Shown here: piece after piece, positions 1 through 64,000 of the stretch
Position numbering within the stretch: position 1 is the stretch's first letter
How the letters are laid out: the number at the start of each line of letters is the position of its first letter
Made by a program: the position numbers and the translations under genes
Notes under the pieces: generated by a model
What the model was told of the DNA's origin: nothing
Databases searched by the model: none
Seen by the model: the letters and a program-made list of their open reading frames with translations, nothing else
NCBI GenBank assembly: GCA_020025135.1
Contig: JAHHSQ010000001.1
Span: 179-64,178, forward strand
DNA: 64,000 nucleotides
Direction of reading: 5' to 3'
Origin: Pectinatus sp.
GTDB taxonomy: Bacteria; Bacillota; Negativicutes; Selenomonadales; Selenomonadaceae

Positions 1-686
1 GCTGGAGAAATACCATTTCCTTCATTGCCGAGAATGATTCCCAGAGGTAGATTAAATTTACTTTGATAGAGAGAAATACTCTGCTTAGATAATACGCCGG
101 CGTAGAAACAAAGCGAGTATTGTTCCTTAAGGGAAGTTAGTTGCTTGACAGTTACTTTCTCGACAATAGGGAGGTGAAAAAGCGAACCCATGGTCGCGCG
201 AATTGTTTTTTCGGTAAAAATATCTGCTGTCCCTGTTAAGGCAATGATGCCAGAAAAACCAGCGGCATCAGCAGTACGAATAATGGTTCCTACATTTCCA
301 GGGTCTTGTATGGCATCTAAGATGAGAAGTTTCGGTGGCTGTTTCGTTTGCTCTAAGGAATGGCAAAAATTTTCCCAAGATATGGGCGGTTTTTGGATAG
401 TAGCAATCACGCCAGCTGGTGTAGCAGTATCAGCTAATTTTTTTATCTGCTCATCTTCTAAGGAATAGCAAGGAATAGAATTTGCTGTTAATTTTTGTGC
501 GAAATTCGAATAGCGTTCGTTTTGGAGAGCTGGTTTAGTAAAAAAACAATTTTTGATTTGTGAAGTGGGGACCATTTCCAGAGTGCGAATACCTTCTACT
601 AAAAAGGTATGATAAATTTCACGAAATTTCTTTTGTTTAAGGGAAAGGGTTTTTTTTAAGAGAGCTTTACTTATTGTAGGTAACAA
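1..686 (-). CDS. TrmH/SpoU-family RNA 2'-O-methyltransferase (3' end lies outside the window)
   Basis: My translation of the minus strand gives LPTISKALLKKTLSLKQKKFREIYHTFLVEGIRTLE...LDAIQDPGNVGTIIRTADAAGF...LGNEGNGIS, which contains SpoU methylase motifs. Probable TTG start at 686. The + strand ORF 190..468 is antisense noise. Confidence 0.75.
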   Translation of the reverse strand, partial: MLPTISKALLKKTLSLKQKKFREIYHTFLVEGIRTLEMVPTSQIKNCFFTKPALQNERYSNFAQKLTANSIPCYSLEDEQIKKLADTATPAGVIATIQKPPISWENFCHSLEQTKQPPKLLILDAIQDPGNVGTIIRTADAAGFSGIIALTGTADIFTEKTIRATMGSLFHLPIVEKVTVKQLTSLKEQYSLCFYAGVLSKQSISLYQSKFNLPLGIILGNEGNGISP

Positions 687-709
687 AAAATCACCGCTTT
701 CTATTTATA

Positions 710-1294
710 TTAGAGGGGAGAGAGCATTTTTAGGGCTGTTTTTATGATTTGGGCAGTATCAGAAGTGTCTGTTATTTTAGCGAGAGTAGCTTGTATTTCA
801 TTTTGTGAATAGCCGTAAAATAATAATGCTTCTTTGGCGTCATTTAAATTATTAGTGATTGGTTGAACAGGTTTATCCGGCGAAGGGCAAATAATATCTG
901 GCAATTTGTCTTTTAGCTCCAAAGCGATGCGTTGCGCAATTTTTTTCCCAATTCCTGGTACGGAAGAGAGTATTTTGATATTTTGACTTTGGATGGCTTG
1001 TATCAGTGGCTCATATTGCAAATGAGAAAGAAGCTTTAGAGCAGCTTTCGGGCCAATTCCATTTACGGTGAGCAGTTGGCAGAATAAATCGTTTTCATCC
1101 GAATTGGCAAAGCCATAGAGGACAAGGGCATCTTCGCGGACATCTAAGTAGGTATAAATGGTAACATTTTGTCCCAGTGTCAACTGTGCTGCCAATGTTT
1201 CCGTAATAGTGAGGCGATAGCCGACACCATGGACATTTAAAAAGCAGGTGTTGGGAAAGAGCGCTTCGACAGTACCTTGTAAAAAAGCAATCAT
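710..1294 (-). CDS. ruvA: Holliday junction DNA helicase subunit RuvA
   Basis: MIAFLQGTVEALFPNTCFLNVHGVGYRL...GIGPKAALKLLS...VPGIGKKIAQRIALELKDK has the typical RuvA OB fold, HhH motifs and domain III. The first 64 codons of tracked ORF 710..1486 have no RuvA similarity, so I place the start at the internal Met (1294). Confidence 0.9.
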   Translation of the reverse strand: MIAFLQGTVEALFPNTCFLNVHGVGYRLTITETLAAQLTLGQNVTIYTYLDVREDALVLYGFANSDENDLFCQLLTVNGIGPKAALKLLSHLQYEPLIQAIQSQNIKILSSVPGIGKKIAQRIALELKDKLPDIICPSPDKPVQPITNNLNDAKEALLFYGYSQNEIQATLAKITDTSDTAQIIKTALKMLSPL

Positions 1295-1885
1295 GATAGT
1301 TTTACTACTCAAAATATAGTCAAAGTATCCGTAGAGAAAAATTTTATTTTTGTTATCATTTTGCTTTATAAGTACCCGCGATGAGTGTAATGACCAAAGA
1401 AATAAATCGCTTATTGACCAATAATGATTTTTACTTTTTACCATCGTGGGGCATTTCATATTTTTAGATGCGTATTCGCAGGGCATTTTCTATTGATAGT
1501 AAGCTATAAATATATTTATAGTTTAAATTTTTCTCAGATATTTGAGGTGTCTGTGCTTATTTTATCGTGGTAAAATTTGCGTAATATTTAACTATTAGAT
1601 GACATTTTAATTTATAGTCGAAGAACTGGATTATCGGTCAATCTCTTTCACGCTAATATTATTAAGTATTTGACACATCATTTATGCCGCGTATGTTGCG
1701 ATTATGGATATTTTGACGAGTAGTCCCTCCTTTTTGGTTTATTTTTAATAAGAGCGAAAAAAATATTTGTGACTTCATTCAGGGATGTTCTTTTTGCTAT
1801 ATTATTAGGTATATTGGGAAACTAGTATGTAGACATCAATTAAGTTATGCAATTAAATTTGGTAAAACAAGGGCTAGAAATGGCC

Positions 1886-2374
1886 TCATCTTCCCCCAAA
1901 ATTGTTGTTGGTTAGATGCGTGGCGCAAATGGCGATGGCTAGAGCATCGGCAGTATCATCTGGTTTGGGTGGTGCTGGTAAATGTAGTAATTTGGTGACC
2001 ATATAGATTACTTGCTCTTTGGAAGCTTTTCCGTAACCGACGACAGTTTGTTTGACTTGTAAGGGGGTTCTTTCTATTAGAGGAATATTATTTTGGGCGG
2101 CCGTTAATAGGATAACACCACGTGCTTGTCCCACTGGAATAGCCGTAGTGACATTGCGATTAAAAAATAGTTGCTCTACGCCCATGACATCTGGCTTATA
2201 TTCTTTGATGAGGGCAGTTAATTCAGTATGTATTTTCAATAAACGGTCTTCAGGTCGAGCTTTCGAACTAGTCAGGATAGAACCATAGTGGATGGCTCTT
2301 AGGTGAGAACTTTGTAATTCCACTAGACCAAAACCGCAGATAGCTGTGCCAGGGTCGATTCCTAAGGCTAAGAT
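1886..2374 (-). CDS. ruvC: Crossover junction endodeoxyribonuclease RuvC (start codon uncertain)
   Basis: The tracked ORF starts at an internal GTG (2323). The in-frame upstream sequence encodes ...FILALGIDPGTAICGFGLV, the catalytic RuvC N-terminus. There is no ATG/GTG/TTG in that frame. ATC at 2374 sits 9 nt after an AGGA. Confidence 0.8.
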   Translation of the reverse strand: MLALGIDPGTAICGFGLVELQSSHLRAIHYGSILTSSKARPEDRLLKIHTELTALIKEYKPDVMGVEQLFFNRNVTTAIPVGQARGVILLTAAQNNIPLIERTPLQVKQTVVGYGKASKEQVIYMVTKLLHLPAPPKPDDTADALAIAICATHLTNNNFGGR

Positions 2375-2504
2375 AAAATCACGTCCTAACTTGAATAATT
2401 TTTAGGTATTAGGCTTATATAAAATTAATGTAATTACATGATAACAAGAAAAGTTATCGAACTCAATTAAATAAAGTGGAAGATTGCAAGCTTTTAGATA
2501 GACA

Positions 2505-2535
2505 ATGGCACCCCTTACAGGACGAGGGGTGCCAT
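2505..2535 (-). terminator. Hairpin directly downstream of yebC
   Basis: 11-bp stem atggcacccct/aggggtgccat with a 9-nt loop, 6 nt after the yebC stop. There is no clear U-run on the minus strand. Confidence 0.4.
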
Positions 2536-2540
2536 TTATT

Positions 2541-3269
2541 TTATTCAGCAACTTCAAAATTCGTGTAGACGTTTTGAACATCATCGTGTTCTTCCAAACA
2601 ATCTAAAAGGTTTTGCATGGTGGTAGCATCTTTGCCTTCTAACTTCATCATCGTGTCTGGCAACATGGTGACTTCGGCTTCTTCTGTTTGGATGTTGTTT
2701 TGTTCGAGCACTTCCGAGATAGCATCAAATTTGTCGGGGCTAGCGATGATTTCGAAATAACTTTCGTCTTCCTTGAAATCATCGGCGCCAGCATCGAGAG
2801 CTAGCATCATCAAATTATCACCATCATTATAGGTTTCTTTGTCTACTACAAAGTAAGCTGTTTGTTTAAACATCCAGTTAACACAGCCTGTTTCACCGAG
2901 ATTTCCACCGTGTTTGGAAAAGATATGGCGAATTTCAGCAGCAGTGCGATTCCGGTTATCGGTCATGATATCTATCATAACGGCGCAACCACCAGGACCA
3001 TATCCTTCATAGCGCAATTCTTCATAAGAGCTACCTTCAGTTGCTCCTAAGCCTTTTTGAATAGCTCTTTGGATATTGTCCTTAGGGATATTGTTAGCTT
3101 TAGCTTTAGAAAGAGCTAATTTTAGACGCATATTGCCGATAGGGTCGCTACCACCTAAGCGGACAGCAACAGTAATTTCGCGACCGATTTTTGTAGCAAT
3201 TTTACCACGAATAGCATCGTTAGCTCCTTTTTTTCTCTTTATGTTGGCCCATTTAGAATGTCCTGACAT
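2541..3269 (-). CDS. yebC: YebC/PmpR-family DNA-binding transcriptional regulator
   Basis: MSGHSKWANIKRKKGANDAIRGKIATKIGREI... is the canonical YebC N-terminus. Start taken at the MSGHSKW Met. Confidence 0.9.
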   Translation of the reverse strand: MSGHSKWANIKRKKGANDAIRGKIATKIGREITVAVRLGGSDPIGNMRLKLALSKAKANNIPKDNIQRAIQKGLGATEGSSYEELRYEGYGPGGCAVMIDIMTDNRNRTAAEIRHIFSKHGGNLGETGCVNWMFKQTAYFVVDKETYNDGDNLMMLALDAGADDFKEDESYFEIIASPDKFDAISEVLEQNNIQTEEAEVTMLPDTMMKLEGKDATTMQNLLDCLEEHDDVQNVYTNFEVAE

Positions 3270-3314
3270 ATGCAACACCTCTTAAATAATTTGTTTATAG
3301 TTTATAAAATACAA

Positions 3315-5450
3315 TTACATTCCCTTATCGTTTTGTTCACCAGGTTTTGGTTGAACTGCCGGAGGACTATTAGGTACGGCCGGTTGTTCGTGTTGAGAAT
3401 GTTTATGTGTATTACTGGAAGAAGAATTAGGAGAATTAGAATCTTCTGGTTTGGTGCTTTTTTTATCGCCGTTTTTAACATCCGTTTTATCTGCCTTGGC
3501 GGATTTATCCTTATCTTGGTTGGTGGCGTTATCTTTATCGTAAACGCTAGTAACATTTGTGACAGTATTTCCGCTATTATTTACGGCCACACCAGAGAAG
3601 TTGGCGACCGGTGTATTGGCGAGTGCTTTTATCATGAAGTTATGCCATATTTTAGCTGGGACAGTGCCACCGTATATACCAGGCATTGGCATATTATCAT
3701 CTCCCCCCACCCAAACGGCAGTTACCAAATTCGGTGTGTAACCGATAAACCAGGCATTTTCAAAGTCATCTGTGGTACCAGTCTTGCCAGCGGCAGGACG
3801 GCCAATATTGGCTCTTCTACCTGTACCGTATTTGATGACGTCTTGTAGAATGTTAGTTACCAGATTAGCACTACGCGGAGAAATAGCCTGTACCTTTTGT
3901 GGCTGAGCTTCGTCAATGACCTGACCATTGCGGTCAAGTACTCTTATTATAGCTATCGGTTTAATATACACGCCATTGTTATCGAAGGCGGCATAAGCGG
4001 CTGCCATATCTATCGGGGTGACACCACGTGTTAAACCACCGAGTGCAGAGGCGAGGTTTAAATCGTTACTATCTCCCTGCATGACTAAGGTACTGATTCC
4101 TAAGCTCTGAGCAGTAGATAAAACATTTTGGATGCCGAGAGAGTTAGCTAATTTTATAGTTGGTACATTTATAGAATAAGTGGCAATTTGTCGAATGCTG
4201 ACTAAGCCGCGGAATGTTCGGTCATCATTTTGTGGTTGCCAATCACCGATTTTCAGCGGACTATCTTCAACAGTCGTACTAGGAGTCATGTTATTTTCAA
4301 AGGTAGTGGCAAAGACAAAAGGTTTAAAAGCAGAACCAGGTTGCCGTACGGCCATGATGGCACGATTAAATTGGTCATTACCTCTTCCGCCAATCATTGC
4401 TTCTATATAGCCATTGTGTGGGTTGATAGCGACTAATGCAACTTGGGGTTGTTCGAGGCCGGCGCTGTTTCTTTTTAAGTTAGGTAAAGCTTTGATAGCT
4501 TGTTCAGCGTCGTGCTGTTTATTCAAATCTAGTGTAGTATAAATTTTTAAACCTTCGCGGTAAACTTTATCAGCACCATATTTATCAATCATTAGTTGAA
4601 TAACATAGTTGACAAAATACGATGTAGAATTATCTACATGTGCTTTGCGCGAGCGCAGATGTAAAGGTTCATTATTAGCTTGAATAAATTGGTCTTGGGT
4701 AATGTAGTTGTGTTTGAGCATTTGCTCTAAAACGACTGTTTTTCTCTTTTTGGCTGCTTCTAAATTGTTTAACGGAGAATAATAATTTGGACTGCGCGGA
4801 ATACCTGCTAGCATGGCACATTCTGATAAATCTAGTTCAGATACATCTTTGCCGAAATAAGTTTGGGCAGCAGCTTGTACACCGTAAGCACCTTGCCCGA
4901 AATAGATTTGGTTGAGATACATCTGTAAAATTTCTTTTTTGGTATAACGATGTTCTAATTGTAGAGCTAAAAATACTTCTTGTATTTTGCGTTTAAATGT
5001 TCTGTCTTGTGTCAAATAAGCATTTTTAGCTAATTGTTGAGTAATAGTGCTACCACCTTCAGAGATGCTGCGGTGGGTAATATCTGCCCATAAGGCACGT
5101 AAAATGCCAATTGGGTCAATTCCACAGTGTTCATAAAAGCGGGTATCTTCATTGGCAATGAAGGCGTTTTGTAGATTTATCGGAATTTTTGATAAAGGGA
5201 CGGGCACGCGATTTTCTACGGCATGGACATTCTTTATCAATTTGCCATTGATATCGTAGATTTGTGAAGATGCTGCTGGTTGGATGGCCGAGAGGTCATC
5301 CTTAGTGTTGATAGTGGCGGTCAGAAATCCACAACCGACGCCGACGAGCATGACGACAAAGACAACTGAAGCGACTAGAAAAATTTTTGACCAAGAATGC
5401 TTAGGTTTAGGGCCACGTCGCTGCTGAGGTGCCTGTGTACCGGTGTTCAT
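3315..5450 (-). CDS. Class A penicillin-binding protein (PBP1A-type transglycosylase/transpeptidase)
   Basis: GT51 motifs (AFIANEDTRFYEHCGIDP, GGSTITQQLAKN) and transpeptidase motifs (SAFKP, KTGTT). N-terminal TM segment and a low-complexity Ser/Asn/Lys/Pro tail. GGAGG RBS precedes the ATG at 5450. Confidence 0.9.
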   Translation of the reverse strand: MNTGTQAPQQRRGPKPKHSWSKIFLVASVVFVVMLVGVGCGFLTATINTKDDLSAIQPAASSQIYDINGKLIKNVHAVENRVPVPLSKIPINLQNAFIANEDTRFYEHCGIDPIGILRALWADITHRSISEGGSTITQQLAKNAYLTQDRTFKRKIQEVFLALQLEHRYTKKEILQMYLNQIYFGQGAYGVQAAAQTYFGKDVSELDLSECAMLAGIPRSPNYYSPLNNLEAAKKRKTVVLEQMLKHNYITQDQFIQANNEPLHLRSRKAHVDNSTSYFVNYVIQLMIDKYGADKVYREGLKIYTTLDLNKQHDAEQAIKALPNLKRNSAGLEQPQVALVAINPHNGYIEAMIGGRGNDQFNRAIMAVRQPGSAFKPFVFATTFENNMTPSTTVEDSPLKIGDWQPQNDDRTFRGLVSIRQIATYSINVPTIKLANSLGIQNVLSTAQSLGISTLVMQGDSNDLNLASALGGLTRGVTPIDMAAAYAAFDNNGVYIKPIAIIRVLDRNGQVIDEAQPQKVQAISPRSANLVTNILQDVIKYGTGRRANIGRPAAGKTGTTDDFENAWFIGYTPNLVTAVWVGGDDNMPMPGIYGGTVPAKIWHNFMIKALANTPVANFSGVAVNNSGNTVTNVTSVYDKDNATNQDKDKSAKADKTDVKNGDKKSTKPEDSNSPNSSSSNTHKHSQHEQPAVPNSPPAVQPKPGEQNDKGM

Positions 5451-5745
5451 GAAAACCTCCAATATTTTTTAAGTTAAGTTTTATACAAATTTATAACACT
5501 ATGTCATTATACAACAAAAATTGTATTTGCATAGAACCAAGTTGAAAATGGTTCATTTCTATGCAATCTATTCATAGTTATAAAGATTATCTTTAAAGGA
5601 TTAATGCTATTTGGAGATATTGATTTTCGCGTTGCTAAAATTGTATTTGTGTGTTAATTATCAATTTATATCTATTATATTGTATTCATATCTTTAAAAG
5701 CAATAAGCACTTATTGGGCGTAAATTCAATATAAAGAATAGATAT

Positions 5746-8115
5746 TTAGCCACGTAATGTGACGACAGTGGCCCCAGAACCTCCCTCGTTATTAGGAGCT
5801 AATTGGAAATTTTCTACGTGCTTATTGTTAGCAAGGAATTCTTGGATACCTTTGCGTAGAGCCCCTGTTCCTTTACCGTGAATGACGATTACCTGTTTAA
5901 GTCCGGCTAGTATGGCATCATCTAGGTATTTGTCTAGGATAATTTCAGCCTCGTTGACGAGAAGACCGCGGATGTCTAATTCACGCTTTATTGTGACATT
6001 CTTCTGCACAGAAGCGTAGTGGACAGTGGAATGGGAAACTTCTTTGGGGGCAGATTTTGCGGGGCTTATAAAGAGGCACGCCTTGGGTTTTACTGTTGTT
6101 TTCAGGCTACCTAATTGTACGACAATTTCGCGGTCATGAATTTCTACTACATTGCCAGTTTGTTGTAAATTTTTGACTAAAATGATGTCGCCGACATGGA
6201 GTTTTTTCATATCTATTGGTACTCCATTAGGCACTTCTATGGAAGATTCGGCAGGTAAATTTTGGTAAGCTTGGCCGAGTAGTTGTCTAGCTTCGGCAAT
6301 AGCTTGCTGTCGTTTGTGTGAATTTGTTTCATTGAATTGCGCTTTGAGAGTCTTGATAATAGACTCTGCTTCGCGTTTGGCGTTACGTAAAAGGTGGGCG
6401 CAATCCTCTCTTGTTTTTTGGAGAGATTTTTGTCTGTTGTTTTTAAAATTATGTTCTTCGTGGAGGAATTTTTGCTTAGCTAGGCGTAGGTGGTATTCCT
6501 TTTCGCTTAATTGCCGATTTTTTTGTTCATAAGCTAGTTTTTCAGCTTCTAACGTGTTCAAAATTTCTGAGAAATCACTTTGATTTTCAGTTACTAATTC
6601 CTTGGCTCGAGAAATAATTTTTTCACTTAATCCTAGGCGGGAGCTGATGGTAAAAGCATTACTAGCACCTGGAATGCCGATAATAAGGCGATAAGTAGGT
6701 CGCAGTGTCTTTATGTCAAATTCTACGCAGGCATTTTCAATATTGGGGTGTGTGTAGGCAAATGTCTTTAATTCATTATAATGGGTAGTGGCTACAATAG
6801 AGGCATTTACCGAAATGAGCTGCTCTAAAATGGCCATGGCCAAAGCTGCACCTTCTTGAGGGTCAGTGCCAGAGCCCAGCTCATCGAGGAGGATGAGGTC
6901 ATCTTTTTGGGCAGCATCAATGATATTGATGATATGGCACATATGCGCAGAGAAGGTACTTAAACTTTGTTCTATGCTTTGCTCATCGCCAATATCGGCA
7001 AAAATATTTCGGTATACGGCCAACTCAGAATCAACGTTGGCGGGGATAAAAAGACCTGATTGAGCCATTAAAACAACCAGACCCAATGTTTTAAGGGTAA
7101 CAGTTTTACCGCCGGTATTAGGTCCTGTAATCAGTAAGGTGCGATAGCCTTTACCTAATTTGATATCTACTGGGACAGTAGTTTGTTCTTCCATCAAGGG
7201 ATGGCGCACCTTTTTTAAGTCAGTGCTACCTTGCTGATTCATCGTTGGGCGAGTAGCGTGCATTGCTTTAGCTAATTTGGCACGGGAGATAATAAAGTCT
7301 AAAGTGCCAGCTAGCTGATAATTGCCTTTTAGTGTTTCCGCTTCGCGCGCTACTTTAGCGGAAATAACTTGTAAAATGCGCGCGATTTCTCGCTTTTCAC
7401 TTAATTGACATTGTCGAATATCGTTATTTAAATCAGTGACGGCGAGAGGCTCTATAAAAAGAGTAGACCCACTGGCAGATTGGTCATGAATGATACCTGG
7501 AAAAGCATGGCGATATTCTTGTTTTACGGGAATTACATAGCGGTCGGCGCGGATAGTGACGATATTTTCCTGAAAATATTTTTGCATTTCGTTATTGTGT
7601 AAAATATTGTCGAGAACACTTTTTAGGCGCATTTGAGAATGCTTAATTTCATGGCGAAGTCGGTTTAATTCTACACTGGCAGTATTACGGATAGCGCCAT
7701 ACTCATCAATGATGTTGTTGATAGCATTTTCTAAATTACCGAGAATTTCTAATTGACTGCTATATGTCTTTAAAAGTGGGGCTGGCATTGGCAGGTCACG
7801 GAAAAAATGTTTTAATTGGCGAAAACCGTAGAGTGTGTGTTGTAATTGTGATAATTCTTCCTCTTTTAAACTGTGTCCAATTTGCACCCTTTTGAGAAGG
7901 GGCCGGATATCGTAAATACCGCCAAAAGGAGGGGTTTTTTCTTCTAAAACAGCATAAGCCTCTGCGGTTTCACTTAAATTTTGTTCAATGTAAGCAAAAT
8001 CATCGCTTGGAGATAAAGATGAAGCTAGTTCCTTGCCACAGACCGTACTTGTTTGTGCACACAAAAGTTGGACTATATTTTGGTATTGAAGAATTCTTAA
8101 ACTGGTTTTTTCCAT
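5746..8115 (-). CDS. mutS2: Endonuclease MutS2 (MutS domain V plus C-terminal Smr domain)
   Basis: Walker A GPNTGGKTVTLKT, DELGSGTDPQEG, and a C-terminal Smr domain (ELDIRGLLVNEA...IHGKGTGALRKGI). Confidence 0.9.
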   Translation of the reverse strand: MEKTSLRILQYQNIVQLLCAQTSTVCGKELASSLSPSDDFAYIEQNLSETAEAYAVLEEKTPPFGGIYDIRPLLKRVQIGHSLKEEELSQLQHTLYGFRQLKHFFRDLPMPAPLLKTYSSQLEILGNLENAINNIIDEYGAIRNTASVELNRLRHEIKHSQMRLKSVLDNILHNNEMQKYFQENIVTIRADRYVIPVKQEYRHAFPGIIHDQSASGSTLFIEPLAVTDLNNDIRQCQLSEKREIARILQVISAKVAREAETLKGNYQLAGTLDFIISRAKLAKAMHATRPTMNQQGSTDLKKVRHPLMEEQTTVPVDIKLGKGYRTLLITGPNTGGKTVTLKTLGLVVLMAQSGLFIPANVDSELAVYRNIFADIGDEQSIEQSLSTFSAHMCHIINIIDAAQKDDLILLDELGSGTDPQEGAALAMAILEQLISVNASIVATTHYNELKTFAYTHPNIENACVEFDIKTLRPTYRLIIGIPGASNAFTISSRLGLSEKIISRAKELVTENQSDFSEILNTLEAEKLAYEQKNRQLSEKEYHLRLAKQKFLHEEHNFKNNRQKSLQKTREDCAHLLRNAKREAESIIKTLKAQFNETNSHKRQQAIAEARQLLGQAYQNLPAESSIEVPNGVPIDMKKLHVGDIILVKNLQQTGNVVEIHDREIVVQLGSLKTTVKPKACLFISPAKSAPKEVSHSTVHYASVQKNVTIKRELDIRGLLVNEAEIILDKYLDDAILAGLKQVIVIHGKGTGALRKGIQEFLANNKHVENFQLAPNNEGGSGATVVTLRG

Positions 8116-8133
8116 GAAACTGCCCTCTTTGTT

Positions 8134-10629
8134 TTATATGTTTTTATCTGTATCTTTATCGATAACACCTCTGAAAAAATGGCCTCTTGTATAGTTAGGG
8201 CCAATGATTTTTTCAATAATTTGTTTATTATTTTTTAGGTAGCTGTTGCCACCTTTTAAAACACTTTCGTAGGCGGTAATTAGTTCCGGTAAGCGTTTGG
8301 CATTAATATATCTGGCATCTAAGCGTAAACGAGATAAACCTGCTTGTTGTAGTTGCGGTAGATGGTTGAGCATATTTAATTCCCGCCCATTTAGTACATA
8401 CATATGACAGAATTGGTCAGTGACGAGAGGAAATTTTTCCCCTTTGCGGTCTTTAAAGAAGTAATGTCCTTTATCGCATGGCATTTTACACTTACCAGTG
8501 TCTAATTCGCCAAGGAAACTGCCGATACTACAATACTCAGAAATCATCAATTCTAAATTGCCGTAGACAAGGCACTCCATTGGCAAATCCGTATGACGGA
8601 TGATATTTTTTAATTGATTTAAATTCAGCTCTGGCGACAAGACGATGCCAGAAATATTTTCGGTTTGTAAGGCATCTATGGCAGCATTATTGAAAACATT
8701 TAAGGAAGTGTCTGCCCAAATAGGATGAGAAAATTGGCGACAGAGCTTTATTTGAGCCAAAGTTTGAGCATAGATAGTTTGAAATGGGAAGACTAGTAGT
8801 TTTTCCAAGAATTGAAAGAGAAAAGTTTGCTGTCTAACATTGAGGATGCGCGGTAGCGCTAAGCTAAGAGGAACGTGTTTAGCTTGCGCTAACTCTACGA
8901 TGGAACGACACTCAGCTAAGGTCAACATTCTGTGATGATAAGATGCTAAATGTAATAGCAGGTGCGGAGCACCATTTTGTAGTGCTGTTTTTGCCTTTTC
9001 CAACGTGTCGACACAAACTACCAATTCTGCTCGTTTAGGTAAAGGTAGAGTCCGTTTTCTCAACTGATAAAATTTATCAGTGTGGTCAATATGTGCATGA
9101 TGATAGTTTTGCAGGCGTAAGTCATTTAATTTATCTATACCATCGCGACGCAGTTTATTGAGTACGCTAGCTGGCAACATTATATCAGCAGATAAGGAAC
9201 AAATTAGTTTTTTTAGGAAATAACCAGAATTTCCCAAGCGATTGAGCTGTTTGTGGACATCGGCTTCTGTAGTAGCTCTTTTCAAAGCTAGAGGAACAAT
9301 AAAATCAGAAGTTACGGTGACTTGGTTACCTTGCTCATCAATCAATTGTAACTGTAACGGCTTGTTAACTTGTGCAGTTATATGCATGGAAAGTGGAATT
9401 CCAGTCGTTTCCTGAAAGGCATGAGCTTTTTGCCAAAGTTTGGCATCTAGAATTTTGAAAACACGGTCATGTGGGTGAACAGCTTGGTCTAATGGTACAT
9501 AAACTGTTTGTCCAGCCCTAGCTTCTTTCACTGGTTTTTCATGATAGAATATTTTAGTAATATCTGTATTGACGCGTCCACCGACTTTGACCCAAAAATC
9601 CAATTTATCGCCGATAGACAGGGCTTCGCTGAGTTTTATTTCGGCTAATTGTTGGCGCGGATTATAGCTAAGAACTCGACCCACTAAGAGTCCACGATTA
9701 TTTGGCCGTTTATCGCTAATCATGTTTTTGCCGAGATGACGCTTGAGATAAGCAGTAGTAAAATCGCGATTGAAAATTTGAGAGAGTTCTTTATTAGCCT
9801 GTTCGAGTGGAAAAGGCTTCTGCTTTAAGTAATCGTCAATTGCTTTACGATAATTTTGTACGACAATGGCCACATATTCTGGTTTTTTCATGCGACCTTC
9901 TATTTTGAAAGAAGTTACTCCGGCTTCGATTAGTTCTGGAATGAGTTCGATAGTCTTTAAATCGCGGGGACTGAGAAGATAATGTCCAGCATCTGTACCT
10001 GCGAGGAGATTTTCTCCTTTTTCATTAACTAATTCGTAAGGTAGGCGACAGGGCTGGGCACAACGACCACGATTACCACTGCGCCCACCGATGAGGCTAC
10101 TCATCAAACATTCACCAGAATAGCATACACAGATGGCTCCATGAATAAAGGTTTCAATTTCGATGGGAGAATTTTGGCAAATATATTTAATGTCCTCAAG
10201 TGACGTTTCTCTAGCCAAAACGACGCGTTTAAAACCTAGTTTGGCGAGCATTTGCACGCCCTCTAGTGTATTGACACTCATCTGGGTGCTAGCATGGAGA
10301 GTTAAATTGGGTACTAGAGAATGGGCTAAAGCGGCGACACCGAGGTCTTGCACGATAATGGCATCGACCTCGGTATTATATAGATAAAGCAAGTATTTTT
10401 TTAAATCAGCTAGTTCACTATCATCTACAACGGTATTTACCGTTACGTGAATTGCGACTGAATGGAGATGAGCATAATGCACGGCTTTGGGAAGTGTTTC
10501 TTCATCGAAATTATCAGCATAAGCACGTGCACCAAAGTTTTTTCCAGCTAGGTAAACGGCATTAGCACCATTTTCCACGGCAGCGACAAAGGCTTCCCAA
10601 GTACCAGCTGGAGCAAGTAGTTCAACCAT
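8134..10629 (-). CDS. U32-family peptidase-like protein (long, two-module form)
   Basis: MVELLAPAGTWEAFVAAVENGANAVYLAGKNFGARA... and the E..GALC.CYSG.C.LS motif region (FIHGAICVCYSGECLMSS) are typical of family U32. A second U32-like module sits in the C-terminal half. Confidence 0.8.
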   Translation of the reverse strand: MVELLAPAGTWEAFVAAVENGANAVYLAGKNFGARAYADNFDEETLPKAVHYAHLHSVAIHVTVNTVVDDSELADLKKYLLYLYNTEVDAIIVQDLGVAALAHSLVPNLTLHASTQMSVNTLEGVQMLAKLGFKRVVLARETSLEDIKYICQNSPIEIETFIHGAICVCYSGECLMSSLIGGRSGNRGRCAQPCRLPYELVNEKGENLLAGTDAGHYLLSPRDLKTIELIPELIEAGVTSFKIEGRMKKPEYVAIVVQNYRKAIDDYLKQKPFPLEQANKELSQIFNRDFTTAYLKRHLGKNMISDKRPNNRGLLVGRVLSYNPRQQLAEIKLSEALSIGDKLDFWVKVGGRVNTDITKIFYHEKPVKEARAGQTVYVPLDQAVHPHDRVFKILDAKLWQKAHAFQETTGIPLSMHITAQVNKPLQLQLIDEQGNQVTVTSDFIVPLALKRATTEADVHKQLNRLGNSGYFLKKLICSLSADIMLPASVLNKLRRDGIDKLNDLRLQNYHHAHIDHTDKFYQLRKRTLPLPKRAELVVCVDTLEKAKTALQNGAPHLLLHLASYHHRMLTLAECRSIVELAQAKHVPLSLALPRILNVRQQTFLFQFLEKLLVFPFQTIYAQTLAQIKLCRQFSHPIWADTSLNVFNNAAIDALQTENISGIVLSPELNLNQLKNIIRHTDLPMECLVYGNLELMISEYCSIGSFLGELDTGKCKMPCDKGHYFFKDRKGEKFPLVTDQFCHMYVLNGRELNMLNHLPQLQQAGLSRLRLDARYINAKRLPELITAYESVLKGGNSYLKNNKQIIEKIIGPNYTRGHFFRGVIDKDTDKNI

Positions 10630-10675
10630 AATTCCTCCTATAAAAATAAACGGTAGGCAACTGCATACCGCTTAC

Positions 10676-10915
10676 TCATTTATCTTCTAATAATTTTAGT
10701 AGTTCGTCATAGTCTTTTTTTAGTTTAAAATAGTCATCAGCTATGTTTAAGGCGACAATCATGCCAAGACGCTGATGCGGTAGATATTGATTGTTTTTTA
10801 ATAGGGTAATTTTGTTATTGATATATTCTGCTAAAGCTTTCATATAATCGGGGTCAAAATCACCTTTAACCGGATAATCCTCATTGTCAATTTTTAGAAT
10901 TAATTTGTTTTCCAT
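10676..10915 (-). CDS. zapA: Cell division protein ZapA-like
   Basis: 79-aa product MENKLILKIDNEDYPVKGDFDPDYMKALAEYINNKI...MIVALNIADDYFKLKKDYDELLKLLE has ZapA-like size and pattern. Start moved to the internal Met. Confidence 0.65.
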   Translation of the reverse strand: MENKLILKIDNEDYPVKGDFDPDYMKALAEYINNKITLLKNNQYLPHQRLGMIVALNIADDYFKLKKDYDELLKLLEDK

Positions 10916-11115
10916 TTTTTTCACCCAGTTTAGAAATGGTATACGATAGCTAAATAGCCTAAGACTGCTATTACAAATTCTATCAAAATATAACAACATA
11001 TGCAATAAATTAATTGTTAGAGGCCCTATTTAGGGAATTTAGAGAATATTTATCTTAATTTTATGCTCGTATGATATAATTAATTTCCAGATAGATTATA
11101 GTGAGGAGCAAACTT

Positions 11116-12783
11116 GTGTATAAGCGCAGTTTTATTTTGGTCGGGATATGTATTATTTTGGCAGTATTAATCCAAAATCTGTGTATTTTACCACCGCGTG
11201 GCCAAAATATCTCTCCCCAAGAACATTATAAGAAAAAAATAATTCTCATTCCCTTAGACAGTCGTCCTCCATGTAGTACATATGTAGTAGAAATGGGAAA
11301 ACTTCTAAATTGTGAAGTTATATTGCCACCGCGGAATTTGTTAGATTATTATACTCAGGCAGGGAAAACGCACTTGCTAGGGCAATGGTTGCTAGAAAAT
11401 GCTAAATGTAGCGATGGATTTATCATATCTTCAGACCAGTTATTATATGGTGGATTGTTGGCTTCCCGGGAAAAAAAGTTAACTTTAGAAAATGAGAATA
11501 ATTTATTTGCGATTTTAACTAAAATACATCAGCAAATGCCCACTAAACCGATATATCTGTTTAATATTCTGCCTAGGATGACTCCTCCAAGTAATATAAA
11601 TACGCGCAAAACGGTCAAGCAGTTGATGGAATACTCTCGCTTAGTGGATAAAATAAGTTTGGCGTATAATATTACTGACGTCAAAAAGATGGAAAAATTA
11701 CGCGCCTCGATACCGAAAGAAGCTCTTAATCAGTACGAGAGGCTATATGCCGTCAATGAAGAGTTTAATAAAAAGAGTATGTCCTTGGTGAAGGCTGGGG
11801 TTGTGAGCAAGTTGGTTATTGCGCAAGACGATGGAGAAGCTTATGGTATTCCCAATTTGGAAAAAAGACGCTTATATCAATTTATCGCCCAAAATAAACT
11901 CGATACAAGCAAGGTAATAATCACCCATGGGGCAGATGAAGTGGCCACCTCTCTTTTGCTTAATATGGGAAATGCACTCTATGGTAGGAAATACCACCCC
12001 AGAATTTTTGTGGAATATAATACTCCAGCAGCTGCAACGATGATAATGCCTTATATGGCCGTTTCCGTAGAGAGGACAGTGGCAGAAAAAATTGCTTTGG
12101 CGGATGGGTATAAGGTTGATGATTTAGAAAAGGCCGATTTTGTTTTGTTTGTCCATATTGGCGATACTAAATGGCTCTCAACTAGGCAGAAAAGTAGTCA
12201 AAGGATAAAGGCTCTTATAAATAGTGGCAAGAATGTAGCGTTAGTAGATTTGAGTAAACATTTTTGGGCCGATGAAACTGTTTTCCCAATATTAGTGCGT
12301 GAAAATGTGCCGATAAATAGGTTATTAGCATATGATGGCTGGAATACGGTTAGCAACTCTGTTGGCAATGCTGTAGCACAGGGAGCAATAGTGACAGAAG
12401 AAGAAAAATATGCTAGGGAGCAAAAAGAACAAATTTTTTTGCGTTTAAAAAATTTACAGATTTTGTACAATCACATTGCAGAGGATTATTTTTATTTAAA
12501 AGGCACAATAGATGCCGTGAATGGATATCTGCGTCAAGTTGGCGTAAGCAATGTGCATGATTTAAATATTGATAATAACTATATTTTGGCTAATGATTTA
12601 GTCGAACGAGAATTACAGAGGGAAATGCAGAATTTTTCTTATAGCCGAGCAGCAAAACAACCTCTTTTAGTGGGGAATACGAAAATATTTGTACATGATA
12701 TGAAAGTCTTTGCCTATTTTCCTTGGCCACGTACATTTGAGATACGTACGGCAGTAAATTATCAGGCTACTATTGGCAGATAG
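11116..12783 (+). CDS. Hypothetical membrane-anchored protein (possibly DUF4127 family)
   Basis: N-terminal TM segment, then IILIPLDSRPPCS... I recall this as DUF4127-like but cannot verify it. GAGGAG RBS lies upstream of the GTG at 11116. Confidence 0.5.
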   Translation: MYKRSFILVGICIILAVLIQNLCILPPRGQNISPQEHYKKKIILIPLDSRPPCSTYVVEMGKLLNCEVILPPRNLLDYYTQAGKTHLLGQWLLENAKCSDGFIISSDQLLYGGLLASREKKLTLENENNLFAILTKIHQQMPTKPIYLFNILPRMTPPSNINTRKTVKQLMEYSRLVDKISLAYNITDVKKMEKLRASIPKEALNQYERLYAVNEEFNKKSMSLVKAGVVSKLVIAQDDGEAYGIPNLEKRRLYQFIAQNKLDTSKVIITHGADEVATSLLLNMGNALYGRKYHPRIFVEYNTPAAATMIMPYMAVSVERTVAEKIALADGYKVDDLEKADFVLFVHIGDTKWLSTRQKSSQRIKALINSGKNVALVDLSKHFWADETVFPILVRENVPINRLLAYDGWNTVSNSVGNAVAQGAIVTEEEKYAREQKEQIFLRLKNLQILYNHIAEDYFYLKGTIDAVNGYLRQVGVSNVHDLNIDNNYILANDLVERELQREMQNFSYSRAAKQPLLVGNTKIFVHDMKVFAYFPWPRTFEIRTAVNYQATIGR

Positions 12784-13063
12784 TAATAGTAAATTAATTT
12801 CGACCAAGTAGAATATACGACGAGTAATAATGATATTTTAGGGTTGTATTGGGGGAGCGATAGACGAATGGCGTTAATCGCTCTATAATAAATTAAATGA
12901 AGTACAGTAGTGAGGATGGAAAATAGTTTTTTCATCTGATATTGTGTAAGGAGATTACCTCGAAGTGAGCAAGAGGACTTTGAGTAGAAGTTGCAGATTA
13001 ATAGAGAGGAGCGTTGCCACTGCCGATATGAATATGATAATTTATGTCTGAGTGGTTGAGAAT

Positions 13064-13774
13064 ATGCAAATATTAAGAAATGATTGGCAAAATTATCTCA
13101 ATGCCGAATTTCAAAAAGAATATTATTTGAATTTGCGAGAATTTTTGAAGCAGGAATACCGCAAGCGCGAAATATATCCGGATATGTATGATATCTTTAA
13201 CGCCCTGCATTATACTCCCTTGGAGAAATGTAAAGTGGTGATTATCGGGCAAGACCCTTATCATGAATTACATCAGGCTCATGGGCTTAGTTTTTCTGTT
13301 TGCCCAGGGGTGGCGATACCACCATCCTTGCGCAATATATTTCAAGAATTACGAGACGATATAGGCTGTACTATTCCACGACATGGTTGTTTAATTGAAT
13401 GGGCCAAACAAGGAGTTTTGCTTTTAAACACCGTTTTAACAGTGCGAGCTCATCAAGCTAATTCCCATCGTGGCAAAGGGTGGGAAATTTTCACTGACCG
13501 CATTATTGAGGTGCTCAATGCTTCGGAAAGACCACTAGTTTTTGTCTTGTGGGGGACACCAGCGAGAAGGAAAAAAATGATGATTGATACCAGCCGTCAC
13601 TTAGTTATAGAAGCACCCCATCCTAGCCCTTTGTCAGCCTATCGTGGTTTTTTTGGCAGTAAACCGTTTTCGAAAATTAATGCATTTTTGGCAAAGACGG
13701 GACAAACGCCGATAGACTGGCAAATTTCTGATGATTTGGTAGAAATTAAGAATAAATTGCAAGAAAAGAAGTGA
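13064..13774 (+). CDS. ung: Uracil-DNA glycosylase (family 1)
   Basis: Contains the GQDPYH and HPSPLS motifs. Length about 236 aa. Confidence 0.9.
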
Positions 13775-13778
13775 TATT

Positions 13779-14435
13779 TTGAGATTAAGAAAAAAACCTT
13801 GGATAGAAACAGCGATTAAGGAATATGCCGATTTGGTTTTTCCAAAAGGGACATTTCAACCGGAAGAGCTAGCAGGACATTGGCAGGAAAGGTTTCCACA
13901 AAAGCAAGAATTACACGTAGAATTGGGAACTGGAAAGGGCGATTTTATAACGCAGAATGCGCTTTTGCACCCGGAAATCAACTTTTTGGGGATAGAATTG
14001 CAACAGGATGTCATTTTTTATGCGGTGAAGAAGGCGGCGGAATTAAATTTAAAAAATGTGCAATTTATTGTTTTTGATATTAATAAATTAGAAACACTTT
14101 TGCTGCCAAGAGAAGCGAAACGTTTCTATCTCAATTTTTCTGACCCTTGGCCCAAAAAACGCCATGCCAAACGTCGGTTGACTCATGTCGATTTTTTGAA
14201 AAAATATCAGCACCTTTTGGGAAAAGGAGGAGAAATTTTTTTGAAGACGGACAATAGACCGCTCTTTGATTTCTCTCTGACACAGTTTGCTTTAGTAGAT
14301 TGTGATGTGCGAGCTATTACTAACGATTTACATAATAGTGAATACAATGCCGAAAACATTCAGACGGAATATGAAAGAAAGTTTAGTGGTTTAGGAGAAA
14401 AGATAAATCGCTGTGAGGTTATTTTTCGGTCATGA
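13779..14435 (+). CDS. trmB: tRNA (guanine46-N7)-methyltransferase
   Basis: ELGTGKGDF, NFSDPWPKKRHAKRRL and the TEYERKF motif are typical of TrmB. Confidence 0.9.
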   Translation: MRLRKKPWIETAIKEYADLVFPKGTFQPEELAGHWQERFPQKQELHVELGTGKGDFITQNALLHPEINFLGIELQQDVIFYAVKKAAELNLKNVQFIVFDINKLETLLLPREAKRFYLNFSDPWPKKRHAKRRLTHVDFLKKYQHLLGKGGEIFLKTDNRPLFDFSLTQFALVDCDVRAITNDLHNSEYNAENIQTEYERKFSGLGEKINRCEVIFRS

Positions 14436-15990
14436 TGGCGACGAAGAGGGAAGATAATAAAAAGAAATTTTGGAAAAATGACCGCGAGACTTTGCTGGTG
14501 CTAATGTATGTTTTTATTGATAAAAGCAATTAAATTATTGCCGAAAATAGTAAGTATATAGAGCAATTTATATATCAAAGGGTAAAATCCACCTGAATTG
14601 CTGGAAACTCTTAAAGCTAATCGGACTGAAGCACGGTTTTGAAAGAGAAATTGTTTGACAGTAACGAAAGTAGAAAAAATCGATTAGATGGTAGATGGTT
14701 AAATCCTAAGTACTATAAATAGACAATCAGCAGCCAAACTTCTAAGAGAAGGAGGTTCAACGACTATCTAGAGTAGGTCCGAGTGGGCCGAAGTGGGTGG
14801 CTCTTCTGATACAGAAGATGAAGATATAGTCTGTGCTCATGGGAAATCATGAGAAGTTTATTAGAACTACACTAAATTAACGCCTTGGTGTGAACATATT
14901 TTGCAGTGCTATTGGCTCTTTGAACATATTTAGCTCCAGCTTTGTCACCGCTGATTTAGATTTTCATAATCCGTATTACTTTCTCATTCGGCATTTTATC
15001 GTCGTATTGATTGGTACGATTGGTTTTTTTGTCGGCAAGAGGGTTAATTATCAGATTTGGCGCGATAAGATTGTATATATATATTTCTTGACATTGTTGC
15101 TCCTTTTGTTGGTAGTAGTACACGGCGTTACTATCAATGGAGCGAAGCGCTGGATAAATTTGATTTGGTTTCAGTTACAACCATCAGAGTTGGTAAAGAT
15201 AGTGGGAGTTATTCTTACGAGTAGTTATATCAGTGCTTGCGCTAAGATGCACCGGGACATTTCACTTTTTAATAAAAACATTGTTGCGGTCGGTGTTTTA
15301 GCATTGCTGGTTTTAGAACAACCGGATTTGGGTACTAGTATGATTATTATTGGTGTTCCAATTATCATGTATATTGTGGCTGGTATCGACCAAAAGACGA
15401 TAACGATTTTATTAATTGGAACGCTATTAGCACTGGTTTTGCTTGTTTGGGCGAAACCATATCGCTGGGACAGAATTATGATTTGGTATGACCCGTGGGC
15501 TAGGGCGCAGGGAGATGGTTATCAAACGGTACAGTCCATAATTGCCATCGGTTCAGGCGGTTTTTGGGGCATGGGTATCGGTAAAGGGGTGGCTAAATAT
15601 GCCTATTTACCAGAGGCTCATACCGATTTTGCTTTTGCAATTTTCTCACAGGAAATGGGTATGATTGGCGTCGTTTGTATTTTTATCTTGTACATGATAT
15701 TTTACTTTTATGCTTGGCGCGTGGCGATAAAAGCTAGGGATGTTTATGGTCGGTTACTCGGTTTTGGCATAGTTGCTTTGTTAGTTAGCCAAACCTTAAT
15801 CAATTTGGCAATGGTCATAGGATTGTTGCCGGTAGTCGGAGTGCCATTACCATTTATCAGTTATGGGGGGACAGCATTGCTTGTAAATATGTTTATGCTA
15901 GGCATTTTACAGAATATTAGCTTGGTCACAGATAAATATCCTTTGAAATTAGTGCCTAAAGAGGGAAAAACATTCGGCCGTAGTGGATGA
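14432..15990 (+). CDS. FtsW/RodA/SpoVE-family (SEDS) protein, split by one group I intron
   Basis: join(14432..14517,14907..15990). Exon 1 encodes M(M)ATKREDNKKKFWKNDRETLLVLMYVF plus 2 nt. The spliced junction ...LLVLMYVF(I)AIGSLNIFSSSFV reconstitutes TM1 with the same spacing I recall for B. subtilis SpoVE (LLLVIITLLLLTIGLIMVYSASAV). Exon 2 carries the rest of the SEDS fold (QPSELVK, PDLGT, LPEAHTDFAF, PFISYGG). Confidence 0.8.
14518..14906 (+). ncRNA. Group I intron (subgroup IA-like, ORF-less), copy A in the ftsW-like gene
   Basis: 5' exon ends gtttttat|. Guide sequence GTAAG is at 14550-14554, followed by an 8-bp P2 hairpin with a GCAA loop. Core motifs: attgctgg (14597), aatcagcagcc, ggttcaacgactat (14754-14767), gatatagtctg (14823-14833). 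P3 is ccacct/gggtgg. P9 has a GAAA loop. The intron ends ...ttttgcag|. An alternative in-frame 3' splice site lies at 14903. Confidence 0.85.
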
Positions 15991-16047
15991 ATGTTTTATA
16001 TAGAAATGATAGGGAAGGGTATAGTTGGGGTGTATTTTCCCAAAATA

Positions 16048-16087
16048 ATAGAGGCTGTTTTATCATTAATGATAAAACAGCCTCTAT
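16048..16087. terminator. Bidirectional terminator between the convergent ftsW-like and speD-like genes
   Basis: Near-perfect 20-nt inverted repeat atagaggctgttttatcatt/aatgataaaacagcctctat, flanked by A/T runs. Confidence 0.6.
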
Positions 16088-16097
16088 TTATGAGAAC

Positions 16098-16577
16098 CTA
16101 TTTATTGCGGCGGAATTTCCGTAAAAATTTTGGCTTGGGAAGGAGATGCATAACCTTAACACCAGTATTTTGCAAACGACGCCACTGTGTCATTTTGGTC
16201 TTGATATGTGGTTTCATATCTGTTACAGTGCCAAAATCGCCCCGCCTTAAATATGTCATTTTTACTGTATCTGGTTTGAGGGTACGTCTTAAATCCTTAA
16301 TAGCTTTTTCTGGTAAATTGTTAGCTTTACACACGAATAAGTCTAAGGCAGCATAGCGCAGTTCTTCGTACACATCAACGGATAAATGGCCTTCTGCTAA
16401 TGGCAAAAAAATCGCAATATGATTATTGTGAAAGATACGATGTTCACCGTCTAAAGGGGTGTAGTCGTTGTCAGCAAGTGCAGTTTTTAAATTATGCATC
16501 AGTGCTTCTGTATCGGCTAGTTTATCCGGCTTGCAGGAATACATATCTATGGTGAGTTGACGAGCTAGAATATTCAC
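16098..16577 (-). CDS. S-adenosylmethionine decarboxylase (SpeD/SpeH)-like protein lacking the processing Ser
   Basis: The N-terminal 115 aa align to class 1 AdoMetDC as I recall it (..LTIDMYSC..DKL.., LAEGHLSVDVYEELRYAALDLFVC versus B. subtilis [25 protein letters not shown]). The E-S-H cleavage motif reads E-G-H here. There is an additional ~40-aa basic C-terminal tail. Confidence 0.6.
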   Translation of the reverse strand: MNILARQLTIDMYSCKPDKLADTEALMHNLKTALADNDYTPLDGEHRIFHNNHIAIFLPLAEGHLSVDVYEELRYAALDLFVCKANNLPEKAIKDLRRTLKPDTVKMTYLRRGDFGTVTDMKPHIKTKMTQWRRLQNTGVKVMHLLPKPKFLRKFRRNK

Positions 16578-16623
16578 TTTTTAATACAACTAACTATAAT
16601 GTCAGTTTACCTTTCTTCTATGA

Positions 16624-17721
16624 TTATTCGAGAAAATCTTTTAGTTTTTTACTGCGACTGGGGTGGCGCAATTTACGTAATGCTTTAGCTTCAATCTGGC
16701 GAATGCGTTCGCGTGTTACGCCAAAACTTTGCCCTACTTCTTCTAATGTTCTTGCTCTGCCGTCATCTAAGCCAAAACGCAACCGCAAAACTTTTTCTTC
16801 GCGCGGAGTGAGGGTTTTTAAGACATCTTCGAGCTGTTCCTTGAGTAAGACAAAGAAGGCCGCATCAATTGGTGCTGGTGCTTCATGGTCCTCAATAAAA
16901 TCACCGAGATGAGAATCTTCTTCTTCGCCAATTGGGGTTTCTAAGGAAACTGGTTCTTGGGCAATTTTCGATATCTCGTGCACTCTTTCCACAGTGATGC
17001 CCATTTCTTTGGCAATCTCATCTGGCGAAGGGTCACGACCGAGGGATTGGAGAAGTTGGCGAGAAACACGAATTAACTTGTTGATAGTTTCTACCATATG
17101 CACTGGAATGCGGATGGTGCGAGCTTGGTCAGCAATAGCGCGCGTGATGGCTTGACGAATCCACCAAGTTGCATAAGTACTGAATTTATAACCTTTATTG
17201 TAATCAAATTTTTCAACAGCCTTAATTAAGCCTAGATTTCCTTCTTGAATGAGGTCTAAGAACATCATTCCACGTCCGACATAACGTTTGGCGATGCTGA
17301 CAACTAGACGCAAATTTGCTTCAGCTAATCTCTTTTGCGCCTCTACATCGCCTTGCTCCATGCGTTTAGCTAGGGCAATTTCTTCTTCGGCAGTTAGTAG
17401 AGGAACGCGACCAATTTCTTTTAAATACATGCGAACTGGGTCGTCGATATTTATGCCTTCGGGGATACTCAAATCGAGGTGCGGTTTGTGTTCGGGTGCT
17501 TTTTTAGTTTTATTAGCATGTTGTTCATCGATGAGGTTTATACCACTTTTGGTAAATTCTTCGTAGAGATTATCTAGTTGCTCCGTAGAAATATCGATGT
17601 CTTTTATCGCATCCATGACCTCGTCATAGGTAAGAGACCCTTTCTTTTTTCCTTTTTTTAATAGGTTGATGATGCAGTCGGTATGTTTTTTACTTAGCGC
17701 AGGCTTATTGGAATCTGCCAT
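16624..17721 (-). CDS. sigA: Primary RNA polymerase sigma factor (sigma-70/SigA)
   Basis: Regions 1.2-4.2 are present: [67 protein letters not shown]. Confidence 0.95.
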
Positions 17722-18074
17722 TACTATACGCCTCCTCTCAAAGAATGGTTTGTACGAAATGCAAACCAGTAATTACAGATTTTATAGTCTCAATTCCAGT
17801 AGCGGATACGGTTTGCAGTCCTAAAACGGGGCATGTATTTTTTTATCTTGCTGGTATATCGACCACTTGGCCCTGCACACATCTTAAAGATGGCGTATTG
17901 CTTATTTTATCGGCAAATTGTTTGGCTAATGAATTGCCAAAATGATAAAATACTTTTAATAGCAGGGCGCGTTGATATTTCTCTCGAGATAAATGTACAA
18001 ATTCTATCTTTTGGAGAATATGGAATTTTTTAAATGATGATTAAAATTCTCTATCGCAAAAGTCAGAATACTGA

Positions 18075-26075: not shown

Positions 26076-29000
26076 ATGTTTTTAACGAAAATAGCACAGG
26101 ATAAACAGGTACGACAATTAATATGTGGATACAATGATAGAGAGAAGCAATATTTATATGCTTATGGGGTGAACGGTTCTCAAAAACATATACTAGCGGC
26201 CTGTTGTTATCAGGATAATCCACGACCAATGGTCATCATAGTTAAAAACAGAGAAAACCTATTAGAGTGGCAGAGCAATTTGCAGGCACTTTTACCGGAA
26301 GAGGTAGAAGTACAGGTTTTGCCAGCAGTGGATATGGTGGCTTTTTCCACCAGTGCTAAAAGCCTAGAGCTGACTGCCAAACGAATGGAAATATTAGGGA
26401 AATTGGCACAAAATAAGCCAGTTATTGTTTTGACTGAGATAAATTCAGCCATGCAGCGAGATATTTCGGCCCAATCTATCAAGGAAAATAGTCTCTACTT
26501 TGAAAGTGGAGATAAGTTAGACCGCGATGAACTTCTAAAATCACTGGTCAATTTGGGATATGAGCGCACAGAACAGGTAGAACATATGGGACAATTTGCT
26601 CTACGGGGAGGTATCATTGATATTTTCCCTATAAATATGAATTGTCCTGTGCGTTTGGAATTTTTTGATGATACCTTGGAATCACTGCGTTCTTTTAGCG
26701 TGGAATCACAGCGCTCAGAGGCCAAATTGACGACGTTCTTTGTCATGCCATTGTTGTTGCTCAATGAGAAGGACGAAAAGGAAAGCTTTCTTTCTTATTT
26801 ATCAGTAGATGGAATAGTGCTATTAGATGAGCCAGTTCACCTAGAAGAGGAAGCTAAAGTAGTGCTCAAGGAAAATGAGGAGATAGCAACAGAATTTTTC
26901 GATTGGGTGGAGTTGTACGAAAAGCTCTGTTCGCATAAATTACTGTTTTTTTCGGCTATCTTGCAGAAACAAAAAGCTATTACACCAGATGTTGCGGTAA
27001 ATATGCTCGTCAAAAAAGTAACTCCTTTTCAACGGCAAATAAATTTATTTGTCTCTGAATTACAGGAAAAATTGCTCCTCGGCGAAGAAATAATCATTTG
27101 TATGGATGATGCTGGCAAGGTGCAATACGTTAAAGAAATATTGCAAAAAAATCATATTTTTGTTAATTTGCCGGCTAATGCTGACAATAGTCAGGGTGTT
27201 GGTGTTCAACTCGTGGTGAATAATTTTTCTGAGGGTATGGAATGGCCTGATTTAAAATTGGTCATTTATACGGAAAAGGATATTATGGGACGCAAAAAAC
27301 GTCATTTGCGTCTTCCCAAGGTAAATAAAAAAAATCGTATCATGCACTTTACCGATATCAATGTCGGTGATTATGTCGTGCATGTGAATTATGGTATCGG
27401 CAAATATTTAGGTATTGAAACAATAGTTTTAGATGGGGTACATCGCGATTATCTCCACATCAAATACAGTGGCAATGATAAACTATTTGTTCCCGTTGAC
27501 CAGGTTAGCTTGTTGCAAAAGTATATCGGCAGTGAGGGAGAAGTTCCCCATCTGAGCAAGATGGATAGTATCACTTGGAATAAGAACAAGGCTAAAGCTA
27601 AGGCGGCGGTGGAAAAGATTGCCAAAGAATTAATTAATCTTTATGCTAAGCGAAAAGCGAATAAAGGCTATGCCTTTTCTGAAGATACGCCATGGCAGCG
27701 AGAGTTTGAAGACGCTTTTCCGTACGAAGAAACGGCCGACCAACTGATGGCCATTAAAGACATCAAGAGCGATATGGAAAAACCGGTCGCTATGGATAGA
27801 CTGCTTTGCGGTGATGTCGGTTTTGGCAAGACTGAGGTGGCCATCCGAGCCGCCTTTAAGGCTACTATGGATGGCAAGCAGGTAGCTGTTTTAGTACCGA
27901 CCACTGTTTTGGCAGAGCAACATTATCAGACCTTTAAGCACCGTCTAGAAAATTTTGCCCCCACCTTAGATGTCATCTGCCGTTTTCGTTCCTTGAAGGA
28001 ACAGCGTGCAATTATCGAAAAAGTTGCCACTGGACAGATAGATATTCTGATTGGAACACATGCCATTTTAAATGAAAAAAAAGTTAAATTTGCCAATTTG
28101 GGCCTTTTAATTGTTGATGAAGAACAGCGCTTTGGTGTCAAGCAAAAGGAAAAAATTAAGCAAATCAGTGAGAATTTGGATGTTTTGACTTTGAGTGCTA
28201 CCCCTATTCCACGCACTTTGCACATGTCTTTAGCAGGAACGCGTGATATGAGCATCATAGAGACACCACCTAAGGATAGATTTCCCATTCAGACATATGT
28301 CGTCGAAGATAACGACACCATTTTGCGTAATGCCATCTTGCGTGAAATTAAGCGAGGTGGGCAGGTTTACTTTATCTACAATCGGGTAGAAACGATAGAT
28401 AAAATGTACTTGCGATTGTCGGCATTATTGCCAGAAGCTAATATCAAGATAGCGCATGGTCAGATGTCGGAGGCTTTGTTAGAAAAGGCGATGGTGGAAT
28501 TTTATGAGGGTAAATACAATGTCCTTTTAGCTACTAGTATTGTGGAAAATGGTTTGGATATCGCCAATGCCAATACCATAATAATTTATGATGCTGATAT
28601 GTTTGGCTTGTCTCAACTCTACCAAATGCGCGGTCGGGTGGGGCGTTCTAAGAAAATTGCCTATGCTTATTTTGTCTACAAGAAGGACAAGGTTTTGACC
28701 GAAATGGCAGAAAAACGCTTACAGGCGATTAAAGATTTTGCCGAATTGGGGTCTGGATTTAAAATTGCGATGCGCGACCTAGAAATTAGGGGGGCCGGAA
28801 ATTTATTAGGAGCTCAACAGCATGGACATATTGCTAATGTCGGTTTTGAAATGTACTGTCATTTATTGGAAGAGGCAATAAACGAGTTACAAACTGGTAA
28901 GAAAAAATTAGAAGTGCCAGAGCCAGTTCTTACGCTACAGGTAGATGCCTATATAGACGGCGAATATATCAATGATGCCATGCACAAAATAGAAGTGTAT

Positions 29001-29378
29001 CAGCGCATTGTGGCAATAAAGACTGAGGCACAATTGACAGAATTAAAATCGGAATTGATAGATAGATTTGGTCCTTTATCGCCTTATGTAGATAATTTGC
29101 TCCGCATAGCAGCTATTAAAAATAAAGCGCGGTCTTTAGGTGTAAAATCTGTGGTGGAACAAGGGCTGGATTTGCAGATTAATTTATTGCCAGAACACCG
29201 TGTCGATGCCTCGGCATTGTTCTTATTAAAGAGCAAGTGGAAGAAGATGGTGACCTTGTTGCCAGCTAGCAATGCTCTGCGCTTGCATCTTACAGCGAGA
29301 ACAGATATCTTGTCAGTTTTAGATGATGCATTGCTCTTTTTATGGGAAAAATCGAAGAAGGAAAGGATGAAAAAGTGA
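26076..29378 (+). CDS. mfd: Transcription-repair coupling factor
   Basis: 1100 aa. Contains a CarD-like RID (GDYVVHVNYGIGKY), superfamily 2 helicase motifs (GDVGFGKTEVA, DEEQRFGV, SATPIPRT) and a TRCF domain. Confidence 0.95.
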   Translation: MFLTKIAQDKQVRQLICGYNDREKQYLYAYGVNGSQKHILAACCYQDNPRPMVIIVKNRENLLEWQSNLQALLPEEVEVQVLPAVDMVAFSTSAKSLELTAKRMEILGKLAQNKPVIVLTEINSAMQRDISAQSIKENSLYFESGDKLDRDELLKSLVNLGYERTEQVEHMGQFALRGGIIDIFPINMNCPVRLEFFDDTLESLRSFSVESQRSEAKLTTFFVMPLLLLNEKDEKESFLSYLSVDGIVLLDEPVHLEEEAKVVLKENEEIATEFFDWVELYEKLCSHKLLFFSAILQKQKAITPDVAVNMLVKKVTPFQRQINLFVSELQEKLLLGEEIIICMDDAGKVQYVKEILQKNHIFVNLPANADNSQGVGVQLVVNNFSEGMEWPDLKLVIYTEKDIMGRKKRHLRLPKVNKKNRIMHFTDINVGDYVVHVNYGIGKYLGIETIVLDGVHRDYLHIKYSGNDKLFVPVDQVSLLQKYIGSEGEVPHLSKMDSITWNKNKAKAKAAVEKIAKELINLYAKRKANKGYAFSEDTPWQREFEDAFPYEETADQLMAIKDIKSDMEKPVAMDRLLCGDVGFGKTEVAIRAAFKATMDGKQVAVLVPTTVLAEQHYQTFKHRLENFAPTLDVICRFRSLKEQRAIIEKVATGQIDILIGTHAILNEKKVKFANLGLLIVDEEQRFGVKQKEKIKQISENLDVLTLSATPIPRTLHMSLAGTRDMSIIETPPKDRFPIQTYVVEDNDTILRNAILREIKRGGQVYFIYNRVETIDKMYLRLSALLPEANIKIAHGQMSEALLEKAMVEFYEGKYNVLLATSIVENGLDIANANTIIIYDADMFGLSQLYQMRGRVGRSKKIAYAYFVYKKDKVLTEMAEKRLQAIKDFAELGSGFKIAMRDLEIRGAGNLLGAQQHGHIANVGFEMYCHLLEEAINELQTGKKKLEVPEPVLTLQVDAYIDGEYINDAMHKIEVYQRIVAIKTEAQLTELKSELIDRFGPLSPYVDNLLRIAAIKNKARSLGVKSVVEQGLDLQINLLPEHRVDASALFLLKSKWKKMVTLLPASNALRLHLTARTDILSVLDDALLFLWEKSKKERMKK

Positions 29379-32035
29379 TGGGTAATATACAAGTGGTTGG
29401 TCTTGGGCCAGCTGGAGAAAAGTTTATTAATCTGCATACTTGGCATATTTTAAACGATGCTGAACAAATATGCTTGCGGACCAAAATGCATCCAGCTGTA
29501 GAAGCCTTGGAAAAGAAAAATATAAATTTTATCAATTATCGGTAAGTTCAACGGGAAACCGCTGAATAGAGGTTATTATACCCAACTAAGAAATTGAATT
29601 GCTGAAAAGTCGTAAAGCCGATTAAACTAAAACATAATTTTGAAAAAGAAATAGGTGTGAAGGTGCTGAAAGGAGAAAAAATTAATCGGATAATATCTGG
29701 TGTGAATCGGGATATAAAAAATCGAAAATCAGCAGCCAAGCTCCAAAGAGGAGCAGGTTCAACGACTATTCCTCGTGAGGGAAGTAGGTATAAGCGTATC
29801 GAAGTGATTTCGCCCTAACAGGAGATGCTGAGGGAGAAGAGATAGTCTGTGCTTGTCGGAAACGACAAGGTGTCTATTATTGAGACCGCATAGATTTAGC
29901 GAAGCTATGTGAACACCACAGAAGTTATGATGATTTTTATCAAAATGGTTTATCTTTTGACGATGTCTACGAAAGAATTGTCACTGATTTATTAGTTAGG
30001 GCTAGCGTTAAAGATGTCGTATATGTAGTTCCAGGCAGTCCTATGGTTGCCGAAAGAACAGTGCCTATGTTATTAAAGCGGGCTGCTAGCGAGAATATTA
30101 AAGTAGAAGTAGTTCCAGCGATGAGTTTTTTGGAATTACTCTATGTAACTCTTCAAGTAGACCCAATTCAAGGTCTTTTAATTACAGATGCCTTTGCCTT
30201 ACAGGAAAAAGTATTGGATTTTTCTTTTGGCACAGTGATAACGCAATTATACGACAAGCATATGGCTTCAGAAGTTAAATTGACTCTGATGGATTATTTG
30301 CCAGATGATTATGAAGTGAGTGTTGTCTATCATCTAGGTATGTCAGATGAAAAGGTGACAAGCTTGCCACTTTATGAATTGGATAGAATTGAGAAGATAG
30401 ACTATTTGACGAGTTTATATGTCAAACCATATCAACAGGAAACGCAAACTTTTTCCATTAATCCATTGGTAGAAATTGTCAAAACTTTGCGTTCTCCAGG
30501 TGGATGTCCTTGGGATATACTGCAAACACATCGCTCTTTGAGAAATAATCTCATCGAAGAAACTTATTGATATTTGGTAAGCGTATCGAGAAATCGGTAT
30601 GAAAAATAAGAAATCGAAATGCTGGAACACCGCAAAGCTGATTAAACCACAACATAATCTCGAAAGATTTAGGTGTGAAGGTAGCGAAAGCAGAAAAAAT
30701 TAATCAGATGGTAGATGGCGTAAGCCTAAAATACCGTAAACCGGCAATCAGCAGCCAAGCTCTAAAAGGAGAAGGTTCAACGACTATTCCCCTAAAAGGA
30801 AGTAGGTGCGAGGGTACCGAAGTGGTTTCATCCCACAGGTAGAGCTGAGGGAAAAGAGATAGTCTGTGCTTTTGGGAAACTAAGAGAGGTTCTCTTTGAG
30901 AACTGTTTCAATTTAGCGAATTGAAATGAACAGCTTTATTAAAGTCAGGAAGTATTAGAAGCGATAGATAAAGAAGATGCGAATTTACTGTGTGAAGAAC
31001 TAGGCGATTTATTATTACAGATAGTTTTTCATGCTCGCATGGCAGAAGAAAGTAAATTGTTTTCTATGCAAGAAGTAATAGAGGGCATTACAAATAAATT
31101 GGTTTATAGGCATCCACATGTCTTTGGTGATGTTTCCGTGCGCGATGCGGGAGAAGTGCTTTTGAATTGGGAAAAATTAAAGCGAGCGGAGAAGAAGGAT
31201 AGAAAATACCTTTTAGATGGAATACCAAAAGATTTACCCGCTCTTTTAACGGCGGATAAACTGCAGTCTAAAGCAGCAAAGGTCGGCTTTGATTTTGCCA
31301 ATGTAGAAGCTGCTAAAGATAAAATATTAGAAGAATTACAAGAAACCCTAGAAGCTATTAAATTAGGAGAAGAGGAAAAAATAGAGGAAGAAATGGGCGA
31401 TTTGCTCTTTTCTGTCGTCAATTTCGCTCGTTTAAAGCACATAAATCCAGAAATTGCCTTATTAAAAAGCGATGCTGTTCGTTACTTGGACAGCTAGTGC
31501 GATTTATAGTAAGCATATCGGGAAACTGGTATGTGGCGTTTAGGAGCCGGCACAAAGAAATTGAATTGCTGGAAAGATGTAAAGCTAATTAAACCACAAC
31601 GCAATATTGAAGAAGTGTAGGCGTGACGGTGGCGAAAGCAGAAAAAATTAATTAGATGGTATATGGTTAAAACCTAAGTGCTAGAAAATTGTCAATCAGC
31701 AGCCAAGCTCTGAAGAGGAGCAGGTTCAACGACTATTTCCCGATGGGAAAGTAGGTACAAGCGTACTGAAGTTGTTTCGCCCTAACGGATAATGCCGAGG
31801 GAAAAGAGATAGTCTATGCTCACATGAAAGTGCGAGAAGTTTGTAAAAACTGTATTAAACTAGCGATTTAATACGAATAAAAACCGATATGGTAACAGTA
31901 GAAGCAAATAAAAAATTTCGCAAACGCTTTACCTTTATTGAAAGAGAATTAAAAAAATCTCAAATTGAGTGGTCCAAAGCGAATGCAGAAATGTTAGAGG
32001 ATTTATGGCAAAAGGCTAAACGAATGGAAGGATAA
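29378..32035 (+). CDS. yabN: YabN-type fusion protein (tetrapyrrole-methylase-like domain plus MazG NTP pyrophosphohydrolase domain), split by three group I introns
   Basis: join(29378..29532,29922..30567,30949..31462,31899..32035). Junctions: EKKNINF(I)SYDDFYQ; SLRNNLIEETY|EVLEAIDKEDANLLCEELGD (compare B. subtilis YabN ..MIEECYELLEAIDEED..); NPEIAL(L)EANKKFRKRFTFIE (compare ..EPEEALTMTNDKFRRRFSYIE..). These align without gaps to YabN as I recall it. The ATG overlaps the mfd stop (gTGATG). Confidence 0.85.
29533..29921 (+). ncRNA. Group I intron, copy C1 (yabN intron 1)
   Basis: 5' exon ends aattttat|. GTAAG at 29542-29546, and its TAA is the in-frame stop. P2 is ttcaacgg-GAAA-ccgctgaa. P3 is gaaat/atttc. 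P5a is ccgatta/taatcgg. P9 is cttgtcg-GAAA-cgacaag. The intron ends ...caccacag|. Confidence 0.85.
30568..30948 (+). ncRNA. Group I intron, copy C2 (yabN intron 2)
   Basis: 5' exon ends aaacttat|, then an immediate TGA. GTAAG at 30577-30581 pairs with cttat (U.G at the splice site). P2 is cgtatcga-GAAA-tcggtatg. P5a is ctgatta/taatcag. An in-frame TAA 9 nt upstream of exon 3 forces the 3' splice site to ...aaagtcag| (30948). Confidence 0.9.
31463..31898 (+). ncRNA. Group I intron, copy C3 (yabN intron 3)
   Basis: 5' exon ends attgccttat|. The P1 loop is 46 nt. GTAAG at 31509-31513. P2 is catatcgg-GAAA-ctggtatg. P5a is ctaatta/taattag. P7.2 is ggtac-aagc-gtact. The intron ends ...ggtaacag|. 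Confidence 0.85.
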
Positions 32036-32163
32036 CATAGCATTGTTTACACTAGAGAGAATTTTATCCATCTGAAGAGAATATTTATTTGGTGATGATT
32101 TTGTAGTTGCTAGATTATGGGTATGTTGACAAATGAAAAATAATAAAAAAGTGAAAAATTTGT

Positions 32164-32192
32164 TTGTCAAAATATAATAAATATATTATAAT
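32164..32192 (+). promoter_or_regulatory. Putative sigma-70 promoter of hup
   Basis: TTGTCA (32164-32169), a 17-nt spacer, then TATAAT (32187-32192), about 195 nt upstream of the hup start. Confidence 0.4.
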
Positions 32193-32388
32193 AGCCTTGT
32201 TTGTAAGGAACTTTATCTAAGTATGGCGGGTTATCCTCGTTCTTATGAAATGGATTGTTGAAGAGAGAATGCGAAGTTTGAGTATTTATAGACTTAAATG
32301 ACAGTTTGGTTATTTTATTGTAAACTGTATTTCCTCTCCCCGCACAAACCGTGAAATTATTTTAAAAGAAAAAAGGGAGGCCACATTC

Positions 32389-32664
32389 GTGAATAAATCC
32401 GAATTAATCGCTGGCGTAGCTGAACAAGCTAATTTAACTAAGAAAGATGCAGAAAAAGCAGTTAATGCTACTTTAGCTGTCATCCAGAATACTTTAGAAA
32501 CAGGCGAAAAAGTACAGATTATCGGTTTCGGTACTTTTGAAGTTAAAGAAAGAGCTGCTCGTAAGGGTCGCAATCCGTCTACTAAAGAAGAAATTGAAAT
32601 CCCAGCTTCTAAGCGCCCAGTATTTAAAGCAGGTAAAGCTTTAAAATCAGCAGTAAACAAATAA
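32389..32664 (+). CDS. hup: DNA-binding protein HU
   Basis: [27 protein letters not shown]...[41 protein letters not shown] is canonical HU. GGGAGG RBS and GTG start. Confidence 0.95.
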
Positions 32665-32678
32665 TTTTAGATGAAAAA

Positions 32679-32717
32679 GAGCGGGTTTGTACTTGTCGGT
32701 ACAGACCCGTTCTTTCT
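32679..32717 (+). terminator. Rho-independent terminator of hup
   Basis: Stem gagcgggtttgtac / gtacagacccgttc (14 bp with two non-Watson-Crick positions), followed by TTTCT. Confidence 0.6.
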
Positions 32718-32739
32718 AATTTAGGAGGTAATTACTGGG

Positions 32740-34351
32740 TTGTTAAACGTAGTTATAACAGGTGGAACCAGTGGCATAGGTTTGGCTACTGCAAAATTGT
32801 ATTTAGAAAAGGGAGCAAATGTCTATGCTGTGGCGCGTGATGTCGGGAAATATCAAGATATTCAGGCAGAATTACACGCAGAAAATTATCATTTTGTGCA
32901 GGCTGATATAAGAAATGTAGTTGATTGTCAGCGCGCTTGTATGGAAATTGCTAACAAAGGCAAAGTGATAGATATATTGGTCAATTCAGCAGGCGTTTAT
33001 GGCGAACGGGCCATTGGTGATACTGACGAAGAATTTTTTCAAACTATTTTGGATACTAATATAAAAGGCATGTATTTTATTAAATCGCCTGTGGCGAAAT
33101 GGTAAGCCTGTCGAGAAATTGGCAGAGCATGAAAAAGGAAATTGAATTGCTGGAATACCGTAAAGCCATTTGTACCACAACACAATCTCGGAAGAGATAG
33201 ATGTGAAGGTGACGAAAGTAGAAAAAAACAAATTGGATGATGCAAGGTTAAATCCTAAACATTTTGAAATCGGCAATCAGCAGCCAAGCTCTAAAAGGAG
33301 CAGGTTCAACGACTATTTCCTCAAAGGGAAGTAGACGCAAGCGCGTCGAAGCGGTTTCGCCCTAACAGATAATGCTGAGGGAAATGAGATAGTCTGTACT
33401 CATGAGAAAGCATGAGAAGTTCATCGGAGAACTGCATGGAAGTAGCGATTTCATGTGAAAAATAATAATTAGGTGTAAGTATGCATTGCCTTTACTAAAA
33501 AAGGGGCGCAATAAGGCGATTGTCAATATTTCTTCCGATGCCGGAATAAATGGCAATTATTTTTGTACGGCATATTGCGCTAGCAAGGGAGCGGTAACGG
33601 TTTTTACGAAGGCGCTTTCTTTAGAGTTGGCCCTAGATAAGATAAGAGTGAATTGTCTTTGCCCTGGTGATATCCGTACGCCCATGACAGAAGAGCAGTG
33701 GACAGACGATAACAGCGAGGCTGAGATGAGCTCTTTTTATCCCTTGGGGCGCATTGGAACAGCGGAGGAAGTGGCTAATGCCATTTATTTTTTAGCTTCA
33801 GAAAAAGCCAGCTTTATTAAAAATTATTGCCACGTCGTTTCTTAAAATCTAGAGAGAGAAGCGGTTAATTCAAAGAGGCAATTAATCTGTTTAGTAAGCA
33901 TATTGGGTAACTAGTGTGCATAGTATGTAATTTTACATATAATAAAGAAATTGAATTGCTGGAAAGGCGTAAAGCTGATTAAACTACAACGTGATGGTGA
34001 AATAAACATGGACGTGAAGGTAGCGAAAGCAAAAAAAATTAATCAGATGACATACGGTTAAATCCTAAGTGTCAGTTTATCGCTAATCAGCAGCGAAGCC
34101 CTGAAAAAGGGAACGTTCAACGACTATTCCTCCTGAGGGAAGTAGGCTAGAAGCGATAGCTAGCCGAAGTGATTTCGCCCAAACGGACAATGCCGTGGGA
34201 AAAGAGATAGTCTGTGCTCGTGAAAAATCACGAGGTGTTCGAAATAGAACAGCGGAATAGTAGCGCATTTCCGTGAACAAATTCTCCAGATGGGAGAGTC
34301 AGAACTGGCAGTGTAATCAGTATAGATGGTGGATTGACAGCTCATTCTTAA
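32740..34351 (+). CDS. Short-chain dehydrogenase/reductase (SDR), split by two group I introns
   Basis: join(32740..33080,33473..33817,34303..34351). Has TGGTSGIG, NSAG, and Y..ASK (YCASKGA). Junctions: TNIKGMYF(M)CKYALPLLKKGRNKAIVNISS and LASEKASF(I)TGSVISIDGGLTAHS. Both reproduce standard SDR spacing. Confidence 0.8.
33081..33472 (+). ncRNA. Group I intron, copy D1 (SDR intron 1)
   Basis: 5' exon ends gtattttat|. GTAAG at 33102-33106, and its TAA is in frame. P2 is ctgtcga-GAAA-ttggcag. P3 is ggaaat/gtttc. P7.2 is gacgc-aagc-gcgtc. The 3' end is ...ataattag| (33472). This is TAG rather than CAG, chosen from SDR spacing. Confidence 0.8.
33818..34302 (+). ncRNA. Group I intron, copy D2 (SDR intron 2)
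   Basis: 5' exon ends cagctttat|. The P1 loop is 76 nt and contains its own hairpin (aattattgcc...ggcaattaat). GTAAG at 33894-33898. P2 is gcatattgg-GTAA-ctagtgtgc. P7.2 is enlarged (ggctag...ctagcc). The intron ends ...gagagtcag|. An earlier CAG at 34287-34289 would be out of frame. Confidence 0.85.
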
Positions 34352-34445
34352 ATATTCAGCTTTCTTGACTGGATAATTGCATTTGCTTGAAAAAGTTGTT
34401 ATAATTGTAGAAAAATATGATAAATTTACTTTGAGGATATTATAA

Positions 34446-35579
34446 ATGGAAAAAAATACAAAAGGATTTAATAAAGAACAGGCCTTGGCAAATGCTTTAA
34501 AACAGATAGAACGAGATTTTGGCAAGGGCTCTATTATGCGGTTGGGAGAAGCGGCTTCTAATATGAATATTGAGGTCATTCATACCGGCAATTTGCCTTT
34601 GGATATTGCTCTCGGTGTTGGCGGTGTGCCGCGAGGCAGAATCGTGGAAATATATGGACCAGAATCCTCTGGGAAGACGACTATTGCACTACACATCGCT
34701 GCCGAAGCACAAAAAGCGGGCGGAATGGCAGCTTTTATCGATGCTGAACACGCTTTAGACCCTGTTTATGCCCAAAAATTAGGAGTAGATATTGATAATT
34801 TGCTTATTTCTCAACCAGATAACGGTGAACAGGCCTTGGATATAGCTGATGCTTTGGTGAGAAGTGGCGCTATTGATGTAGTAATTGTGGATTCGGTAGC
34901 TGCCTTAGTGCCTAAAGCAGAAATTGAAGGGGAAATGGGCGACTCCCATGTCGGTTTGCAAGCACGCTTGATGTCACAGGCAATGCGCAAATTGACTGGG
35001 TATATCAGCAAGTCACGTACGACGGCTATTTTCATCAACCAGATTCGTGAAAAAGTGGGTGTCATGTTTGGTAATCCAGAAACTACTACTGGTGGCAGAG
35101 CATTGAAATTTTATGCCACGGTGCGTTTAGATGTTCGCAAAATTGATACCATCAAACAAGGAACTGAAGTTGTAGGTAGCCGTACTAGAATTAAGGTGGT
35201 TAAAAATAAGGTTGCTCCACCATTTAGACAGGCCGAATTTGATATCATGTATGGTGAAGGTGTTTCTCGCGAAGGCAGTGTTATCGATTTGGGGGTCAAT
35301 TATGAAATCGTAGATAAGAGCGGTACTTGGTACTCTTATAATGGTAATCGCCTTGGACAAGGGAAAGAAAACGCCAAGCAATTTTTAAAAGAAAATCCTG
35401 ACCTTTGCCAGGAAATAGAGGATAAGATTAGAGCCAAGGTCAAGGCAGATAGACAAAAGGAATTAGAAGCGAAAGAAGCGAAAAAAGCAATTACTGCTAC
35501 TACTAAAGGAGAAACCGTTGTAGTAGTGAAGAATGTTAAGGATAATGCTGATGTGGAAGAAACCAGTCAAGAAAAGTAA
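34446..35579 (+). CDS. recA: Recombinase RecA
   Basis: GPESSGKTT Walker [15 protein letters not shown] and the rest of canonical RecA. Has an acidic/lysine-rich C-terminal extension. Confidence 0.97.
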
Positions 35580-36024
35580 TAAAACGGCATTAGTAAGGGC
35601 AGTTGATTTTTTGTCAGTTCATGACTATACTGTGTATAATTTGCGTAAAAAATTGATGCGCTGTGGTTATACAGAAAATGAAATAGATGTAGCGATAGAG
35701 AAATTATTAAAGTGCGGTTATCTTGATGATACCGCACTTTGTCATAGGGAGTGGCAAAGATATTTGCACAACGGCAATTACAGTTTTTTGCAAATTCGGC
35801 AGAAGTTGTTGCAAAATGGTTTTGCTGAAGACGTGATTGCTTCTTTACAGCCTAATAGAGAAGAACAGGATAGGTATGAAGGTGCTTTATTAGAGCAGAT
35901 GTTGCAGAAAAAATTTCTTCCTGACGATGATTATCAAAAAATTTGTGCTTATTTCTATCGAAAGGGCTTTTCTAGTGGCTTGATAAGAACAGCAGTAGAA
36001 AAATTTTTAAAAACACTTGAATAA
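35533..36024 (+). CDS. recX: RecA regulator RecX
   Basis: Repeated three-helix RecX pattern ([46 protein letters not shown]...). Overlaps the recA 3' end. The start could be any of the ATGs at 35533, 35545 or 35551. Confidence 0.8.
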
Positions 36025-36603
36025 AAGTTTATAAAATATTATCATATAATAATACTATTTTTTTACATTCTTACCTAATTTTGCAATAAAGGAACGCAAC
36101 CGGTGAACTTAGAAAGTATTATTTTAAAAAAGCTGAAATTTGGCAATGCAAAAGACAATATACCGGCTGCAATTATTTATATATCATGTGGTATTGATGA
36201 AAATTTAGCCATTCGTTTAAGTGAAGTTTTTAGGTGAAATTTAATGATAGTGTTTGGTGAGCGTGTTTTGTATAAAAGTGACAAATTATATTTACTATTC
36301 GGTTTTGTTGTGGTTAATGTAGTTTTCATCTATTTCGCCCATACTCACAAGCCATAATAAATGGGTAATATTAATATATTTTTCAAGGATAACAAATTTC
36401 ATTGTGGAAAGATGGTAAATCTGTAACCTGTATGAATAGGTTAAATTTATATCATTCCATGAAGATACAGAGGAAGATTGGTCAGAGTATCAAATGATTG
36501 TTATTATATGGTGCTTATAAAATTAGAGATAAATTTATGACAAAAGTTTGGTAAATCTTAATTAAATTAGTTAGTAGGTTTTATAAAAATATATAGAGAA
36601 AGA

Positions 36604-38121
36604 GTGATAATTTTGGCATACTATTACAAAGAAGCATCTCATACTTTTGGGGAATATTTGTTAGTTCCTGGCTATTCTTCTGACAAGTGCATTCCAGATA
36701 ATGTAAGTTTAAAGACCCCGTTGGTTCGCTTTAAAAAAGGAGAAGAACCCGCTATTTCTTTAAATATACCGATGGTTTCTGCTATCATGCAGGCGGTTTC
36801 TAACGATACCATGGCTATTGCTTTAGCTAAAGAAGGCGGTTTATCTTTTATTTATGGCTCGCAAAGTATAGAAAAGCAGGCTGAAATGGTTGCCAAGGTT
36901 AAGAATTATAAATCCGGTTTCGTAAATAGTGATTCTAATATTAAACCGACTACTACTTTAGGGGAAATTTTGGAATTAAAAGAAGCTACCGGTCACTCCA
37001 CCATGGCGGTAACAGAAGATGGTACTGATACTGGTAAATTACTCGGTATAGTTACTAGCCGTGATTATCGTATTACGAGAATGCCGATGTCCATGCAAGC
37101 CAAAGAGTTTATGACCCCATTTTCTAAATTAGTTTATGCAGATGCGGAAACAACAACGTTGTCTCAGGCTAATGACATTATTTGGGATAAAAAATTAAAT
37201 ATGTTGCCTTTGGTAGACCGCAATCAGTGTTTGCGTTATATGGTTTTCCGCAAGGATTATACCGATAATAAGGAAAATAAGAATGAGTTGATTGATAGCA
37301 AGAAGCGCTATATGGTCGGTGCTGGTATTAATACACGTGACTATGCAGAACGTGTACCGGCATTAGTGGAGGCTGGCGCAGATGTTCTTTGCATTGACTC
37401 TTCTGAAGGTTTTACAGAATGGCAACGTATTACTTTAAATTACATTCATGAGCATTTTGGCGACCGCGTCAAAGTGGGCGCTGGAAATGTTGTCGATGCT
37501 GATGGTTTTAGATTCTTGGCAGAAGCGGGAGCAGATTTTGTCAAAGTTGGTATCGGTGGAGGTTCTATCTGTATAACCAGAGAAACGAAGGGTATTGGCC
37601 GTGGCCAAGCTACTTCTATTATCGATGTTGCTAAGGCTCGTGATGAATACTATGAGGAAACTGGTATATATGTTCCGATTTGTTCAGATGGTGGTTTAGT
37701 ACACGATTACCATATGACCTTGGCCTTGGCTATGGGAGCAGATTTTATGATGCTCGGCCGTTATTTCTCTCGTTTTGATGAAAGCCCAACAAACAAAGTT
37801 CGCATTAATGGCACTTATTACAAAGAATATTGGGGTGAAGGTTCCAATAGAGCACGTAATTGGCAACGTTATGATTTAGGTGGACAGAAAAATAAATTAT
37901 CTTTTGAAGAAGGCGTTGATTCTTATGTTCCATATGCCGGCGCTTTAAAAGATAATGTTGATTTGTCCTTGAGTAAGATTCGCTCTACCATGTGCAATTG
38001 TGGTGCTTTAAATATTAAAGAATTCCAAGAAAAAGCGAAATTAACATTGGTTTCAGCAACCAGCATTGTAGAAGGCGGTTCACACGACGTAATTTTGAAA
38101 GACGCTTTCTCACACGAATAA
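36604..38121 (+). CDS. IMP dehydrogenase-family protein (with CBS pair)
   Basis: FGEYLLVPG, a CBS region, the catalytic loop [12 protein letters not shown], and GGLVHDYH...LGRYF. Looks like the ~500-aa IMPDH-related clade. Start uncertain (GTG 36604 or TTG 36613). Confidence 0.8.
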
Positions 38122-38128
38122 TTTTTAG

Positions 38129-38167
38129 CAATCTACCCCGGCATCATGTGGGGTAGATTGTTCTTTT
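38129..38167 (+). terminator. Rho-independent terminator after the IMPDH-like gene
   Basis: 11-bp stem caatctacccc...ggggtagattg, followed by TTCTTTT. Confidence 0.65.
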
Positions 38168-38180
38168 AAAGGAGAAAATC

Positions 38181-38867
38181 ATGAAGATAAAATTAATGAG
38201 GTATACAGCAGAGCCCGAGCGCGTGGTGGCTATGGCCGCTAGACTTTGTTATTCGCCTATAGGCGCTAGCGAATTAGAAGAGACCATGAGCGATAAGCAG
38301 GTACAAAATTTGGTGCGTAAAATTGTTGAACTAGGTCATTGGTCTACACTAGAACATGTCACCTTTACTTTTGCTGCTGAAGGGATTTCGCGTGTTTTGA
38401 CTCATCAATTAGTACGTCATCGCATCGCGTCATATTCGCAACAATCACAGCGTTATGTATCGGAACATGATTTTGAATACATTGTGCCTCCGACAATTGC
38501 TAGAAATGCACAGGCTAAGGAAAAATTTTTGGCTTTAATGGACAATGTGAGGGATACGTACAATGCTTTGACTGAAATGGGAATTCCCAAAGAAGATGCG
38601 CGTTATTCTCTGGCCAATGCTACAGAAACTAAAATAGTCATGACGTTTAATGCTCGTTCTCTCTTGAATTTCTTTTCCTTACGGTGTTGTAATAGAGCCC
38701 AATGGGAAATCAGAATGATGGCCAATTTAATGCTGAAAGAAGTAAAGAAAGTAGCGCCGTTGTTGTTTAAAAATGCAGGGCCAGATTGCGTATCGAAGGG
38801 CATTTGCTCAGAGGGAAAAATGACCTGTGGTGAATTTGAAAATATGATAAAATTGCGTGAGGAATAA
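38181..38867 (+). CDS. thyX: FAD-dependent thymidylate synthase
   Basis: ThyX motif [14 protein letters not shown] (RHR..S....S.R). Length about 228 aa. Confidence 0.9.
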
Positions 38868-38869
38868 AT

Positions 38870-39670
38870 ATGAAAAGTCACGGTAATAATAAAAAAAAGA
38901 GAATTCCTATTTCTAATGAACAGACAGATACTGCCGATATTTTAGTTGGTCGCAATGCTGTGCGTGAAGCATTGAAAGGACGGCGCGCTATCAACAAAAT
39001 TTTGTTTGCTGATAATGCTCATGGTGGTTCTCTGCATGAAATAGTTGAGTTGGCGAAAGAAAAAAAGGTTTTGACCAGTAGAGTTCCGCAAAAAAAGATA
39101 GAACAATTATGTGGTACGGCGAAACATCAGGGGATTATAGCTTATGTTGCACCAGTAGAATATGCGGATTTCGATGTTGTACTCGACAATTTGTTGGATA
39201 AAGAAGACCCTTTGCTTGTCATTTTAGATGAATTAGAAGACCCCCATAACCTTGGCGCTATTATCCGTACAGTTGATGCCGTAGGAGCAGATGGTGTAAT
39301 AATACCGAAGCATCGTAGTTGCCCACTCTCCTCTACCGTGGCCAAAACATCGGCCGGAGCAATTGAATATGTACCTGTTATGCGGGTAAATAATTTAGCT
39401 CGCGCCATGGAAGATTTGAAAAAGAGAGGCTTCTGGATTGCTGGAACAGATGCTGAAGCTAAACAATCTTATACGGAGGGGAATTTTTCTGGGCCTATGG
39501 CCATAGTTATTGGCAGTGAAGGGAAAGGAATTACTCGCTTGGTTAAAGAAAAATGTGATTACTTACTTAGCATTCCAATGCGGGGAAAGGTAAATTCGCT
39601 TAATGCGTCTAATGCGGCAGCGATTTTGTTGTATGAGGTTTATCGGCAACGAAAAGCGATGAAAGGATAA
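38870..39670 (+). CDS. rlmB: 23S rRNA (guanosine-2'-O)-methyltransferase RlmB (YacO-type)
   Basis: TrmH-family motifs: ILDELEDPHNLGAIIRTVDAVGADGVI, VIGSEGKGI, SLNASNAAAILLYE. Confidence 0.85.
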   Translation: MKSHGNNKKKRIPISNEQTDTADILVGRNAVREALKGRRAINKILFADNAHGGSLHEIVELAKEKKVLTSRVPQKKIEQLCGTAKHQGIIAYVAPVEYADFDVVLDNLLDKEDPLLVILDELEDPHNLGAIIRTVDAVGADGVIIPKHRSCPLSSTVAKTSAGAIEYVPVMRVNNLARAMEDLKKRGFWIAGTDAEAKQSYTEGNFSGPMAIVIGSEGKGITRLVKEKCDYLLSIPMRGKVNSLNASNAAAILLYEVYRQRKAMKG

Positions 39671-39672
39671 CT

Positions 39673-40702
39673 ATGAGAAGCTTACCGCGTCCTCAATTAT
39701 TAGTAGATGGATATAATGTTATTAATTGTTGGCCGGGTCTTTTAGATAGAGATTTAGAATATTCCAGAGATAAACTCATTCACATCCTGCGGGAATATGG
39801 AGCATATGAAAATTATGATATTACGATTGTTTTTGATTGAAATTATCGTATGAGAATATACATGCGGTAATAATTCCAGTCAGTATGTTTAGAGATAAGC
39901 ATATAAAGATTGCTGATAAAGGCATCAACACTGTTTTAACTGCTGGAAACCCCTAAAGGTATTTGAACCACAACATAAACATGCAAAAAGGTTAAATGTG
40001 AAGGTGACGAAAGTAGAAAAAATCAGATACATGGCATATGGTTAAATCCTAAGTGCTTGAAATGGGTAATCAGCAACTAAGCTCTGAATAGGAGAAAGCT
40101 CAACGACTATTCCTCTTGAGGGAAGTACCTGACAAGCGATAGGTTAGGGATATGGACAGGCCTGAACAGATTAGGTTGCAGGATAAGATATAGTCTGTGC
40201 TCAATGGAAACACTGAGATGTTCCAGAGGGAACTGCATGGGTATAGCGAGCTGATGTGAACAGAATTATCGTTGTACAGAGTAGAAATGGAAATATAAAT
40301 ATCTGATACGCACTCTGTTGGTTATTTTAACGAGAAATACAGGCTTTATACACGAAATCTTGTCGTAGTACGGAATATCATGATAAACATTTTGCGATAA
40401 TTTATACCAAAGAAAAAGAAACGGCAGACAGTTATATTGAACGTTTGGCATACTATTTTTCTCATGAAGGAAAAGAAGTTTTTGTCGTCACTTCGGACGG
40501 AGCAGAACAAAATACTATTTTGGGAGCTGGCGCTTATCGCATCACAGTGAGGGAATTACAAATGGCAGTAAAAAATGCCAAAAAAAAGATGCGCAAGCAA
40601 TACATTCACAAGGTATCTGTTCCGAAGGGAAGAAATGAATTGGCGGATTATTTACAGGCTGATGTTTTGGAAAAATTGGAGGAGTTGCGTAAGAAAAAGT
40701 GA
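39673..40702 (+). CDS. yacP: NYN-domain ribonuclease YacP/Rae1, split by one group I intron
   Basis: join(39673..39837,40343..40702). The spliced sequence ...LLVDGYNVINCWP...YENYDITIVFD|ALYTKSCRSTEYHDKHFAIIYTKEKETADSYIERL...VVTSDGAEQ aligns along its length with B. subtilis YacP as I recall it (..VIVVFDAHLVKG...VIFTKENETADERIEKL..VATSDYTEQ). It follows rlmB, as in Bacillus. Confidence 0.8.
39838..40342 (+). ncRNA. Group I intron, copy E (yacP), divergent member with a retargeted guide sequence
   Basis: 5' exon ends gtttttgat|, then an immediate TGA. The guide sequence is GTCAG (39879-39883), complementary to exon ttgat with U.G at the splice site. P2 is tatgttta-GAGA-taagcata. P3 is ctgtt/aacag. 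P5a is gtatttga/tcagatac. Core motifs: actgctgg, aatcagcaac, gctcaacgactat, gatatagtctg. An ~80-nt tail follows P9.2. An in-frame TAA at 40328-40330 forces the 3' splice site to ...aaatacag| (40342). Confidence 0.8.
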
Positions 40703-40893
40703 GTAGTAGATTTAACAAATCTCACTATTTATGATTTTTATGTGTAGTGAAATAAAATTACTCATGTTATTTCTAGTAGGAGTAGATATTAATCCAAAAA
40801 TAAATTGGCGATGGGAACGGGAATTATTTTCAAGTGTAAAAAAAGTTTTTTTAAAATGAAAAGATAGTTTTGAGAGAGCCTGAAAAACCTATA

Positions 40894-40922
40894 TTTACAA
40901 TACATTTGACCTATGATATAAT
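40894..40922 (+). promoter_or_regulatory. Putative sigma-70 promoter of the rimP-nusA-infB operon
   Basis: TTTACA (40894-40899), a 17-nt spacer, then TATAAT (40917-40922). Confidence 0.35.
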
Positions 40923-40952
40923 GATAAAGTGTAAATATAGCGTTGATATATT

Positions 40953-40978
40953 AAAGAGTGGGTGCAAGCCCACTCTTT
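40953..40978 (+). promoter_or_regulatory. Leader hairpin (possible attenuator) upstream of rimP
   Basis: 10-bp stem aaagagtggg-tgcaag-cccactcttt, about 25 nt downstream of the predicted -10 element and 78 nt upstream of the rimP ATG. The U-tract is weak. Confidence 0.35.
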
Positions 40979-41055
40979 AGTGTTATTAATAAAACTTTAT
41001 TTGTTTGCATGATTGAGCAATAAATTTATTTAAAATATAAGTTTGAGGTGACAGA

Positions 41056-41502
41056 ATGGGTGGCAGAATAGAAACAGAGGTAGAGCGTATAGTGGAGGAT
41101 TTACTTCAAGATACTCCATATGAACTCGTTGATGTAGAATATGTGCGAGAAAGAGATTGGTATTTACGCATCTTTGTCGATAAAGATGGTGGAATAGATT
41201 TAGATGATTGCCAAAAAATCAGCAAGCGCTTAGATGATATTTTGGAAGAAAAAAATCTATTTAGAGATGCCTATATATTGGAAGTGTCCTCGCCAGGTTT
41301 GGGTAGACAGTTGAAAAAAGAAAAAGATTTGCTGCGCGAACAGGGTAAAGCTGTGGATATAACCCTATACAAGAGCATATCAGGTAAAAAAGAGCTTACC
41401 GGCGTACTAACTGGTTTTTCCGCAGACACGATTATGTTGGATGGACAGATGGAGATACCTCGTTCACAAATAGCAAAAATATGTTTGCACATTGATTTTT
41501 GA
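41056..41502 (+). CDS. rimP: Ribosome maturation factor RimP
   Basis: YELVDVEYVRERDWYLRIFVDKDGGIDLDDCQKISKRL...LEVSSPG is a typical RimP pattern. Located upstream of nusA. Confidence 0.9.
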   Translation: MGGRIETEVERIVEDLLQDTPYELVDVEYVRERDWYLRIFVDKDGGIDLDDCQKISKRLDDILEEKNLFRDAYILEVSSPGLGRQLKKEKDLLREQGKAVDITLYKSISGKKELTGVLTGFSADTIMLDGQMEIPRSQIAKICLHIDF

Positions 41503-41527
41503 TAGCAGGATGAAAGGAAGAAATTAA

Positions 41528-42637
41528 TTGGCTACACAGAACAAAGAATTTTTAAATGCTTTTAAGGAAGTTGGCAAAGAAAAAGGCATTTCTCCAGAAA
41601 TTCTCTTTGATGCAATAGAATCTGCTTTAATAGCTGCCTATAAAAAGAATTTTAATTCTCAAGCACAAAATGTACGTGTTTTTTTAGACCGCAATACAGG
41701 AGAATTTCATGTCTATGCCATTAAGAACGTGGTAGATGTTGTAGAAAATGACGTTTTAGAAGAAAGTCTACAAAATGCTCGTAAAATTAATCCGCATTGT
41801 GTGGTCGGAGATACCATTGAGGAAGAAATTACGCCAGCTTCTTTTGGCAGATTGGCTACTCAAACGGCAAAACAGGTAGTAGTGCAACGCATCAAAGAAG
41901 CAGAACGCAATATGGTCTATGACGAGTATATAAATCGCGTCGGCGATATTCTGACTGGTATTGTACAGCGCGTTGAAAACAAAAACATCATCATTGATTT
42001 GGGAAAAACAGAGGCTATTTTAACGCCAGCAGAACAGATTCCAACAGAAAAATACTTTGCTAATCAGCGCCTGAAGTTATACATAGTTGATGTCAAGAAA
42101 ACATCTAAGGGACCGCAAATTATCCTTTCTAGAACGCATCCAAACTTATTGAAACGTCTTTTTGAATTAGAAGTTTCTGAAATTAGCGAGGGTGTAGTCG
42201 AAATAAAATCTGTTGCTAGAGAACCAGGCATGCGTTCTAAGATTGCCGTATATGCGACTGATAGCAATATCGACCCAGTTGGCTCTTGTGTAGGTCCTAA
42301 AGGCGTACGTGTTCAGACTATTGTCAATGAATTAAACGGCGAAAAAATAGACATAGTTAAATGGAATGCTGACCCGAAAGTATACATTGCTAATGCTCTT
42401 AGTCCAGCTCAGGTCACTTCAGTTGCTATTCAAGAGGACGAAAAAATGTCTCGTGTGGTAGTACCAGATTATCATCTTTCGTTGGCGATTGGTAAGGAAG
42501 GGCAAAATGCCCGTTTAGCTGCCAAATTGACTGGGTGGAAAATTGATATTAAGAGTGAAACACAGGCGGCAGAAACAGATGATAGCGATATGCAGTTTGT
42601 TAAGGTTACTGGAGAAGAAGCTTTTTCCATTGAATAG
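41528..42637 (+). CDS. nusA: Transcription termination/antitermination factor NusA
   Basis: S1 and KH domains (GDILTGIVQRVE, VGSCVGPKGVRVQTIVNELNGEKIDIV, LAIGKEGQNARLAAKLTGWKIDI). TTG start. Confidence 0.95.
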   Translation: MATQNKEFLNAFKEVGKEKGISPEILFDAIESALIAAYKKNFNSQAQNVRVFLDRNTGEFHVYAIKNVVDVVENDVLEESLQNARKINPHCVVGDTIEEEITPASFGRLATQTAKQVVVQRIKEAERNMVYDEYINRVGDILTGIVQRVENKNIIIDLGKTEAILTPAEQIPTEKYFANQRLKLYIVDVKKTSKGPQIILSRTHPNLLKRLFELEVSEISEGVVEIKSVAREPGMRSKIAVYATDSNIDPVGSCVGPKGVRVQTIVNELNGEKIDIVKWNADPKVYIANALSPAQVTSVAIQEDEKMSRVVVPDYHLSLAIGKEGQNARLAAKLTGWKIDIKSETQAAETDDSDMQFVKVTGEEAFSIE

Positions 42638-42652
42638 AAAAGGTGTTATAAT

Positions 42653-42925
42653 ATGATAAAGAGAATGCCAGAGCGTATGTGCATTGGTTGTCAAGAGATG
42701 CACAGAAAGAAAGAACTCATTCGCATTGTGAAAAGTCCACAAGGAGAATTTTCGGTGGATACAGTTGGTAAAAAACCAGGTAGAGGGGCTTATCTTTGCA
42801 AAAAAAGAGATTGTTTAGAAAAAGCAATCAAAGAAAAAAAGCTAGAAAAAGCTTTTAAAATGAAAATAGATGAGGCCGTCTATACGGCATTGAAAAATGA
42901 GTTTGAACATGATGAAAATAAATAA
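42653..42925 (+). CDS. ylxR: YlxR/RnpM-family RNA-binding protein (DUF448)
   Basis: The motifs RMCIGCQEM..K.ELIRIV and GRGAYLC are diagnostic. Confidence 0.85.
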   Translation: MIKRMPERMCIGCQEMHRKKELIRIVKSPQGEFSVDTVGKKPGRGAYLCKKRDCLEKAIKEKKLEKAFKMKIDEAVYTALKNEFEHDENK

Positions 42926-43211
42926 TATTTTAAGTATGGCGGCTAGAGCTGGCAAAGTCGTCTCAGGAGACTTTGCCTTGCGTAAGGCGATGGAAGCGAA
43001 AGAAGCAGTGCTTTTATTGATAGCGGCAGATGTAGCTGTCAATACAGCTAAAGATTATAAAATTTTAGCTGATAGGTATAAAATTCCTTATTTTGTTTTG
43101 AGCGATACTAAGGATGCGCTAGGACAATGTATAGGAAAGGGGGAGCGAGCAGCCGTCGCTGTGTGTGATAGCGGTTTTGCTGTCGCTATTGAGAAAAAAA
43201 TGAAATTATAA
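42909..43211 (+). CDS. ylxQ: L7Ae-family RNA-binding protein YlxQ
   Basis: [36 protein letters not shown]...; positioned between ylxR and infB. Confidence 0.8.
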
Positions 43212-43231
43212 GATATAACGGGGGTGGATTG

Positions 43232-45868
43232 ATGTCCAAATACAGAATATATAAGCTGGCAGAAGAATTTAAGACCGATAGTAAGACTATTTTGGATATC
43301 TTGAAGAAACATAATATTCAAGTAAGAGATGCTCGTAACACTGTGGGAGATAAGGAAAGAGAGTTATTAGCAGGTTCTTTGAGACAGAGCACCAATTCCA
43401 AGGCACAGGTAGTAGTTACTGAAGGGCATAAGTCGGCATTAACATCTGCAAGCAAAAATGTTCCAACGACTTTGGGTAAGCACCAACTGCCCGAAAAAAA
43501 TAATCAACATAAAAATGACCGTCAGAAAAAGATGAGCAATAATTTGCATACATCCCATGTTGAAGCTGGCAGAGAAAATCATTCGCCAGAACATAAACAG
43601 TTTAATAATGGAAAAAATAGACATGGCAATTCGTCTAATATGCATGGAAAGATGATGAATAATACGGAAAAGAATAATACAAACAGAAATAAATTTGTTG
43701 GACAACAGAAAACTTCCGCTAGCTCACAACATGGCAATAATGTGACCAAACAAAAAAGCAATATTCGTGGACAGAAGCAACAAAATGTAAGAGGTCAGAA
43801 GACAAATACCCAACATGTCGGTCACAATTCTTCCAATAACAGAAACAATATGTCTGGGGCAAGAAATCACGAACAGAGAAACCATGAGCATGGCAATCAT
43901 AGAGTGGAAGCAAAGACCAATAGTTCAGGTAAGTACCGAGAAAATAGTATGAAGGATAATAAGAAGAATTTGCAGAAGAGAAATAACAATAATCATAATA
44001 GATTTGCTAATAATAAAAATACTATGAATAACGGCAATGCCAATAAGCGTTCTGGCAAGAAAAATTGGCGTGGCAATAATCGCAATAATAAAGAACAAGT
44101 TCCAGTACAAAAACAGGAAATCGTTCGTCCAAAATTAATCAAAGTGGGCGAAAGTATTTCAGTAAAAGAATTAGCGAGCAAGATGACCTATGCCGCTACT
44201 GACGTTATAAAAAAATTGATGATGCTCGGTTGTATGGCAACTATCAATCAAGAAATAGATTATGATACAGCGGCATTGGTAGCAGAAGAATTTAATATCA
44301 AGGTGGAAGAGTTACCACCAGAGGTTGATTTGACGGAAATTCCAGAATATGAAGATAAGGCAGAGGATTTAATTCCGCGTTCGCCAGTTGTTACCGTCAT
44401 GGGCCACGTCGACCATGGCAAAACTTCCTTGCTAGATGTCATCAGAAAAACTTCAGTTACATCTAGTGAAGCAGGTGGTATTACTCAACATATCGGTGCT
44501 TATCAGGTTATGTGTAATGGCAAGAAGATTACCTTTTTAGATACGCCAGGGCATGAAGCTTTTACCGCAATGCGGGCAAGAGGAGCGCAAGCTACTGATA
44601 TTGCCGTTTTGGTAGTAGCTGCTGACGATGGTGTTATGCCACAGACTTTAGAAGCAATTAACCATGCTAAATCAGCAAAAGTGCCAATCGTAGTAGCTAT
44701 CAATAAGATTGATAAACCAGGTGCCAATCCGGAGAATGTCAAACAGCAGTTGGCAAATCACGAATTAATTGCGGAAGATTGGGGCGGAGATACTATTATG
44801 GTGCCTGTTTCGGCTAAAAAGAAACAGGGTATCGGCGAGTTGTTAGAAATGATTTTGCTGGTGGCAGAAGTGCAAGAATTGAAAGCTAATCCTAATCACC
44901 AAGCCAGAGGTATTATCATTGAAGCGCGTTTAGACAAGGGACGCGGGCCAGTAGCTACTGTTTTAGTGCAAAATGGTACTTTGCATATCGGTGATTCTAT
45001 TGTTGCCGGAACTGCTTTTGGCAAGGTTAGAGCAATGATAAATGACCGTGGGGAAAAAGTGAAGAAGGCTGGTCCAGCAATGCCAGTAGAAGTGCTCGGT
45101 TTGTCTGATGTTCCAGAAGCGGGCGATGAAATGGCAGCTTTAGAAGAACATTTAGCTAAAACTATTGCGGAAAAACGCATTGAAAAACAACGTACTGAAT
45201 TGATTAACAATAAAAAGGTATCACTCGATGATTTATTCCAGCAGATTAGTGCTGGAAATATCAAAGACTTTAACATCTTGTTAAAAGCCGATGTGCAAGG
45301 GTCTTTGGAAGCGCTATCATCTTCATTATTGGGACTCAATAAGAGTGATGAAGTGCGTATTAACATCATTCATGCCGCAGTTGGGGCAGTAAATGAATCC
45401 GATGTCATGTTGGCTTCGGCATCGAATGCCTTGGTCATTGCCTTTAATGTGCGCCCCGATAACAATGCACGTCGTGTTGCTGATACAGAAAAAGTTGATA
45501 TTCGCACATATCGGGTCATTTATGAAGCTATTAGTGATATTGAAGCAGCAATGAAGGGTATGCTTGCTCCGAAATATAAAGAAGTTATTCAGGGCAAGGT
45601 AGAAATTAGACAGGTTATGAAATTCTCTAAAGCATTGGTCGCTGGTTCGTATGTATTGGAAGGAAAAATCACCAATACTTCTGATATTCGCATTTTGCGC
45701 GATAATATAGTTGTTTTTGAAGGTAAACTCGACTCTTTACGCAGATTTAAAGATGATGTAAAAGAAGTAGCTGCTGGCTTTGAATGTGGTATCACCATAG
45801 ATGGTTATCGTGACTTTAAGGCGGGAGACATCATAGAACCGTACATCATGGAAGAAATAAAGCAGTAA
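43232..45868 (+). CDS. infB: Translation initiation factor IF-2
   Basis: G-domain motifs ([21 protein letters not shown]) and C-terminal IF2 domains. The N-terminal region is long and Asn/His/Lys/Gln-rich. Confidence 0.95.
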
Positions 45869-45881
45869 GGCGGTAAGAAAA

Positions 45882-46235
45882 TTGGGAGTACGTGTAGAGA
45901 AGTTACAAGAGGAGATAAAGCATGCTGTTGGTAACATTCTCCTCAGAGATATGCACAATCCCCATTTGGGCTTTGTCACTGTAACTAGCGTGAAACTGAC
46001 GCCTGATTTGCGCCATGCACGCATTTATATCAGTGTATTGGGAAGTAAATCGCAGGTGGAGGATAGCTGGGAAGCATTGAAAAAATCGCAGGCTTATATC
46101 CGTCATTCTTTAGCGCAAAAAGTGAGAATGCGTTATGTACCTGAAATAGAATTATTTCCGGATACGACGATGCAATACAGTGCCCATATCCAGGGGATTA
46201 TCAATAAGATTCATCGCGATGAAGGCAATAAATGA
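45882..46235 (+). CDS. rbfA: Ribosome-binding factor A
   Basis: RVEKLQEEIKHAVGNILLRDMHNPHLGFVTVTSVKLTPDLRHARIYISV is typical RbfA. Confidence 0.9.
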   Translation: MGVRVEKLQEEIKHAVGNILLRDMHNPHLGFVTVTSVKLTPDLRHARIYISVLGSKSQVEDSWEALKKSQAYIRHSLAQKVRMRYVPEIELFPDTTMQYSAHIQGIINKIHRDEGNK

Positions 46236-46239
46236 TACA

Positions 46240-46274
46240 AAGACAGTTGTGCAAAAGCGCAACTGTCTTTTCTC
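46240..46274 (+). terminator. Rho-independent terminator after rbfA
   Basis: aaagacagttgtgc-aaaa-gcgcaactgtcttt, followed by TCTC and a T-rich run. Confidence 0.6.
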
Positions 46275-46372
46275 AATAATAGGTGCTTTAGTGCCAATAA
46301 TTTGACGATAAAGTAGGAAGGTAAATTTGTTGCCAAATAAGTCATTGAAAGAAATAAACGAGGTAAATTTTG

Positions 46373-47338
46373 ATGAGTGAGATTACATTAAAAAGAGCAG
46401 GAGAAATTATCAGACAAGCAAAACACATTGCCATTTCTCCGCACTTGAATCCGGATGGTGATTCCTTGGGGTCGGCATTAGGACTCTATCATGCTTTGAG
46501 AACGAAAATAGTTGATGTACGACTATTTTTGGATGATGATATGCCAGATAATTACCATATTTTACCTGGATGGGAATTATTTAAAAAACCAGTTGGGGAA
46601 ATTACAGATATTGATTTATTAATAGTGGTTGATTGTGATAATGAAAGAATAGGGAAAACAAGTTCCTTGATAAAGGCACCTATTCTCAATTTAGACCATC
46701 ACCGCACCAATAATCAGCAAGCAACTTATTTATATAACGAACCACAATGTGCTGCTACTGGTGAAGTCATCTATCAACTGTTAAGAGAAATGGGGATTAA
46801 TTTAAACGCCCAAATAGCAACTTGTTTATATACAGCTATAGCAACAGATTGTGGTTTCTTCCGATATGCTAATACAACGGCAGAAACAATGCGTATTGCA
46901 GCTGATTTATTAACCGCTGGAGCGGAGGCAGTAAGTGTATCAGAAGCAATGATGGAACGTTCTTTAGAGCAATTACAAATTTTGGCGGAAGCTATTCAGA
47001 CGATGGAAATAAGAGCCAATGGTCGTCTGGCAGTTTTAACTGCTCCTAAAGAGATGTTAGAAAAATGCCATAACACGGAAGATATTGTCAATTATGGCCG
47101 GGCCGTAAAAGGTGTAGATGTATCGCTTTTTGTCAAATATGTGGAACCACAGTTATCTAGGGTTAGTATGCGTTCTCGGTCCTTAAATGTCGCCGAAGTA
47201 GCGGAGAAATTTGGTGGCGGTGGGCACATACATGCAGCAGGAATTACACTAAAACATGATTTGGGAACGACAAAACAGCTGTTGATAGATTGTTTGGAAA
47301 AAGTATTGCAAGAGGATAAAGATGACCATGGAATATAA
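46373..47338 (+). CDS. nrnA: DHH/DHHA1 phosphoesterase NrnA (oligoribonuclease / pAp phosphatase)
   Basis: HLNPDGDSLGS, DCDN, DHH and GGGH motifs. Confidence 0.8.
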   Translation: MSEITLKRAGEIIRQAKHIAISPHLNPDGDSLGSALGLYHALRTKIVDVRLFLDDDMPDNYHILPGWELFKKPVGEITDIDLLIVVDCDNERIGKTSSLIKAPILNLDHHRTNNQQATYLYNEPQCAATGEVIYQLLREMGINLNAQIATCLYTAIATDCGFFRYANTTAETMRIAADLLTAGAEAVSVSEAMMERSLEQLQILAEAIQTMEIRANGRLAVLTAPKEMLEKCHNTEDIVNYGRAVKGVDVSLFVKYVEPQLSRVSMRSRSLNVAEVAEKFGGGGHIHAAGITLKHDLGTTKQLLIDCLEKVLQEDKDDHGI

Positions 47339-48200
47339 CGGCTTTATCAATTTTTTAAAACCACCTGGAATGACATCACATGATGCGGTCAGTTGTATTA
47401 GGCGTATTTATGGGCAAAAAAAAGTTGGCCATGCTGGTACTTTGGACCCCGCTGCTGCTGGAGTATTACCGATTGCTCTAGGGCAGGCTACGCGTTTAAT
47501 AGAATTTATGAGTGAAGTAGAAAAGGGATATATTGCTGAAATTTGGGCAGGCATTAAGACAGATAGTGGCGACGATACTGGCAAGGTCCTTTTGCGCGAT
47601 GAAAATGTTGCTTGGCCAGAAGATTTAGCGGCTTTAGCAGCTCAATTTAGTGGGACAATTTGGCAGCAACCACCACAATATTCAGCTATTAAAATTCAAG
47701 GTGAGAGAGCGTATAACTTAGCACGTAACAATATTCAAGTTGATATGCCGAAACGACAGGTTACAGTTCATGCTTTAACCTTAAATAATAGTGATGATGA
47801 GCGCAAGATAATGTTGGAGGCACGTTGTTCTAAGGGAACGTATATTCGTTCACTTTGTCAAGATATCGGTGCCTATATTGGCATTCCTGCAACGATGGGC
47901 TTTTTATTGCGAACTCAGGTAGGGCCATTTCTATTGGAAGAAGCTGTTTCTGAAATGGAAATTAGAGAAAATCCTCTAGAAAGACTGTTGCCTTTGTCTT
48001 TTGCACAGCATTTTTTGCCGGTCTTTACTCTTTTAGAGCCTTGGGCTGTGCGCTTTCAACATGGCCAAACAGTGCGGATAGATACATTTTGTAAAGAAGA
48101 GGTCGTTTTGGTTAAGACTACTGAAGAAAATTATCTCGGTGTAGGTAAAATAATGAATAAATATTTAAAACCAGTAAAGGTATTCCCCAGCGTTGATTGA
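47322..48200 (+). CDS. truB: tRNA pseudouridine55 synthase
   Basis: NGFINFLKPPGMTSHD and VGHAGTLDPAAAGVLPIALG, which includes the catalytic Asp. Confidence 0.9.
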   Translation: MTMEYNGFINFLKPPGMTSHDAVSCIRRIYGQKKVGHAGTLDPAAAGVLPIALGQATRLIEFMSEVEKGYIAEIWAGIKTDSGDDTGKVLLRDENVAWPEDLAALAAQFSGTIWQQPPQYSAIKIQGERAYNLARNNIQVDMPKRQVTVHALTLNNSDDERKIMLEARCSKGTYIRSLCQDIGAYIGIPATMGFLLRTQVGPFLLEEAVSEMEIRENPLERLLPLSFAQHFLPVFTLLEPWAVRFQHGQTVRIDTFCKEEVVLVKTTEENYLGVGKIMNKYLKPVKVFPSVD

Positions 48201-48206
48201 GAAATA

Positions 48207-48248
48207 AGCGAGGAGTTTTGCTAAAAAGCAATGGTCCTCGCTATTTTT
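48207..48248 (+). terminator. Probable terminator after truB
   Basis: Stem agcgagga...tcctcgct with a structured 20-nt loop, then ATTTTT. Confidence 0.5.
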
Positions 48249-48350
48249 ATCAAAAAAATAAAGTTGCGAGTTTTAAGCTCACAACTTTTAAGTTGACATA
48301 AACGCATTTATTTCAGATATGAAGTTAGTTCTTGTAAAATAACAAAATTT

Positions 48351-49331
48351 CTAATCTTCGATTAATTTTAGTGTGCTATTAAAGATATTTTGTGGCGTTA
48401 AATCAGTTTCTTTTAGCACTACGGTTTTATATAGATGAGGTTTGGGTGACCACTTCTCTAGATGTTCTGGAGAGGCAATGTAAAATAGGGCAATAACTGG
48501 TGTACCAACTGATAAGCCCATATGCATCGTCCCCGTATCGACACTGATTAAAGCACGACTATTTTGTAGAAGAGCTCCTAGTTCTGCTAGAGAAGTAGCG
48601 TTGGTGAAATCTATATAATCTTTATTTAACTTGGAAAGTTCTTCACTGTAGCGCACGGCACGTTGCCCTGCTCCCGTGAGAATGACTTGGTAGGAAGTGG
48701 AGGCAAAAAATTGCAATATTTGAATACAAGTTGAAATGGGCATATCTTTTATCGCTAATTTTGAGACTGGACAGAGGCAAATGTAAGGCATTTCTGCAGA
48801 GAGGCCATGTTTATGCAATAGCTCTGTTACTTTGTCATGAGCACTTTGTGGTGGAGTGTAAGACATGGGCAATTCTGGATACTTTTTGCCAGTATAGTGA
48901 GACAGTAATTCTAAATTTATATCTTGCATATGCTTGTTCTTACTAAGAGAGGGCAGTTTAGTAGGAGAGAGGAAGGCAGTGAAAAAACCTTTTTTGTGAG
49001 CATAAATGTGCTTCGCTTTAAATAGGTAGGCCAATAAAATACCGCGCTCGTTACCGTAAATGATAAAGGCTGCATCTATTTTTCCCTTTAAGTCATGGCG
49101 GTATTCTTTGTAAAATTTATAAATGCCAGATATACCGCGATGCCGTCCTTTTTTATCGTAGACGATGACATTATCAACACCATCTAAATACATGGCCGCT
49201 TCGGTAAAAGGGCTATTAACTATAAATGTGATAGTAGCATCTGGGTATGATTTTTTTATGCCACTGCAGAGTGGTCCCGTTAATAAGATGTCGCCAAAAA
49301 ATGAAGTGTTGATAATTAGAAAATTTTTCAT
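48351..49331 (-). CDS. Glycosyltransferase family 9 (LPS heptosyltransferase-like)
   Basis: N-terminal FLIINTSFFGDILLTGPL... and C-terminal SVDTGTMHMG are GT9 hallmarks. Confidence 0.8.
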   Translation of the reverse strand: MKNFLIINTSFFGDILLTGPLCSGIKKSYPDATITFIVNSPFTEAAMYLDGVDNVIVYDKKGRHRGISGIYKFYKEYRHDLKGKIDAAFIIYGNERGILLAYLFKAKHIYAHKKGFFTAFLSPTKLPSLSKNKHMQDINLELLSHYTGKKYPELPMSYTPPQSAHDKVTELLHKHGLSAEMPYICLCPVSKLAIKDMPISTCIQILQFFASTSYQVILTGAGQRAVRYSEELSKLNKDYIDFTNATSLAELGALLQNSRALISVDTGTMHMGLSVGTPVIALFYIASPEHLEKWSPKPHLYKTVVLKETDLTPQNIFNSTLKLIED

Positions 49332-49412
49332 AGTATTAGGTGGCCTGTTGTGCCAAACCGCAATTTCTTCCTTTCAATATTGACATAATGAGAAGCTACA
49401 TATGAGGAAGGA

Positions 49413-50384
49413 TTATTTAGCTATTTTTTTTAGTAGATAGTGCCAGTACCAAATTAATGATTCCTTCCAGTAGCCTTTTTTACGTAGGACTTTGGAGTAA
49501 ACTTTCATATCTTTGTAATTTTTAGGATACTCTAAGGGCGAATTTTTCCACGGGGTCATTTGCTCATATTTATGATAGATATCGTAGGCAAAATCTTCTT
49601 TATCAATGTGAATATTCCAAGCTACCGTCCATGGTTTAGGATGGGCTGCAAAGTGTAAAAGTACAATCTTATCGACGGCACTGTGGTGATAGTCAATCGT
49701 ATTATAGATACTGGGGAGATAGTATATTTTTTGTGTCAAGAGGACATTGAGGGCATCTTGGTCTAAATAGCGATACCGTTTCGGGTCGGCATGGAGAATG
49801 GAAAGGACTTTGTCCATTACCTTGAAATCATTCCAAGCGGGGACATTGATGATTAAAAGGCCAGCATTAAAATAAGTGTGATTTTCGAGAGATAGAGCAG
49901 TATTGCGTTTCTTATTCATCCATGGTAAATCTGGAACAGCAGCCACTAGATACGGTTTTTCCAGATTAATGGAGAATAAATTGGTGGCATCTCGTAAACA
50001 AACTATATCGGCATCCAAGTAATAGATGTATTTTTCTTGGGGCAAAATGAGGGGAAAGAGAAAGCGAAAATATGTTGCTAGTGGTAAGTGGGCAAAAGAT
50101 GGTAAGGTGAGAAGCTTGGCAGTATCGATAGTATACAGATAAATTGTAGTATGTAGGTTCTCAGCTAATTCTTTCAACTTTTCCCTATTTTGGGTGTGTA
50201 ATCCAGCTGTGATGATATGAAAGATTAAGTTTCGTTTGGGATTATTGGCACAAAAGGAAGTTATAGAAGTAGCCAAACAGCGCATATAATTGTCATCTAC
50301 CCCGTACCCAAGGTGATAGCAAGGCTGTTCCTTTTGGGACGAATTGGTATAGGCAAAACTAAATTTTTCTTGGACGTAAGACAT
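49413..50384 (-). CDS. Glycosyltransferase family 8 (LPS core glucosyl/galactosyltransferase, RfaI/RfaJ-like)
   Basis: YHLGYGVDDNY, YLDADIVCL (DxD), YFNAGLLIINV and HFAAHPKPW. Confidence 0.8.
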   Translation of the reverse strand: MSYVQEKFSFAYTNSSQKEQPCYHLGYGVDDNYMRCLATSITSFCANNPKRNLIFHIITAGLHTQNREKLKELAENLHTTIYLYTIDTAKLLTLPSFAHLPLATYFRFLFPLILPQEKYIYYLDADIVCLRDATNLFSINLEKPYLVAAVPDLPWMNKKRNTALSLENHTYFNAGLLIINVPAWNDFKVMDKVLSILHADPKRYRYLDQDALNVLLTQKIYYLPSIYNTIDYHHSAVDKIVLLHFAAHPKPWTVAWNIHIDKEDFAYDIYHKYEQMTPWKNSPLEYPKNYKDMKVYSKVLRKKGYWKESLIWYWHYLLKKIAK

Positions 50385-50388
50385 ATTA

Positions 50389-51366
50389 TTATTCCCTTCT
50401 TAACAATTTATCGCTCATTTTCCAGTAAGCATATCGCAATATCCATTTTATATATTGTGGATAATTATGTAATTTTTTCATAGTACGAGCCATGAATTTA
50501 GCTTGTTTGTATGTCGTCGGTTGCACGATGGGAACATCGTACCAAGGAGAGTAATCGCGATATTTTAACCAGAGTCGGGAAAGAAAGTGAAACTGTCCCC
50601 AACTTTGCCAAGGTTTAACTGTGGATGAATAGTGTAATAATACGGTATCTTTAGGTATATCTTGGCAATTAGAAGAGAGATGGTAGATATAATTGTATAT
50701 ATTTTCGACAAATAAAAGTTTATTTTGTAATAAAATATTTAAACAATCTTGGTCAAAATATTTAAAATTATTTTTCTCTTGAAAGGTGTGTAAGAATTGA
50801 TTGGAAATATTTTCTCTATTCCAATTTTCTACATTTATTAGGAGCATACCAGAATTGAAATATTTGTCGCTATTAAAGGAGAATTGTTTTTGTGCATATT
50901 TTACCATAGAAGTATCGTCTGCTACCACTATGGCAATTTTATTTTCAAAATCTCTAACCCACAATGGTAAAAGTGATTTTAAGCAGATAATATCAGCATC
51001 TAGATAAATAAATCTATCTGTTATTGATGCTAAATTAGTAGCCACAAAAATACGGTAGTAGGCTGCTCTAGTCCAAATAAAGCCTGTTGGCAAAAAGTTA
51101 ATATTTTTTAAATTTATCTTATAAATATAAAGGGCAATATTTTTAAATTTTTGGCCTAAGGCAGTGAGGCGACGCATATCATCACTAAATAAACCATCGG
51201 TAAAGATGTGAAAGACGATGGGGAGATTTTGATTATTGAGAACTACGGAAGAGATGCTCACGCCTAAGGGAAATCCAAAGTTAGCATCTACGCCATAGGC
51301 AATGTGAAGGGCACTTTTTTCATCTATTTGATTGCCAATATTTTTTTTCGGACAGATAAAATTCAT
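50389..51366 (-). CDS. Glycosyltransferase family 8 (paralog of the preceding gene)
   Basis: HIAYGVDANF, YLDADIICL, YFNSGMLLINV and HYSSTVKPW. Confidence 0.8.
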   Translation of the reverse strand: MNFICPKKNIGNQIDEKSALHIAYGVDANFGFPLGVSISSVVLNNQNLPIVFHIFTDGLFSDDMRRLTALGQKFKNIALYIYKINLKNINFLPTGFIWTRAAYYRIFVATNLASITDRFIYLDADIICLKSLLPLWVRDFENKIAIVVADDTSMVKYAQKQFSFNSDKYFNSGMLLINVENWNRENISNQFLHTFQEKNNFKYFDQDCLNILLQNKLLFVENIYNYIYHLSSNCQDIPKDTVLLHYSSTVKPWQSWGQFHFLSRLWLKYRDYSPWYDVPIVQPTTYKQAKFMARTMKKLHNYPQYIKWILRYAYWKMSDKLLRRE

Positions 51367-51480
51367 AAAAATCTTAATCCTTTCTATGGCATGGTTGTCA
51401 GGTATTCTGAAGATGTGTTACACTGTGAGAGAATTTTAAAAAGTATCAGTATGGAGGATTACTGCATTGCAGTTAGGGAA

Positions 51481-52581
51481 ATGAAGAAAAATTTATTTAT
51501 AGTGAATACGCCGTATCATCTTTTGACTTGTTTTATTCTTGCCAACAGTTTGTTTTCTGAAGATGAAAATTACTTGTCCTTGATACATCCACATGGTTTT
51601 TCTAAATGGTCAAAAGACATGCTCTTATCGTATTTAATGAGTGAAAATGCTGGTTATCAAAGGGTTTTTTCCCTCGGAAATTGGCTTTCGAGTCGCAATA
51701 AAAGTAAGAGCTATCGCCAGCAAGTGTTAGATGTACAAAAAAACATGGGGAATTTAGGGATTGAACAAGTTTTTTTAGGTAGTGATATTGACCCTCAAAA
51801 TCAATTATTAGTGGCCAGTTTAGGATTGACAAAATTTTGGCGTTATGAGGATGGCCTTTTTTCGTATTATAATGCCGATAGGTGTCGTTCTTGGTGGCAT
51901 GCTCACTTTCATCGCTGGCGATTGCGTCTTTTGCAATATATATCTGGGATAAAGACATCTATAAATTTGAACACCATAACAGCTAGTGCTAGTACTGCTG
52001 GCTTAGGAGATTATATGTATGCACCTGACCTTTTACAGCGTTATTCTCCCGAGACACGGGCGATAAGCAAAGAAAATATTGATACTGCCATGCAGATTTT
52101 ACAGGCTAAGAATTTATTGCCCGTAGATTTTACCTCGCCTACAGTGTTATTTTTAAGTCAACCATTAATTGAGAAAGGATGGTTTACTCAGGTTGAGGAG
52201 AGGAAGTGTTTAGAGCAAGTATTATCTGTCTGTCCCCCTAATACTCAGTTAATCTACAAGCCTCATCCCAACGATAGAGCAGAAAAAATAGCCTACTACA
52301 AGCAAAATTTTCCGCAATTAAAGTTGAGCTATAGCATTATTCCAGCGGAAATAATCTTTGCTAGTAGTGAAAATCTATTAGCAGTTATCAGTTATCAATC
52401 TACGGCTTTGCTGAATGTGCGCTGTTTTTCTCGGCCTAGAAAAGTTCAGCAAGTAAAAGCGATAAGTTTATCTGATTTCGCAAATAGTCCTGTTTTGCCT
52501 CCTTATAAAAAAATAATGAAAAATGCAGGCGTTTTATTTCCTAGTAGTTTAACGGATATTCAAGAAATAATGTCGCGATAG
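51481..52581 (+). CDS. Hypothetical glycosyltransferase, GT52-like (Lst-type) pattern
   Basis: Block similarity that I recall from GT52 enzymes: FIVNTPYHLL / EDGLFSYY / LFLSQPL / YKPHPNDR / IPAEIIF / ISYQSTALLN. The start is moved to the ATG at 51481, because the upstream part of the tracked ORF overlaps the GT8 gene on the other strand. Confidence 0.45.
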   Translation: MKKNLFIVNTPYHLLTCFILANSLFSEDENYLSLIHPHGFSKWSKDMLLSYLMSENAGYQRVFSLGNWLSSRNKSKSYRQQVLDVQKNMGNLGIEQVFLGSDIDPQNQLLVASLGLTKFWRYEDGLFSYYNADRCRSWWHAHFHRWRLRLLQYISGIKTSINLNTITASASTAGLGDYMYAPDLLQRYSPETRAISKENIDTAMQILQAKNLLPVDFTSPTVLFLSQPLIEKGWFTQVEERKCLEQVLSVCPPNTQLIYKPHPNDRAEKIAYYKQNFPQLKLSYSIIPAEIIFASSENLLAVISYQSTALLNVRCFSRPRKVQQVKAISLSDFANSPVLPPYKKIMKNAGVLFPSSLTDIQEIMSR

Positions 52582-53630
52582 AGTGCAGTTATTTTTTCAA
52601 ACATCACTGTTTCTGAGAAAGAGGCAGTGATGTTTTTTGTCGCTGCTAAACCCATTTGGGTGCGCATCGTTTTATTAATTGCTAGTAGGTCTAGTTTTTG
52701 GAGAAGAAGTTCTTTTTGCCCATAAGGAATTAAAAAACCATCTTTTTTATCAGTAATGATTTCCGTTATGCCACCGACGGCATAGGCTACAGCTGGTTTT
52801 CCCATAGCCATCCCTTCTGCAATAGAGAGACCAAATGTTTCAAAATATGATGGCAGAGTAATTACATCGGCCATTGCCACATATGGAGCGACATCGTTTT
52901 TTCTGCCGAGAAAATGAATTCTTTTGGTCAAATGTAATTTTTGTATCTGCCGGAGCAGTTTCCATTCTCCTTTACCACTGCCTAATACAATTAAATGCCA
53001 ATTTTTCGCTTGAGGGGATTGCATGATATCCAAAAGTACACCATGGCCTTTATTACGCAAATTTTTGATGCGCGCTACAACAGCAAGGCAGAAGGCATCA
53101 GGCGGAATAGTATATTTTTGGCGTAAATCCGTATCGATAGGACGCGGAAAGAAAATTTTATTATTTATGCCGATGTAAATGAGGTGTACTTTAGAATGTG
53201 GACAGCCATTTTTGAGGGCGATAGACTTCACGCATTTACTGACGGCAATGATGGCATCAGCTTGACAGAGAATTTTTTCCTTGGCATTGCCAAAATTCCC
53301 GTGTGCTGTATACATAACTGGCACATCATGGCAGTATCTTTTTTTACATTTCAAGGCTGTAATACCAGCTGCAGCACTGTGGCTATGAACGATTTGGATA
53401 TGGTATTTTTTGATGATACGCGCGAGGAAAAAGGCACTGATATCAGTGCTAAGGCGAATTGGTAAAAAGAAGGTGGGAATATTTAATGCCCTTAATTTAT
53501 GCGTTAGCTGACCACCGCCAGAGGCTAAATAAACATTATAACCTTTTCCTTTTAACAAGATGGCCAAGCGTAAAACGTGGCTTTCTGCTCCTCCCACGTT
53601 AAAGCGAGGGATCAGGAGTAAAATATTCAT
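52560..53630 (-). CDS. Glycosyltransferase family 4 (GT-B, Glycos_transf_1)
   Basis: MNILLLIPRFNVGGAESHVLRLA... and the C-terminal ETFGLSIAEGMAMGKPAVA motif. Confidence 0.8.
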   Translation of the reverse strand: MNILLLIPRFNVGGAESHVLRLAILLKGKGYNVYLASGGGQLTHKLRALNIPTFFLPIRLSTDISAFFLARIIKKYHIQIVHSHSAAAGITALKCKKRYCHDVPVMYTAHGNFGNAKEKILCQADAIIAVSKCVKSIALKNGCPHSKVHLIYIGINNKIFFPRPIDTDLRQKYTIPPDAFCLAVVARIKNLRNKGHGVLLDIMQSPQAKNWHLIVLGSGKGEWKLLRQIQKLHLTKRIHFLGRKNDVAPYVAMADVITLPSYFETFGLSIAEGMAMGKPAVAYAVGGITEIITDKKDGFLIPYGQKELLLQKLDLLAINKTMRTQMGLAATKNITASFSETVMFEKITALYRDIIS

Positions 53631-53666
53631 GGTAATGATTTCCTATACTTTTTTTAAAAAATAATT

Positions 53667-54692
53667 TTATTTTTCAAAGGAAGATTTTTCAGGTAAGATT
53701 TTTTGGAAAGCGGCAATAACGCGGTCACGCACCCTGGGGAAATCCATATTATCGTTGTCGTTGATACAAATCATCGGCAATGTTTGGCCTTCGATGGCAG
53801 CAAATAGTGATTCGTTATCGGCTACACTGCCATAAATTTCAAATACTTTTCCCTTGGTATGTCGATTAATGGGGGTGAAATTACCCTGCACCAGTTGCCA
53901 ATAGCGAATGAGCCATTGGTCGACGTCTGAACGGGAGCGAAATTTGTGTCGACTGCTTTCGTCGAGAGTTTCGCCCTCTTTTTCCCAAATATCATCGTAA
54001 GTGCTTTTCAGGAAAGAATAGGGGAGATGATTATTGGAAAAACCGCGGAAGTGGTGTTCGCCAGAGAAAATCCAGTTACGCAGAGCATTGAGACCGTAGC
54101 GAGGTGACATCCATTTCCAAAAATGTTTTTTTACTTGTTCTTTTTTATCGAAATGGGCGTTTAAAACCGCCATGCTGTTAAATTTTATAAAAGGCATCAT
54201 ATCTCCCTTGACAGGTGAACTTATAGCAGTGACGATGCAGAAATCAGTTGGTAAACCATTCTCGAAAAATAGTCGTGGTGAGGTTGGCTGTAAGATAAAC
54301 ATATCATCGTTGAAGGACACAAAATGCTCTGCCAAATTGGGAATGCGGTGTAAGTTTAGCTCCAGTGGACTAGAGCTAAAAGTAGGCATGTACTCTGGTA
54401 AAAGATAATCTTCATGACGGACAATTTGTAGTTTAGGATGGTTTATATTGAGCCAAGAAGGTAAATGGCCGTAAGTGATAAAGTGGATTTTGTTCACCCA
54501 AGGTGTAAATTTTTCGACACCGCGAAACCAGTATTGTAAATTGTCCCAGTCGCGATAGCGACTGATACGTTTGTCACCTTTAGATGGGGCATATTTTTCT
54601 TTGTCTGCCTGCCAAACAGGGTCGTTACCATCTACCCAGCAGACGGTAAAATCGATGGGAAAATTAGTATTATCAGCCATTCTATTTATCAT
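53667..54692 (-). CDS. Stealth-family hexose-1-phosphate transferase-like protein
   Basis: Stealth conserved regions: CR1 DFTVCWVDGNDPVW, CR2 RYRDWDNLQYWFRGVEKFTPWVNKIHFIT, CR3 MPTFSSSPLELNLHRIPNLAEHFVSFNDDMF. Confidence 0.7.
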   Translation of the reverse strand: MINRMADNTNFPIDFTVCWVDGNDPVWQADKEKYAPSKGDKRISRYRDWDNLQYWFRGVEKFTPWVNKIHFITYGHLPSWLNINHPKLQIVRHEDYLLPEYMPTFSSSPLELNLHRIPNLAEHFVSFNDDMFILQPTSPRLFFENGLPTDFCIVTAISSPVKGDMMPFIKFNSMAVLNAHFDKKEQVKKHFWKWMSPRYGLNALRNWIFSGEHHFRGFSNNHLPYSFLKSTYDDIWEKEGETLDESSRHKFRSRSDVDQWLIRYWQLVQGNFTPINRHTKGKVFEIYGSVADNESLFAAIEGQTLPMICINDNDNMDFPRVRDRVIAAFQKILPEKSSFEK

Positions 54693-55506
54693 CCTCTTTA
54701 TCTAAATAAGTTTTAGTAGCACGGTGGCGCTCTACGGATTTCCAACGATTATGTAGCCAAAACCACTCTTCGGTATGGTTTAGAATATGTGCTTCGATAA
54801 TTTTTGTTATTTTTTCGGTAGTAACGCGAATATCGTGGTGTTTGTGTTTTGTTTTTTCGACGAACATGGGGGGAGAAATGAAAATATCATGTGTGTGTGG
54901 TTTTTCTCCAGCTGTGATAAAGACGGGAACGATGGGGGCATTGTTAAAGCGTGCCAAGGTGGCAGCACCGTGAGCACAAGAAGCATTTCTGCCTAAAAAG
55001 GGCATGACAATGCCATCTTCGGCAGCATCTTGGTCCATAATAAGACCAATAATCCAACCTTCTTTGAGGAGTTTGAACATAGAGCGAACATCGTATTTAT
55101 ACATTATCTTCATACCGCTCATTTGGCGGTATTCATTGATAAATTTATCGGCAGAAAGATTAGATTGTTGTTGTGAAACACCAACGAGATTAAACCCATT
55201 TAACGCCAAAGCTGCTCCCAATAACTCCCAGTTGTCGCTATGGGCGGTGGCAATAATGACACCACGTTGATAGTTTACTGCCTCAGTTAGGTATTCTTTT
55301 CCGTGTATATGTACATATTTGTCGATATTTTTAGTGATAATGGGGAAACGCAATACTTCAACTATCATTGGCCCAAAGCGCACCCAACTTTTTTTTACGA
55401 GTTCGGTAGCTTTTTGATGATTTAAGGAGAGGGATTGCATCGCATTGTTAATGGCCATGTTGAGTCGTTTGTTGGGTATTAAATGCCAGGTGATATTGCC
55501 GAGCAT
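54682..55506 (-). CDS. Lipid A biosynthesis late acyltransferase (LpxL/HtrB family); N-terminus unresolved
   Basis: H....D-type motif region (ATAHSDNWELLG) and a lysophospholipid-acyltransferase fold. The conserved N-terminal anchor continues upstream of the Met at 55506 without a start codon. See the finding on 55506..55625. Confidence 0.75.
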   Translation of the reverse strand: MLGNITWHLIPNKRLNMAINNAMQSLSLNHQKATELVKKSWVRFGPMIVEVLRFPIITKNIDKYVHIHGKEYLTEAVNYQRGVIIATAHSDNWELLGAALALNGFNLVGVSQQQSNLSADKFINEYRQMSGMKIMYKYDVRSMFKLLKEGWIIGLIMDQDAAEDGIVMPFLGRNASCAHGAATLARFNNAPIVPVFITAGEKPHTHDIFISPPMFVEKTKHKHHDIRVTTEKITKIIEAHILNHTEEWFWLHNRWKSVERHRATKTYLDKEDDK

Positions 55507-55644
55507 AGCGCCTATCTTATAGGCATAGGATTCTGGTAAGAGGCAAAAAAATTTGCTTAATATCTTTAATAAATAGTAAATGATGATGCGGCAATGAAAA
55601 ATTTATGAGGAGAAAAATTTTCCATGCCTCCTCCTTTCTCAATT

Positions 55645-56679
55645 TTATATTAGACCACTATTAATGAGTTTTTCTTGTACCATTTTGGGAGTAATGGCAC
55701 GGAGGCAATCCTTTTTTAAGGGACAGCGCCGTTTCCAACAAAATTGACAAGAATAAGGGACAGTTAGGACATTATAGGCTTGAGCATAAGGTCCATTACG
55801 AGTTGGGTCTGTGGGGCCCATGAGCATAAATGTAGGACGGTTTAATGCCGCCGACATGTGCATAAGACCAGTATCACCACCGAGAGAAAATTCTGCTTCT
55901 TGTAGAATTAAACCAGCCATTTTTAAACTCGTTTTATCCACCAGATTTATTATTTTTACGGTCGAAGTTTGTTCTATCTGGTAGGCAATTTCTCTATCTA
56001 TTTTTCCAGCGCCGAGTAAGATTATCTGTCGTCCAGTACTTTGGCAAAACTCGGCCATTTTAGCGAAATATTGAGCGGGCCAACGCTTATTAGGCCAGTT
56101 AGCACCGATAACAAAGGACACAAAAGGCTTTTGCATGGCATAGGTCGCTTTTATTTTTTGTAAGGAAGTTATTTCTGGTGTCGTAAAACAGAATGGGAAT
56201 TGTATTTTCTTTGGTTCATAACCCATTGCACGCACGACGTCTAGATAGCGTTCGACAATATGACCATTTTGGTGGGGACCGTGCACTGCTTTGCTGAACA
56301 GGCCACTTCCTTCACGCATATTGGCATATCCAAGCTTTTTCTTACTTTTACTGAGTAGGACGACTAGAGCTGATTTTAGTAACCCTTGTAAATCTAGAGA
56401 GTAATCATAGGAACGTTTTTGTAATTCTTGGCGAAAGGGTGGAATATAGCGCCTAAAATTAGTTAAGGAAGAGAGGCTTTTTCTCTCAAAGATGATTATT
56501 TCATCGACAGTAGGGTTATTATCTAAAAGCGGTGCAGCTACTGGGGAAACTACCCAAGTTATGTGTATTTGGGGATTAGCTTCTTTCAGCGCTGCTGCTA
56601 CGGGAAGAGCGTGAATGACATCGCCAATAGCACTGAGTTTGACGATGAGAACATTGTTTATTTGCAATTTTTTTGTCAT
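55645..56679 (-). CDS. Glycosyltransferase family 9 LPS heptosyltransferase (WaaC/WaaF-like)
   Basis: VLIVKLSAIGDVIHALPVAAALKEANPQIHITWVV and GGDTGLMHMSAAL. Confidence 0.85.
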   Translation of the reverse strand: MTKKLQINNVLIVKLSAIGDVIHALPVAAALKEANPQIHITWVVSPVAAPLLDNNPTVDEIIIFERKSLSSLTNFRRYIPPFRQELQKRSYDYSLDLQGLLKSALVVLLSKSKKKLGYANMREGSGLFSKAVHGPHQNGHIVERYLDVVRAMGYEPKKIQFPFCFTTPEITSLQKIKATYAMQKPFVSFVIGANWPNKRWPAQYFAKMAEFCQSTGRQIILLGAGKIDREIAYQIEQTSTVKIINLVDKTSLKMAGLILQEAEFSLGGDTGLMHMSAALNRPTFMLMGPTDPTRNGPYAQAYNVLTVPYSCQFCWKRRCPLKKDCLRAITPKMVQEKLINSGLI

Positions 56680-56733
56680 TGATTAATTTAAATTCAAAAA
56701 AATTCCTTTCTCAAGAGAGGAAGAATTTTACCC

Positions 56734-57198
56734 TCATTGTGCTTTTATTTTTTTTATAATATTAGTGGAAGAACATCCAGGAACAGTTTTTATGAAATGG
56801 GGCTGAATATGATATTTCTGTAAAGTAGCGGTTTCGGGTAAATTTTCTAGCGAGTAATCGCCACCTTTGACATAAATGTCAGGTTTGATTTCTGCTAGTA
56901 ATTTATCGGCATTTATTTCATTAAATATGACCACATAATCTACGACCCGAAGTGCAGAGAGGACAAAAGCACGTTCCTGTTCGGTAACTATGGGACGATT
57001 AGGATTTTTCCAGCGCTTGACGGAACTATCGCTATTTAAGCCGACTATTAAAATATCACCTAAAGAGGCAGCTTCGGATAAGTAAGTGATATGTCCTTTG
57101 TGAAGTAGGTCGAAACAGCCGTTTGTAAAGACGATTTTTTGTCCATTGTTGTGCAGTACGCTAGCTAAAGAGGCGATATCATTTCTGGCAATAATCAT
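56734..57198 (-). CDS. hldC: D-glycero-beta-D-manno-heptose-1-phosphate adenylyltransferase (RfaE domain II / HldC)
   Basis: Cytidylyltransferase signature FTNGCFDLLHKGHITYL. 154 aa. Its start overlaps the kinase gene stop. Confidence 0.85.
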   Translation of the reverse strand: MIIARNDIASLASVLHNNGQKIVFTNGCFDLLHKGHITYLSEAASLGDILIVGLNSDSSVKRWKNPNRPIVTEQERAFVLSALRVVDYVVIFNEINADKLLAEIKPDIYVKGGDYSLENLPETATLQKYHIQPHFIKTVPGCSSTNIIKKIKAQ

Positions 57199-58205
57199 TT
57201 ATTTATCTCCAAACTGTTTTTAAGTTCAACTTGATTTACCGTAGCGGTGCCCATTTTTCGGACGGCGATGCCAGCAGCAAAATTGGATAATTGAGCTGCT
57301 ATGAGAGGAGAACTACCTCCAGCTAAAGCTAAGATAAAGGTGGCAACACAGGTGTCACCGGCACCAGATACGTCATATACTTCACTTTTATCAGAGATTG
57401 GAATATCAAATGCATCATCATTTTTTAAAAGTAAAAGCATGCCATTTTCTCCACGCGTCACGAGAATTCCCTCTGCTTGCAATAAGTTGAGGAGCGTTTT
57501 GGCTGCTTTCTTTAATTCTGGAAGCGTGTGAGTAGGCATTTTTACTGCGTTTGCCAGTTCAGCATCGTTTTGTTTTATGTAAGAAACTCCAGTGAAACGG
57601 CAGATATCATAGCGAGAATCGACGATGACGGGAATTTTTAATTCTTTCGCGCTCTTTATAATTGTGTTGGTTAATTTTGGAGAAAGAGTGCCACTACCAT
57701 AATCGCTGAGTACAATTCCATCGCATTTGGAAATAAGAGCGAGAATAGTGTGTTGCAATTCCTTTTGCATATCATCTTCAGGAAAACTACTATTGTCGAC
57801 ATCAATACGCACTACTTGTTGACTGACAGTGGCTCGTCCGCCAGCAATTACCCTTGTCTTGGTGATAGTTTTTCGCTGTGGAAAGGCGAGTAGCGCCTCA
57901 GTATTGGCACCGTTTAGCTCTAAAGCTTTTCTTAATTTATGAGCAGCATTATCAGTACCAATAAAACCACAAGGATAGACTGTCCCACCAAGGGTAGCAA
58001 TATTGTTAGCTACATTGGCTGCCCCACCAGGAATTACCTGTTCGCGAGATTGTTTTAAAACTAGAACGGGAGCTTCTCGCGAAATGCGGTCGATAGTTCC
58101 ATAAAGATAGATATCGGCAACCATGTCGCCGATGACGAGAATTTTGTAACCTTGCATTTTTTTTATTGTATTTTGGAGATGAGCAATATTTATCATATTT
58201 ATCAC
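57195..58205 (-). CDS. hldA: D-glycero-beta-D-manno-heptose-7-phosphate kinase (RfaE domain I / HldA)
   Basis: PfkB/ribokinase fold: VIGDMVADIYLYG, GGAANVANN, DVSGAGDT. Confidence 0.85.
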   Translation of the reverse strand: MINMINIAHLQNTIKKMQGYKILVIGDMVADIYLYGTIDRISREAPVLVLKQSREQVIPGGAANVANNIATLGGTVYPCGFIGTDNAAHKLRKALELNGANTEALLAFPQRKTITKTRVIAGGRATVSQQVVRIDVDNSSFPEDDMQKELQHTILALISKCDGIVLSDYGSGTLSPKLTNTIIKSAKELKIPVIVDSRYDICRFTGVSYIKQNDAELANAVKMPTHTLPELKKAAKTLLNLLQAEGILVTRGENGMLLLLKNDDAFDIPISDKSEVYDVSGAGDTCVATFILALAGGSSPLIAAQLSNFAAGIAVRKMGTATVNQVELKNSLEINK

Positions 58206-59722
58206 CAGTTAACTATATTGAATTTTACGTGCCAAGAATTTCTTTTTTCTCGATAGCGTAAGACCATATCTAAGCAGTGAAAATCGTGATACCAGTAATA
58301 GTCTCTATCCATAGTTTTCATATGGTTTCCAGCGTCAAATTCATTGGCAATAACAATGCGGTCTTTAGGAGCTATTTGATAGCTAAAACCAGCTGTTACC
58401 TTTTTGGAGTAATCGTTCAAATTGTAATCAAAGAGGGAATTTTGGGTAGTGGAACGAGAGTAGTGGTAAGCAGTATAGAAGGCAAAGTCAGTAGAAATAC
58501 TGTCCACTAAGGTCAAGTCATAATAAAAATTCCTTTTCATGCTTTTGTTGTAAGATTCATGTGTCCAAGAATAGCCGATATGGGGATAAAAACTAAGATT
58601 TTTATTACCGAAATGAAGCGGTTTTCGGTATAAATTTAGGGCATTTTCGAAGTGCCAGCTAGAGATGATATCGTCGTCCCATTTGCTGTATTGCAAGGAA
58701 TAATTGATGGAGAAAGGAGAGTTGCCAATTCCTGTTCCGTAATTAAAGGTGAAAGCAGGCTCTTTTTTTATCCAATTATTGTTGCTATCTTCGAAGTATC
58801 CATCTTGTAATTTTACAGAGGACTTTCCCCTACCCCAATCGATGCCATAAACGTTTCGCCAATTATGTTTAGTATAATAATTGAGATTGGCATAGGCGAC
58901 AGTATGGTCGTTTAATTGTCTGTCATAGCGATATTTGATGTAAGTACCATCTTCGCTGTCGTAACCAGCCTTAATGGGGATAGAGAGGGTATTTTTTTTC
59001 AGAGCATTTTTACCGATAGGGGCTATATAGCGTGCTTTTTCGTAGATAACGGCATTTTTTATCATAAATTTGGCGTTATAGGCAATCATATGGTCATTTG
59101 GCCAAATTTCTATCTTGTCAGCTTGAAGGCGGTAGTCTGGTTTTTTAGCAGGGCAACGAGTTACGTAGCCGTTATAAATGACGGTTTCATGCGGATAAAT
59201 ATATACTTTACTGCCTTGGAAATGTTCGATATTGATAAAGCCCTTGGCATTACTCATTTCCCCATTTTTCGTTTTGAAATTGTATTTTCCTTTTTCGCCA
59301 TCGACAATCATGCTATTGGGAGAGGCTTCCGCTAAGTGTGCTTTTTGAGGAAGCGAGACATCGCCACTATTGTAGTTGCCGGAAAGTTGGGGGGCGCTGA
59401 GACGAGAATAATTATGTGTGACGCGAACACTTCCCTGAGCGATTACCTCACCAGTTTGAGTATTATAAGAAATATCCTGACCAGAAAAAATTATAGGGGC
59501 GGGAAGATTGGGGTCGAGAGGACGCAAAAATTTTTCATTTTTGACAGCTTCTTTTAATTTTACTAATTCTGGATTAACAGGATGTTCCCTAGCCCAATCG
59601 CGTTCGTTTTGAATATAATTTAGCAGGTTTACGTCGGTGTCGGCATAAGCTAAATTTGGTTTTACTACCGTCATTGCTAAAAAAGAAAATAGCATTGAGG
59701 TGAGATATAATTTTTTTTGCAT
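58202..59722 (-). CDS. Outer-membrane protein, LptD/OstA-like (LPS assembly) candidate
   Basis: Signal peptide (MQKKLYLTSMLFSFLAMTVV...AYA), an OstA-like N-terminal region, a beta-strand-rich Tyr/Asn-rich body, and a C-terminal aromatic residue (..FNIVNW). The family assignment comes from context and pattern only. Confidence 0.45.
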   Translation of the reverse strand: MQKKLYLTSMLFSFLAMTVVKPNLAYADTDVNLLNYIQNERDWAREHPVNPELVKLKEAVKNEKFLRPLDPNLPAPIIFSGQDISYNTQTGEVIAQGSVRVTHNYSRLSAPQLSGNYNSGDVSLPQKAHLAEASPNSMIVDGEKGKYNFKTKNGEMSNAKGFINIEHFQGSKVYIYPHETVIYNGYVTRCPAKKPDYRLQADKIEIWPNDHMIAYNAKFMIKNAVIYEKARYIAPIGKNALKKNTLSIPIKAGYDSEDGTYIKYRYDRQLNDHTVAYANLNYYTKHNWRNVYGIDWGRGKSSVKLQDGYFEDSNNNWIKKEPAFTFNYGTGIGNSPFSINYSLQYSKWDDDIISSWHFENALNLYRKPLHFGNKNLSFYPHIGYSWTHESYNKSMKRNFYYDLTLVDSISTDFAFYTAYHYSRSTTQNSLFDYNLNDYSKKVTAGFSYQIAPKDRIVIANEFDAGNHMKTMDRDYYWYHDFHCLDMVLRYREKRNSWHVKFNIVNW

Positions 59723-59736
59723 ACGATGAATGACCT

Positions 59737-60369
59737 CTATTGCTTTGTAATATTGTTGTCTAATAGGCTTAATCCACGAGCAAATTTGCTCAGAGTACCT
59801 GTTTTAAGGTGAAATTTATCTTGAAGTGGTTTGGCGCAGGCGAAAATATTTTTATTTTGCCCAGACACAAGTTCAAATTCTAACTCACAGATAGGTTCTT
59901 TCTGTTTTCCAGCGATTATTTCTCCTATGTCTAAAGAAATTTCGATTTTAGTGTTGCGGAAAGTTACCAACCAATTTTCGCGTTTGAAAACCGTTCTTAA
60001 AAGAGGCACAAGTGGTTCGTTATTTATGGTGCGAATTAAATTTTGTCCAATTGGGTCATCTTGAAAAGGAGTTAAATCCGGTACATCAGAATGTACATGG
60101 CGATTTATTTCCACATGACAGAATAGGTCGCTGTGTTTTAGTTGACGCCCCTTGATAGTAGCTAAAAAGAGGTTGTTTTGTTTCCGCAAGCGGTAAATAA
60201 ATTTTCGCTTTTGTAAAATATTATCTGGGGTGTCATAATAGGTGGCATCTGTATTTAGAAGTTCTTTAGGAATTTCTGGATAGGTATTTTGTATAAAATC
60301 GCGAATAGCTTGTACCTGTACTGGGTTCTCAATAAGTAATTTTAATTCAATTTCCCTTTTTTCTTTCAT
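59737..60369 (-). CDS. CYTH-domain protein (triphosphate tunnel metalloenzyme)
   Basis: N-terminal EIELKLLI (the ExExK motif) and later ELEFEL acidic/basic strands. Confidence 0.7.
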   Translation of the reverse strand: MKEKREIELKLLIENPVQVQAIRDFIQNTYPEIPKELLNTDATYYDTPDNILQKRKFIYRLRKQNNLFLATIKGRQLKHSDLFCHVEINRHVHSDVPDLTPFQDDPIGQNLIRTINNEPLVPLLRTVFKRENWLVTFRNTKIEISLDIGEIIAGKQKEPICELEFELVSGQNKNIFACAKPLQDKFHLKTGTLSKFARGLSLLDNNITKQ

Positions 60370-60378
60370 GATATTTCC

Positions 60379-60723
60379 TCACAAAAAAATTAAAATTAGC
60401 GAACCAACAAATAGAGTAATGCTGAGAGATTTGCAAAGCGCAATCAGAGAATGAGCATGTTTATTATTGGAGTTAATGAAGAACTTTTGCAAAAACCAAA
60501 GTAAAAAAGCGATGCTGATAAAAAAAGAAGTTATATCTAAGAAAAAAACACTGGCGGTGAGCGAGATAAAGGCTATAAACAATATCATATATTGACTGCG
60601 CGTTAACTTCTTCTTTACTTGACCATCAGTATTATGGTGGGCGGTGGAAAAATCTCTGCCACATTCGTTATAAGCTTTTTCTGCTTCCCAAAAATCTTTG
60701 TCCGAAAATTGTTTATAAATCAT
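60379..60723 (-). CDS. Hypothetical small membrane protein
   Basis: Three predicted TM segments. The start is taken at the Met 5 nt after the ABC gene stop. No recognisable family. Confidence 0.4.
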   Translation of the reverse strand: MIYKQFSDKDFWEAEKAYNECGRDFSTAHHNTDGQVKKKLTRSQYMILFIAFISLTASVFFLDITSFFISIAFLLWFLQKFFINSNNKHAHSLIALCKSLSITLFVGSLILIFL

Positions 60724-60727
60724 AGAA

Positions 60728-62449
60728 TTATCCTTTACTGAGATAGGTAATATTGTATTTGCCGTTACCATTTAAATGAAGGCAAATATCGTGCCACGGT
60801 AAGAGCGAAGAGCGATGCCCTACACTGATAATTGTAATATTGGGTAAACACTTTTTCAATATACCATAGATATATTCCTCAGTTTCTTCATCGAGAGCAG
60901 ACGTTGATTCATCTAAAAACACCCATGCTGGCTTTTTTAAGAGAATACGAGCAAAGGCTAGTTTTTGTTGCTCTCCTAAGGAAAGAATCATACTCCAATC
61001 ATCAACTTTCTCAAGGCAATCTATATATTTATCTAGATGAGTTAGCTTTAATACGGAAATCACATTCTCCTTGGAAGCTTCATTGTTGGGGTAACAGATG
61101 GCTTTGTAGAGTGTACCCAAAGGTAAATAAGGTTTTTGGGGGAGAAAGAGCGTTGCTTCAGGTGGCGGAAGTGTAGCTATGCCGGAGGCGAATGGCCAAA
61201 GATTAGCCAAAGCCCTTAACATGGTACTTTTTCCGCAGCCAGAGTTACCATTGATGAGAATGCTCTTAGTAGGAGGAAATGTAAAATTTAAGTTATCAAT
61301 TAAGATTTTACCATTTGGTAAAAATAAGGAAAAATTTTCTAAGGCGTATTCGTTTTTGCTATATTTTATGTTTAAATGAGAAGTTATTTTTGTGCTTTCC
61401 TCCATATGCGAGATAAAGCTATCAAGTCGACGAATAACGGAGAGCCATTGTGCTATATCGACATAGGCATTAACGATATAAGACAGAGAATCTTGTACGC
61501 GTCCAAAAGCGGTAAGTGTTTGCATAAACCAACCGATAGTCATACCAGCGCCGAAGTAACGCGGAGCCATAATAATTGTAGGAAAGATGATGGCGATTTG
61601 CGAATAACTGGCAGTTATTCCAGTGAGAATTTTCTGTCTGAGCATGATAGCGTGGAAATTGGTTATTATGTTATGGAAAAGATTTTTGAAAGTCATTTTT
61701 TCAGATTCTTCCCCGCGATAAAATGCGATGCATTCGCTGTGTTCGCGAATTCTAGCCAAAGAAAAGCGAAAATCGGCTTCATAATGTTGTTGATGAAATT
61801 TTAGTCCAATCAATTGATGACCAACTTTATGTGTTAACAAAGTTCCAAGGAGAGAATAACTGAGTGTTGCCCAGACTAGAAAGCCGGGAATATAGACAGT
61901 GGTGTGGTGAAGGTGAAATTGAAAAGTACCGGAAAGGTACCATAACATGACGATAAAAGAGAAAAAAATGGTCAACTGCCGAAATAGACCGATGCCGAGT
62001 CCCAATGTCAAAGTAACGAATTGATTGATATCTTCTTGGATACGTTGGTCGGGATTATCTGTTTTTTTGATATTCATTTGCAAGCGGTAATAGGTATTAT
62101 TTTGCATCCATTTTTCTAAATAAGTTTCTGTCATGAAAGTGCGCCACTCAATTTGGAGCCATTGTTGAAGGTAGAGCTGGTAAACAGCTACTAAAATAAA
62201 AATAGCAGCTAGAATACTGAATTTACCGATGGAGTGCCAGAATTTTCCATACGAATAATTTTGTAATATAGTGTAAAATTCATTGTACCAATTAGTTATC
62301 TCCAACATTATATATACAGAGATTAAAGTACAAGCGATGACAGCTGCTAGTAAGGCAATGCCACGCCACTTGCGGTTAGATGTCCAATAGGGGGCGCAGA
62401 GCCTTTTTCCAATGGAAAATATATTTTTTAATTGCTGATATTTGAGCAT
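60728..62449 (-). CDS. ABC transporter, fused permease/ATPase (YddA / SbmA-BacA-like ABC_membrane_2 type)
   Basis: N-terminal 6-TM domain with EWRTFMT..Y..W, Walker A GNSGCGKST, signature LSLGEQQKLAFAR, Walker B VFLDESTSALD. Confidence 0.8.
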   Translation of the reverse strand: MLKYQQLKNIFSIGKRLCAPYWTSNRKWRGIALLAAVIACTLISVYIMLEITNWYNEFYTILQNYSYGKFWHSIGKFSILAAIFILVAVYQLYLQQWLQIEWRTFMTETYLEKWMQNNTYYRLQMNIKKTDNPDQRIQEDINQFVTLTLGLGIGLFRQLTIFFSFIVMLWYLSGTFQFHLHHTTVYIPGFLVWATLSYSLLGTLLTHKVGHQLIGLKFHQQHYEADFRFSLARIREHSECIAFYRGEESEKMTFKNLFHNIITNFHAIMLRQKILTGITASYSQIAIIFPTIIMAPRYFGAGMTIGWFMQTLTAFGRVQDSLSYIVNAYVDIAQWLSVIRRLDSFISHMEESTKITSHLNIKYSKNEYALENFSLFLPNGKILIDNLNFTFPPTKSILINGNSGCGKSTMLRALANLWPFASGIATLPPPEATLFLPQKPYLPLGTLYKAICYPNNEASKENVISVLKLTHLDKYIDCLEKVDDWSMILSLGEQQKLAFARILLKKPAWVFLDESTSALDEETEEYIYGILKKCLPNITIISVGHRSSLLPWHDICLHLNGNGKYNITYLSKG

Positions 62450-62622
62450 TTAAACTCCTTCATAGATGCTGGCATTTTATTGCGTAAACCAACAAGGTAT
62501 ATTATTATTGTAGAATATAAGCATTGATTTTTTTATTATGTATACTGGATTACTCTAATGTTCAGTATACTTATGCGAATATTTTAGAGAGATTAGTTCC
62601 ATAAAACGTAATATCAAGAGTT

Positions 62623-63312
62623 TTGCATATGGAAAGGGATAAAATGATTCAATATAAAATTTTGTTTTTAGGAATTTTACTTTTCTTTTTGGCTTTGTCG
62701 TACTTTGCTTACTACTATTTGCCGACAAAAAAAATATTCTTTATTTTTTTAGCTCTTATTTTGTCCTCTTTGGGGATGATGTGTTATTTATTGAAAGGAC
62801 CGGTTGATAGGCAGATGCGATATAAAGAGAGCAAAATGCAAGTTTTGACTGAACAACCCATCTTTGCGACTTGGTATGAGGGTTATAAGAAAAATCTCAT
62901 TGCCTCTGACCACATCTGGTCATTATACAATGATACTTTAGATGATTTTAGTTTGCAACATATTGGGTTGGAAATATTTCGTCAGCGTTTAATAGAGATA
63001 AAGAAACAAGAAGATGAATTGGTGAAAAGAACTAGACCACTTCTACCACCCGGAGGATTATCGGATACCAATTATAAATTGTGTTTTAGTATTTTGCAGA
63101 AATATAATTCATTTGTTGCCAAAGAACAAAGGTGTATAGACTTAACTTTGCAAGCGGCGAAAGACTCTAAGTTTGAAAAGGCCTCTTTTCCTGTTCAAGT
63201 TGCTACTTTAAAGAAAGTGCGTGTTTTACAAAACCCTATCTTTCTTAACACCGCTGCCGAAGTAGTGGCTATCCGCAATAATTTAGAAGCTTATCCTTTC
63301 GGTGGAAAATGA
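62623..63312 (+). CDS. Hypothetical membrane-anchored protein
   Basis: Two N-terminal TM segments, then a soluble domain. No recognisable family. The start may be the Met at 62644. Confidence 0.4.
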   Translation: MHMERDKMIQYKILFLGILLFFLALSYFAYYYLPTKKIFFIFLALILSSLGMMCYLLKGPVDRQMRYKESKMQVLTEQPIFATWYEGYKKNLIASDHIWSLYNDTLDDFSLQHIGLEIFRQRLIEIKKQEDELVKRTRPLLPPGGLSDTNYKLCFSILQKYNSFVAKEQRCIDLTLQAAKDSKFEKASFPVQVATLKKVRVLQNPIFLNTAAEVVAIRNNLEAYPFGGK

Positions 63313-63510
63313 CAAATAAGAAGCACTATCTACATTATGTCTATAAAAACGTAATAAAAGTGTAAAGTGTGATTGATTTGTCAATAGAAAAATTTATGAT
63401 AGAAATATATTTTTTTTATGATAAAATTTAAAAAGAAAAAATAAAAAAACGTAATTGTTCAAAAATTTGTGATATAATGATAGGAGCTATAAACATTAGG
63501 AAGAAAGTGA

Positions 63511-64000
63511 ATGTTAACTATGGATTTTCACCATATCAGTGTCTTGAAAAATGAGACATTGACAGGCTTGAATATCATTCCGGAAGGGGTCTATGTAGAC
63601 TGTACTTTAGGAGGAGCTGGACATTCAGCAGGAATTGCTGAAAAATTGAGCGAAACAGGCTGTTTGATTGGTATTGATAGAGATGAAGATGCTTTGCAAG
63701 CAGCCAAAGAGCGTTTGCAAAAATATACTTGTCAAATAAAATTAATTCACAGTAATTTTAAGGATTTGGCGACGGTCTTAGCGACAGAAAATATTGGGGC
63801 GGTAGATGGAATTCTCTTTGATTTAGGAGTTTCTTCCTATCAATTGGATACCGAAGAAAGAGGCTTTTCTTACATGAGCAATGCTCCACTAGATATGCGA
63901 ATGGACCGCAGTGAAGAGGGCTTAGATGCCTATGACATTATCAATACATATTCTCAACAAGATTTGGAACGGATTTTTCGCGATTATGGCGAAGAACGTT
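63511..64000 (+). CDS. rsmH: 16S rRNA (cytosine1402-N4)-methyltransferase RsmH (3' end lies outside the window)
   Basis: My translation gives (MLT)[39 protein letters not shown]...[21 protein letters not shown]...PLDMRMD, which is canonical MraW/RsmH. It is not in the ORF track because it is truncated by the window edge. Confidence 0.9.

Follow-up and report, generated by a model that had tools for sequence, protein, structure and literature searches.

The SEDS gene downstream of trmB is very probably split by an ORF-less, IStron-related group I intron of subgroup IA (IA2), and splicing would restore the gene. In the mechanism that we propose, the SEDS gene would be transcribed together with trmB, and P1 would form between the exon end UUUAU and the guide GUAAG. 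An external guanosine in P7 would then lead to cleavage after U14517, and the freed exon would attack after G14906, thereby joining the exons (...LMYVF-I-AIGSLNIF...) and yielding the full 389-aa protein, while ribosomes on unspliced RNA would halt at TAA 14531-14533. The intact core together with the intact exons suggests that splicing takes place in the cell, and we believe that the intron is now a fixed, immobile passenger and no regulator.

Intron structure

The region 14526-14853 on the + strand matches the full Rfam model of group I introns (RF00028, Intron_gpI, model positions 1-253) with 72.6 bits and E = 1.7e-16, the gathering score being 50 bits. This is the second-best Rfam score among the 11 copies of the family found in the window (the whole 64-kb stretch of DNA analysed), and RF00028 is the only Rfam family matched in 14380-14980, even at E <= 1. 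The E-value and the ten paralogous copies with covarying structure together exclude chance, which confirms the group I intron that an earlier note had recognised in this gene. The intron spans 14518-14906 (389 nt), lies in codon 29 (phase 2) and contains no ORF.

All structural elements lie on the + strand. The P1 5' strand, TTTAT (14513-14517), ends directly at the 5' splice site and pairs with the internal guide sequence GTAAG (14550-14554), which is the conserved start of the family core, with T14517.G14550 as a wobble pair. The P1 loop (14518-14549) differs in length between copies (9 to 76 nt) and here contains a small hairpin (GCAAT/ATTGC, 14526-14541) as well as a TAA (14531-14533) that, with the frame read by eye, is in frame with exon 1. 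Within the ribozyme core (P2 to P9, 14526-14853), we assign P2 to 14555-62/14567-74, P3 to 14589-94/14795-800, P4 to 14599-604/14727-32, P6 to 14733-56, P7 to 14760-66/14827-32, P7.2 to 14776-89, P8 to 14802-18 and P9 to 14836-53, and the SEDS-gene intron keeps 95 of the 98 consensus pairs of the family. The two extra helices of IA2 introns, P7.1 and P7.2, are both present and covarying in the family, whereas the SEDS copy has P7.2 and a P7.1 reduced to TCTAGA (14767-14772), where other copies carry a 4-bp hairpin. Across about 135 family members this insert usually measures 11-15 nt and rarely 6 nt, and the loss of P7.1 in the SEDS copy alone could weaken folding. Downstream of the core follows a 3' extension (14855-14896) with the hairpins P9.1 and P9.2, which ends in GTGAACA (14890-14896) and is conserved and covarying in 11/11 copies, and then the tail TATTTTGCAG (14897-14906), which ends in the omega-G, G14906, with the 3' splice site after 14906. 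P10 pairing with exon 2 amounts to only about 2 bp, and a scan for promoters and terminators gave nothing above shuffled expectation.

The spliced SEDS gene

Exon 1 (14432-14517, + strand) is an open frame of 86 nt, or 28 codons plus 2 nt, that runs from ATG 14432, which overlaps the trmB stop codon (ATGA), to T14517, and its peptide KKKFWKNDRETLLVLMYVF aligns with the N-termini of homologues. Exon 2 (14907-15990, + strand) terminates at TGA 15988-15990. Conceptual splicing of the two exons gives a SEDS protein of 389 aa, with ...GTTTTTAT joined to TGCTATTGG at the predicted exon junction (14517/14907) and MMATKREDNKKKFWKNDRETLLVLMYVF-I-AIGSLNIFSSSF as the protein across it. Residues 21-368 of this product match positions 4-352 of the 356 in the Pfam profile PF01098 (FTSW_RODA_SPOVE; E = 1e-97), and its alignment with 59 homologues across TM1 is gapless between KKKFW.ND.E and G(T/S)(I/L)N(I/V)FS(A/S)SF. 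The earlier note had given an 86-nt exon 1 and placed the junction gtttttat|...ttttgcag| in the middle of this first hydrophobic helix, with the residue spacing of B. subtilis SpoVE; exon length, exact junction and position all hold, and the spacing is that of the 59 sequences and of a syntenic Pectinatus orthologue.

Other splice sites were rejected. A GTTTTT/AAAAGC hairpin would suggest a 5' site at T14511, but this site drops 2 aa that all 59 homologues have and differs from the conserved guide pairing of the family. Use of G14903 as the 3' site is off the CAG| rule of the family and, combined with the family 5' site, adds one residue (VFISAIG) or, combined with T14514, places Ser at an always-hydrophobic position, while the site after G14906 restores the homologue spacing. 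If the intron ended where the Rfam match ends, at 14853, stops would follow in all three frames between 14854 and 14889.

The closest solved structure to the SEDS product is P. aeruginosa FtsW (8BH1/8P1U; E about 1e-57), to which the conserved catalytic-region motif PEAHTDF aligns. Near-invariant columns are kept at 118 of 142 positions, with mostly conservative changes, and identity to the nearest relatives is only 46-51%, versus 85-89% for RecA, by which the organism is placed near Pectinatus. In P. frisingensis the syntenic region has the same gene order (UDG-TrmB-SEDS-AdoMetDC-RpoD-DnaG-M20) and the same 4-nt overlap of SEDS gene and trmB, and the SEDS orthologue is uninterrupted, so that the intron site is empty. 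At least two distinct SEDS proteins or clusters of this species occur among the homologue matches; within our 64-kb window, a second SEDS gene was not found. The window ends at rsmH (63511), with which the dcw cluster usually begins; the canonical ftsW normally belongs to this cluster.

An eleven-copy intron family

The 64-kb window contains 11 diverged copies of this intron family, about one per 6 kb, which share 60-82% identity, all lie in sense orientation and are distributed over five genes with up to four copies per gene; an nhmmer search of the window found no extra, partial or antisense copies. The ten copies outside the SEDS gene interrupt an acyltransferase gene, a YabN/MazG-type gene, an SDR gene and a YacP/NYN gene, and their conceptual splicing yields continuous, near-full-length Pfam domains in all four. 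The copies have a common structure, in which 96.2% of pair cells are paired versus 37-42% when the partners are slid, and compensatory double changes occur in 58 of the 98 pairs, a level reached by 0 of 500 shuffles. P1 is paired in 11/11 copies, between an exon end that reads (Y)TTAT or TTGAT and a guide GTAAG, GTAAA or GTCAG, and a U.G lies at the splice site throughout (11/11). The 5' sites were partly picked by complementarity, but reading frames and homologues fix them independently. The copy i39879, with guide GTCAG and target TTGAT, thereby represents a compensatory double change within P1. At the 3' end at least 8 of the 11 copies finish in CAG: the SEDS copy has GCAG, and its sisters have ACAG (6), TCAG (2, as in the IStron terminus), TTAG (1) and an uncertain TATG (1). 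The tail before the terminal G, of 1-80 nt, is the only length-variable segment of the family.

Relationship to IStrons and other group I introns

Our comparisons show that this family is homologous to the intron part of group A (IS200/IS605-type) IStrons. In nhmmer searches, profile positions 16-405 of the family match the intron parts of the IStrons from E. faecium (255 bits; L111) and C. difficile (291 bits; L112). In both of these elements tnpA/tnpB follow immediately after GTGAACA and the element ends in TCAG; the variable tail of the window family thus occupies the exact position of tnpA/tnpB, and in the SEDS-gene intron only 10 nt separate GTGAACA from the omega-G. A T-rich target of the type TTTAT and the 3' terminus TCAG are published features of group A IStrons, and the SEDS exon end, TTTAT, is such a target. 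Some sister copies retain further traces, in that the tail of i39879 keeps an inverted-repeat stem and that of i33894 a small hairpin plus AGTCAG, which resemble IStron right ends. The SEDS-gene intron has no right-end (RE) hairpin, and none would fit its 10-nt tail, nor is its hairpin at 14526-14541 similar to the GTGACTTTAGTCAT palindromes of L111 and L112; tblastn with TnpA and TnpB from the same two loci found neither protein in the 64-kb window. Given the absence of RE hairpin, tnpA/tnpB and any transposase in the window, it is homology and position that suggest IStron ancestry. On these grounds we infer that the intron descends from an IStron by loss of the tnpA/tnpB/RE module, and it is probably no longer self-mobile. 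Alternatively, mobilisation in trans or reverse splicing into YTTAT sites could have brought the intron to its place, and the sequences are compatible with either direction of descent, from IStron to intron or from intron to IStron. Loci in which the profile match ends early were considered as ORF-bearing relatives, but by eye their ORFs are of the phage terminase/portal type or resemble zinc-finger endonucleases, and they are no IStrons.

It is possible, though rather unlikely, that we are dealing with an ordinary free-standing IA2 family which never carried an IS module and spread by reverse splicing (YTTAT) or with phages, IStrons being derived from such introns. ORF-less relatives of these introns occur widely in Firmicutes, Fusobacteria and phages, the target is the exact complement of the guide, and both the lack of a transposase in the window and the lack of LE/RE palindromes in the SEDS copy would fit such a history. 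However, a free-standing origin does not readily account for length variation that is confined to the exact tnpA/tnpB position, for the right-end-like stem of i39879 and hairpin and AGTCAG of i33894, or for targets (TTTAT/TTGAT) of the IS605 type. In addition, the genes that contain the copies are all on the leading strand, a bias that insertion into the lagging-strand template would produce, although five genes make this weak evidence.

Several known systems resemble this family. In Fusobacterium (F. periodonticum, oral taxon 370 F0437), ORF-less IA2 introns that are kin of the group A IStron FnISt1 (Tourasse et al. 2014, PMC4227781) match the family profile over its full length (253 bits; L026). 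Their layout is that of the window family, with a T-rich pentanucleotide target, the guide GTCAA/GTAAG, a P9.1-P9.2 region ending in GTGAACA, a short tail and then ACAG|, and they contain no ORF. They differ in host phylum and gene and in their target, TTGAT versus TTTAT in the SEDS gene, and many copies in adjacent housekeeping genes have not been reported from Fusobacterium genomes. Complete group A IStrons (CdISt1 of C. difficile, EfISt1 of E. faecium) share with our family the homologous intron part, the T-rich target, U.G in P1, insertion into protein-coding sequence and a similar terminus (TCAG, against NCAG in the window), but carry tnpA, tnpB, an omega-RNA and a right-end hairpin, in 1.4-1.7 kb as opposed to 10 nt here. 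A precedent for loss of the whole ORF module with retention of the splicing sequences and vertical inheritance is the ORF-less BcISt1 of emetic Bacillus cereus. It belongs to the group B IStrons, which differ in being IS607-type, with GG-ending targets, splicing after G rather than U and long AU-rich IR stems. The 'MITEtron' in dsrA of Candidatus Thiomargarita nelsonii (PMC4853749) is likewise an ORF-less IA2 intron in a core-metabolism gene on a chromosome rich in mobile elements, though in a gammaproteobacterial host and with a MITE-like hairpin in P9, and is likened here by description only. Finally, IA2 introns of phages (Staphylococcus Twort-like, C. botulinum phage c-st) show 66-76% identity to the core by blastn over 170-320 nt; these reside in phage genes and often carry homing endonucleases, in contrast to the SEDS-gene intron, which lies in a chromosomal housekeeping gene and has no endonuclease. 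We found no report in the literature of introns in Pectinatus or Selenomonadaceae, and a degenerate exon-1 pattern gave 0 matches to metagenome alleles with or without the intron.

Fate of the intron in its host gene

A quite improbable reading is that of a dead intron in a decaying gene, in which a P7.1-less ribozyme is inert and the SEDS paralogue has become a pseudogene covered by other SEDS genes. The collapse of P7.1 in this copy alone and the rather divergent SEDS protein would agree with decay, and other SEDS genes probably exist, in view of the dcw start at rsmH and the two SEDS clusters of P. frisingensis. Yet the coding sequence runs for 1,170 nt without a stop or frameshift, exon 1 has kept KKKFW.ND.E in frame, PEAHTDF and the 118 of 142 conserved columns are retained, and the ribozyme preserves its 95 of 98 pairs with P1 and P7 intact.

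It is highly improbable that the intron is kept as a regulatory checkpoint for peptidoglycan synthesis, as the earlier note had suggested, by tying SEDS synthesis to GTP, Mg2+ or growth state. Self-splicing introns in general make expression depend on folding and guanosine, and regulated group I introns are reported from bacteria, as in the temperature-dependent flagellin introns. The c-di-GMP-gated ribozyme of C. difficile is another regulated bacterial group I intron and supports the checkpoint reading, as does the structural preservation of copies that are old by their 60-82% identity. This preservation is, however, already explained by selection that keeps the host genes intact; moreover, the family also interrupts four nearby genes of unrelated function, the syntenic orthologue manages without an intron, and no aptamer or other RNA family adjoins the intron (Rfam, E <= 1, 14380-14980), which leaves the idea without specific support. 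With ten more copies in four other genes, IStron homology, an intron-free P. frisingensis orthologue and no sensor, the intron shows the pattern of a selfish element of known kind that is tolerated through splicing, and not that of a dedicated switch.

It is extremely unlikely that the shortened protein of the public annotation (P0001, 366 aa), with translation starting at GTG 14890, is the functional form: the frame is open from 14890 and this form was deposited in NCBI, but the GTG belongs to the GTGAACA common to 11/11 copies and has no Shine-Dalgarno-like sequence upstream, half of TM1 would be missing and the alignment of almost every one of the 59 best homologues extends through the segment encoded by exon 1, so the 366-aa ORF is, as the earlier note had held, an artefact that starts within the intron.

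Implications

What is unusual here is the local density of introns, the kind of intron itself being already known. Tentatively, and with low confidence, we suggest that the window is a sample of a genome related to Pectinatus whose core genes carry fixed, ORF-less, IStron-derived group I introns in organelle-like numbers. If the density held genome-wide, hundreds of housekeeping proteins, a peptidoglycan polymerase included, would rely on ribozyme folding, an intron burden undescribed for any bacterial chromosome. The organism would then offer a natural system in which to study how transcription-coupled translation coexists with splicing, and would serve as a useful model of what introns cost bacteria and of how they are tolerated. 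At the level of annotation, the public SEDS protein is the truncated 366-aa ORF, and gene callers blind to bacterial group I introns will get this gene wrong, along with at least four others in the window. The family further indicates that IStron-type introns may persist as bare ribozymes in conserved chromosomal genes long after transposase loss, and its eleven diverged copies form a natural covariation data set for IA2/IStron introns that includes one natural P7.1-less variant.

Predicted splice junction and product of the SEDS gene

The best reading of the sequence is that the 389-nt element at 14518-14906 is an ORF-less IA2 intron related to IStrons, the group I introns fused to an IS module (tnpA/tnpB), and that its predicted self-splicing restores the SEDS frame. 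In agreement with the earlier note, 14526-14853 on the + strand matches the Rfam group I intron model over its full length (72.6 bits, E = 1.7e-16; gathering score, 50). The same note had proposed an exon 1 of 86 nt, a junction at 14517/14907 and a 366-aa ORF beginning in intron sequence, and these proposals hold. Exon 1 starts at ATG 14432, overlapping the trmB stop (ATGA), and stays open for 86 nt to T14517, and the GTG start of the ORF-finder entry (14890-15990, 366 aa) lacks an upstream Shine-Dalgarno-like sequence. Since stops occur in all three frames within 14854-14889, the 3' splice site necessarily lies downstream of the Rfam match. Conceptual joining of 14432-14517 and 14907-15990 gives a 389-aa protein, residues 21-368 of which match PF01098 (positions 4-352 of 356, E = 1e-97). 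This product aligns without gaps to its 59 best homologues over the N-terminus and first hydrophobic helix, and shares with them the distance from KKKFW.ND.E to G(T/S)(I/L)N(I/V)FS(A/S)SF. Moving the exon-side junction 6 nt further upstream would cost two residues, and a 3' site at G14903 would either add one or put Ser in an always-hydrophobic position; both alternatives were rejected.

Among solved structures, that of Pseudomonas aeruginosa FtsW (8BH1/8P1U, E about 1e-57) is nearest to the predicted protein. In addition, the PEAHTDF motif is retained, as are 118 of the 142 columns conserved in at least 95% of homologues, and substitutions are mostly conservative. Together, these features are evidence that the predicted product belongs to a functional gene. 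The NCBI/Logan record (P0001) is the truncated 366-aa ORF at 14890-15990, which starts within the intron, so that the public annotation of this genome lacks SEDS exon 1. An RsmH/MraW-like N-terminus starting at 63511 (63511-63999) was recognised by eye; rsmH usually opens the dcw cell-division cluster, and the canonical ftsW therefore probably lies just beyond the window.

RecA is 85-89% identical to that of Pectinatus (Selenomonadaceae, Negativicutes), which places the organism beside this genus. Pectinatus frisingensis has the identical gene order (UDG, TrmB and SEDS; AdoMetDC, RpoD and DnaG on the opposite strand; M20 peptidase), the same 4-nt overlap with trmB and an uninterrupted SEDS gene in which the site reads CTC AT/A ATT (slash, insertion point). 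We conclude from this orthologue that the intron was inserted into codon 29 (phase 2) in the window's lineage.

Structure of the intron and its sister copies

The window contains 11 Rfam matches to group I introns, each on the + strand, and a search with a profile built from them found no additional, partial or antisense copies there. The ten sister introns lie in sense orientation within protein-coding genes, up to four in one gene, and their conceptual splicing regains continuous, near-full-length Pfam domains. Four interrupt an Acyl_transf_3 gene (21869-22273, 22336-22746, 22802-23188 and 23290-23673; spliced product, Pfam 6-315 of 326), three a YabN-like gene (29533-29921, 30568-30948 and 31463-31898; TP_methylase 3-211 of 212, plus MazG), two an SDR gene (33081-33472 and 33818-34302; adh_short_C2 6-236 of 236) and one a YacP/NYN gene (39838-40342; NYN_YacP 1-166 of 166); the SEDS gene carries one. 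Junctions were deduced from reading frames and guide pairing, the 3' sites of sister copies i21859 and i23290 being uncertain.

Once the 11 copies are aligned, standard pairs fill 96.2% of the pair cells, compared with 37-42% when partners are slid by 1-3 columns, and 58 of 98 pairs change on both sides, a level attained in none of 500 shuffles. The helix order (P1, P2, P3, P4, P5, P6, P7, P7.1, P7.2, P3', P8, P7', P9, P9.1, P9.2) is, as read from the alignment, the subgroup IA layout, and P7 (ACGACTA/TAGTCT) is invariant. P1 is present in every copy with U.G at the splice site, usually pairing an exon end (T/C)TTAT with a guide GTAAG or GTAAA. In sister copy i39879, exon end TTGAT (39833-39837) and guide GTCAG (39879-39883) represent a double compensatory change, and both match those of the C. 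difficile IStron.

The SEDS intron keeps 95 of the 98 consensus pairs and is nearest to i23290 (77% identity) and i22791 (74%). Its tail, the segment after GTGAACA, consists of TATTTTGCAG only. It has lost P7.1, TCTAGA replacing the 4-bp hairpin, a state rare among about 135 family members. This loss lends some weight to the view that the SEDS gene is a pseudogene, a view weakened by the intact exons and ribozyme core. Ribosomes arriving from exon 1 would be released at an in-frame TAA (14531-14533), five codons inside the intron and ahead of the core. Directly 5' of the guide, AAAATA (14544-14549) is a perfect complement of the TATTTT with which the tail begins (14897-14902), not of exon 2. 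This match may have arisen by chance, the sequence being AT-rich, or may form an alternative P10-like pairing. A consensus scan marked the P9 hairpin and the AAGTTTATTA after it (14836-14862) as terminator-like, but such sites were no more numerous in the region than in shuffled sequence.

Relation to IStrons

Group A IStrons are IA2 introns fused to IS200/IS605 modules, with TTGAT, ATTAT or TTTAT directly upstream of the insertion and TCAG at the element's end; ORF-less derivatives and related ORF-less Fusobacterium introns have also been described (Tourasse et al., PMC4227781). With blastn, the SEDS intron matched plasmids of Enterococcus faecium and Clostridioides difficile, the matches being followed by annotated tnpA/tnpB or tnpB. 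Our family profile aligned to both IStrons over positions 16-405 (255 and 291 bits), through GTGAACA inclusive; downstream of this motif, the IStrons carry their IS genes, then a right-end hairpin and a terminal TCAG. In the window's copies, only the tail, which runs from GTGAACA to the terminal NAG, varies freely in length (1 to 80 nt), and it lies precisely where IStrons have their IS module. The tail of i39879 (40263-40342) contains an inverted-repeat stem, ACAGAGT...ACTCTGT, and that of i33894 (34280-34302) a small hairpin, CTCC-AGAT-GGGAG, then AGTCAG, resembling IStron right ends; these features of the two long tails are possible IS-module remnants. No TnpA or TnpB homologues were found within the window. 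The Fusobacterium sp. F0437 intron (cited in PMC4227781) matches the profile full-length and shares the layout, from an upstream TTGAT to GTGAACA, aaa and a final ACAG. Tail position, putative remnants in sister copies and targets lead us to favour descent of the SEDS intron from an IStron over its being an ancestral free intron.

GC skew is positive over the whole window (1-64000), indicating that + is the leading strand and that all 11 introns lie in leading-strand genes; the window's minus-strand genes, which span roughly 25 kb, contain none. This bias, which rests on only five host genes, fits IS200/IS605-type insertion into the lagging-strand template. The copies share 60-82% pairwise identity, by which they are old or of mixed origin.

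The SEDS intron is seen as a selfish element tolerated because of its predicted splicing. The earlier note's suggestion that it serves as a regulatory checkpoint finds no specific support, given the same family in unrelated neighbouring genes, no Rfam family besides the group I intron (hence no adjoining sensor RNA) at E <= 1 over 14380-14980, and the intron-free orthologue in P. frisingensis.

Distribution

Among GTDB representative genomes, more than 109 stretches carry the core motif, hosts among the matches listed including Selenomonadaceae, Lachnospiraceae, Erysipelotrichaceae, Oscillospiraceae, Enterococcus, Fusobacterium, Leptotrichia and Epulonipiscium. Many of these listed stretches hold full-length ORF-less copies, and related cores are present in Twort-like and C. 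botulinum phages. Given this range, the ORF-less relatives and the phage cores, this kind of element is already known. What stands out is density: 11 introns in 64 kb of a 132.8-kb contig, compared with 8 IStrons and 3 free introns reported for the whole C. difficile 630 genome. We found no paper on such a density in Pectinatus or relatives. Elsewhere, 6-8 related cores per 2-8 kb were seen in a Clostridia MAG (Lapin-010 bin8, L039), Cytobacillus sp. FJAT-54145 (L054) and a Bacilli MAG (RGIG9223, L070), in some of which zinc-finger endonuclease-like ORFs lie between the cores. At four further loci (L035, L059, L069 and L092), related cores are located in phage terminase/portal-like genes.

Follow-up and report, generated by a model that had tools for sequence, protein, structure and literature searches.

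Eleven ORF-less group I introns, apparently of the IStron ribozyme family, in five protein-coding genes of a Pectinatus-related bacterium

The window considered here (the whole 64-kb stretch of DNA that was analysed) belongs to a deep-branching Negativicute related to Pectinatus, whose proteins are at most about 60% identical to any sampled sequence. Five genes on its + strand are interrupted by group I introns, numbered i1 to i11: a gene of the ftsW/rodA/spoVE type (14432..15990) carries one, a membrane acyltransferase gene (21662..24388; Pfam Acyl_transf_3) four, yabN/mazG (29342..32035; TP_methylase and MazG domains) three, an SDR gene (32740..34351) two and yacP (39673..40702), which encodes an NYN-domain RNase of the Rae1 type, one. 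Eleven such elements had been proposed in a sequence-only reading of this DNA, and they coincide with all the matches above the gathering score of Rfam model RF00028 (cut-off, 50 bits) in the window, which range from 57 to 75 bits; none lies elsewhere in the 64 kb. As had also been proposed, every copy lies in sense orientation inside a coding sequence and carries neither an endonuclease nor a transposase gene. The introns are no assembly artefact: an independent Logan assembly contains i1 whole (contig L103, 99.97% identity), a further Logan contig (L001), 100% identical to the window, begins within i10, and a syntenic relative (L245) is intron-less, its site orthologous to that of i7 reading gaagtttat/gaagtt (here and below, a slash marks the splice site).

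The proposed core motif P (AATTGCTGGAA) matches exactly in 8 of the 11 copies and has one mismatch in the other three, and motif R (GGTTCAACGACTAT) is exact in nine, with one and two mismatches in the remaining two; a combined search for the Q..R pattern retrieved exactly these 11 elements, where the chance expectation is 0. The covariation described earlier in P3, P5, P5a, P7.2 and P9 holds, and is found additionally in P2, P8, P9.1 and P9.2. In a 97-pair structure, P1 and P7 included, 96.1% of 1060 base-pair cells are paired, as against 81% in shuffled sequences and 37-43% with slid partners. Compensatory changes occur at 58 of the 97 pairs (32.5±2.9 in shuffles, 11-18 when slid), and none of 500 shuffles equalled the introns on any structure measure. 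The hairpins P7.1 and P7.2 do follow the 5' strand of P7 and precede P3'. The Rfam model, the covariation and the likeness to introns of Twort-like Staphylococcus phages bear out the assignment to subgroup IA, more precisely IA2; judged by their sequences, the eleven elements are group I introns of this subgroup. Similarity of the introns to 105 Staphylococcus phage records was detected by blastn.

In all 11 copies a U·G pair marks the splice site in P1, a 5-bp helix between the exon and an internal guide sequence, G-U-[A/C]-A-[G/A], which is located 15-90 nt into the intron and complements the [U/C]U[U/G]AU exon end. Position -5 of this helix is U·G, C-G or U-A depending on the copy, and in i11 a change of U to G at exon position -3 is compensated by an A-to-C change in the guide. 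An in-frame stop is met 0-19 codons inside every intron (11/11). The structure suggests that transcription of the host gene would run through the introns, whereupon the last five exon bases of the pre-mRNA would pair with the guide to form P1, and a free guanosine bound in P7 would attack at the U·G splice site; the terminal G of the intron would then replace the guanosine, and the exons would be ligated with the reading frame regained. Ribosomes are probably excluded from the ribozyme during its folding.

Twenty of the 22 boundaries given in the sequence-only reading were correct; the 3' ends of i4 and i5 were not. In the ftsW/rodA-type gene, i1 (14518..14906; 389 nt; RF00028 score 72.6 bits) follows codon 28 (phase 2), with the 5' exon ending in ..TTTAT/ and the intron in ..TTTTGCAG/. 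The junction, ..VLMYVF/IAIGSLN.., is gap-free against 7 FtsW homologs, and the spliced product of 389 aa matches Pfam FTSW_RODA_SPOVE at 1e-97 (positions 4-352 of 356). The four exons of yabN are separated by i6 (29533..29921; 389 nt; 57 bits; 5' exon ..TTTAT/, 3' end ..ACAG/), i7 (30568..30948; 381 nt; 58.2 bits; ..CTTAT/ and ..TCAG/; phase 0, TGA being the first intron codon) and i8 (31463..31898; 436 nt; 68.5 bits; ..CTTAT/ and ..ACAG/; phase 1). Their junctions are NINF/ISYDDFY, gap-free against 8 homologs, and EETY/EVLEAID and EIAL/LEANKKF, which likewise align without gaps; the product (Pfam MazG 6e-39, TP_methylase 4e-20) has 495 aa, or 483 aa from the MGNIQ methionine, where homologs begin. 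The SDR gene, with three exons and a spliced product of 244 aa (Pfam adh_short_C2 7e-59, positions 6-236 of 236), holds i9 (33081..33472; 392 nt; 63.9 bits; ..TTTAT/ and ..TTAG/), whose junction GMYF/MCKYALP is gap-free against PDB 4ni5 and 5itv, and i10 (33818..34302; 485 nt; 69.9 bits), which has a long P1-loop hairpin and ends in TCAG/ after a terminal stem TCTCC..GGAGA, and whose junction EKASF/ITGSVISIDGG aligns without gaps to PDB sequences. In yacP, i11 (39838..40342; 505 nt; 59 bits; phase 0, TGA as first intron codon; 3' end ..ACAG/) follows a 5' exon ending in ..TTGAT/, which pairs with the guide GUCAG. The two exons specify a product of 174 aa (Pfam NYN_YacP 7e-47, positions 1-166 of 166) that was aligned with PDB 5mq9, and the junction ITIVFD/ALYTKS is gap-free against this B. 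subtilis YacP.

The acyltransferase gene comprises five exons (21662-21868, 22295-22335, 22747-22801, 23175-23289 and 23670-24388), those between i2 and i3 and between i3 and i4 being only 41 and 55 nt long. Its introns are i2 (21869..22294; 426 nt; 68.1 bits; phase 0, with TAA as first intron codon), i3 (22336..22746; 411 nt; 63.9 bits), i4 (22802..23174; 373 nt; 74.9 bits) and i5 (23290..23669; 380 nt; 63.8 bits); the 5' exon ends in ..TTTAT/ at the first three and in ..CTTAT/ at i5, and the 3' ends are ..ACAG/ for i2 and i3, ..ATATTGAG/CTTATAATT for i4 and ..AAAAATTG/TATGGTTTT for i5. The i2 junction, FGLFY/NLDIN, sits within a near-invariant block of the homologs, and that of i3, SYVGF/MKKRF, is gap-free. 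The 3' ends had been placed at 23188 for i4 instead of 23174, and at 23673 for i5 instead of 23669, which leaves a spliced protein with a spurious 5-residue insert and without a conserved 11-residue block (..ACYQLYFMVIL..) encoded by another frame of the i4-i5 exon; an open reading frame is still apparent because the two errors, of 14 nt and 4 nt, offset each other in frame. Once both ends are corrected, the i4 junction WSFIY/LIIYSVSYQNLGFFYP.. agrees with the homolog pattern, the sequence ..GLACYQLYFLVILL/WFYIMMPIW.. is regained at i5 in a pattern identical to the homologs, and the 378-aa product, 51-58% identical to homologs from Pectinatus and Schwartzia, aligns to them without internal gaps. 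Gap-free restoration of the frame, claimed for all copies, was thus right as it stood for nine, and with these corrections extends to all 11 junctions, compared with homologs or PDB sequences.

In silico removal of the introns yields five full-length proteins spanning whole Pfam domains. The acyltransferase gene has more intron (1590 nt) than coding sequence (1137 nt), and, with no close relative of the host sampled, selection on its genes is not directly measurable, so that one might take the genes for decaying pseudogenes and the ribozymes for dead relics. This is highly improbable: every exon is open and keeps its register, each junction is flanked on both sides by strongly conserved residues that have been retained, and the conservation of the cores, with 58 compensatory pairs at 18-40% divergence, requires purifying selection on the fold. 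The introns would have stayed functional because no host gene could do without splicing. Their long retention might also reflect co-option as regulators, the efficiency of splicing, as determined by temperature, by a metabolite or by the rate of translation, tuning cell-envelope and nucleotide-housekeeping genes. Temperature-dependent flagellin introns of thermophilic Bacillus species, as cited in a Thiomargarita paper, offer a precedent, and near-identical IStron copies of C. difficile vary widely in splicing efficiency (bioRxiv 10.1101/2023.11.20.567912). However, no copy has an attached ligand-binding or sensor domain, no function is common to the host genes, and retention is simply explained, since only precise intron loss would be tolerated; a regulatory role seems unlikely.

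We infer that the ribozymes belong to the family that makes up the 5' portion of IStrons of group A (IS200/IS605 type). Ribozymes of IStrons are characterised by P7.1, P7.2 and P9-P9.1-P9.2 followed by GAAC, and by the targets TTGAT, ATTAT and TTTAT (Tourasse et al. 2014, PMC4227781). All of these helices are found in the window introns, which share with group A IStrons the target [T/C]T[T/G]AT, the GAAC motif after P9.2 and the terminal stem; their CTTAT target is absent among the published IStron targets. Unlike IStrons, they have neither TnpA nor TnpB, and they lack the conserved transposase hairpin: IStron TnpB and TnpA sequences used as tblastn queries gave no match within the 64-kb window, and the hairpin consensus was not found there at up to 3 mismatches. 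Among the full-length matches to a profile of the window introns are elements carrying an ORF for TnpB (Pfam OrfB_IS605 and TNB domain), and gut-metagenome elements with a P8 motif specific to one lineage of the window introns (lineage B, below) carry TnpB along with TTTAT/ and the hairpin CACTCGTGACTTTAGTCATGAG; one of them has a Y1 TnpA too. The sequence-only reading, supported overall, had missed this kinship besides misplacing two 3' sites. Its claim that such a family is undescribed was too strong as to kind, as IStrons occupy many unrelated cellular protein genes in Firmicutes and Fusobacteria, with 58% of insertions intragenic (Tourasse et al. 2014, PMC4227781), and ORF-less or free-standing relatives have been briefly mentioned in the same paper and, for C. 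difficile 630, in bioRxiv 10.1101/2023.11.20.567912. As to degree, our literature search found no report of such density in a bacterial chromosome, nor a description of 11 diverged copies without an ORF within 26 kb, four of them in one 1.1-kb gene. What is new is their density and age, together with their spread in multiple copies that lack an ORF.

Pairwise identity among the 11 copies is 60-82%, the most similar pair (82%) being i4 and i5, adjacent introns of one transcript. Three lineages can be distinguished: A (i1, i4 and i5), B (i2, i3 and i6-i10, i10 weakly attached) and i11 alone. In neighbour-joining trees, based on simple identity distances and a limited sample of relatives among the matches listed, bootstrap values are 93-95 for A, 45-72 for B and 0 for all eleven together. 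At least three lineages would have entered the genome, two of which multiplied there, one to at least 3 copies and the other to at least 6-7. The copies look old, fixed and now probably immobile because they have diverged this far with the fold kept through compensatory changes. In favour of their being active non-autonomous (MITE-like) IStrons, still moved by a TnpA from another part of the genome, are the target motif and terminal architecture that they share with group A IStrons; spread of ORF-less and TnpA-less IStron copies is documented (Tourasse et al. 2014, PMC4227781), and a Pectinatus MAG contig bears a free-standing intron plus an IStron hairpin. Present mobility is nonetheless quite improbable, given that mobile IStrons within a strain are generally >93% identical (Tourasse et al. 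2014, PMC4227781), that subterminal hairpins here are different in each copy or missing, and that the consensus hairpin is absent. Since the P1-loop hairpins are all different in the 8 copies that have them and missing from 3, no single TnpA could serve all copies today.

A doubtful but conceivable alternative is spread at the RNA level, the excised intron reverse-splicing at the 5-nt complement of its guide, followed by reverse transcription and chromosomal recombination. The copies have no mobility gene or conserved transposase hairpin, yet two lineages multiplied into several genes; the sole feature common to the 11 sites is the guide-pairing exon sequence, copies with the guide GUAAG occurring at UUUAU and CUUAU alike, as wobble pairing allows; every copy is sense-oriented in a transcribed gene, and the closest pair are neighbours in the same transcript. 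However, exon-guide pairing is required for splicing by any insertion route and does not discriminate, and no reverse transcriptase was seen within the 64-kb window. Such spread should, moreover, ignore the direction of replication, whereas introns occur in 5 of 23 genes on the + strand, the G-rich strand bearing all 11 copies, and in 0 of 22 on the - strand (one-sided Fisher p = 0.028, a weak result as the events are non-independent), although the latter genes offer 408 target pentamers. We consider it likely, on the features of the sequences, that these are IA2 introns of the IStron family, probably once spread by TnpA in trans, now old, fixed and probably immobile, and predicted to splice. 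ORF-less copies would have been mobilised by the Y1 transposase, the most likely past route, and inserted after the pentanucleotide in lagging-strand-template DNA, and their end hairpins would have decayed after the spread.

The basis of this TnpA history is the family relationship, the target motif, the strand bias and the vestigial hairpins; the target motif is equally accounted for by the pairing required in splicing. Among the matches listed, the nearest relatives of i11 are TTGAT-type elements of other Negativicutes.

Scanning the whole 64-kb window with Rfam returned 11 matches to RF00028 (group I catalytic intron), the model that the sequence-only reading had proposed for this purpose. 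All matches are on the + strand, each is full-length to the model, and their scores of 57-75 bits exceed the curated gathering cut-off of 50 bits; no RNA family besides RF00028 was found in the 64 kb. Among the group I core motifs, P is exact in eight copies and carries one mismatch in the other three, R is exact in nine, and the combined Q..R pattern occurs at exactly 11 places in the window (0 expected by chance), all of them the introns. Both sets of hits fall at the same places as the eleven elements of the sequence-only reading, hereafter i1 (in ftsW), i2-i5 (in an acyltransferase gene), i6-i8 (in yabN), i9 and i10 (in an SDR gene) and i11 (in yacP). Taken together, the matches to RF00028, the motifs and the pattern indicate that the elements are real, far beyond chance. 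Their density amounts to one intron per ~6 kb over the window and one per 2.4 kb over a 26-kb stretch. Nor are they an artefact of one assembler, since a Logan assembly of run SRR14298095, which is independent, includes the complete i1 (3.2 kb aligned at 99.97% identity) and a second contig of that assembly starts inside i10.

RNAalifold, applied to the eleven copies, yielded P2, P3, P4, P5, P5a, P5b, P6, P7.1, P7.2, P8, P9, P9.1 and P9.2; P7 and the exon-guide helix P1 were added by hand, giving a structure of 97 pairs and 1060 cells. A standard pair is formed in 96.1% of these cells, compared with 81.1 ± 0.7% in 500 shuffles and 37-43% when the partners were slid by 1-3 columns. The compensatory changes pointed out from the sequence are borne out by the same controls: 58 of the 97 pairs changed on both sides, versus 32.5 ± 2.9 in the shuffled and 11-18 in the slid alignments, and none of the 500 shuffles attained any of the observed pairing measures. 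P4 and P7 are invariant across the eleven copies, and covariation is seen in all of P9, P9.1 and P9.2 (helices 18-20). The two hairpins on which assignment to subgroup IA had been based, P7.1 and P7.2, both lie between P7 and P3' (helices 14-16, columns 327-365); together with the extended P9 domain they place the introns more precisely in subgroup IA2. In agreement with this assignment, nucleotide similarity extends to 152 phage records, of which 105 are from Staphylococcus phages, these being mostly large phage K-type myoviruses.

Besides the group I fold, the analysis directly shows pairing at the splice site. P1, the 5-bp helix between the last five exon bases and the internal guide sequence, is paired in 55 of 55 cells; one of its changes is compensatory, four affect a single side, and the splice-site pair is U·G in all eleven copies. 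At exon position -5, seven copies have U·G, three have C-G and one has U-A, and in i11, which follows TTGAT, the change of exon U to G at -3 is compensated by A to C in the guide. The many compensatory changes show that selection has continued to act on the fold, as would be expected if each host gene needs its introns to splice.

Intron removal at the coordinates of the sequence-only reading fuses the flanking ORFs into five long reading frames, with Pfam matches that extend over entire domains: FTSW_RODA_SPOVE (profile positions 4-352 of 356) for the ftsW type, Acyl_transf_3 (6-315 of 326) for the acyltransferase, TP_methylase and MazG (the whole MazG domain, 1-74 of 74) for yabN, adh_short_C2 (6-236 of 236) for the SDR and NYN_YacP (1-166 of 166) for yacP. 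That excision leaves gap-free frames, as had been claimed, proved correct for four of the genes: gap-free alignments were obtained for the three yabN junctions (eight homologs), the ftsW junction (seven homologs), the two SDR junctions (PDB 4ni5 and 5itv) and the yacP junction (B. subtilis YacP, PDB 5mq9). The acyltransferase did not conform until the 3' ends of i4 (placed at 23188) and i5 (placed at 23673) were corrected, because the protein spliced at those ends loses an 11-residue near-invariant block (..ACYQLYFMVIL..) and carries a 5-residue insert. All-frame translation showed that the exon separating i4 from i5 encodes the missing block (ILFFGLACYQLYFLVILL) in another frame. The correct 3' splice sites follow G 23174 for i4 (..ATATTGAG/CTTATAATTTAC, a slash marking the junction) and G 23669 for i5 (..AAAAATTG/TATGGTTTTAC), so that the earlier ends, which we reject, were in error by 14 nt and 4 nt, errors that cancel in frame. 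The corrected acyltransferase is 378 aa long (..WSFIY/LIIYSVSYQNLGFFYPGELLKILFFGLACYQLYFLVILL/WFYIMMPIW..) and aligns with Pectinatus and Schwartzia homologs without any internal gap. With i4 and i5 corrected, all 11 introns end in G (omega-G), all junctions are gap-free against homologs, and five proteins are restored in silico. Two other explanations of the acyltransferase sequence, a frameshift in a T8 run of the exon and recombinational loss of a micro-exon, are unnecessary with splice sites at 23174 and 23669.

The acyltransferase gene is thereby divided into five exons (207, 41, 55, 115 and 719 nt), with 1590 nt of intron versus 1137 nt of coding sequence. Its two micro-exons, at 22295-22335 (41 nt) and 22747-22801 (55 nt), are flanked by introns with almost identical 5' splice-site helices; cross-reaction between neighbouring introns, leading to exon skipping, seems possible, and homologous recombination between them would result in exon deletion. 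Intron phases are mixed, and the four phase-0 introns all open with an in-frame TAA or TGA as their first codon. Bacterial protein genes are poor in group I introns, which is usually explained by the ribosomes behind the polymerase disturbing ribozyme folding (Hausner et al. 2014). The window introns presumably self-splice in vivo, and the early stop codons are likely to protect the folding of the ribozyme.

A practical consequence is that the interrupted genes are split into fragments by gene callers. Public protein collections hold ftsW and the acyltransferase only as last-exon fragments, P0121 (366 aa; window 14890-15990) and P0241 (234 aa; window 23684-24388), respectively, indicating that such genes are mis-annotated as truncated proteins. 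Exact look-up of six spliced sequences, YabN being represented with two alternative starts, retrieved no annotated intron-less allele from the protein collection. The 700-nt stretch between yabN and the SDR gene (32036-32739) contains a sole ORF of 116 aa on the - strand (32310-32660), which has no Pfam or NCBIfam match, and no RNA family matches 32036-32739.

The surrounding DNA is core chromosome, with ruvA, PBP1A, mutS2, ung, trmB, rpoD, dnaG, mfd, recA, recX, guaB, thyX, rimP, nusA and infB, and its LPS genes identify the host as a diderm Firmicute. YabN, FtsW and the acyltransferase, once spliced, have their best homologs in Pectinatus, Anaerovibrio, Schwartzia, Selenomonas and Sporomusaceae, at no more than ~60% identity, and no closer ones exist among 5.8 billion protein clusters, save identical exon fragments of the same organism; the host therefore represents an unsampled deep branch. 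Intron-less orthologs, to which the sequence-only reading had looked for comparison, are found in the syntenic relative GCA_029782595.1 (mfd .. yabN - HU - SDR), where yabN and the SDR gene are uninterrupted and intron-free and the site orthologous to i7 reads gaagtttat/gaagtt. The YabN homolog of this relative (P0001; L245:6001-7599, JARCCX010023591.1) contains an exact 47-residue tandem duplication across the i7 position, which could be an assembly artefact or real.

As described by Tourasse et al. (2014, PMC4227781), group A IStrons, elements in which an IA2 group I intron is fused to an IS200/IS605 element, are inserted after TTGAT, ATTAT or TTTAT, carry the IS200/IS605 module (TnpB, alone or with TnpA) downstream of P9.2, after GAACGA, GAACAA or GAAUAA, have at both ends subterminal palindromes that the Y1 transposase recognises, and terminate in TCAG behind a stem enclosing the module. 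Their hosts are Fusobacteria and Firmicutes, among the latter the Negativicutes Megasphaera and Megamonas. The window introns belong to one family with the ribozymes of these elements (CdISt1 of Clostridioides difficile, FnISt1, the Megasphaera/Megamonas elements), with full-length profile alignment and 70-76% identity. Both share P7.1/P7.2, P9 to P9.2 and GAAC(A/G) after P9.2, are inserted after a T-rich pentanucleotide (TTTAT, TTGAT), start with TAA, TGA or TAG, and have, in several of the window copies, a terminal stem before the final ..CAG. Both also lie in sense orientation in unrelated cellular protein genes, with Negativicutes among the hosts. In the window the 5' exon ends in TTTAT in seven copies, in CTTAT, a target additional to those of IStrons, in three, and in TTGAT in one, and all copies possess a covarying hairpin with the loop TAGCGA followed by G(U)GAAC(A).

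Unlike IStrons, however, the window introns have no TnpB, TnpA or omega-RNA region. Just 6-80 nt separate the GAAC motif from the terminal G, and tblastn with twelve ORFs located downstream of related IStron ribozymes (TnpB among them) and with a Y1 transposase (TnpA) detected no match in the 64 kb; the module that characterizes group A IStrons is accordingly missing. The 3' termini are variable (ACAG in five copies, TCAG in two, and GCAG, TTAG, TGAG and TTG in one each), and the conserved subterminal hairpin of IStrons is lacking. The hairpin consensus, present in seven related loci and in gut-metagenome IStrons, has no match in the window even when 3 mismatches are allowed; mobility genes and the transposase hairpin are both absent there. 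A hairpin in the P1 loop is seen at the same position in eight copies, each time with a different sequence, and is absent from three, and a short terminal stem before ..CAG is confined to i2, i7, i10 and i11; in the IStron of locus L003 the equivalent stem surrounds the IS module together with the right-end hairpin.

A core-pattern scan of one genome per species listed at least 101 stretches, mostly from Clostridia, Erysipelotrichaceae, Enterococcus, Selenomonadaceae, Pectinatus, Anaerovibrio, Mitsuokella, Phascolarctobacterium, Fusobacterium and Leptotrichia; the pattern is general to IA2 introns and is also found in at least 120 viral contigs. For comparison with relatives, an nhmmer profile was built from the window copies, and it aligned over its full length to 30 loci among the at least 101 stretches listed. 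The relatives form two classes. The first consists of true IStrons, with the pentanucleotide, a conserved P1-loop hairpin (CACTCGTGACTTTAGTCGTGAGT), GAACGACAACCTC.. and an ORF of ~400 aa, identified as TnpB by Pfam in L050 and L054. The second comprises ORF-less introns in protein genes, for example those of Enterococcus columbae, a Pectinatus MAG, Erysipelotrichaceae and Fusobacterium sp. oral taxon 370, the last being the strain in which a free-standing intron beside TTGAT has been noted (Tourasse et al. 2014, PMC4227781). The window copies fall into this ORF-less class, having neither the conserved hairpin nor transposase genes. In Pectinatus sp. MAG061 (L042, JAHHSR010000066.1), an ORF-less intron in a coding sequence (TTGAT) lies ~900 nt from an IStron hairpin consensus (L042:9-28 and L042:958-1338), and both forms thus coexist in a genus related to the host of the window.

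Whereas IStron copies within one strain are usually >93% identical (Tourasse et al. 2014, PMC4227781), the window copies are old and diverged, with pairwise identities of 60-82%. Neighbour-joining trees with relatives (100 replicates) distinguish lineage A (i1, i4 and i5; bootstrap 93-95), lineage B (i2, i3, i6, i7, i8 and i9, with i10 loosely attached; bootstrap 45-72) and i11, which groups with TTGAT-type elements of other Negativicutes (a Pectinatus MAG and IStrons of Anaerovibrio and Phascolarctobacterium); the eleven copies are monophyletic in 0 of the 100 replicates. Metagenomes were scanned with a P8 motif that, in a set of 223 loci, is confined to lineage B, resulting in 21 hits, of which nine were chance matches and 12 real. 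The latter are IStrons of other organisms, with no additional loci of the window's host among them; those with enough downstream sequence are group A IStrons of the human/primate gut, inserted after TTTAT and equipped with the consensus hairpin and TnpB, and one of them, of TTGAT type, has a Y1 TnpA too. Identity between the gut IStron ribozymes and the lineage B copies is 70-76%, equal to the range among lineage B copies themselves. From the identities, the three-lineage trees and the gut IStrons we infer that the host genome was colonised at least three times, that two lineages multiplied inside it, into different genes, and that the insertions are old, or at least derive from an already diverse pool.

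As to how the copies spread, we favour, at roughly even chances, past mobilisation by TnpA: the ORF-less copies would have been moved by a transposase supplied in trans, and their end hairpins would have decayed once it was lost. Nesting among IStrons, the pentanucleotide target, the vestigial hairpins and stems where the ends of IStrons lie, and a strand bias all speak for this route. Consistent with the sense orientation reported from the sequence, all 11 RF00028 matches are located on the G-rich + strand, inside + strand genes. Occupied genes number 5 of 23 on the + strand versus 0 of 22 on the - strand (one-sided Fisher p = 0.028, a weak test on events that are not independent), with 445 target pentamers on the + strand and 408 on the - strand. 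GC skew is positive along the whole window (1-64000), and the + strand is therefore probably the leading strand. In IS608 and ISDra2 it is the lagging-strand template into which the active strand inserts, and such insertion leaves an IStron in sense orientation within genes co-directional with replication. The main rival, spread by reverse splicing, would account for the absence of any protein and for the wobble-tolerant match between guide and target, but a strand bias is not among its predictions, and no natural case of it has ever been demonstrated; we regard it as possible but doubtful. It also seems unlikely that the window samples a genome loaded throughout, in the manner of organelles, with fixed group I introns in its ordinary protein genes (hundreds, at one per ~6 kb), derived from an ORF-less ribozyme family colonising without any element-encoded protein, either via reverse splicing or via a since-lost transposase. 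If so, this would be the most intron-rich bacterial chromosome known and a natural test case for intron proliferation and fixation despite coupled transcription and translation.

The occurrence of IStron-family IA2 introns in unrelated cellular protein genes is already known, and ORF-less derivatives and free-standing relatives have been mentioned in the literature; the earlier suggestion that the family is undescribed is thus too strong as regards the kind of element. We found no report in the literature of a multi-copy, ORF-less, hairpin-less expansion, of a small chromosomal gene holding four group I introns, of such density (one per ~6 kb, or one per 2.4 kb over 26 kb), or of Negativicutes group I introns beyond the IStron survey. 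IStrons number 1-24 per whole genome, compared with 11 introns in 26 kb here. Close parallels are the free-standing IA2 introns of Fusobacterium periodonticum, Fusobacterium sp. oral taxon 370 and Turicibacter (Tourasse et al. 2014, PMC4227781), which likewise are ORF-less and lie in cellular protein genes beside TTGAT-type motifs, and three IStron-related, equally free-standing and ORF-less introns of C. difficile 630 (bioRxiv 10.1101/2023.11.20.567912). IStron ends are missing from free-standing introns as from the window copies, and one Fusobacterium intron (L069) matches the window profile over its full length. However, the published cases amount to one to few per genome, with no intragenomic expansion reported, whereas in the window two lineages have grown to at least three and at least six to seven paralogs in neighbouring genes, with up to four per gene.

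The IA2 introns of Twort, phage K-like and other Firmicute phages are of the same subgroup, share detectable nucleotide similarity with the window copies, may likewise occur several per gene and have an in-frame stop after the 5' splice site, but they reside in phage genes, often linked to homing endonucleases, and not in the core chromosome. Group I introns in cellular coding sequences are also represented by those of recA and nrdE in the Bacillus cereus group, cyanobacterial nrdE, flagellin of thermophilic Bacillus and dsrA of Ca. Thiomargarita nelsonii, the flagellin and dsrA introns being described as IA2, like the present ones; all of these are either lone introns occupying conserved homing sites or isolated cases, and do not form a multi-copy paralogous family distributed across adjacent, unrelated genes. 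In the window, five unrelated core genes tolerate eleven introns, one of these genes having exons as short as 41 and 55 nt and a length of intron that exceeds its coding sequence, and the copies have been retained long enough for 18-40% divergence while their helices co-evolved. Group I introns can, on this evidence, become fixed, multi-copy residents of a bacterial chromosome, and the ribozyme of an IStron can outlive its transposon; the window copies offer a natural paralog set for studying how ORF-less introns reach new sites.

A comparably dense array was encountered in a rabbit-gut Clostridia MAG (Lapin-010__bin8; L095:1-8000, CANQPY010000001.1:184001-192000), where RF00028 matches 11 times within 8 kb. 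Seven of these matches share 2.8 kb, with exons of only ~35-60 nt between them. The exons are similar to a Gp23-type phage major capsid protein, and a GIY-YIG (SegE-like) endonuclease and a 486-aa DUF7487 protein are encoded in the same region. The locus appears to be a (pro)phage capsid gene interrupted by exceptionally many group I introns, and as a phage capsid gene with homing endonucleases it was rejected as a chromosomal parallel. Smaller clusters of two or three group I introns per 0.6-1.6 kb occur at L088:700-2310, L086:200-820, L059:5260-6000 and L030:4690-5920, the hosts being Oscillospiraceae and Lachnospiraceae MAGs, Pseudalkalibacillus salsuginis and a rabbit-gut Clostridia MAG.

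Follow-up and report, generated by a model that had tools for sequence, protein, structure and literature searches.

The yabN gene and its three introns

The window, by which we mean the whole stretch of 64,000 nucleotides that was analysed, carries on its + strand a yabN gene whose ATG overlaps the stop codon of mfd. The gene is divided into exon 1 (29378..29532, 155 nt, ending in ...AATTTTAT), exon 2 (29922..30567, 646 nt, ending in ...GAA GAA ACT TAT) with the methylase-like domain and the start of MazG, exon 3 (30949..31462, 514 nt, ending in ...GCC TTA T) with the MazG domains, and exon 4 (31899..32035, 137 nt with the stop codon counted). Joining the four exons, we obtained 1452 nt encoding 483 aa plus the stop. 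The first-pass annotation had proposed the same exon lengths and a methylase-like plus MazG fusion, and had suggested aligning the conceptual product with YabN orthologues. Performing Pfam searches, we found TP_methylase and two MazG stretches in the spliced product. The NCBIfam profile NF052436 (YabN) matched it end to end with 620.4 bits (cut-off 525), residues 4-480 aligning to positions 1-486 of 486. A 12-sequence alignment (A1) of the product with 11 relatives was gapless at all three junctions, including the intron 3 join that had been put forward earlier; all four exons had open frames and kept every A1-invariant residue. Two intron-free syntenic Pectinatus loci also aligned codon by codon with the spliced gene, with no gaps at any of the three junctions. 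We conclude that yabN is one intact gene with three ORF-less group I introns inside it.

The introns lie in phases 2, 0 and 1, as claimed before. The earlier reasoning on the intron 2 junction could be followed in the sequence: exon 2 ends in ACT TAT with TGA immediately after, and an in-frame TAA (30940-30942) stands 9 nt 5' of GAA GTA TTA GAA. Given phase 0, 30948 is the sole possible G-terminated 3' site. The prediction that automated annotation would mis-call the gene also came true. A public protein collection stores yabN as four separate gene calls of 67, 175, 152 and 48 aa, and the anticipated spurious tail appears on reading through into intron 3 (LKSDAVRYLDS, then a stop). Searching metagenome contigs for YabN returned relatives at ≤47% identity only, which give no information on the introns.

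Intron 1 (29533..29921, + strand, 389 nt) scored 57.0 bits with the Rfam model RF00028 and keeps 81 of 85 consensus pairs. Its P1 loop is 9 nt long, the guide GTAAG lies at 29542-29546, the P7 strands at 29762-29769 and 29842-29848, the P9.2 loop TAGCGA at 29897-29902 and GTGAAC at 29909, and its end is CACAG. Intron 2 (30568..30948, + strand, 381 nt; 58.2 bits, 79 of 85 pairs) starts with the in-frame TGA and ends in GTCAG; its guide GTAAG is at 30577-30581, the P7 strands at 30780-30787 and 30859-30865, and the P9.2 loop at 30914-30919. Intron 3 (31463..31898, + strand, 436 nt; 68.5 bits, 83 of 85 pairs) has a P1 loop with a hairpin, which indeed measures the 46 nt claimed for it between the 5' splice site and the guide GTAAG (31509-31513). 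Here, the P7 strands are at 31729-31736 and 31809-31815, the P9.2 loop at 31861-31866, and the end is AACAG. Each match took in the full model (1-253), with E-values of 8e-12 to 3e-15 and a gathering cut-off of 50 bits.

The exon pentamers directly 5' of introns 1, 2 and 3 are TTTAT, CTTAT and CTTAT. In each intron, P1 pairs UUUAU or CUUAU with GUAAG and places U.G at the 5' splice site. A terminal G is present at every 3' site, the position of which was fixed by the reading frame and the orthologue alignment. The predicted P7 (ACGACUAU with AUAGUCU) recurs in each of the three introns and hardly varies across the family, and this invariance means that it shows no covariation. Introns 1 and 2 contain internal ORFs of 53 aa and 55 aa, respectively, while the corresponding frame of intron 3 is broken by a stop; no ORF conserved across copies was found inside the yabN introns. 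The lack of a conserved ORF rules out a homing-endonuclease-driven intron. A group II intron or an intein is likewise ruled out by the RF00028 match, the stops in every frame and the missing ORF.

A family of eleven copies in five genes

The three yabN introns are members of a larger family, 11 copies of which lie in five genes of the 64-kb window, with pairwise identities of 61-81%. The divergence is 26-30% between the three yabN copies and 19-39% over all window copies. One copy (14518..14906, + strand, target GTTTTTAT, end GCAG) lies in an ftsW/rodA-like gene, the spliced product of which aligned to positions 4-352 of 356 of PF01098. Four copies (21869-22273, 22336-22746, 22802-23188 and 23290-23673, + strand) share one acyltransferase_3 gene, with intervening exons of 55-101 nt. 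Its introns 2 and 4 each have two in-frame options for the 3' site, and the spliced product aligned to positions 6-315 of 326 of PF01757. A short-chain dehydrogenase (SDR) gene, the Pectinatus orthologue of which is intron-free, holds two copies (33081-33472 and 33818-34302, + strand). The last copy (39838..40342, + strand) is in the yacP (NYN) gene; its target TTGAT and guide GTCAG are both changed compared with the other copies, forming a compensatory pair. Excision by the same splice rule restored full-length FtsW-like, acyltransferase, SDR and YacP domains. The closest pair in the window (81% identity) are neighbours in the acyltransferase gene. Using a family nhmmer profile on the window, we found no further copies beyond the 11 Rfam matches.

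The splice sites were set by P1 pairing, reading frame and homology together; enumeration of open frames alone gave too many solutions. All 11 window copies allow a P1 to form. The target pentamer is YTTAT in ten of them and TTGAT in one, and CAG is the 3' end in eight. Guide and target covary, GTAAG going with YTTAT, and GTCAG, GTCAA or GTTAG with TTGAT. In a 37-sequence alignment, compensatory double changes were seen at 68 of the 85 predicted pairs; the 11 window copies alone showed compensatory changes at 59 of the 85, and the three yabN copies alone had 22 pairs with compensatory double changes. Among the 11 window copies, 96% of the cells were paired, compared with 36-41% in slid controls. 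By the RF00028 covariance model and the family covariation, the yabN inserts qualify as bona fide group I introns, and their predicted ribozyme structure is maintained through compensatory change.

We weighed whether the arrangement might be an assembly or binning artefact, in which repeats were misplaced inside a continuous yabN. In favour of this, the copies are repetitive, and short-read contigs end within them. However, Logan contigs from two sequencing runs, 100% and 99.8% identical to the window, run through exon 2, intron 2 and exon 3 into the intron ends on either side. A Logan contig (L111) contains the whole of yabN intron 2, and in another one mfd is followed by exon 1 and the first part of intron 1. 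Since the exon-intron arrangement recurs in independent assemblies, and the copies are individually diverged (61-81% identity) and thus not interchangeable, we give an artefact next to no credence. Alternatively, yabN could be a dead gene, broken by three non-splicing copies of a repeat, either MITE-like insertions or ribozymes that have decayed. This would suit the 2-6 non-canonical positions found in the consensus helices of every yabN intron, and YabN is not known to be essential. Against it stand the four open exons, the A1-invariant residues that are all kept and the end-to-end YabN profile match at 620 bits. Moreover, the helices are kept by compensatory changes despite the 26-30% divergence among the three copies, and the ftsW/rodA-like gene and three other genes are interrupted by the same family with their exons intact. 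A dead yabN is in our judgement very improbable.

Relation to IStrons, splicing and spread

Group A IStrons insert at the targets TTGAT, ATTAT and TTTAT and end in TCAG (PMC4227781). The core of our family is ~75% identical to an element on an E. faecium plasmid, followed by tnpA, and to one on a C. botulinum plasmid, followed by tnpB. Scored on the family profile, the E. faecium and C. botulinum IStrons gave 255 and 281 bits, respectively, end to end; the match of both takes in P9.1, P9.2 and GTGAAC, 5' of the transposon ORFs. In true IStrons, the transposon genes occupy the space between the conserved GUGAAC after P9.2 and the 3' splice site, and the left-end hairpin is in the P1 loop. In the yabN introns, these transposon parts are reduced to a tail of 7-20 nt and a P1 loop of 9-46 nt. 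Relatives in other taxa have clear IS605-like hairpins. The second SDR-gene intron (33818-34302) has them in part, and its tail resembles an IStron right-end hairpin with TCAG. Performing tblastn with IStron TnpA and IStron TnpB, we found no tnpA or tnpB homologues in the 64-kb window. The truncated family members, the downstream parts of which were searched as well, belong to other subfamilies without the 3' module. Our best reading of these comparisons is that the introns probably belong to the same lineage as the intron part of group A (IS200/IS605-type) IStrons.

We also looked at the ends of the three yabN introns, where a PATE-like non-autonomous IS200/IS605 element would have subterminal hairpins for recognition by TnpA. 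No such hairpin is recognisable at the left or right of intron 1, and only short hairpins are present in introns 2 and 3. Intron 2 alone ends in TCAG, and introns 1 and 3 end in ACAG. The ends are thus heterogeneous, whereas a mobile IS should conserve its ends most.

All 11 copies lie on the + strand, which is the leading, GC-skew-positive one, and all are in protein genes. Sense YTTAT sites number 113 in + strand genes versus 115 in - strand genes, giving P ~4e-4 for the bias; counted per gene, with five genes in one 64-kb window, it is P ~0.03. The IS200/IS605 elements insert into the lagging-strand template (PMC3984707), and the strand bias fits this insertion mode.

Taken together, the yabN introns are most probably ORF-less, IStron-derived group IA2 introns that are spliced from the mRNA. 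We infer the course of splicing from the predicted fold. The transcribed intron would form a group I core with P2-P9, the IA-type P7.1 and P7.2, a P5 extension, P9.1 and P9.2. P1 would form between the internal guide GUAAG and the final pentamer of the exon (UUUAU or CUUAU), with a U.G wobble where cleavage takes place. The 5' splice site would be attacked by an exogenous guanosine, and the freed exon would then attack 3' of the terminal G (at the end of CAG), resulting in exon ligation. Each yabN intron has an in-frame stop 0-11 codons from its start, at which ribosomes would come off ahead of the ribozyme core, and the ligated mRNA would yield the 483-aa methylase-like/MazG protein. As for the spread, we infer DNA-level insertion 3' of YTTAT into the lagging-strand template, with TnpA acting in trans. 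The copies differ by 19-39%, so any transposition happened long ago. They would have diverged since then and are probably immobile passengers now, the splicing competence being kept by selection on the host genes. The present state is explained equally well by vertical inheritance of old introns.

An RNA-level origin would require no transposon in the ancestry: free-standing group I introns would have spread by reverse splicing into YUUAU transcripts, reverse transcription and recombination, and IS200/IS605 would have joined some members later. The covarying target is the complement of the guide, which is exactly the requirement for reverse splicing (PMC3984707), and independent events of intron-transposon co-option have been reported (bioRxiv 10.1101/2023.11.20.567912). 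The variable ends, the conserved transposon hairpins missing in several copies and the lack of a transposase in the 64-kb window point the same way. So do the several copies per gene, as if an excised intron had re-entered its own transcript, and the fact that the two most similar copies (81%) adjoin each other in the acyltransferase gene. However, the RNA route predicts no strand bias, while 11 of 11 copies are in leading-strand genes with targets equally common on the lagging strand. The pentamers and the CAG/TCAG end also follow the IS605-type IStron rule, and ORF-less relatives in other taxa, like the second SDR-gene intron (33818-34302), still have right-end-like hairpins. We regard the RNA-level origin as unlikely and favour descent from IStrons.

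Known systems and the density of introns

Of the elements described so far, those nearest to our family are the group A IStrons CdISt1 (Clostridioides difficile), EfISt1 (Enterococcus faecium) and their relatives (Tourasse et al. 2014, PMC4227781; Zedaveinyte et al. 2023 preprint). Like these, the window copies have an IA2-type intron, homologous over the full length with the P9.1/P9.2/GUGAAC module included. They are inserted directly 3' of TTTAT, CTTAT or TTGAT, have a (T)CAG 3' end in eight of the 11 cases and an early in-frame stop, and lie in sense orientation in ordinary protein genes. In contrast to IStrons, the 11 copies have a tail of 2-81 nt in place of tnpA, tnpB and the guide RNA part, and the yabN copies have either no end hairpins or decayed ones. 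The IStron copies are nearly identical, whereas the window copies are 61-81% identical. We count 11 copies per 64 kb and up to four per gene, whereas the published IStron maximum is 9-24 copies per C. difficile genome (PMC4227781).

The BcISt1 variants of emetic Bacillus cereus, and three free-standing introns and a PATE of C. difficile 630, resemble our introns as IStron-derived or related ribozymes without transposon genes in chromosomal genes. Such ORF-less derivatives occur in one to few copies per genome, in contrast to the three copies within yabN and the eleven spread over five genes here, and the literature that we found on them describes no multi-intron housekeeping gene. In 1999, Landthaler and Shub reportedly described orf142 of phage Twort, one gene interrupted by three group IA2 introns. 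It is like yabN in having three IA2 group I introns within one protein gene, but it is a phage gene, while yabN is a bacterial chromosomal housekeeping gene. Introns of Twort-like Staphylococcus phages have a core ~76% identical to the family over ~175 nt. These matches cover the front 40-47% of the query only, ending at ~250-270 of 405, so no shared 3' module was detected. The dsrA intron of Candidatus Thiomargarita nelsonii is another IA2 group I intron from a bacterial chromosome with many mobile elements; it interrupts a gene of core metabolism and has been discussed as IStron-like (Flood et al. 2016, PMC4853749). It differs in being a single intron from a different phylum with a MITE inside P9, and no family-wide target rule is reported for it.

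According to the review literature, tRNA and rRNA genes are the main hosts of group I introns in bacteria, and chromosomal protein genes seldom have them because coupled translation disturbs ribozyme folding (PMC3984707). Against this usual picture, we find three in one non-phage gene, four in a neighbouring gene and eleven in five genes per 64 kb, and in all interrupted genes the exons are intact and the ribozyme structure is kept by compensatory change. The kind of element is known; its density is unusual. The literature that we searched holds no report of a comparable group I intron density in a bacterial chromosome, which, given the incomplete coverage, is absence of evidence only.

It is possible, though somewhat less likely than not, that this uncultured Pectinatus relative (Selenomonadales) is intron-rich, and that ORF-less transposon-derived group I introns occupy ordinary leading-strand genes all over its genome, at about one per 6 kb and with as many as four in a gene. 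Many gut and rumen genomes may contain the same family, and tandem arrays of group I introns that are denser still, which would have escaped notice while fragmenting gene calls. The practical cost is that such introns silently split gene calls, as with yabN stored as four proteins, and break short-read assemblies; for metagenome genomes from gut and rumen, this affects both annotation and estimates of completeness. If true genome-wide, such a load of introns would be the prokaryotic equivalent of that in organelles, or of the eukaryotic "introners" that derive from transposons. Such a density would show a transposon-ribozyme fusion filling a genome with introns and then losing its transposon half. 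It would offer a system to study the splicing of multi-intron bacterial mRNAs during translation, and may be a bacterial model for intron colonisation.

Exon structure and product of yabN

At 29378-32035 of the + strand, three inserts lie between four ORF fragments. The first-pass annotation had read these as the exons of a single yabN gene, and we reproduced its model: exons of 155, 646, 514 and 137 nt (29378-29532, 29922-30567, 30949-31462 and 31899-32035) join into a 1452-nt frame encoding a 483-aa protein. Pfam places TP_methylase at residues 5-205 of this product, together with two MazG stretches. Residues 4-480 matched NCBIfam NF052436 (bifunctional methyltransferase/pyrophosphohydrolase YabN) end to end (profile 1-486 of 486) at 620.4 bits, where the cut-off is 525 bits. 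Judged by its sequence, the joined product is full-length YabN. Its closest database relatives are Pectinatus and other Selenomonadales proteins of 482-489 aa (52-59% identity).

Aligning the product with 11 YabN relatives, as had been proposed, we find all junctions gap-free; E264, E265, Y267, E268 and V269, which flank junction 2, are invariant. The finer details claimed for the borders were also borne out. The intron phases are 2, 0 and 1; TGA directly follows the exon 2 TAT and TAA stands 9 nt upstream of exon 3; the P1 loop of intron 3 is 46 nt and yields the tail LKSDAVRYLDS and a stop on read-through. In one relative, P0001 (an NCBI-derived protein of 532 aa from a 17,214-nt contig), a 47-aa segment (GGCPWD...LLMQ) is repeated exactly in tandem shortly before the junction-2 position; this could reflect an assembly error or a true duplication.

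Intron-free loci gave the same picture. In Pectinatus haikarae and one relative, the genes run mfd-yabN-HU-SDR-recA as they do here, neither yabN nor the SDR gene is interrupted, and codon alignment to these loci left no gap at the three yabN junctions. At junction 1, P. haikarae reads AGC TTT AT|C; thus, the target pentamer is already there and the intron is absent. The yabN ATG and the mfd TGA share one base (29376-29380). Because of this overlap, mfd and yabN are probably co-transcribed and translationally coupled, and yabN intron 1 would therefore lie inside a polycistronic RNA.

We rejected the possibility that the yabN arrangement is an artefact, since Logan contigs assembled from two sequencing runs agree with the window at 29827-31722 (100% identity) and 29824-30798 (99.8%). 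A third contig covers 23480-29784 at 99.98% identity, and all three contigs break within intron copies. Automated annotation was predicted to mis-call such genes. Indeed, a public protein collection holds the 67-, 175-, 152- and 48-aa yabN fragments as four separate proteins, the TP_methylase and MazG matches falling on different "genes".

Group I structure and the predicted splice-site rule

Rfam RF00028 detected 11 group I introns in the window, 11/11 on the + strand, and a family profile search of the window found no further copies. The yabN introns (29533-29921, 30568-30948 and 31463-31898) scored 57.0, 58.2 and 68.5 bits. The others interrupt an ftsW/rodA-like gene (14518-14906, one copy), an acyltransferase_3 gene (21869-23673, four copies with exons of 55-101 nt between them), an SDR gene (33081-34302, two copies) and yacP (39838-40342, one copy), and together with the yabN introns they make up ~7% of the window. 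The RF00028 matches leave out the P1 loop and the 3′ module; the full yabN introns are 389, 381 and 436 nt long and 70-74% identical to each other.

For the structure alignment, the 11 copies of the window were combined with two true IStrons and with 24 relatives taken from other genomes, giving 37 sequences. The RNAalifold consensus has 85 pairs, 68 of them with compensatory double changes, and contains P2, P3, P4, P5 with an extension, P6, P6a, P7.1, P7.2, P8, P9, P9.1 and P9.2; P7.1 and P7.2 are the mark of subgroup IA. Double changes were seen in 59/85 pairs among the window copies alone (n = 11) and in 22 among the three yabN copies alone. Paired cells amounted to 96% in the window copies versus 36-41% when partners were slid by 1-3 columns. 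Introns 1, 2 and 3 of yabN retain 81, 79 and 83 of the 85 pairs, respectively, and all three carry the P7 strands ACGACUAU and AUAGUCU. Introns 1 and 2 also contain mutually alike GTG-started ORFs of 53 aa (29657-29818, MKVLKGEKIN...) and 55 aa (30675-30842, MKVAKAEKIN...). Since a TAG closes this frame in intron 3, the ORFs seem to arise incidentally from conservation of the RNA rather than being genes.

In all 11 copies, the last five bases of the 5′ exon can pair with an internal guide to form P1. Ten combine a YTTAT target with the guide GTAAG (GTAAA in one of them), while the yacP copy has TTGAT and GTCAG. Relatives from other phyla covary alike, TTGAT occurring with GTCAG, GTCAA or GTTAG. 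Every intron ends in G, and 8/11 end in CAG. Using the same rule, we removed the eight non-yabN introns in silico, which restored PF01098 in the ftsW/rodA-like gene (profile 4-352 of 356), a PF01757 protein from the acyltransferase gene, PF13561 in the SDR gene (6-236 of 236) and PF05991 in yacP (1-166 of 166). The first in-frame stop falls 0-19 codons past the 5′ splice site in every copy (4, 0 and 11 codons in yabN introns 1, 2 and 3); reviews see such an early stop as aiding ribozyme folding in translated RNA (PMC3984707).

Relation to IStrons

At ~75% identity, the intron core resembles two plasmid elements, one of E. faecium, where IS200/IS605 tnpA follows, and one of C. botulinum, where tnpB follows. 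Twort-like phage introns show a more distant and partial relation. The family profile aligns over its whole length with each of the two true IStrons, and the match takes in P9.1, P9.2 (loop UAGCGA) and GUGAAC. These parts stand upstream of the transposon ORFs in both, so the transposon part of an IStron is placed exactly at the variable tail (2-81 nt) of the window copies; the left-end hairpin of IStrons is located in the P1 loop. Group A IStrons consist of an IA2 intron inserted after TTGAT, ATTAT or TTTAT and ending in TCAG (PMC4227781), a published rule that the predicted targets of the window family fit; of the yabN introns, intron 2 ends in TCAG and introns 1 and 3 end in ACAG.

We found no TnpA or TnpB coding within the 64-kb window. 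Several relatives from other genomes have tnpA/tnpB directly 3′ of the intron; others lack ORFs (Ileibacterium, a Pectinatus MAG, Selenomonadaceae rumen MAGs, Lachnospiraceae MA2020, Fusobacterium and Epulonipiscium), and some of these keep IS605-like end hairpins. Related IStrons include elements of Pectinatus and Leptotrichia. The SDR copy at 33818-34302 likewise keeps a right-end-like hairpin and GTCAG, the yacP copy at 39838-40342 has hairpins too, and the yabN copies are more reduced at their ends than this copy or the hairpin-keeping relatives.

Spread and density of the family

GC skew on the + strand is positive throughout the window (+0.11 to +0.21), placing all 11 introns in leading-strand genes (P ~4e-4, or ~0.03 with the five genes as units, in one 64-kb window). 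Sense YTTAT sites are equally supplied, with 113 in + strand and 115 in - strand genes. IS200/IS605 elements insert into the lagging-strand template (PMC3984707), which would predict such a bias. The main rival is spread by RNA-level reverse splicing, which does not predict a replication-strand bias. Thus, the placement of all introns on the leading strand despite equal YTTAT supply suggests a replication-strand-biased DNA insertion route. An active transposon is argued against by heterogeneous ends, 61-81% identity among copies and the absence of a detected transposase in the window; for these reasons, we infer that the copies are old IStron-derived introns, now probably immobile.

Among the matches listed, sequences from other genomes (L061, L091, L023, L068, L036, L042, L066, L088, L106 and L101) belong to the family with its 3′ module and are 70-81% identical, the taxa comprising Erysipelotrichaceae, Selenomonadaceae, Synergistales, Fusobacterium, Epulonipiscium, Lachnospiraceae and Enterococcus. 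This cross-taxon identity is about that among copies within the window, which implies horizontal spread. Elsewhere, in L003 (3082-7282), L017 (1927-7604), L055 (173-7866) and L073 (5317-7414), 6-12 group I introns follow one another head to tail (RF00028, 53-106 bits). The genomes are three MAGs (Lachnospiraceae from sheep, Marinilabiliaceae, and Clostridia from rabbit) and one isolate, Cytobacillus sp. FJAT-54145. Between many of these introns lie short spacers, 35-133 nt long in L073, that might be micro-exons.

According to reviews, group I introns are uncommon in bacterial chromosomal protein genes (PMC3984707). In published cases, a genome carries one to a few ORF-less IStron derivatives or stand-alone introns (PMC4227781; bioRxiv 10.1101/2023.11.20.567912), and IStrons reach 9-24 copies in C. 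difficile genomes (PMC4227781). Our literature search, of incomplete coverage, returned no report of a housekeeping gene with 3-4 such introns, or of 64 kb containing 11. The kind of element is already known, and it is the density and multiplicity within this 64-kb window that are unusual.

Follow-up and report, generated by a model that had tools for sequence, protein, structure and literature searches.

Eleven group I introns devoid of open reading frames (ORFs) interrupt five genes within the 64-kb stretch of DNA analysed here (the window), and we propose, with a probability of roughly 0.68, that these very probably splicing-competent elements derive from group A IStrons, having been inserted by the transposase TnpA and subsequently eroded. 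Under this proposal, ancestors bearing IS200/IS605 ends would have been inserted as single-stranded DNA by TnpA (Y1/HUH), which would have placed each element directly 3′ of a pentanucleotide read by a DNA guide in its left end. The RNA guide of the intron would have co-evolved with the target in each IStron lineage (TTTAT with GTAAG, TTGAT with GTCAG), so that every insertion would have been able to splice from birth. The transposon module, comprising tnpA, tnpB and the left- and right-end hairpins, would then have eroded separately in each copy, and the ribozyme would have been preserved by selection on the host genes. Arrival by TnpA single-strand DNA transposition is the most likely route, the transposase step being one that we infer from relatives, and the copies are now probably immobile residents that do not spread via their RNA guide.

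A group A IStron is an IS200/IS605 transposon fused to an IA2 intron; it inserts directly 3′ of TTGAT, ATTAT or TTTAT, ends in TCAG, and has its IS module placed behind a motif, GAAC(A/G)A or GAAUA, that lies downstream of P9.2 (PMC4227781). In this family the HUH transposase TnpA reads its target through a DNA guide at the left end of the element, and retention is reinforced by TnpB, an RNA-guided nuclease (PMC10055086). Group A IStrons are already known to have a P1 complementary to a T-rich pentanucleotide target, and the pairing itself is ordinary. What is notable is the setting, in which probably IStron-derived introns reduced to the ribozyme lie densely in the housekeeping genes of a member of the Negativicutes. 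Group I introns in bacterial protein-coding genes have been described as very rare (PMC4853749), and the literature searches yielded no description of a Negativicutes bacterium rich in introns. If the whole genome resembles the window, it would provide a natural case in which bacterial genes have been seeded with stable introns by a DNA transposon, as well as a good place to test the spread of group I introns by reverse splicing.

Intron inventory and host genes

The Rfam model for group I introns (RF00028) yielded 11 matches in the window, all on the + strand, each covering the full model (1-253) with a score of 57-75 bits, where the gathering score is 50. Searching with an nhmmer profile of the intron cores recovered exactly the same 11, with no fragments and nothing on the - strand of the window. 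Judged by sequence and predicted structure, all are group I introns of subclass IA2, with the extra elements of that subclass present (two hairpins between P7 and P3′, three after P7′). Selection on the ribozyme is supported by two observations: compensatory changes between copies affect 57 of the 92 predicted pairs, and intron removal reopens the reading frame in all five host genes. The intact exons and conserved structure indicate that the introns are very probably still able to splice. They range from 373 to 505 nt, several share a gene (four, three and two copies), and their density amounts to 11 per 26 kb, or about one per 2.4 kb, in housekeeping genes.

Intron A (14518..14906, + strand, 389 nt) lies in an ftsW/rodA-type gene after exon end TTTAT, has its guide GTAAG at 14550 and ends in TTGCAG; its 3′ site was placed by the reading frame only, with 14903 as an alternative and hence a 3-nt uncertainty. 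The Acyl_transf_3 gene holds four introns on the + strand and includes internal exons only 41 and 55 nt long: B1 (21869..22294, 426 nt; exon end TTTAT, guide at 21897, 3′ end AAACAG), B2 (22336..22746, 411 nt; TTTAT, guide at 22362, CCACAG), whose 3′ site at 22746 was set by the frame AT/G AAA AAG, B3 (22802..23174, 373 nt; TTTAT, guide GTAAA at 22811, TTGAG) and B4 (23290..23669, 380 nt; CTTAT, guide at 23319, AATTG). Three + strand introns interrupt a yabN/mazG-type gene: C1 (29533..29921, 389 nt; TTTAT, guide at 29542, CCACAG), with a 3′ site drawn from the reading frame only and uncertain by 3 nt, C2 (30568..30948, 381 nt; 3′ end AGTCAG), the copy on which the original prediction centred, and C3 (31463..31898, 436 nt; CTTAT, guide at 31509, TAACAG). 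A short-chain dehydrogenase gene contains D1 (33081..33472, + strand, 392 nt; TTTAT, guide at 33102, AATTAG) and D2 (33818..34302, + strand, 485 nt; TTTAT), the guide of which, at 33894, lies 76 nt into the intron. Intron E (39838..40342, + strand, 505 nt) interrupts yacP after TTGAT, has the guide GTCAG at 39879 and ends in ATACAG, with an 81-nt tail after GAAC that includes a stem (ACAGAGT..ACTCTGT). An interruption was also suspected in ruvC at 1886-2541 (- strand); that gene proved intact.

A few antisense ORFs of 61-66 aa occur at unrelated positions and none of the copies contains any other, in line with the original prediction that no intron encodes a credible protein. The same prediction held that 11 different sites cannot be put down to classical homing through an intron-encoded endonuclease, and it stands, there being no ORF and only a pentanucleotide in common. 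Many phage IA2 introns do have the same catalytic core and P9.2/GAAC motif, as would be expected if the copies were ordinary homing introns whose protein endonuclease has since been lost or was depended on. Homing endonucleases, however, read long fixed sites of 14-40 bp (PMC4227781), whereas the eleven sites here are unrelated, lie in five unrelated genes and share the common pentanucleotide only; neither an endonuclease ORF nor a remnant of one is seen in the introns, and the nearest relatives among the loci fetched are IStron modules, not phage homing introns. We consider this origin very improbable and already close to refuted.

Guide pairing at the 5′ splice site

In copy C2 the upstream exon ends in CTTAT (30563..30567, + strand), the 5′ strand of P1, with the 5′ splice site after 30567, as supported by the predicted fold and by the peptide ETY/EVLEAI (slash marking the junction), which aligns gaplessly to E. 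coli MazG (3cra). There follow on the same strand a 9-nt P1 loop (L1), TGATATTTG (30568..30576; sequence and fold), the internal guide GTAAG (30577..30581; sequence and covariation), which forms the 3′ strand of P1, and the P2 hairpin CGTATCGA-GAAA-TCGGTATG (30582..30601; sequence, fold and covariation), of 8 bp with a GAAA loop. This layout had been predicted at 30561-30601 with exact coordinates. The minimum-energy fold of 30556-30604 consists of P1 and P2 (z = -3.2), and none of 200 shuffled sequences folds as well.

The arrangement recurs in ten copies, where GTAAG (GTAAA in B3) sits 9-76 nt into the intron and is followed directly by an 8-bp hairpin with a GNRA loop. The exon ends in TTTAT seven times, in CTTAT three times and, at copy E, in TTGAT, and the 3′ flanks are mutually unrelated; the ten exon ends initially listed were all correct on re-reading. 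P1 comprises 5 bp in 11 of 11 copies, including a terminal U.G at the 5′ splice site, and the last intron base is G in every one. Copy E had been omitted from that list, and in it the guide GTCAG pairs with exon TTGAT instead. Since this change is compensatory, it argues that the P1 helix is real.

Most junctions could be located from the proteins. Those of B1-B4 were fixed by tblastn of the uninterrupted homologues P0002 and P0003, those of C2 and C3 by alignments that run gapless across to the E. coli MazG structure, those of D1 and D2 by gapless alignment to a short-chain dehydrogenase structure (4ni5) and those of E by gapless alignment to the B. subtilis YacP structure (5mq9); for A and C1 the support is reading-frame continuity only. 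The independent placement of the C2, C3 and D2 junctions claimed at the outset is thereby upheld. At only 0.87% of + strand positions do the five preceding bases end in U and pair with GTAAG throughout, and the probability of pairing in ten of ten copies is about 5e-13 even when 3 nt of slack is allowed on each side. Across 28 family members a standard pair occurs at every P1 position in every sequence, the pair at exon position -3 being U-A in 17, G-C in 10 and G-U in one; this set joins the 11 window copies to 17 relatives whose splice sites were picked by requiring pairing, so only the window copies constitute an independent test of P1. Compensatory changes affect seven of the eight P2 pairs among the same 28. 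With protein-set junctions and covariation in agreement, GUAAG/YUUAU (GUCAG/UUGAU in E) is shown from sequence to be P1, its U.G wobble marking the 5′ splice site. A P1 of this kind would allow the intron to be removed from the mRNA, leaving the host protein intact.

The original prediction went on to read guide-directed, endonuclease-independent spread into this pairing, a step that does not follow. Any group I intron that splices needs its P1 pairing, however it was delivered. A gene will tolerate an intron, whatever its route of arrival, only where the exon can pair with the guide, so the pairing does not discriminate between routes, and the IStron route predicts the same pattern. The term endonuclease-independent is itself probably wrong for the arrival of the copies, because TnpA selects the target of an IStron at the level of DNA and TnpB reinforces retention.

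The pairing nevertheless invites the alternative that ORF-less introns spread as RNA, by reverse splicing into YUUAU transcripts opposite GUAAG followed by reverse transcription and recombination, and reverse splicing figures in the literature as a possible route of group I intron mobility (10.1101/2023.11.20.567912). The guide pairs at every site, the copies have neither an ORF nor matched TnpA-type hairpins, and all of them lie in sense orientation in transcribed genes, with the four, three and two copies per gene that re-insertion into the own transcript would be expected to produce. Yet pairing and sense orientation are needed for the survival of any insertion and hence carry no weight between routes, and no reverse transcriptase was seen in the 64-kb window. 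Complementarity of the P10 type, between the 3′ exon and bases lying 5′ of the guide, is likewise not beyond chance (mean helix of 3.0 nt with the own exon versus 2.6 nt with the exons of other copies; permutation p = 0.21).

Similarity to group A IStrons

Among the matches listed in a genome scan with the intron 3′ domain were C. difficile CdISt1 and sequences from Fusobacterium, Leptotrichia, Selenomonadaceae, Anaerovibrio and Phascolarctobacterium, with one match per stretch among those listed. Most of the relatives listed carry an ORF of 370-430 aa, 70-200 nt after GAAC, identified through Pfam as TnpB (OrfB_IS605 plus a Cas12f1-like TNB domain). Among the loci fetched, the sequences most similar to the window cores are for the most part IStron intron modules and ORF-less relatives, at 72-83% identity, and the nearest of them, at 76-83%, mainly belong to IStrons with a tnpB gene. 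Guide and target covary across the IStron family. A neighbour-joining tree places E among the TTGAT-type IStrons and the other ten copies in two window-specific clades. From this and from its sequence, E is assigned to a different lineage, of the TTGAT type like CdISt1 of Clostridioides difficile. It shares the TTGAT target and GTCAG guide of that element, with 79% identity to its module over 338 nt (83% to the Phascolarctobacterium module), and has its tail stem where the CdISt1 ORFs sit, but it lacks ORFs and TnpA-type palindromes and ends in ATACAG rather than GGAGGTTCAG.

The closest described systems are the TTTAT-type group A IStrons FnISt of Fusobacterium and MfISt1 of Megamonas (Tourasse et al. 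2014), represented here by loci L245, L242, L256, L317 and L284. Like these, the window copies lie directly after TTTAT, have GTAAG ahead of a GNRA-capped P2 of 8 bp and an IA2 core that is 72-81% identical, show GAAC after P9.2 where the IS module sits and mostly a CAG 3′ end, and occupy unrelated protein-coding genes in any codon phase with no target duplication. Unlike them, they are without tnpA and tnpB, the IS module having shrunk to 7-24 nt, and without both the left palindrome xxGTGACTTTAGTCxx, which full-length relatives carry in both ends, and the right palindrome with GGAGGTTCAG. Their density is also far above that reported for IStrons, whose copy number is 1-6 per strain and reaches 24 in C. 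difficile (PMC4227781). ORF-less or free-standing IStron-like introns are known as BcISt1 of emetic B. cereus, in Fusobacterium sp. F0437 (L287) and as three copies in C. difficile 630. These resemble the window copies in being IA2 introns without IS genes that follow the family pentanucleotide and have short tails (e.g. GAACAAAAACAG in L287), but they number one or a few per genome, mostly at orthologous sites, whereas the window holds 11 diverged copies of three lineages in 26 kb.

Downstream of P9.2 the window copies read GAAC (nine copies), GAAT (one) or GAAA (one), followed by 7-81 nt, and they end in TCAG (two), another base plus CAG (six) or GAG, TAG and TTG (three). The general IStron layout of GAAC after P9.2, a small stem and a CAG 3′ end is kept, the CAG in eight of the 11 copies. 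Taken alone, the GAAC motif and P9.2 loop do not prove IStron ancestry, both being found also in ordinary phage IA2 introns. Against an IStron origin count the three of 11 copies without a CAG end and the route by which the window clades multiplied, which is undocumented here.

Other genomes present an erosion series, running from full-length elements with the right-end palindrome and GGAGGTTCAG, through ORF-less mini-elements that retain this right end (L261, L339, L323) and elements with a small stem and (T/A)CAG only (L344, L268, L318, L055), to those whose tails are short (L289, L297, L287). Tails in the window correspond to the last two of these stages, as in C2 (CTTTA-T-TAAAG-TCAG) and D2 (CTCC-AGAT-GGGAG-AGTCAG). 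When compared with full-length IStron right ends, the whole D2 tail (GAAC-AAATT-CTCC-AGAT-GGGAG-AGTCAG) resembles the terminus GGGAGGTTCAG. No two copies have the same P1 loop (9-76 nt) or tail (7-81 nt), and the cores are 60-87% identical. This pattern fits independent erosion after insertion and not the spread of an already minimal intron. No tnpA, tnpB or remnant of either was found in the 64-kb window, where tblastn gave nothing significant with four IStron TnpB proteins or with any ORF of the fetched loci, and no matched pair of TnpA-type end hairpins is recognisable in the P1 loop and tail of any copy.

The copies might instead be non-autonomous DNA elements that are still mobile, with a TnpA encoded elsewhere in the genome acting in trans on the remaining hairpins (such as those of the P1 loop, P2 or P9.2) and inserting the copies after YTTAT. 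PATEs, which are non-autonomous derivatives of IS200/IS605, offer the model: the movement in trans of ORF-less IS200/IS605 elements is well documented (PMC10055086), and the window copies are likewise gene-less derivatives of that transposon family. Other genomes do contain mini-IStrons that lack ORFs yet have intact ends (L261, L339 and L323), the P1 loops of A, B4, C3, D2 and E contain a hairpin, and the position of P2 directly 3′ of the guide mirrors that of the DNA guide beside the left-end hairpin of IS200/IS605. PATEs, however, retain both end hairpins and are movable in trans, whereas the window copies have lost the hairpins and kept the ribozyme. Their P1 loop is only 9 nt in three copies, tails of 7-24 nt hold a tiny stem at most, left and right hairpins within one copy are dissimilar, unlike functional IS200/IS605 ends, and cores differing by 13-40% argue against a recent burst. 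Continuing mobility of this kind appears distinctly improbable.

Multiplication, strand bias and wider scans

The two window-specific clades indicate that introns multiplied within this lineage, and the reverse-splicing alternative would account for that multiplication; B3 and B4, which are neighbours, are also the most similar pair (87%). A copied minimal intron should nevertheless share its P1 loop and tail with its source, and all of these differ; moreover, the retained IStron end features have no role in reverse splicing. The orientation of the copies bears on the same question. All 11 introns lie on the + strand, which shows positive GC skew throughout. The lagging-strand template is described as the target of IS200/IS605 (PMC6006769), and the strand bias fits such elements because the + strand is, by GC skew, the lagging-strand template. 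Sense YTTAT sites are occupied at 10 of 139 positions in plus-strand genes and at none of 121 in minus-strand genes, so that 121 sites suitable for reverse splicing remain empty. This strand argument is confounded by the clustering of the introns in five genes and by the need for sense orientation in splicing, the p value at gene level being about 0.05.

Overall we favour IStron-derived insertion by TnpA and hold spread through reverse splicing to be rather unlikely. The stronger form, in which introns without hairpins or genes are still multiplying through a 5-nt RNA guide alone, by reverse splicing and copying back to DNA, is similarly doubtful. If true, it would account both for the two clades confined to the window and for the genes that hold more than one copy. 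Transposition of a group I intron directed by its guide would then be seen in bacteria in nature for the first time, and this intron-rich organism would lend itself to the study of eukaryote-like intron gain.

As probes for the family, a DNA pattern with 14 specified bases and a catalytic-core pattern were too loose, the matches listed being viral contigs; core-pattern scans say little about the IStron family because the core is common to phage IA2 introns. In a metagenome scan with a stricter pattern no second dense intron array was found, and its nine single matches resemble ordinary phage-type introns, not IStrons. Exact matches to proteins of the window came only from short Logan contigs of run SRR14298095, which are broken off within the introns. 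The RecA and RpoD proteins of the host have no relative at 90% identity or above among 15 billion proteins, and the closest named homologues of its proteins come from Pectinatus, at about 50% identity.

Introns and splice sites

An Rfam search of the window located eleven group I introns, each full-length and each on the + strand, in the interval from 14.5 to 40.3 kb; with a profile built from the eleven, neither window strand yielded an additional copy or fragment. All eleven pairs of splice sites were set without use of pairing in P1, the helix formed by the exon end and the intron's guide sequence. The reading frame was the basis for intron A (14518-14906) in an ftsW/rodA-type gene and for C1 (29533-29921) in a yabN/mazG-type gene, while uninterrupted homologues defined the five exons flanking introns B1 (21869-22294), B2 (22336-22746), B3 (22802-23174) and B4 (23290-23669) of the acyltransferase gene. 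For the remaining sites, spliced MazG (C2, 30568-30948; C3, 31463-31898), short-chain dehydrogenase (D1, 33081-33472; D2, 33818-34302) and YacP (E, 39838-40342) were aligned with proteins of solved structure (3cra, 4ni5 and 5mq9, respectively), and no gap fell at the junctions. Once the introns are removed, each of the five host genes again has an open reading frame, and the spliced acyltransferase product matches uninterrupted homologues (376-379 aa) end to end. This 1.1-kb coding sequence (Pfam PF01757; window 21662-24388) holds four introns, with internal exons of only 41 nt (22295-22335), 55 nt (22747-22801) and 115 nt (23175-23289). The last intron base is G in every copy; the 3′ ends otherwise vary, with CAG in 8 of 11, GAG in B3 (23174), TAG in D1 (33472) and TTG in B4 (23669). 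An ORF search returned no credible ORF in any of the eleven introns, and spread by classical endonuclease homing is very improbable.

Pairing of guide and exon

The original prediction held that a GUAAG guide pairs with exons ending in YUUAU at the insertion sites of ten copies. The exon ends it listed agree with the independently set splice sites in 10 of 10 cases and form a textbook P1 helix, full pairing with GTAAG being expected by chance at only 0.87% of positions. Its description of copy C2 also matches the sequence exactly: exon CTTAT (30563-30567) is followed by a 9-nt loop, GTAAG (30577-30581) and P2, the hairpin after the guide (8 bp with a GAAA loop, 30582-30601), and the predicted fold of this stretch consists of P1 and P2 (z = -3.2). 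Copy E, omitted from that prediction, carries guide GTCAG opposite exon TTGAT, a compensatory double change. In the 28 family members compared (window copies and relatives), P1 has a standard pair at every position, the pair at exon position -3 being U-A in 17, G-C in 10 and G-U in 1, and 7 of the 8 P2 pairs covary. Since the splice site in the 17 relatives was picked by requiring pairing, the independent test of P1 is that provided by the eleven window copies; by that test, P1 is the helix predicted to set the 5′ splice site in all of them. Among these copies, 57 of 92 predicted pairs display compensatory changes, a sign of selection acting on the ribozyme itself.

From this pairing, the original prediction had proposed guide-directed, endonuclease-independent spread. 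Reverse splicing directed by the RNA guide does explain why the sites pair, why the copies lie in sense orientation and why several share one gene, but pairing and sense orientation are required for the survival of any insertion and thus do not discriminate between routes.

Probable derivation from IStrons

Pairing of this kind is already known for group A IStrons, in which an IA2 intron is fused to an IS200/IS605 transposon (Tourasse et al., PMC4227781). These elements lie directly 3′ of TTGAT, ATTAT or TTTAT, their own 3′ terminus is TCAG, and the transposon module follows a motif of the GAAC type located downstream of P9.2 (PMC4227781). The window copies share this layout, but their transposon module is cut down to 7-81 nt. 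A scan of genomes with the intron 3′ domain identified, among the matches listed, C. difficile CdISt1 and elements in Fusobacterium, Leptotrichia, Selenomonadaceae, Anaerovibrio, Phascolarctobacterium, Pectinatus and Epulonipiscium, most of them with an ORF of 370-430 aa just past GAAC that Pfam assigns to TnpB, the RNA-guided nuclease. The left end of these relatives is built in an invariant order: the target pentanucleotide comes first, then an outer stem, an xxGTGAC-TTTA-GTCxx-type palindrome, the outer stem again, the guide and P2; their guide tracks the target (GTCAG with TTGAT, GTAAG with TTTAT). Their right end reads GAACCC, then a palindrome, then GGAGGTTCAG. Among the loci fetched, most of the sequences that best match the window cores are IStron intron modules and ORF-less relatives thereof (72-83% identity). 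The P9.2 loop TAGCG and GAAC also occur in apparently ordinary phage-type IA2 introns without IStron ends (L346-L354, metagenome contigs), so an IStron cannot be recognised by these motifs on their own.

All intermediate stages of decay were found across other genomes and one viral contig among the matches listed: a full-length element with tnpB that has already lost the left-end palindrome (L310, a Selenomonadaceae MAG), minis that lack ORFs but whose right end is intact (L261, L339, L323), elements retaining only a small stem and (T/A)CAG (L344, L268, L318, L055), and elements with short tails (L289, L297, L287). The window tails resemble the last two stages, as in D2, where GAAC-AAATT-CTCC-AGAT-GGGAG-AGTCAG stands against the intact right end GGGAGGTTCAG. 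Each window copy has a P1 loop and tail of its own, B3 resembling B4 minus its P1-loop hairpin, whereas the cores are 60-87% identical, which fits separate decay after insertion. Reverse splicing leaves both the IStron end features and these copy-specific ends unexplained, and neither a reverse transcriptase in the window nor a P10 signal for the window copies was found; the proposed route of spread is not the best-supported reading, and we consider it unlikely.

The window copies most likely originated through insertion of IStron ancestors by the HUH transposase TnpA, followed by separate erosion. Judging from the family, the ancestral elements would have been inserted as single-stranded DNA directly 3′ of a pentanucleotide recognised by a left-end DNA guide. 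Because the RNA guide and the transposase target match in each lineage, every insertion would be able to splice and all sites would pair with the guide. Insertion of this type generates no target duplication and needs hairpins at both ends (PMC10055086); tnpA and tnpB were not found within the 64-kb window, and mobilisation of the present-day copies in trans is a still less probable route than reverse splicing.

A rough neighbour-joining tree unites A, B3 and B4 in a clade adjoining a Pectinatus intron, places the other seven copies in a second clade and puts E with TTGAT-type IStrons. Since E (39838-40342) belongs to a lineage separate from the other ten, at least three intron lineages colonised this short region. 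Its nearest elements among the loci fetched are those of C. difficile and Phascolarctobacterium, and 81 nt of its IS module survive, including a 7-bp stem. Four viral-classed IMG/VR contigs (L024, L034, L095, L109) hold IStron-like elements with an ORF of 270-380 aa soon after GAAC, two of them (L024, L109) with a TTGAT target and left-end palindrome; such elements may have provided a means of passage from one host to another.

Strand bias and genomic setting

GC skew of the + strand is positive throughout the window, and IS200/IS605 elements are described as targeting the lagging-strand template (PMC6006769). The occupied strand being that template is consistent with such targeting, but weakly so. 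The 23 minus-strand ORFs (25 kb) contain 121 sense YTTAT sites, none occupied; this argument is weakened by the clustering of the copies in five genes and by their having to lie in sense orientation. Between 41 and 48 kb, the plus-strand genes are likewise intron-free, the copies being clustered by region too.

The window (38% G+C) is bacterial chromosome, with rpoD, dnaG, mfd, recA, guaB, thyX, nusA, infB and a lipopolysaccharide gene block. Group I introns are described as very rare in bacterial protein-coding genes (PMC4853749), and published IStron counts range from 1 to 24 per genome (PMC4227781); what is unusual here is the density of IStron-derived introns and the degree to which they have been stripped. 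The nearest named homologues of one window gene come from Pectinatus and other Selenomonadaceae (~50% identity), which places the host in the Negativicutes, and RecA, RpoD and an acyltransferase exon had no relative at ≥90% identity among 15 billion proteins. Exact window proteins occur in just one further assembly (L001, L345; Logan run SRR14298095), which is fragmented; some of its contigs end inside introns B4, C1 and D2, which suggests that the core is repeated many times in the genome of that run.

Follow-up and report, generated by a model that had tools for sequence, protein, structure and literature searches.

The intron interrupting yacP/rae1 is best explained, with a probability of about 65%, as an ORF-less group I intron of the IStron lineage which arrived by transposition at a pre-existing TTGAT and decayed afterwards. 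Its lineage would be that of introns fused to IS200/IS605 elements (group A IStrons of the CdISt1 type), which insert as DNA 3' of TTGAT; the element would thus have landed in a TTGAT already present in yacP, and as the guide of this lineage is GTCAG, every insertion behind TTGAT could be spliced out. In the transcript UUGAU is predicted to pair with GUCAG to form P1, the conserved core would catalyse excision, and ligation after G40342 would restore the intact YacP reading frame. It would have lost tnpA, tnpB, the left-end palindrome and any recognisable right end, and most likely persists as a decayed mini-IStron that no longer moves, with a tail where the IS module was.

The yacP intron and its boundaries

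The coordinates of all features are collected in Table 1 and refer to the window, i.e. the whole 64-kb stretch of DNA analysed. Exon 1 terminates with ...ATT GTT TTT GAT^ at 39837 (GTTTTTGAT^; here and below ^ marks the splice point), directly followed by TGA, and Pfam NYN_YacP is annotated on the identical 55-aa exon 1 product in one locus (L001). The reading frame of exon 2 is preceded by ...AAATACAG^GCT with G40342 as the last intron base, and upstream of it an in-frame TAA lies inside the intron tail. When 39837 is joined to 40343 in silico, the ligated junction reads ...GTTTTTGAT^GCTTTATAC and a YacP of 174 aa results, the best relatives of which are Pectinatus NYN/YacP proteins with 60-64% identity over 96-99% of the length. 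The alignment runs through the junction without a gap (DITIVFD^ALYTKS against DVTLVFDALYTKS of Pectinatus YacP) and matches residue for residue across it (DITIVFD^ALYTKSCRSTEYHDKHFAIIYTK against DVTLVFDALYTKSAQSYEQLNEHFEIVYTK), both exons being intact, in frame and conserved over their whole length. Since moving the junction by 1 nt in either direction breaks the conserved Asp-Ala, the intron boundaries are 39838-40342 (505 nt), and G40342, a terminal G, is the sole in-frame, G-preceded site that restores FD^ALYT.

Table 1: Features of the yacP/rae1 locus and exon ends of the other ten introns in the window
Feature	Position	Strand	Remarks
yacP/rae1 exon 1	39673..39837	+	55 codons, ATG at 39673, ends ..GTT TTT GAT; aligns with Pectinatus YacP residues 1-55
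Exon strand of P1, UUGAU, also the TTGAT target	39833..39837	+	U39837 is the 5' splice-site U; pairs 5/5 with GUCAG
Intron 5' end, 41-nt P1 extension hairpin	39838..39878	+	fold; left ends of public IStrons compared
Internal guide sequence GUCAG	39879..39883	+	core-anchored alignment, pairing with exon end
P2, 8 bp, GAGA loop (TATGTTTA-GAGA-TAAGCATA)	39884..39903	+	directly 3' of GTCAG
Group I catalytic core P2-P9	39879..40217	+	RF00028, 59 bits
28-mer CAACGACTATTCCTCTTGAGGGAAGTAC, 5' strand of P7 into P8	40101..40128	+	exact in C. difficile IStron
J8/7 and 3' strand of P7 (ATATAGTCTG), P9, P9.1, P9.2 ending GTGAACAG	40188..40263	+	sequence comparison, Rfam
ORF-less 3' tail, 79 nt, ends ..AAATACAG	40264..40342	+	holds TAA 40328-40330; G40342 is the terminal (omega) G
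yacP/rae1 exon 2	40343..40702	+	119 codons plus stop, TGA 40700-40702
TTTAT^ exon ends of other introns	14517, 21868, 22335, 22801, 29532, 33080, 33817	+	
CTTAT^ exon ends of other introns	23289, 30567, 31462	+	

At the 5' splice site all five bases of the exon strand pair with the guide, U39837 and G39879 forming the U.G pair, and P1 is extended into the intron by a predicted hairpin of ~19 bp. P1 together with P2 folds at -22.3 kcal/mol (z = -4.9), and none of 200 shuffled sequences was as stable; a ninth pair of P2, G39883.U39904, is added by RNAfold and the Rfam model. The core score lies above the gathering score of RF00028 (50), model positions 1-253 are covered, the sequences of P7 and J8/7 are identical to those of relatives, and Rfam found RF00028 alone in 39700-40500. 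The yacP intron is a genuine group I intron, probably a functional one to judge from its sequence, and can probably be assigned to subgroup IA2, in which the similar intron of the C. difficile IStron has been placed in the literature. In the aligned sequences the helix that connects Q and R is CC/GG in the ten other introns of the window, CU/AG in yacP and GU/AC in C. difficile; as compensatory changes these differences can be understood only in part, a neighbouring G.U of the ten having become an A.C mismatch in yacP. Inspection by eye revealed no P10, i.e. no pairing of the 3' exon with the bases preceding the guide, at either candidate 3' site, which is expected, because the 3' flanks of IStrons are variable. 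In comparison with the left ends of public IStrons, the P1 extension contains no left-end palindrome of the IS605 type (CTCGTGAC..GTCATGAG), and a GCA[C/A]A segment is absent from the 5' end of the intron.

The similarity of the yacP intron to all its relatives stops at GTGAAC(AG), position 40263, with BLAST matches ending at query positions 424-425, and the tail begins past the P9.2/GTGAACAG block, i.e. in the slot of the IS module in full IStrons. The tail has stops in all frames and no ORF; it includes a stem of 7 bp (ACAGAGT, 40276-40282, and ACTCTGT, 40312-40318), and its fold is not significant (z = +0.9, or +0.29 with P9.1/9.2 included). When the tail was compared by BLAST and by local alignment, no significant similarity emerged within its own intron, across the entire window, in 141 loci or in IS modules taken from full-length IStrons, the best alignments scoring 30-35 at positions that varied between elements, with a shuffle p of ~0.04 for one target. 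Neither a GAGGTTCAG right end nor a matching palindrome was found in the tail, the terminus of which is ATACAG. As these 79 nt occupy the slot of the IS module, the tail is most simply read as a remnant of that module. A second G, 40263, stands in the GTGAACAG context and is homologous to the inferred 3' end of w21859 and perhaps of w30559; its use would, in silico, give a truncated 61-aa product that ends with ...VFDNYRCTE at a stop codon.

Most of this anatomy had been described in the earlier note, and direct reading of the sequence bears out its exon end ...gtttttgat^ and its in-frame TAA at 40328-40330, just as the gapless alignment to Pectinatus YacP agrees with its splice junction FD^A. 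Likewise, GTCAG at 39879-39883 does stand just before a GAGA-capped P2 of 8 bp (8-9 bp in our analysis), the 5-bp P1 with U.G at the splice site was recovered with its stable fold, and the tail of ~80 nt after P9.2 measures 79 nt.

Relatives, guides and target sequences

In the window Rfam detected eleven group I introns, all of them on the + strand. In a core-anchored alignment the guide column of the ten introns other than that of yacP is filled by GTAAG (GTAAA in one), and the exon end of each, TTTAT^ or CTTAT^, pairs 5/5 with the guide. Five of their junctions are supported by gapless alignment of the spliced protein to Pectinatus homologues: a mazG/yabN-like gene spliced 29532^29922, 30567^30949 and 31462^31899 aligns without gaps over 483 residues with its Pectinatus haikarae homologue, and a short-chain dehydrogenase spliced 33080^33473 and 33817^34303 matches Pectinatus GTYFMCKYVLPL and ASEKASFVTGAV. 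A gene with four introns furthermore gives one continuous Acyl_transf_3 match once spliced. The chance of a 5/5 guide match was estimated from base composition at ~0.005-0.007 per homology-fixed junction, and six such junctions in the window show it, so the correspondence of guide and exon across the window is far beyond chance. No tnpA or tnpB was found among the ORFs of the window that were tested, and in viral contigs the search for relatives of the ten GTAAG introns yielded only partial, uninformative matches to phage IA2 introns. What is more unusual about the window is how densely introns are packed in its housekeeping genes, eleven in 64 kb.

The yacP intron is 61-69% identical to the other ten, which share 62-83% among themselves, and these pairwise values uphold its earlier description as the most divergent of the eleven copies. 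BLAST against plasmids returned a match to the C. difficile plasmid CP103805 with 77.6% identity over 39926-40262. A tnpB lies 200 bp downstream of this match, and the element reads ...AAATTTGAT^TAAAAAATAGCTACGCACACTCGTGACTTTAGTCATGAGTTAGTAGCTAAAATA-GTCAG-P2, ends with ...CCCTGTGACTTTAGTCATGGGAGGTTCAG^ (GGTTCAG^) and has TTGAT^ on its exon side; it is the published group A IStron of the CdISt1 type. When trimmed cores are aligned, the yacP intron reaches 75% identity with the C. difficile intron and 72% with that of a C. botulinum plasmid IStron, and in neighbour-joining (NJ) it clusters with IStron introns from outside the window, apart from all ten window introns, in 181 of 200 bootstrap replicates. 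In an NJ tree of 117 sequences, which was built without the guide pentamer, it nests in a GTCAG clade among IS-bearing copies, far from the ten window copies, on a long branch with its nearest relative at ~75-78% identity. An assignment to the local GTAAG/YTTAT family was considered and rejected (61-69% to the ten versus 72-78% to the C. difficile and C. botulinum introns), and judged by these comparisons the yacP intron appears to be a separate arrival. Most members of its clade carry GTCAG, for the yacP copy the inherited state; as the intron groups with this external clade, an A-to-C change within the present genome is not indicated.

The exon points in the same direction. An empty site ..GTx TTT GAT^GCx is present in the intron-less yacP of P. 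cerevisiiphilus, P. brassicae and P. haikarae, and likewise in a Selenomonadaceae MAG and several Clostridium MAGs, TTGAT consisting of the last two bases of TTT (Phe) and the GAT (Asp) of the conserved FD motif. Because these intron-less genes carry the same TTTGAT^GC, the exon is unchanged and holds nothing compensatory, and its TTGAT is ancestral Phe-Asp coding sequence. Seven related loci of 7-20 kb contained no group I intron, and neither the 13 genome loci nor the 120 metagenomic intron loci examined have an intron in yacP; a Logan contig of 1.2 kb (SRR14298095) matches the window's own genome. Two claims of the earlier note, that a T-to-G change in the exon had compensated an A-to-C change in the guide and that the intron represents a natural retargeting event out of the local GTAAG family, have to be given up in view of the ancestral TTGAT, empty in relatives, the identity values (61-69% versus 75%) and the bootstrap of 181/200.

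Guide and target were surveyed in public copies by means of the 28-mer, which the yacP intron has in common with CdISt1 and which is absent from the other ten introns of the window; this query retrieved at least 120 metagenomic stretches, and 109 unique copies were counted. The sample is biased toward the yacP clade, because the selecting 28-mer is carried by the yacP intron itself, whereas the identity values and the plasmid-based tree are independent of this selection. The guide is GTCAG in 85 of the 109 copies, 82 of which have YTGAT^T within 120 nt upstream, and GTAAG in 20, with YTTAT in 16 and YTGAT in 4 of them; the association of guide class with target class is strong (Fisher p ~1e-12, 109 unique copies). 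GTCAG also holds the equivalent position in the IStrons of C. difficile and E. faecalis. By parsimony the third base of the guide changed at least 11 times on the tree of 117 sequences, and closely related pairs with switched targets exist, namely E. faecalis with TTGAT/GTCAG and E. faecium with CTTAT/GTAAG (88% identical), and C. botulinum with TTGAT/GTTAG and P. larvae with TTTAT/GTAAG (82%), so that retargeting between these pentanucleotides has occurred repeatedly in the wider family. The covariation of guide and exon to which the yacP copy had originally drawn attention is real across the family, and the survey then proposed for further co-variants did find them in the two classes GTCAG/TTGAT and GTAAG/YTTAT; what falls away is its interpretation as retargeting in yacP.

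The switch is not confined to the RNA guide. In public full-length IStrons the left-end hairpin is directly preceded by a segment that reads GCA[C/A]A with TTGAT and [A/G]AAAA with YTTAT. TnpA of IS608 and ISDra2 reportedly recognises its target via an element-internal DNA guide at that left-end position, and both elements are said to have been retargeted experimentally by changing the DNA guide sequences; the target of ISDra2 is TTGAT. How exactly TTGAT would pair with the left-end segment could not be worked out, so that the association alone is reported. As the left-end DNA segment switches together with the RNA guide, targeting driven by the transposase is suggested; the target is probably chosen on the DNA, and the RNA guide would follow and be kept in register, leaving the insertions able to splice. 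The idea that the family can move to new targets by mutation of the guide holds in so far as guide and target switch repeatedly, but the concomitant switch of the left-end segment makes the level of the transposase the probable one.

Origin of the yacP intron

Group A IStrons insert after TTGAT, ATTAT or TTTAT, their P1 pairing has been described, they end with TCAG, and their IA2 introns hold the left-end palindrome of IS200/IS605 inside P1 (Tourasse et al., 2014, PMC4227781); TTGAT is the transposon-adjacent motif of TnpA/TnpB of the C. difficile IStron (Zedaveinyte et al., 10.1101/2023.11.20.567912). Of these traits the yacP copy displays the intron homology (77.6%, nested in the clade) and the insertion directly 3' of TTGAT without target duplication, the coding sequence being restored exactly; subterminal palindromes and the TCAG terminus are absent (it ends with ACAG), and instead of an IS module only 79 nt separate core and 3' end. 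In public full-length IStrons TnpB follows immediately after GTGAAC, the IS module amounts to 1.3-1.5 kb with tnpB alone or 1.75-2.2 kb with tnpA plus tnpB and ends with GGTTCAG^, and splicing likewise does not take place at the G that comes directly after GTGAAC. Reduced forms occur as well. In ORF-less derivatives the slot of the IS module is filled by 27 nt (L115) or 49 nt (L060), P1 hairpins being shortened in some, and ORF-less copies are on record for BcISt1, a group B IStron (PMC4227781); Zedaveinyte et al. (10.1101/2023.11.20.567912) further describe introns that stand alone and elements without ORFs that consist of ends only.

The missing transposon hallmarks, the tail devoid of IS similarity, the long branch and a window devoid of tnpA/tnpB count against reading the yacP copy as an IStron remnant, and two other histories would accommodate part of this. 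It could stem from a free-standing intron lineage that never had an IS module and spread by reverse splicing or recombination, its own tail positioning the distal 3' site, while ancestry, guide and TTGAT preference would be shared with the intron captured by IS605 elements. Fusobacterium has free-standing IA2 introns at TTGAT with different 3' ends which were judged not to be decayed IStrons (Tourasse et al., PMC4227781), the P1 loop is very short in some metagenomic TTGAT/GTCAG copies (L101, L089 group), and left and right transposon ends are untraceable in yacP. However, the yacP intron nests among IS-bearing copies and not outside them, its similarity stops exactly at GTGAAC, where the IS module of IStrons begins, and the tail has no conserved or stable structure, so we regard such a lineage as unlikely, albeit with a real chance. 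The second history starts from a resident GTAAG/YTTAT intron, the guide of which changed from A to C before reverse splicing or homing, directed by the RNA guide alone, brought it to the UUGAU of yacP. Guide and exon end do differ from the ten copies at exactly the paired position, the guide state has changed at least 11 times in the family, and the lack of transposon ends in yacP is compatible with an RNA-level route. Yet the intron is closer to C. difficile-type introns (75-78%) than to the ten (61-69%), shares the 28-mer and other derived motifs with the former, is kept apart from the ten by the bootstrap, has the majority guide of its own clade and stands behind an ancestral TTGAT with nothing compensatory in the exon; this history is accordingly given hardly any credence.

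In a further reading the intron would be dead or mis-spliced, either a decayed insertion that is not excised any more or one spliced at G40263 to the 61-aa product, leaving yacP a pseudogene. The score of 59 bits is the lowest but two among the Rfam scores of the eleven introns, the helix between Q and R contains one A.C mismatch, the tail is unstructured, and the competing G at 40263 lies in the GTGAACAG context that apparently ends w21859 and perhaps w30559. On the other hand, the exons are intact, in frame, 60-64% identical to their homologues and gapless at the junction, the core exceeds the Rfam gathering threshold with P7 and J8/7 identical to those of active relatives, and full IStrons do not use the G right after GTGAAC either, which renders loss of splicing very improbable. 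It is also rather improbable that ORF-less introns of the IStron lineage are still mobile here, with the 5-nt RNA guide as the sole determinant of landing by reverse splicing into UUGAU or YUUAU. If they were, the presence of 11 introns within 64 kb of housekeeping genes would be accounted for, yacP would hold a second guide specificity spreading beside the first, and the 79-nt tail could be a module choosing between G40263 and G40342.

Comparison with known systems

That guide-exon pairing marks the splice site is soundly confirmed by the covariation in P1 but was already described for group A IStrons, and the target classes TTGAT, ATTAT and TTTAT were likewise known before the yacP case (PMC4227781). 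New for the TTGAT/GTCAG lineage are the host gene, yacP/rae1, and the host clade, Pectinatus-related Selenomonadales. Two target classes coexist in one chromosome region, and the yacP copy would exemplify a decayed, ORF-less end state of an IStron which presumably still needs splicing for expression of an RNase gene. The switches between TTGAT and YTTAT, affecting RNA guide and left-end segment, are a pointer for studies of co-targeting by IS605, TnpB and intron.

Compared with group A IStrons such as CdISt1, the yacP core is 75-78% identical, with identical target (TTGAT) and guide (GTCAG); in both the intron starts with T, a long P1 hairpin is followed directly by a 9-bp P2, similarity continues up to GTGAAC, and the insertion is in sense orientation inside a coding gene without target duplication. 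Unlike these elements, the yacP copy has no tnpA/tnpB and no left-end or right-end palindromes, its 3' end is ATACAG instead of GGTTCAG, an unrelated tail of 79 nt replaces the IS module of 1.3-2.1 kb, and its host is a Pectinatus-related member of the Selenomonadales. Standalone introns and ORF-less end-only elements occur in C. difficile 630 (10.1101/2023.11.20.567912), and an ORF-less BcISt1 in emetic B. cereus (PMC4227781). The ORF-less IStron relatives L060, L115 and L019 (Paenibacillus larvae plasmid) resemble the yacP copy in the IStron-lineage core, in a distance of only tens of nucleotides from GTGAAC to the 3' splice site and, in some, in shortened P1 hairpins, but these three retain a short stem and the GAGGTTCAG right end, which the yacP copy does not have. 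Compared by description only, the free-standing IA2 introns of Fusobacterium periodonticum share with it the TTGAT site, the lack of an IS module and a 3' end unlike that of IStrons, and both are related to the introns of group A IStrons (PMC4227781).

Similar to IS608 and ISDra2, public IStrons carry a left-end segment that switches with the target class, a segment the yacP copy has lost; unlike in IS608 and ISDra2, the RNA guide of IStrons must change in step with the DNA guide. The phage IA2 introns of the Twort and T4 td/nrdB type agree with the yacP intron in general core architecture and the match to RF00028, but move by homing endonucleases to one cognate site and not to a generic pentanucleotide.

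Diversity and 3' tails of the GTAAG/YTTAT introns

The ten introns accompanying the yacP intron (39838-40342) share only 62-83% mutual identity, fall into two subclades ({14526, 22791, 23290} versus the remaining seven) and vary in P1 loop length from 9 to 76 nt. Overall, they look like long-standing, diverged residents and not like a recent burst.

Introns of the GTAAG/YTTAT type and intron-bearing genes in the window
Feature	Position	Strand	Group I introns
GTAAG/YTTAT intron	14518-14906	+	
GTAAG/YTTAT intron	21869-22273	+	
GTAAG/YTTAT intron	22336-22731	+	
GTAAG/YTTAT intron	22802-23174/95	+	
GTAAG/YTTAT intron	23290-23669	+	
GTAAG/YTTAT intron	29533-29921	+	
GTAAG/YTTAT intron	30568-30948	+	
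GTAAG/YTTAT intron	31463-31898	+	
GTAAG/YTTAT intron	33081-33472	+	
GTAAG/YTTAT intron	33818-34302	+	
ftsW/rodA-like gene		+	1
Acyl_transf_3 gene	21.7-24.4 kb	+	4 (single gene)
mazG/yabN-like gene		+	3
short-chain dehydrogenase gene		+	2
yacP		+	1

Some of the ten end in short 3' tails, namely GTGAACAAATTCTCC-AGAT-GGGAGAGTCAG at 34270-34302 and ATGAACAGCTTTA-TT-AAAGTCAG at 30927-30948, each directly before the splice site, and these resemble the emptied stem and right end of an IStron. This resemblance suggests that these introns, as is probable for the yacP intron, descended from IS605-type IStrons after loss of the IS module.

Guides and target classes

When left ends of public IStrons were compared (loci L022-L141, L002, L017, L018 and L021), the segment directly 5' of the left-end hairpin read GCA[C/A]A in elements of the TTGAT class and [A/G]AAAA in those of the YTTAT class; a change of RNA guide is thus accompanied by a change in a candidate guide at the DNA level. 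A few public copies (L083 300-, L116, L135 7908- and L016, an E. lactis plasmid) have a guide that reads TTCAG or GTTAAG and a possible exon end TTGAAT. Either the register has shifted in these copies or they may form a third class of target.

Multi-intron loci of the TTGAT/GTCAG lineage also occur beyond the window, since two such introns lie about 0.5 kb apart on the metagenomic contig L060 (472-976 and 1457-1899), the first being ORF-less with a 49-nt tail and a terminal GAGGTTCAG.

Within the yacP intron the 9-mer AATTATCGT is present twice, at 39841-39849 (intron bases 4-12) and at 40264-40272, a repeat close to chance expectation in 505 AT-rich bases. The latter copy, with which the tail begins, could pair with the same P1 3' strand as the former, AUAAUU (39870-39875). 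Despite the chance-level repeat, its placement at both 'starts', of intron and tail, is curious.

Strand and density of the introns

GC skew was positive throughout the whole window (0.09-0.22), and the + strand is therefore leading-strand sequence and lagging-strand template, the strand reportedly preferred by IS200/IS605 elements. By this assignment 11/11 window introns lie on the lagging-strand template, and the genes on the minus strand (0.7-10.6, 16.6-19.8 and 48-62 kb) contain none.

All 11 group I introns (window 14500-40350, + strand) are sense-oriented within chromosomal housekeeping genes, and syntenic Pectinatus loci possess none. Eleven introns per 64 kb is a very unusual density for a bacterial chromosome; the only case rich in introns and IStrons retrieved by literature search was that of giant sulfur bacteria.
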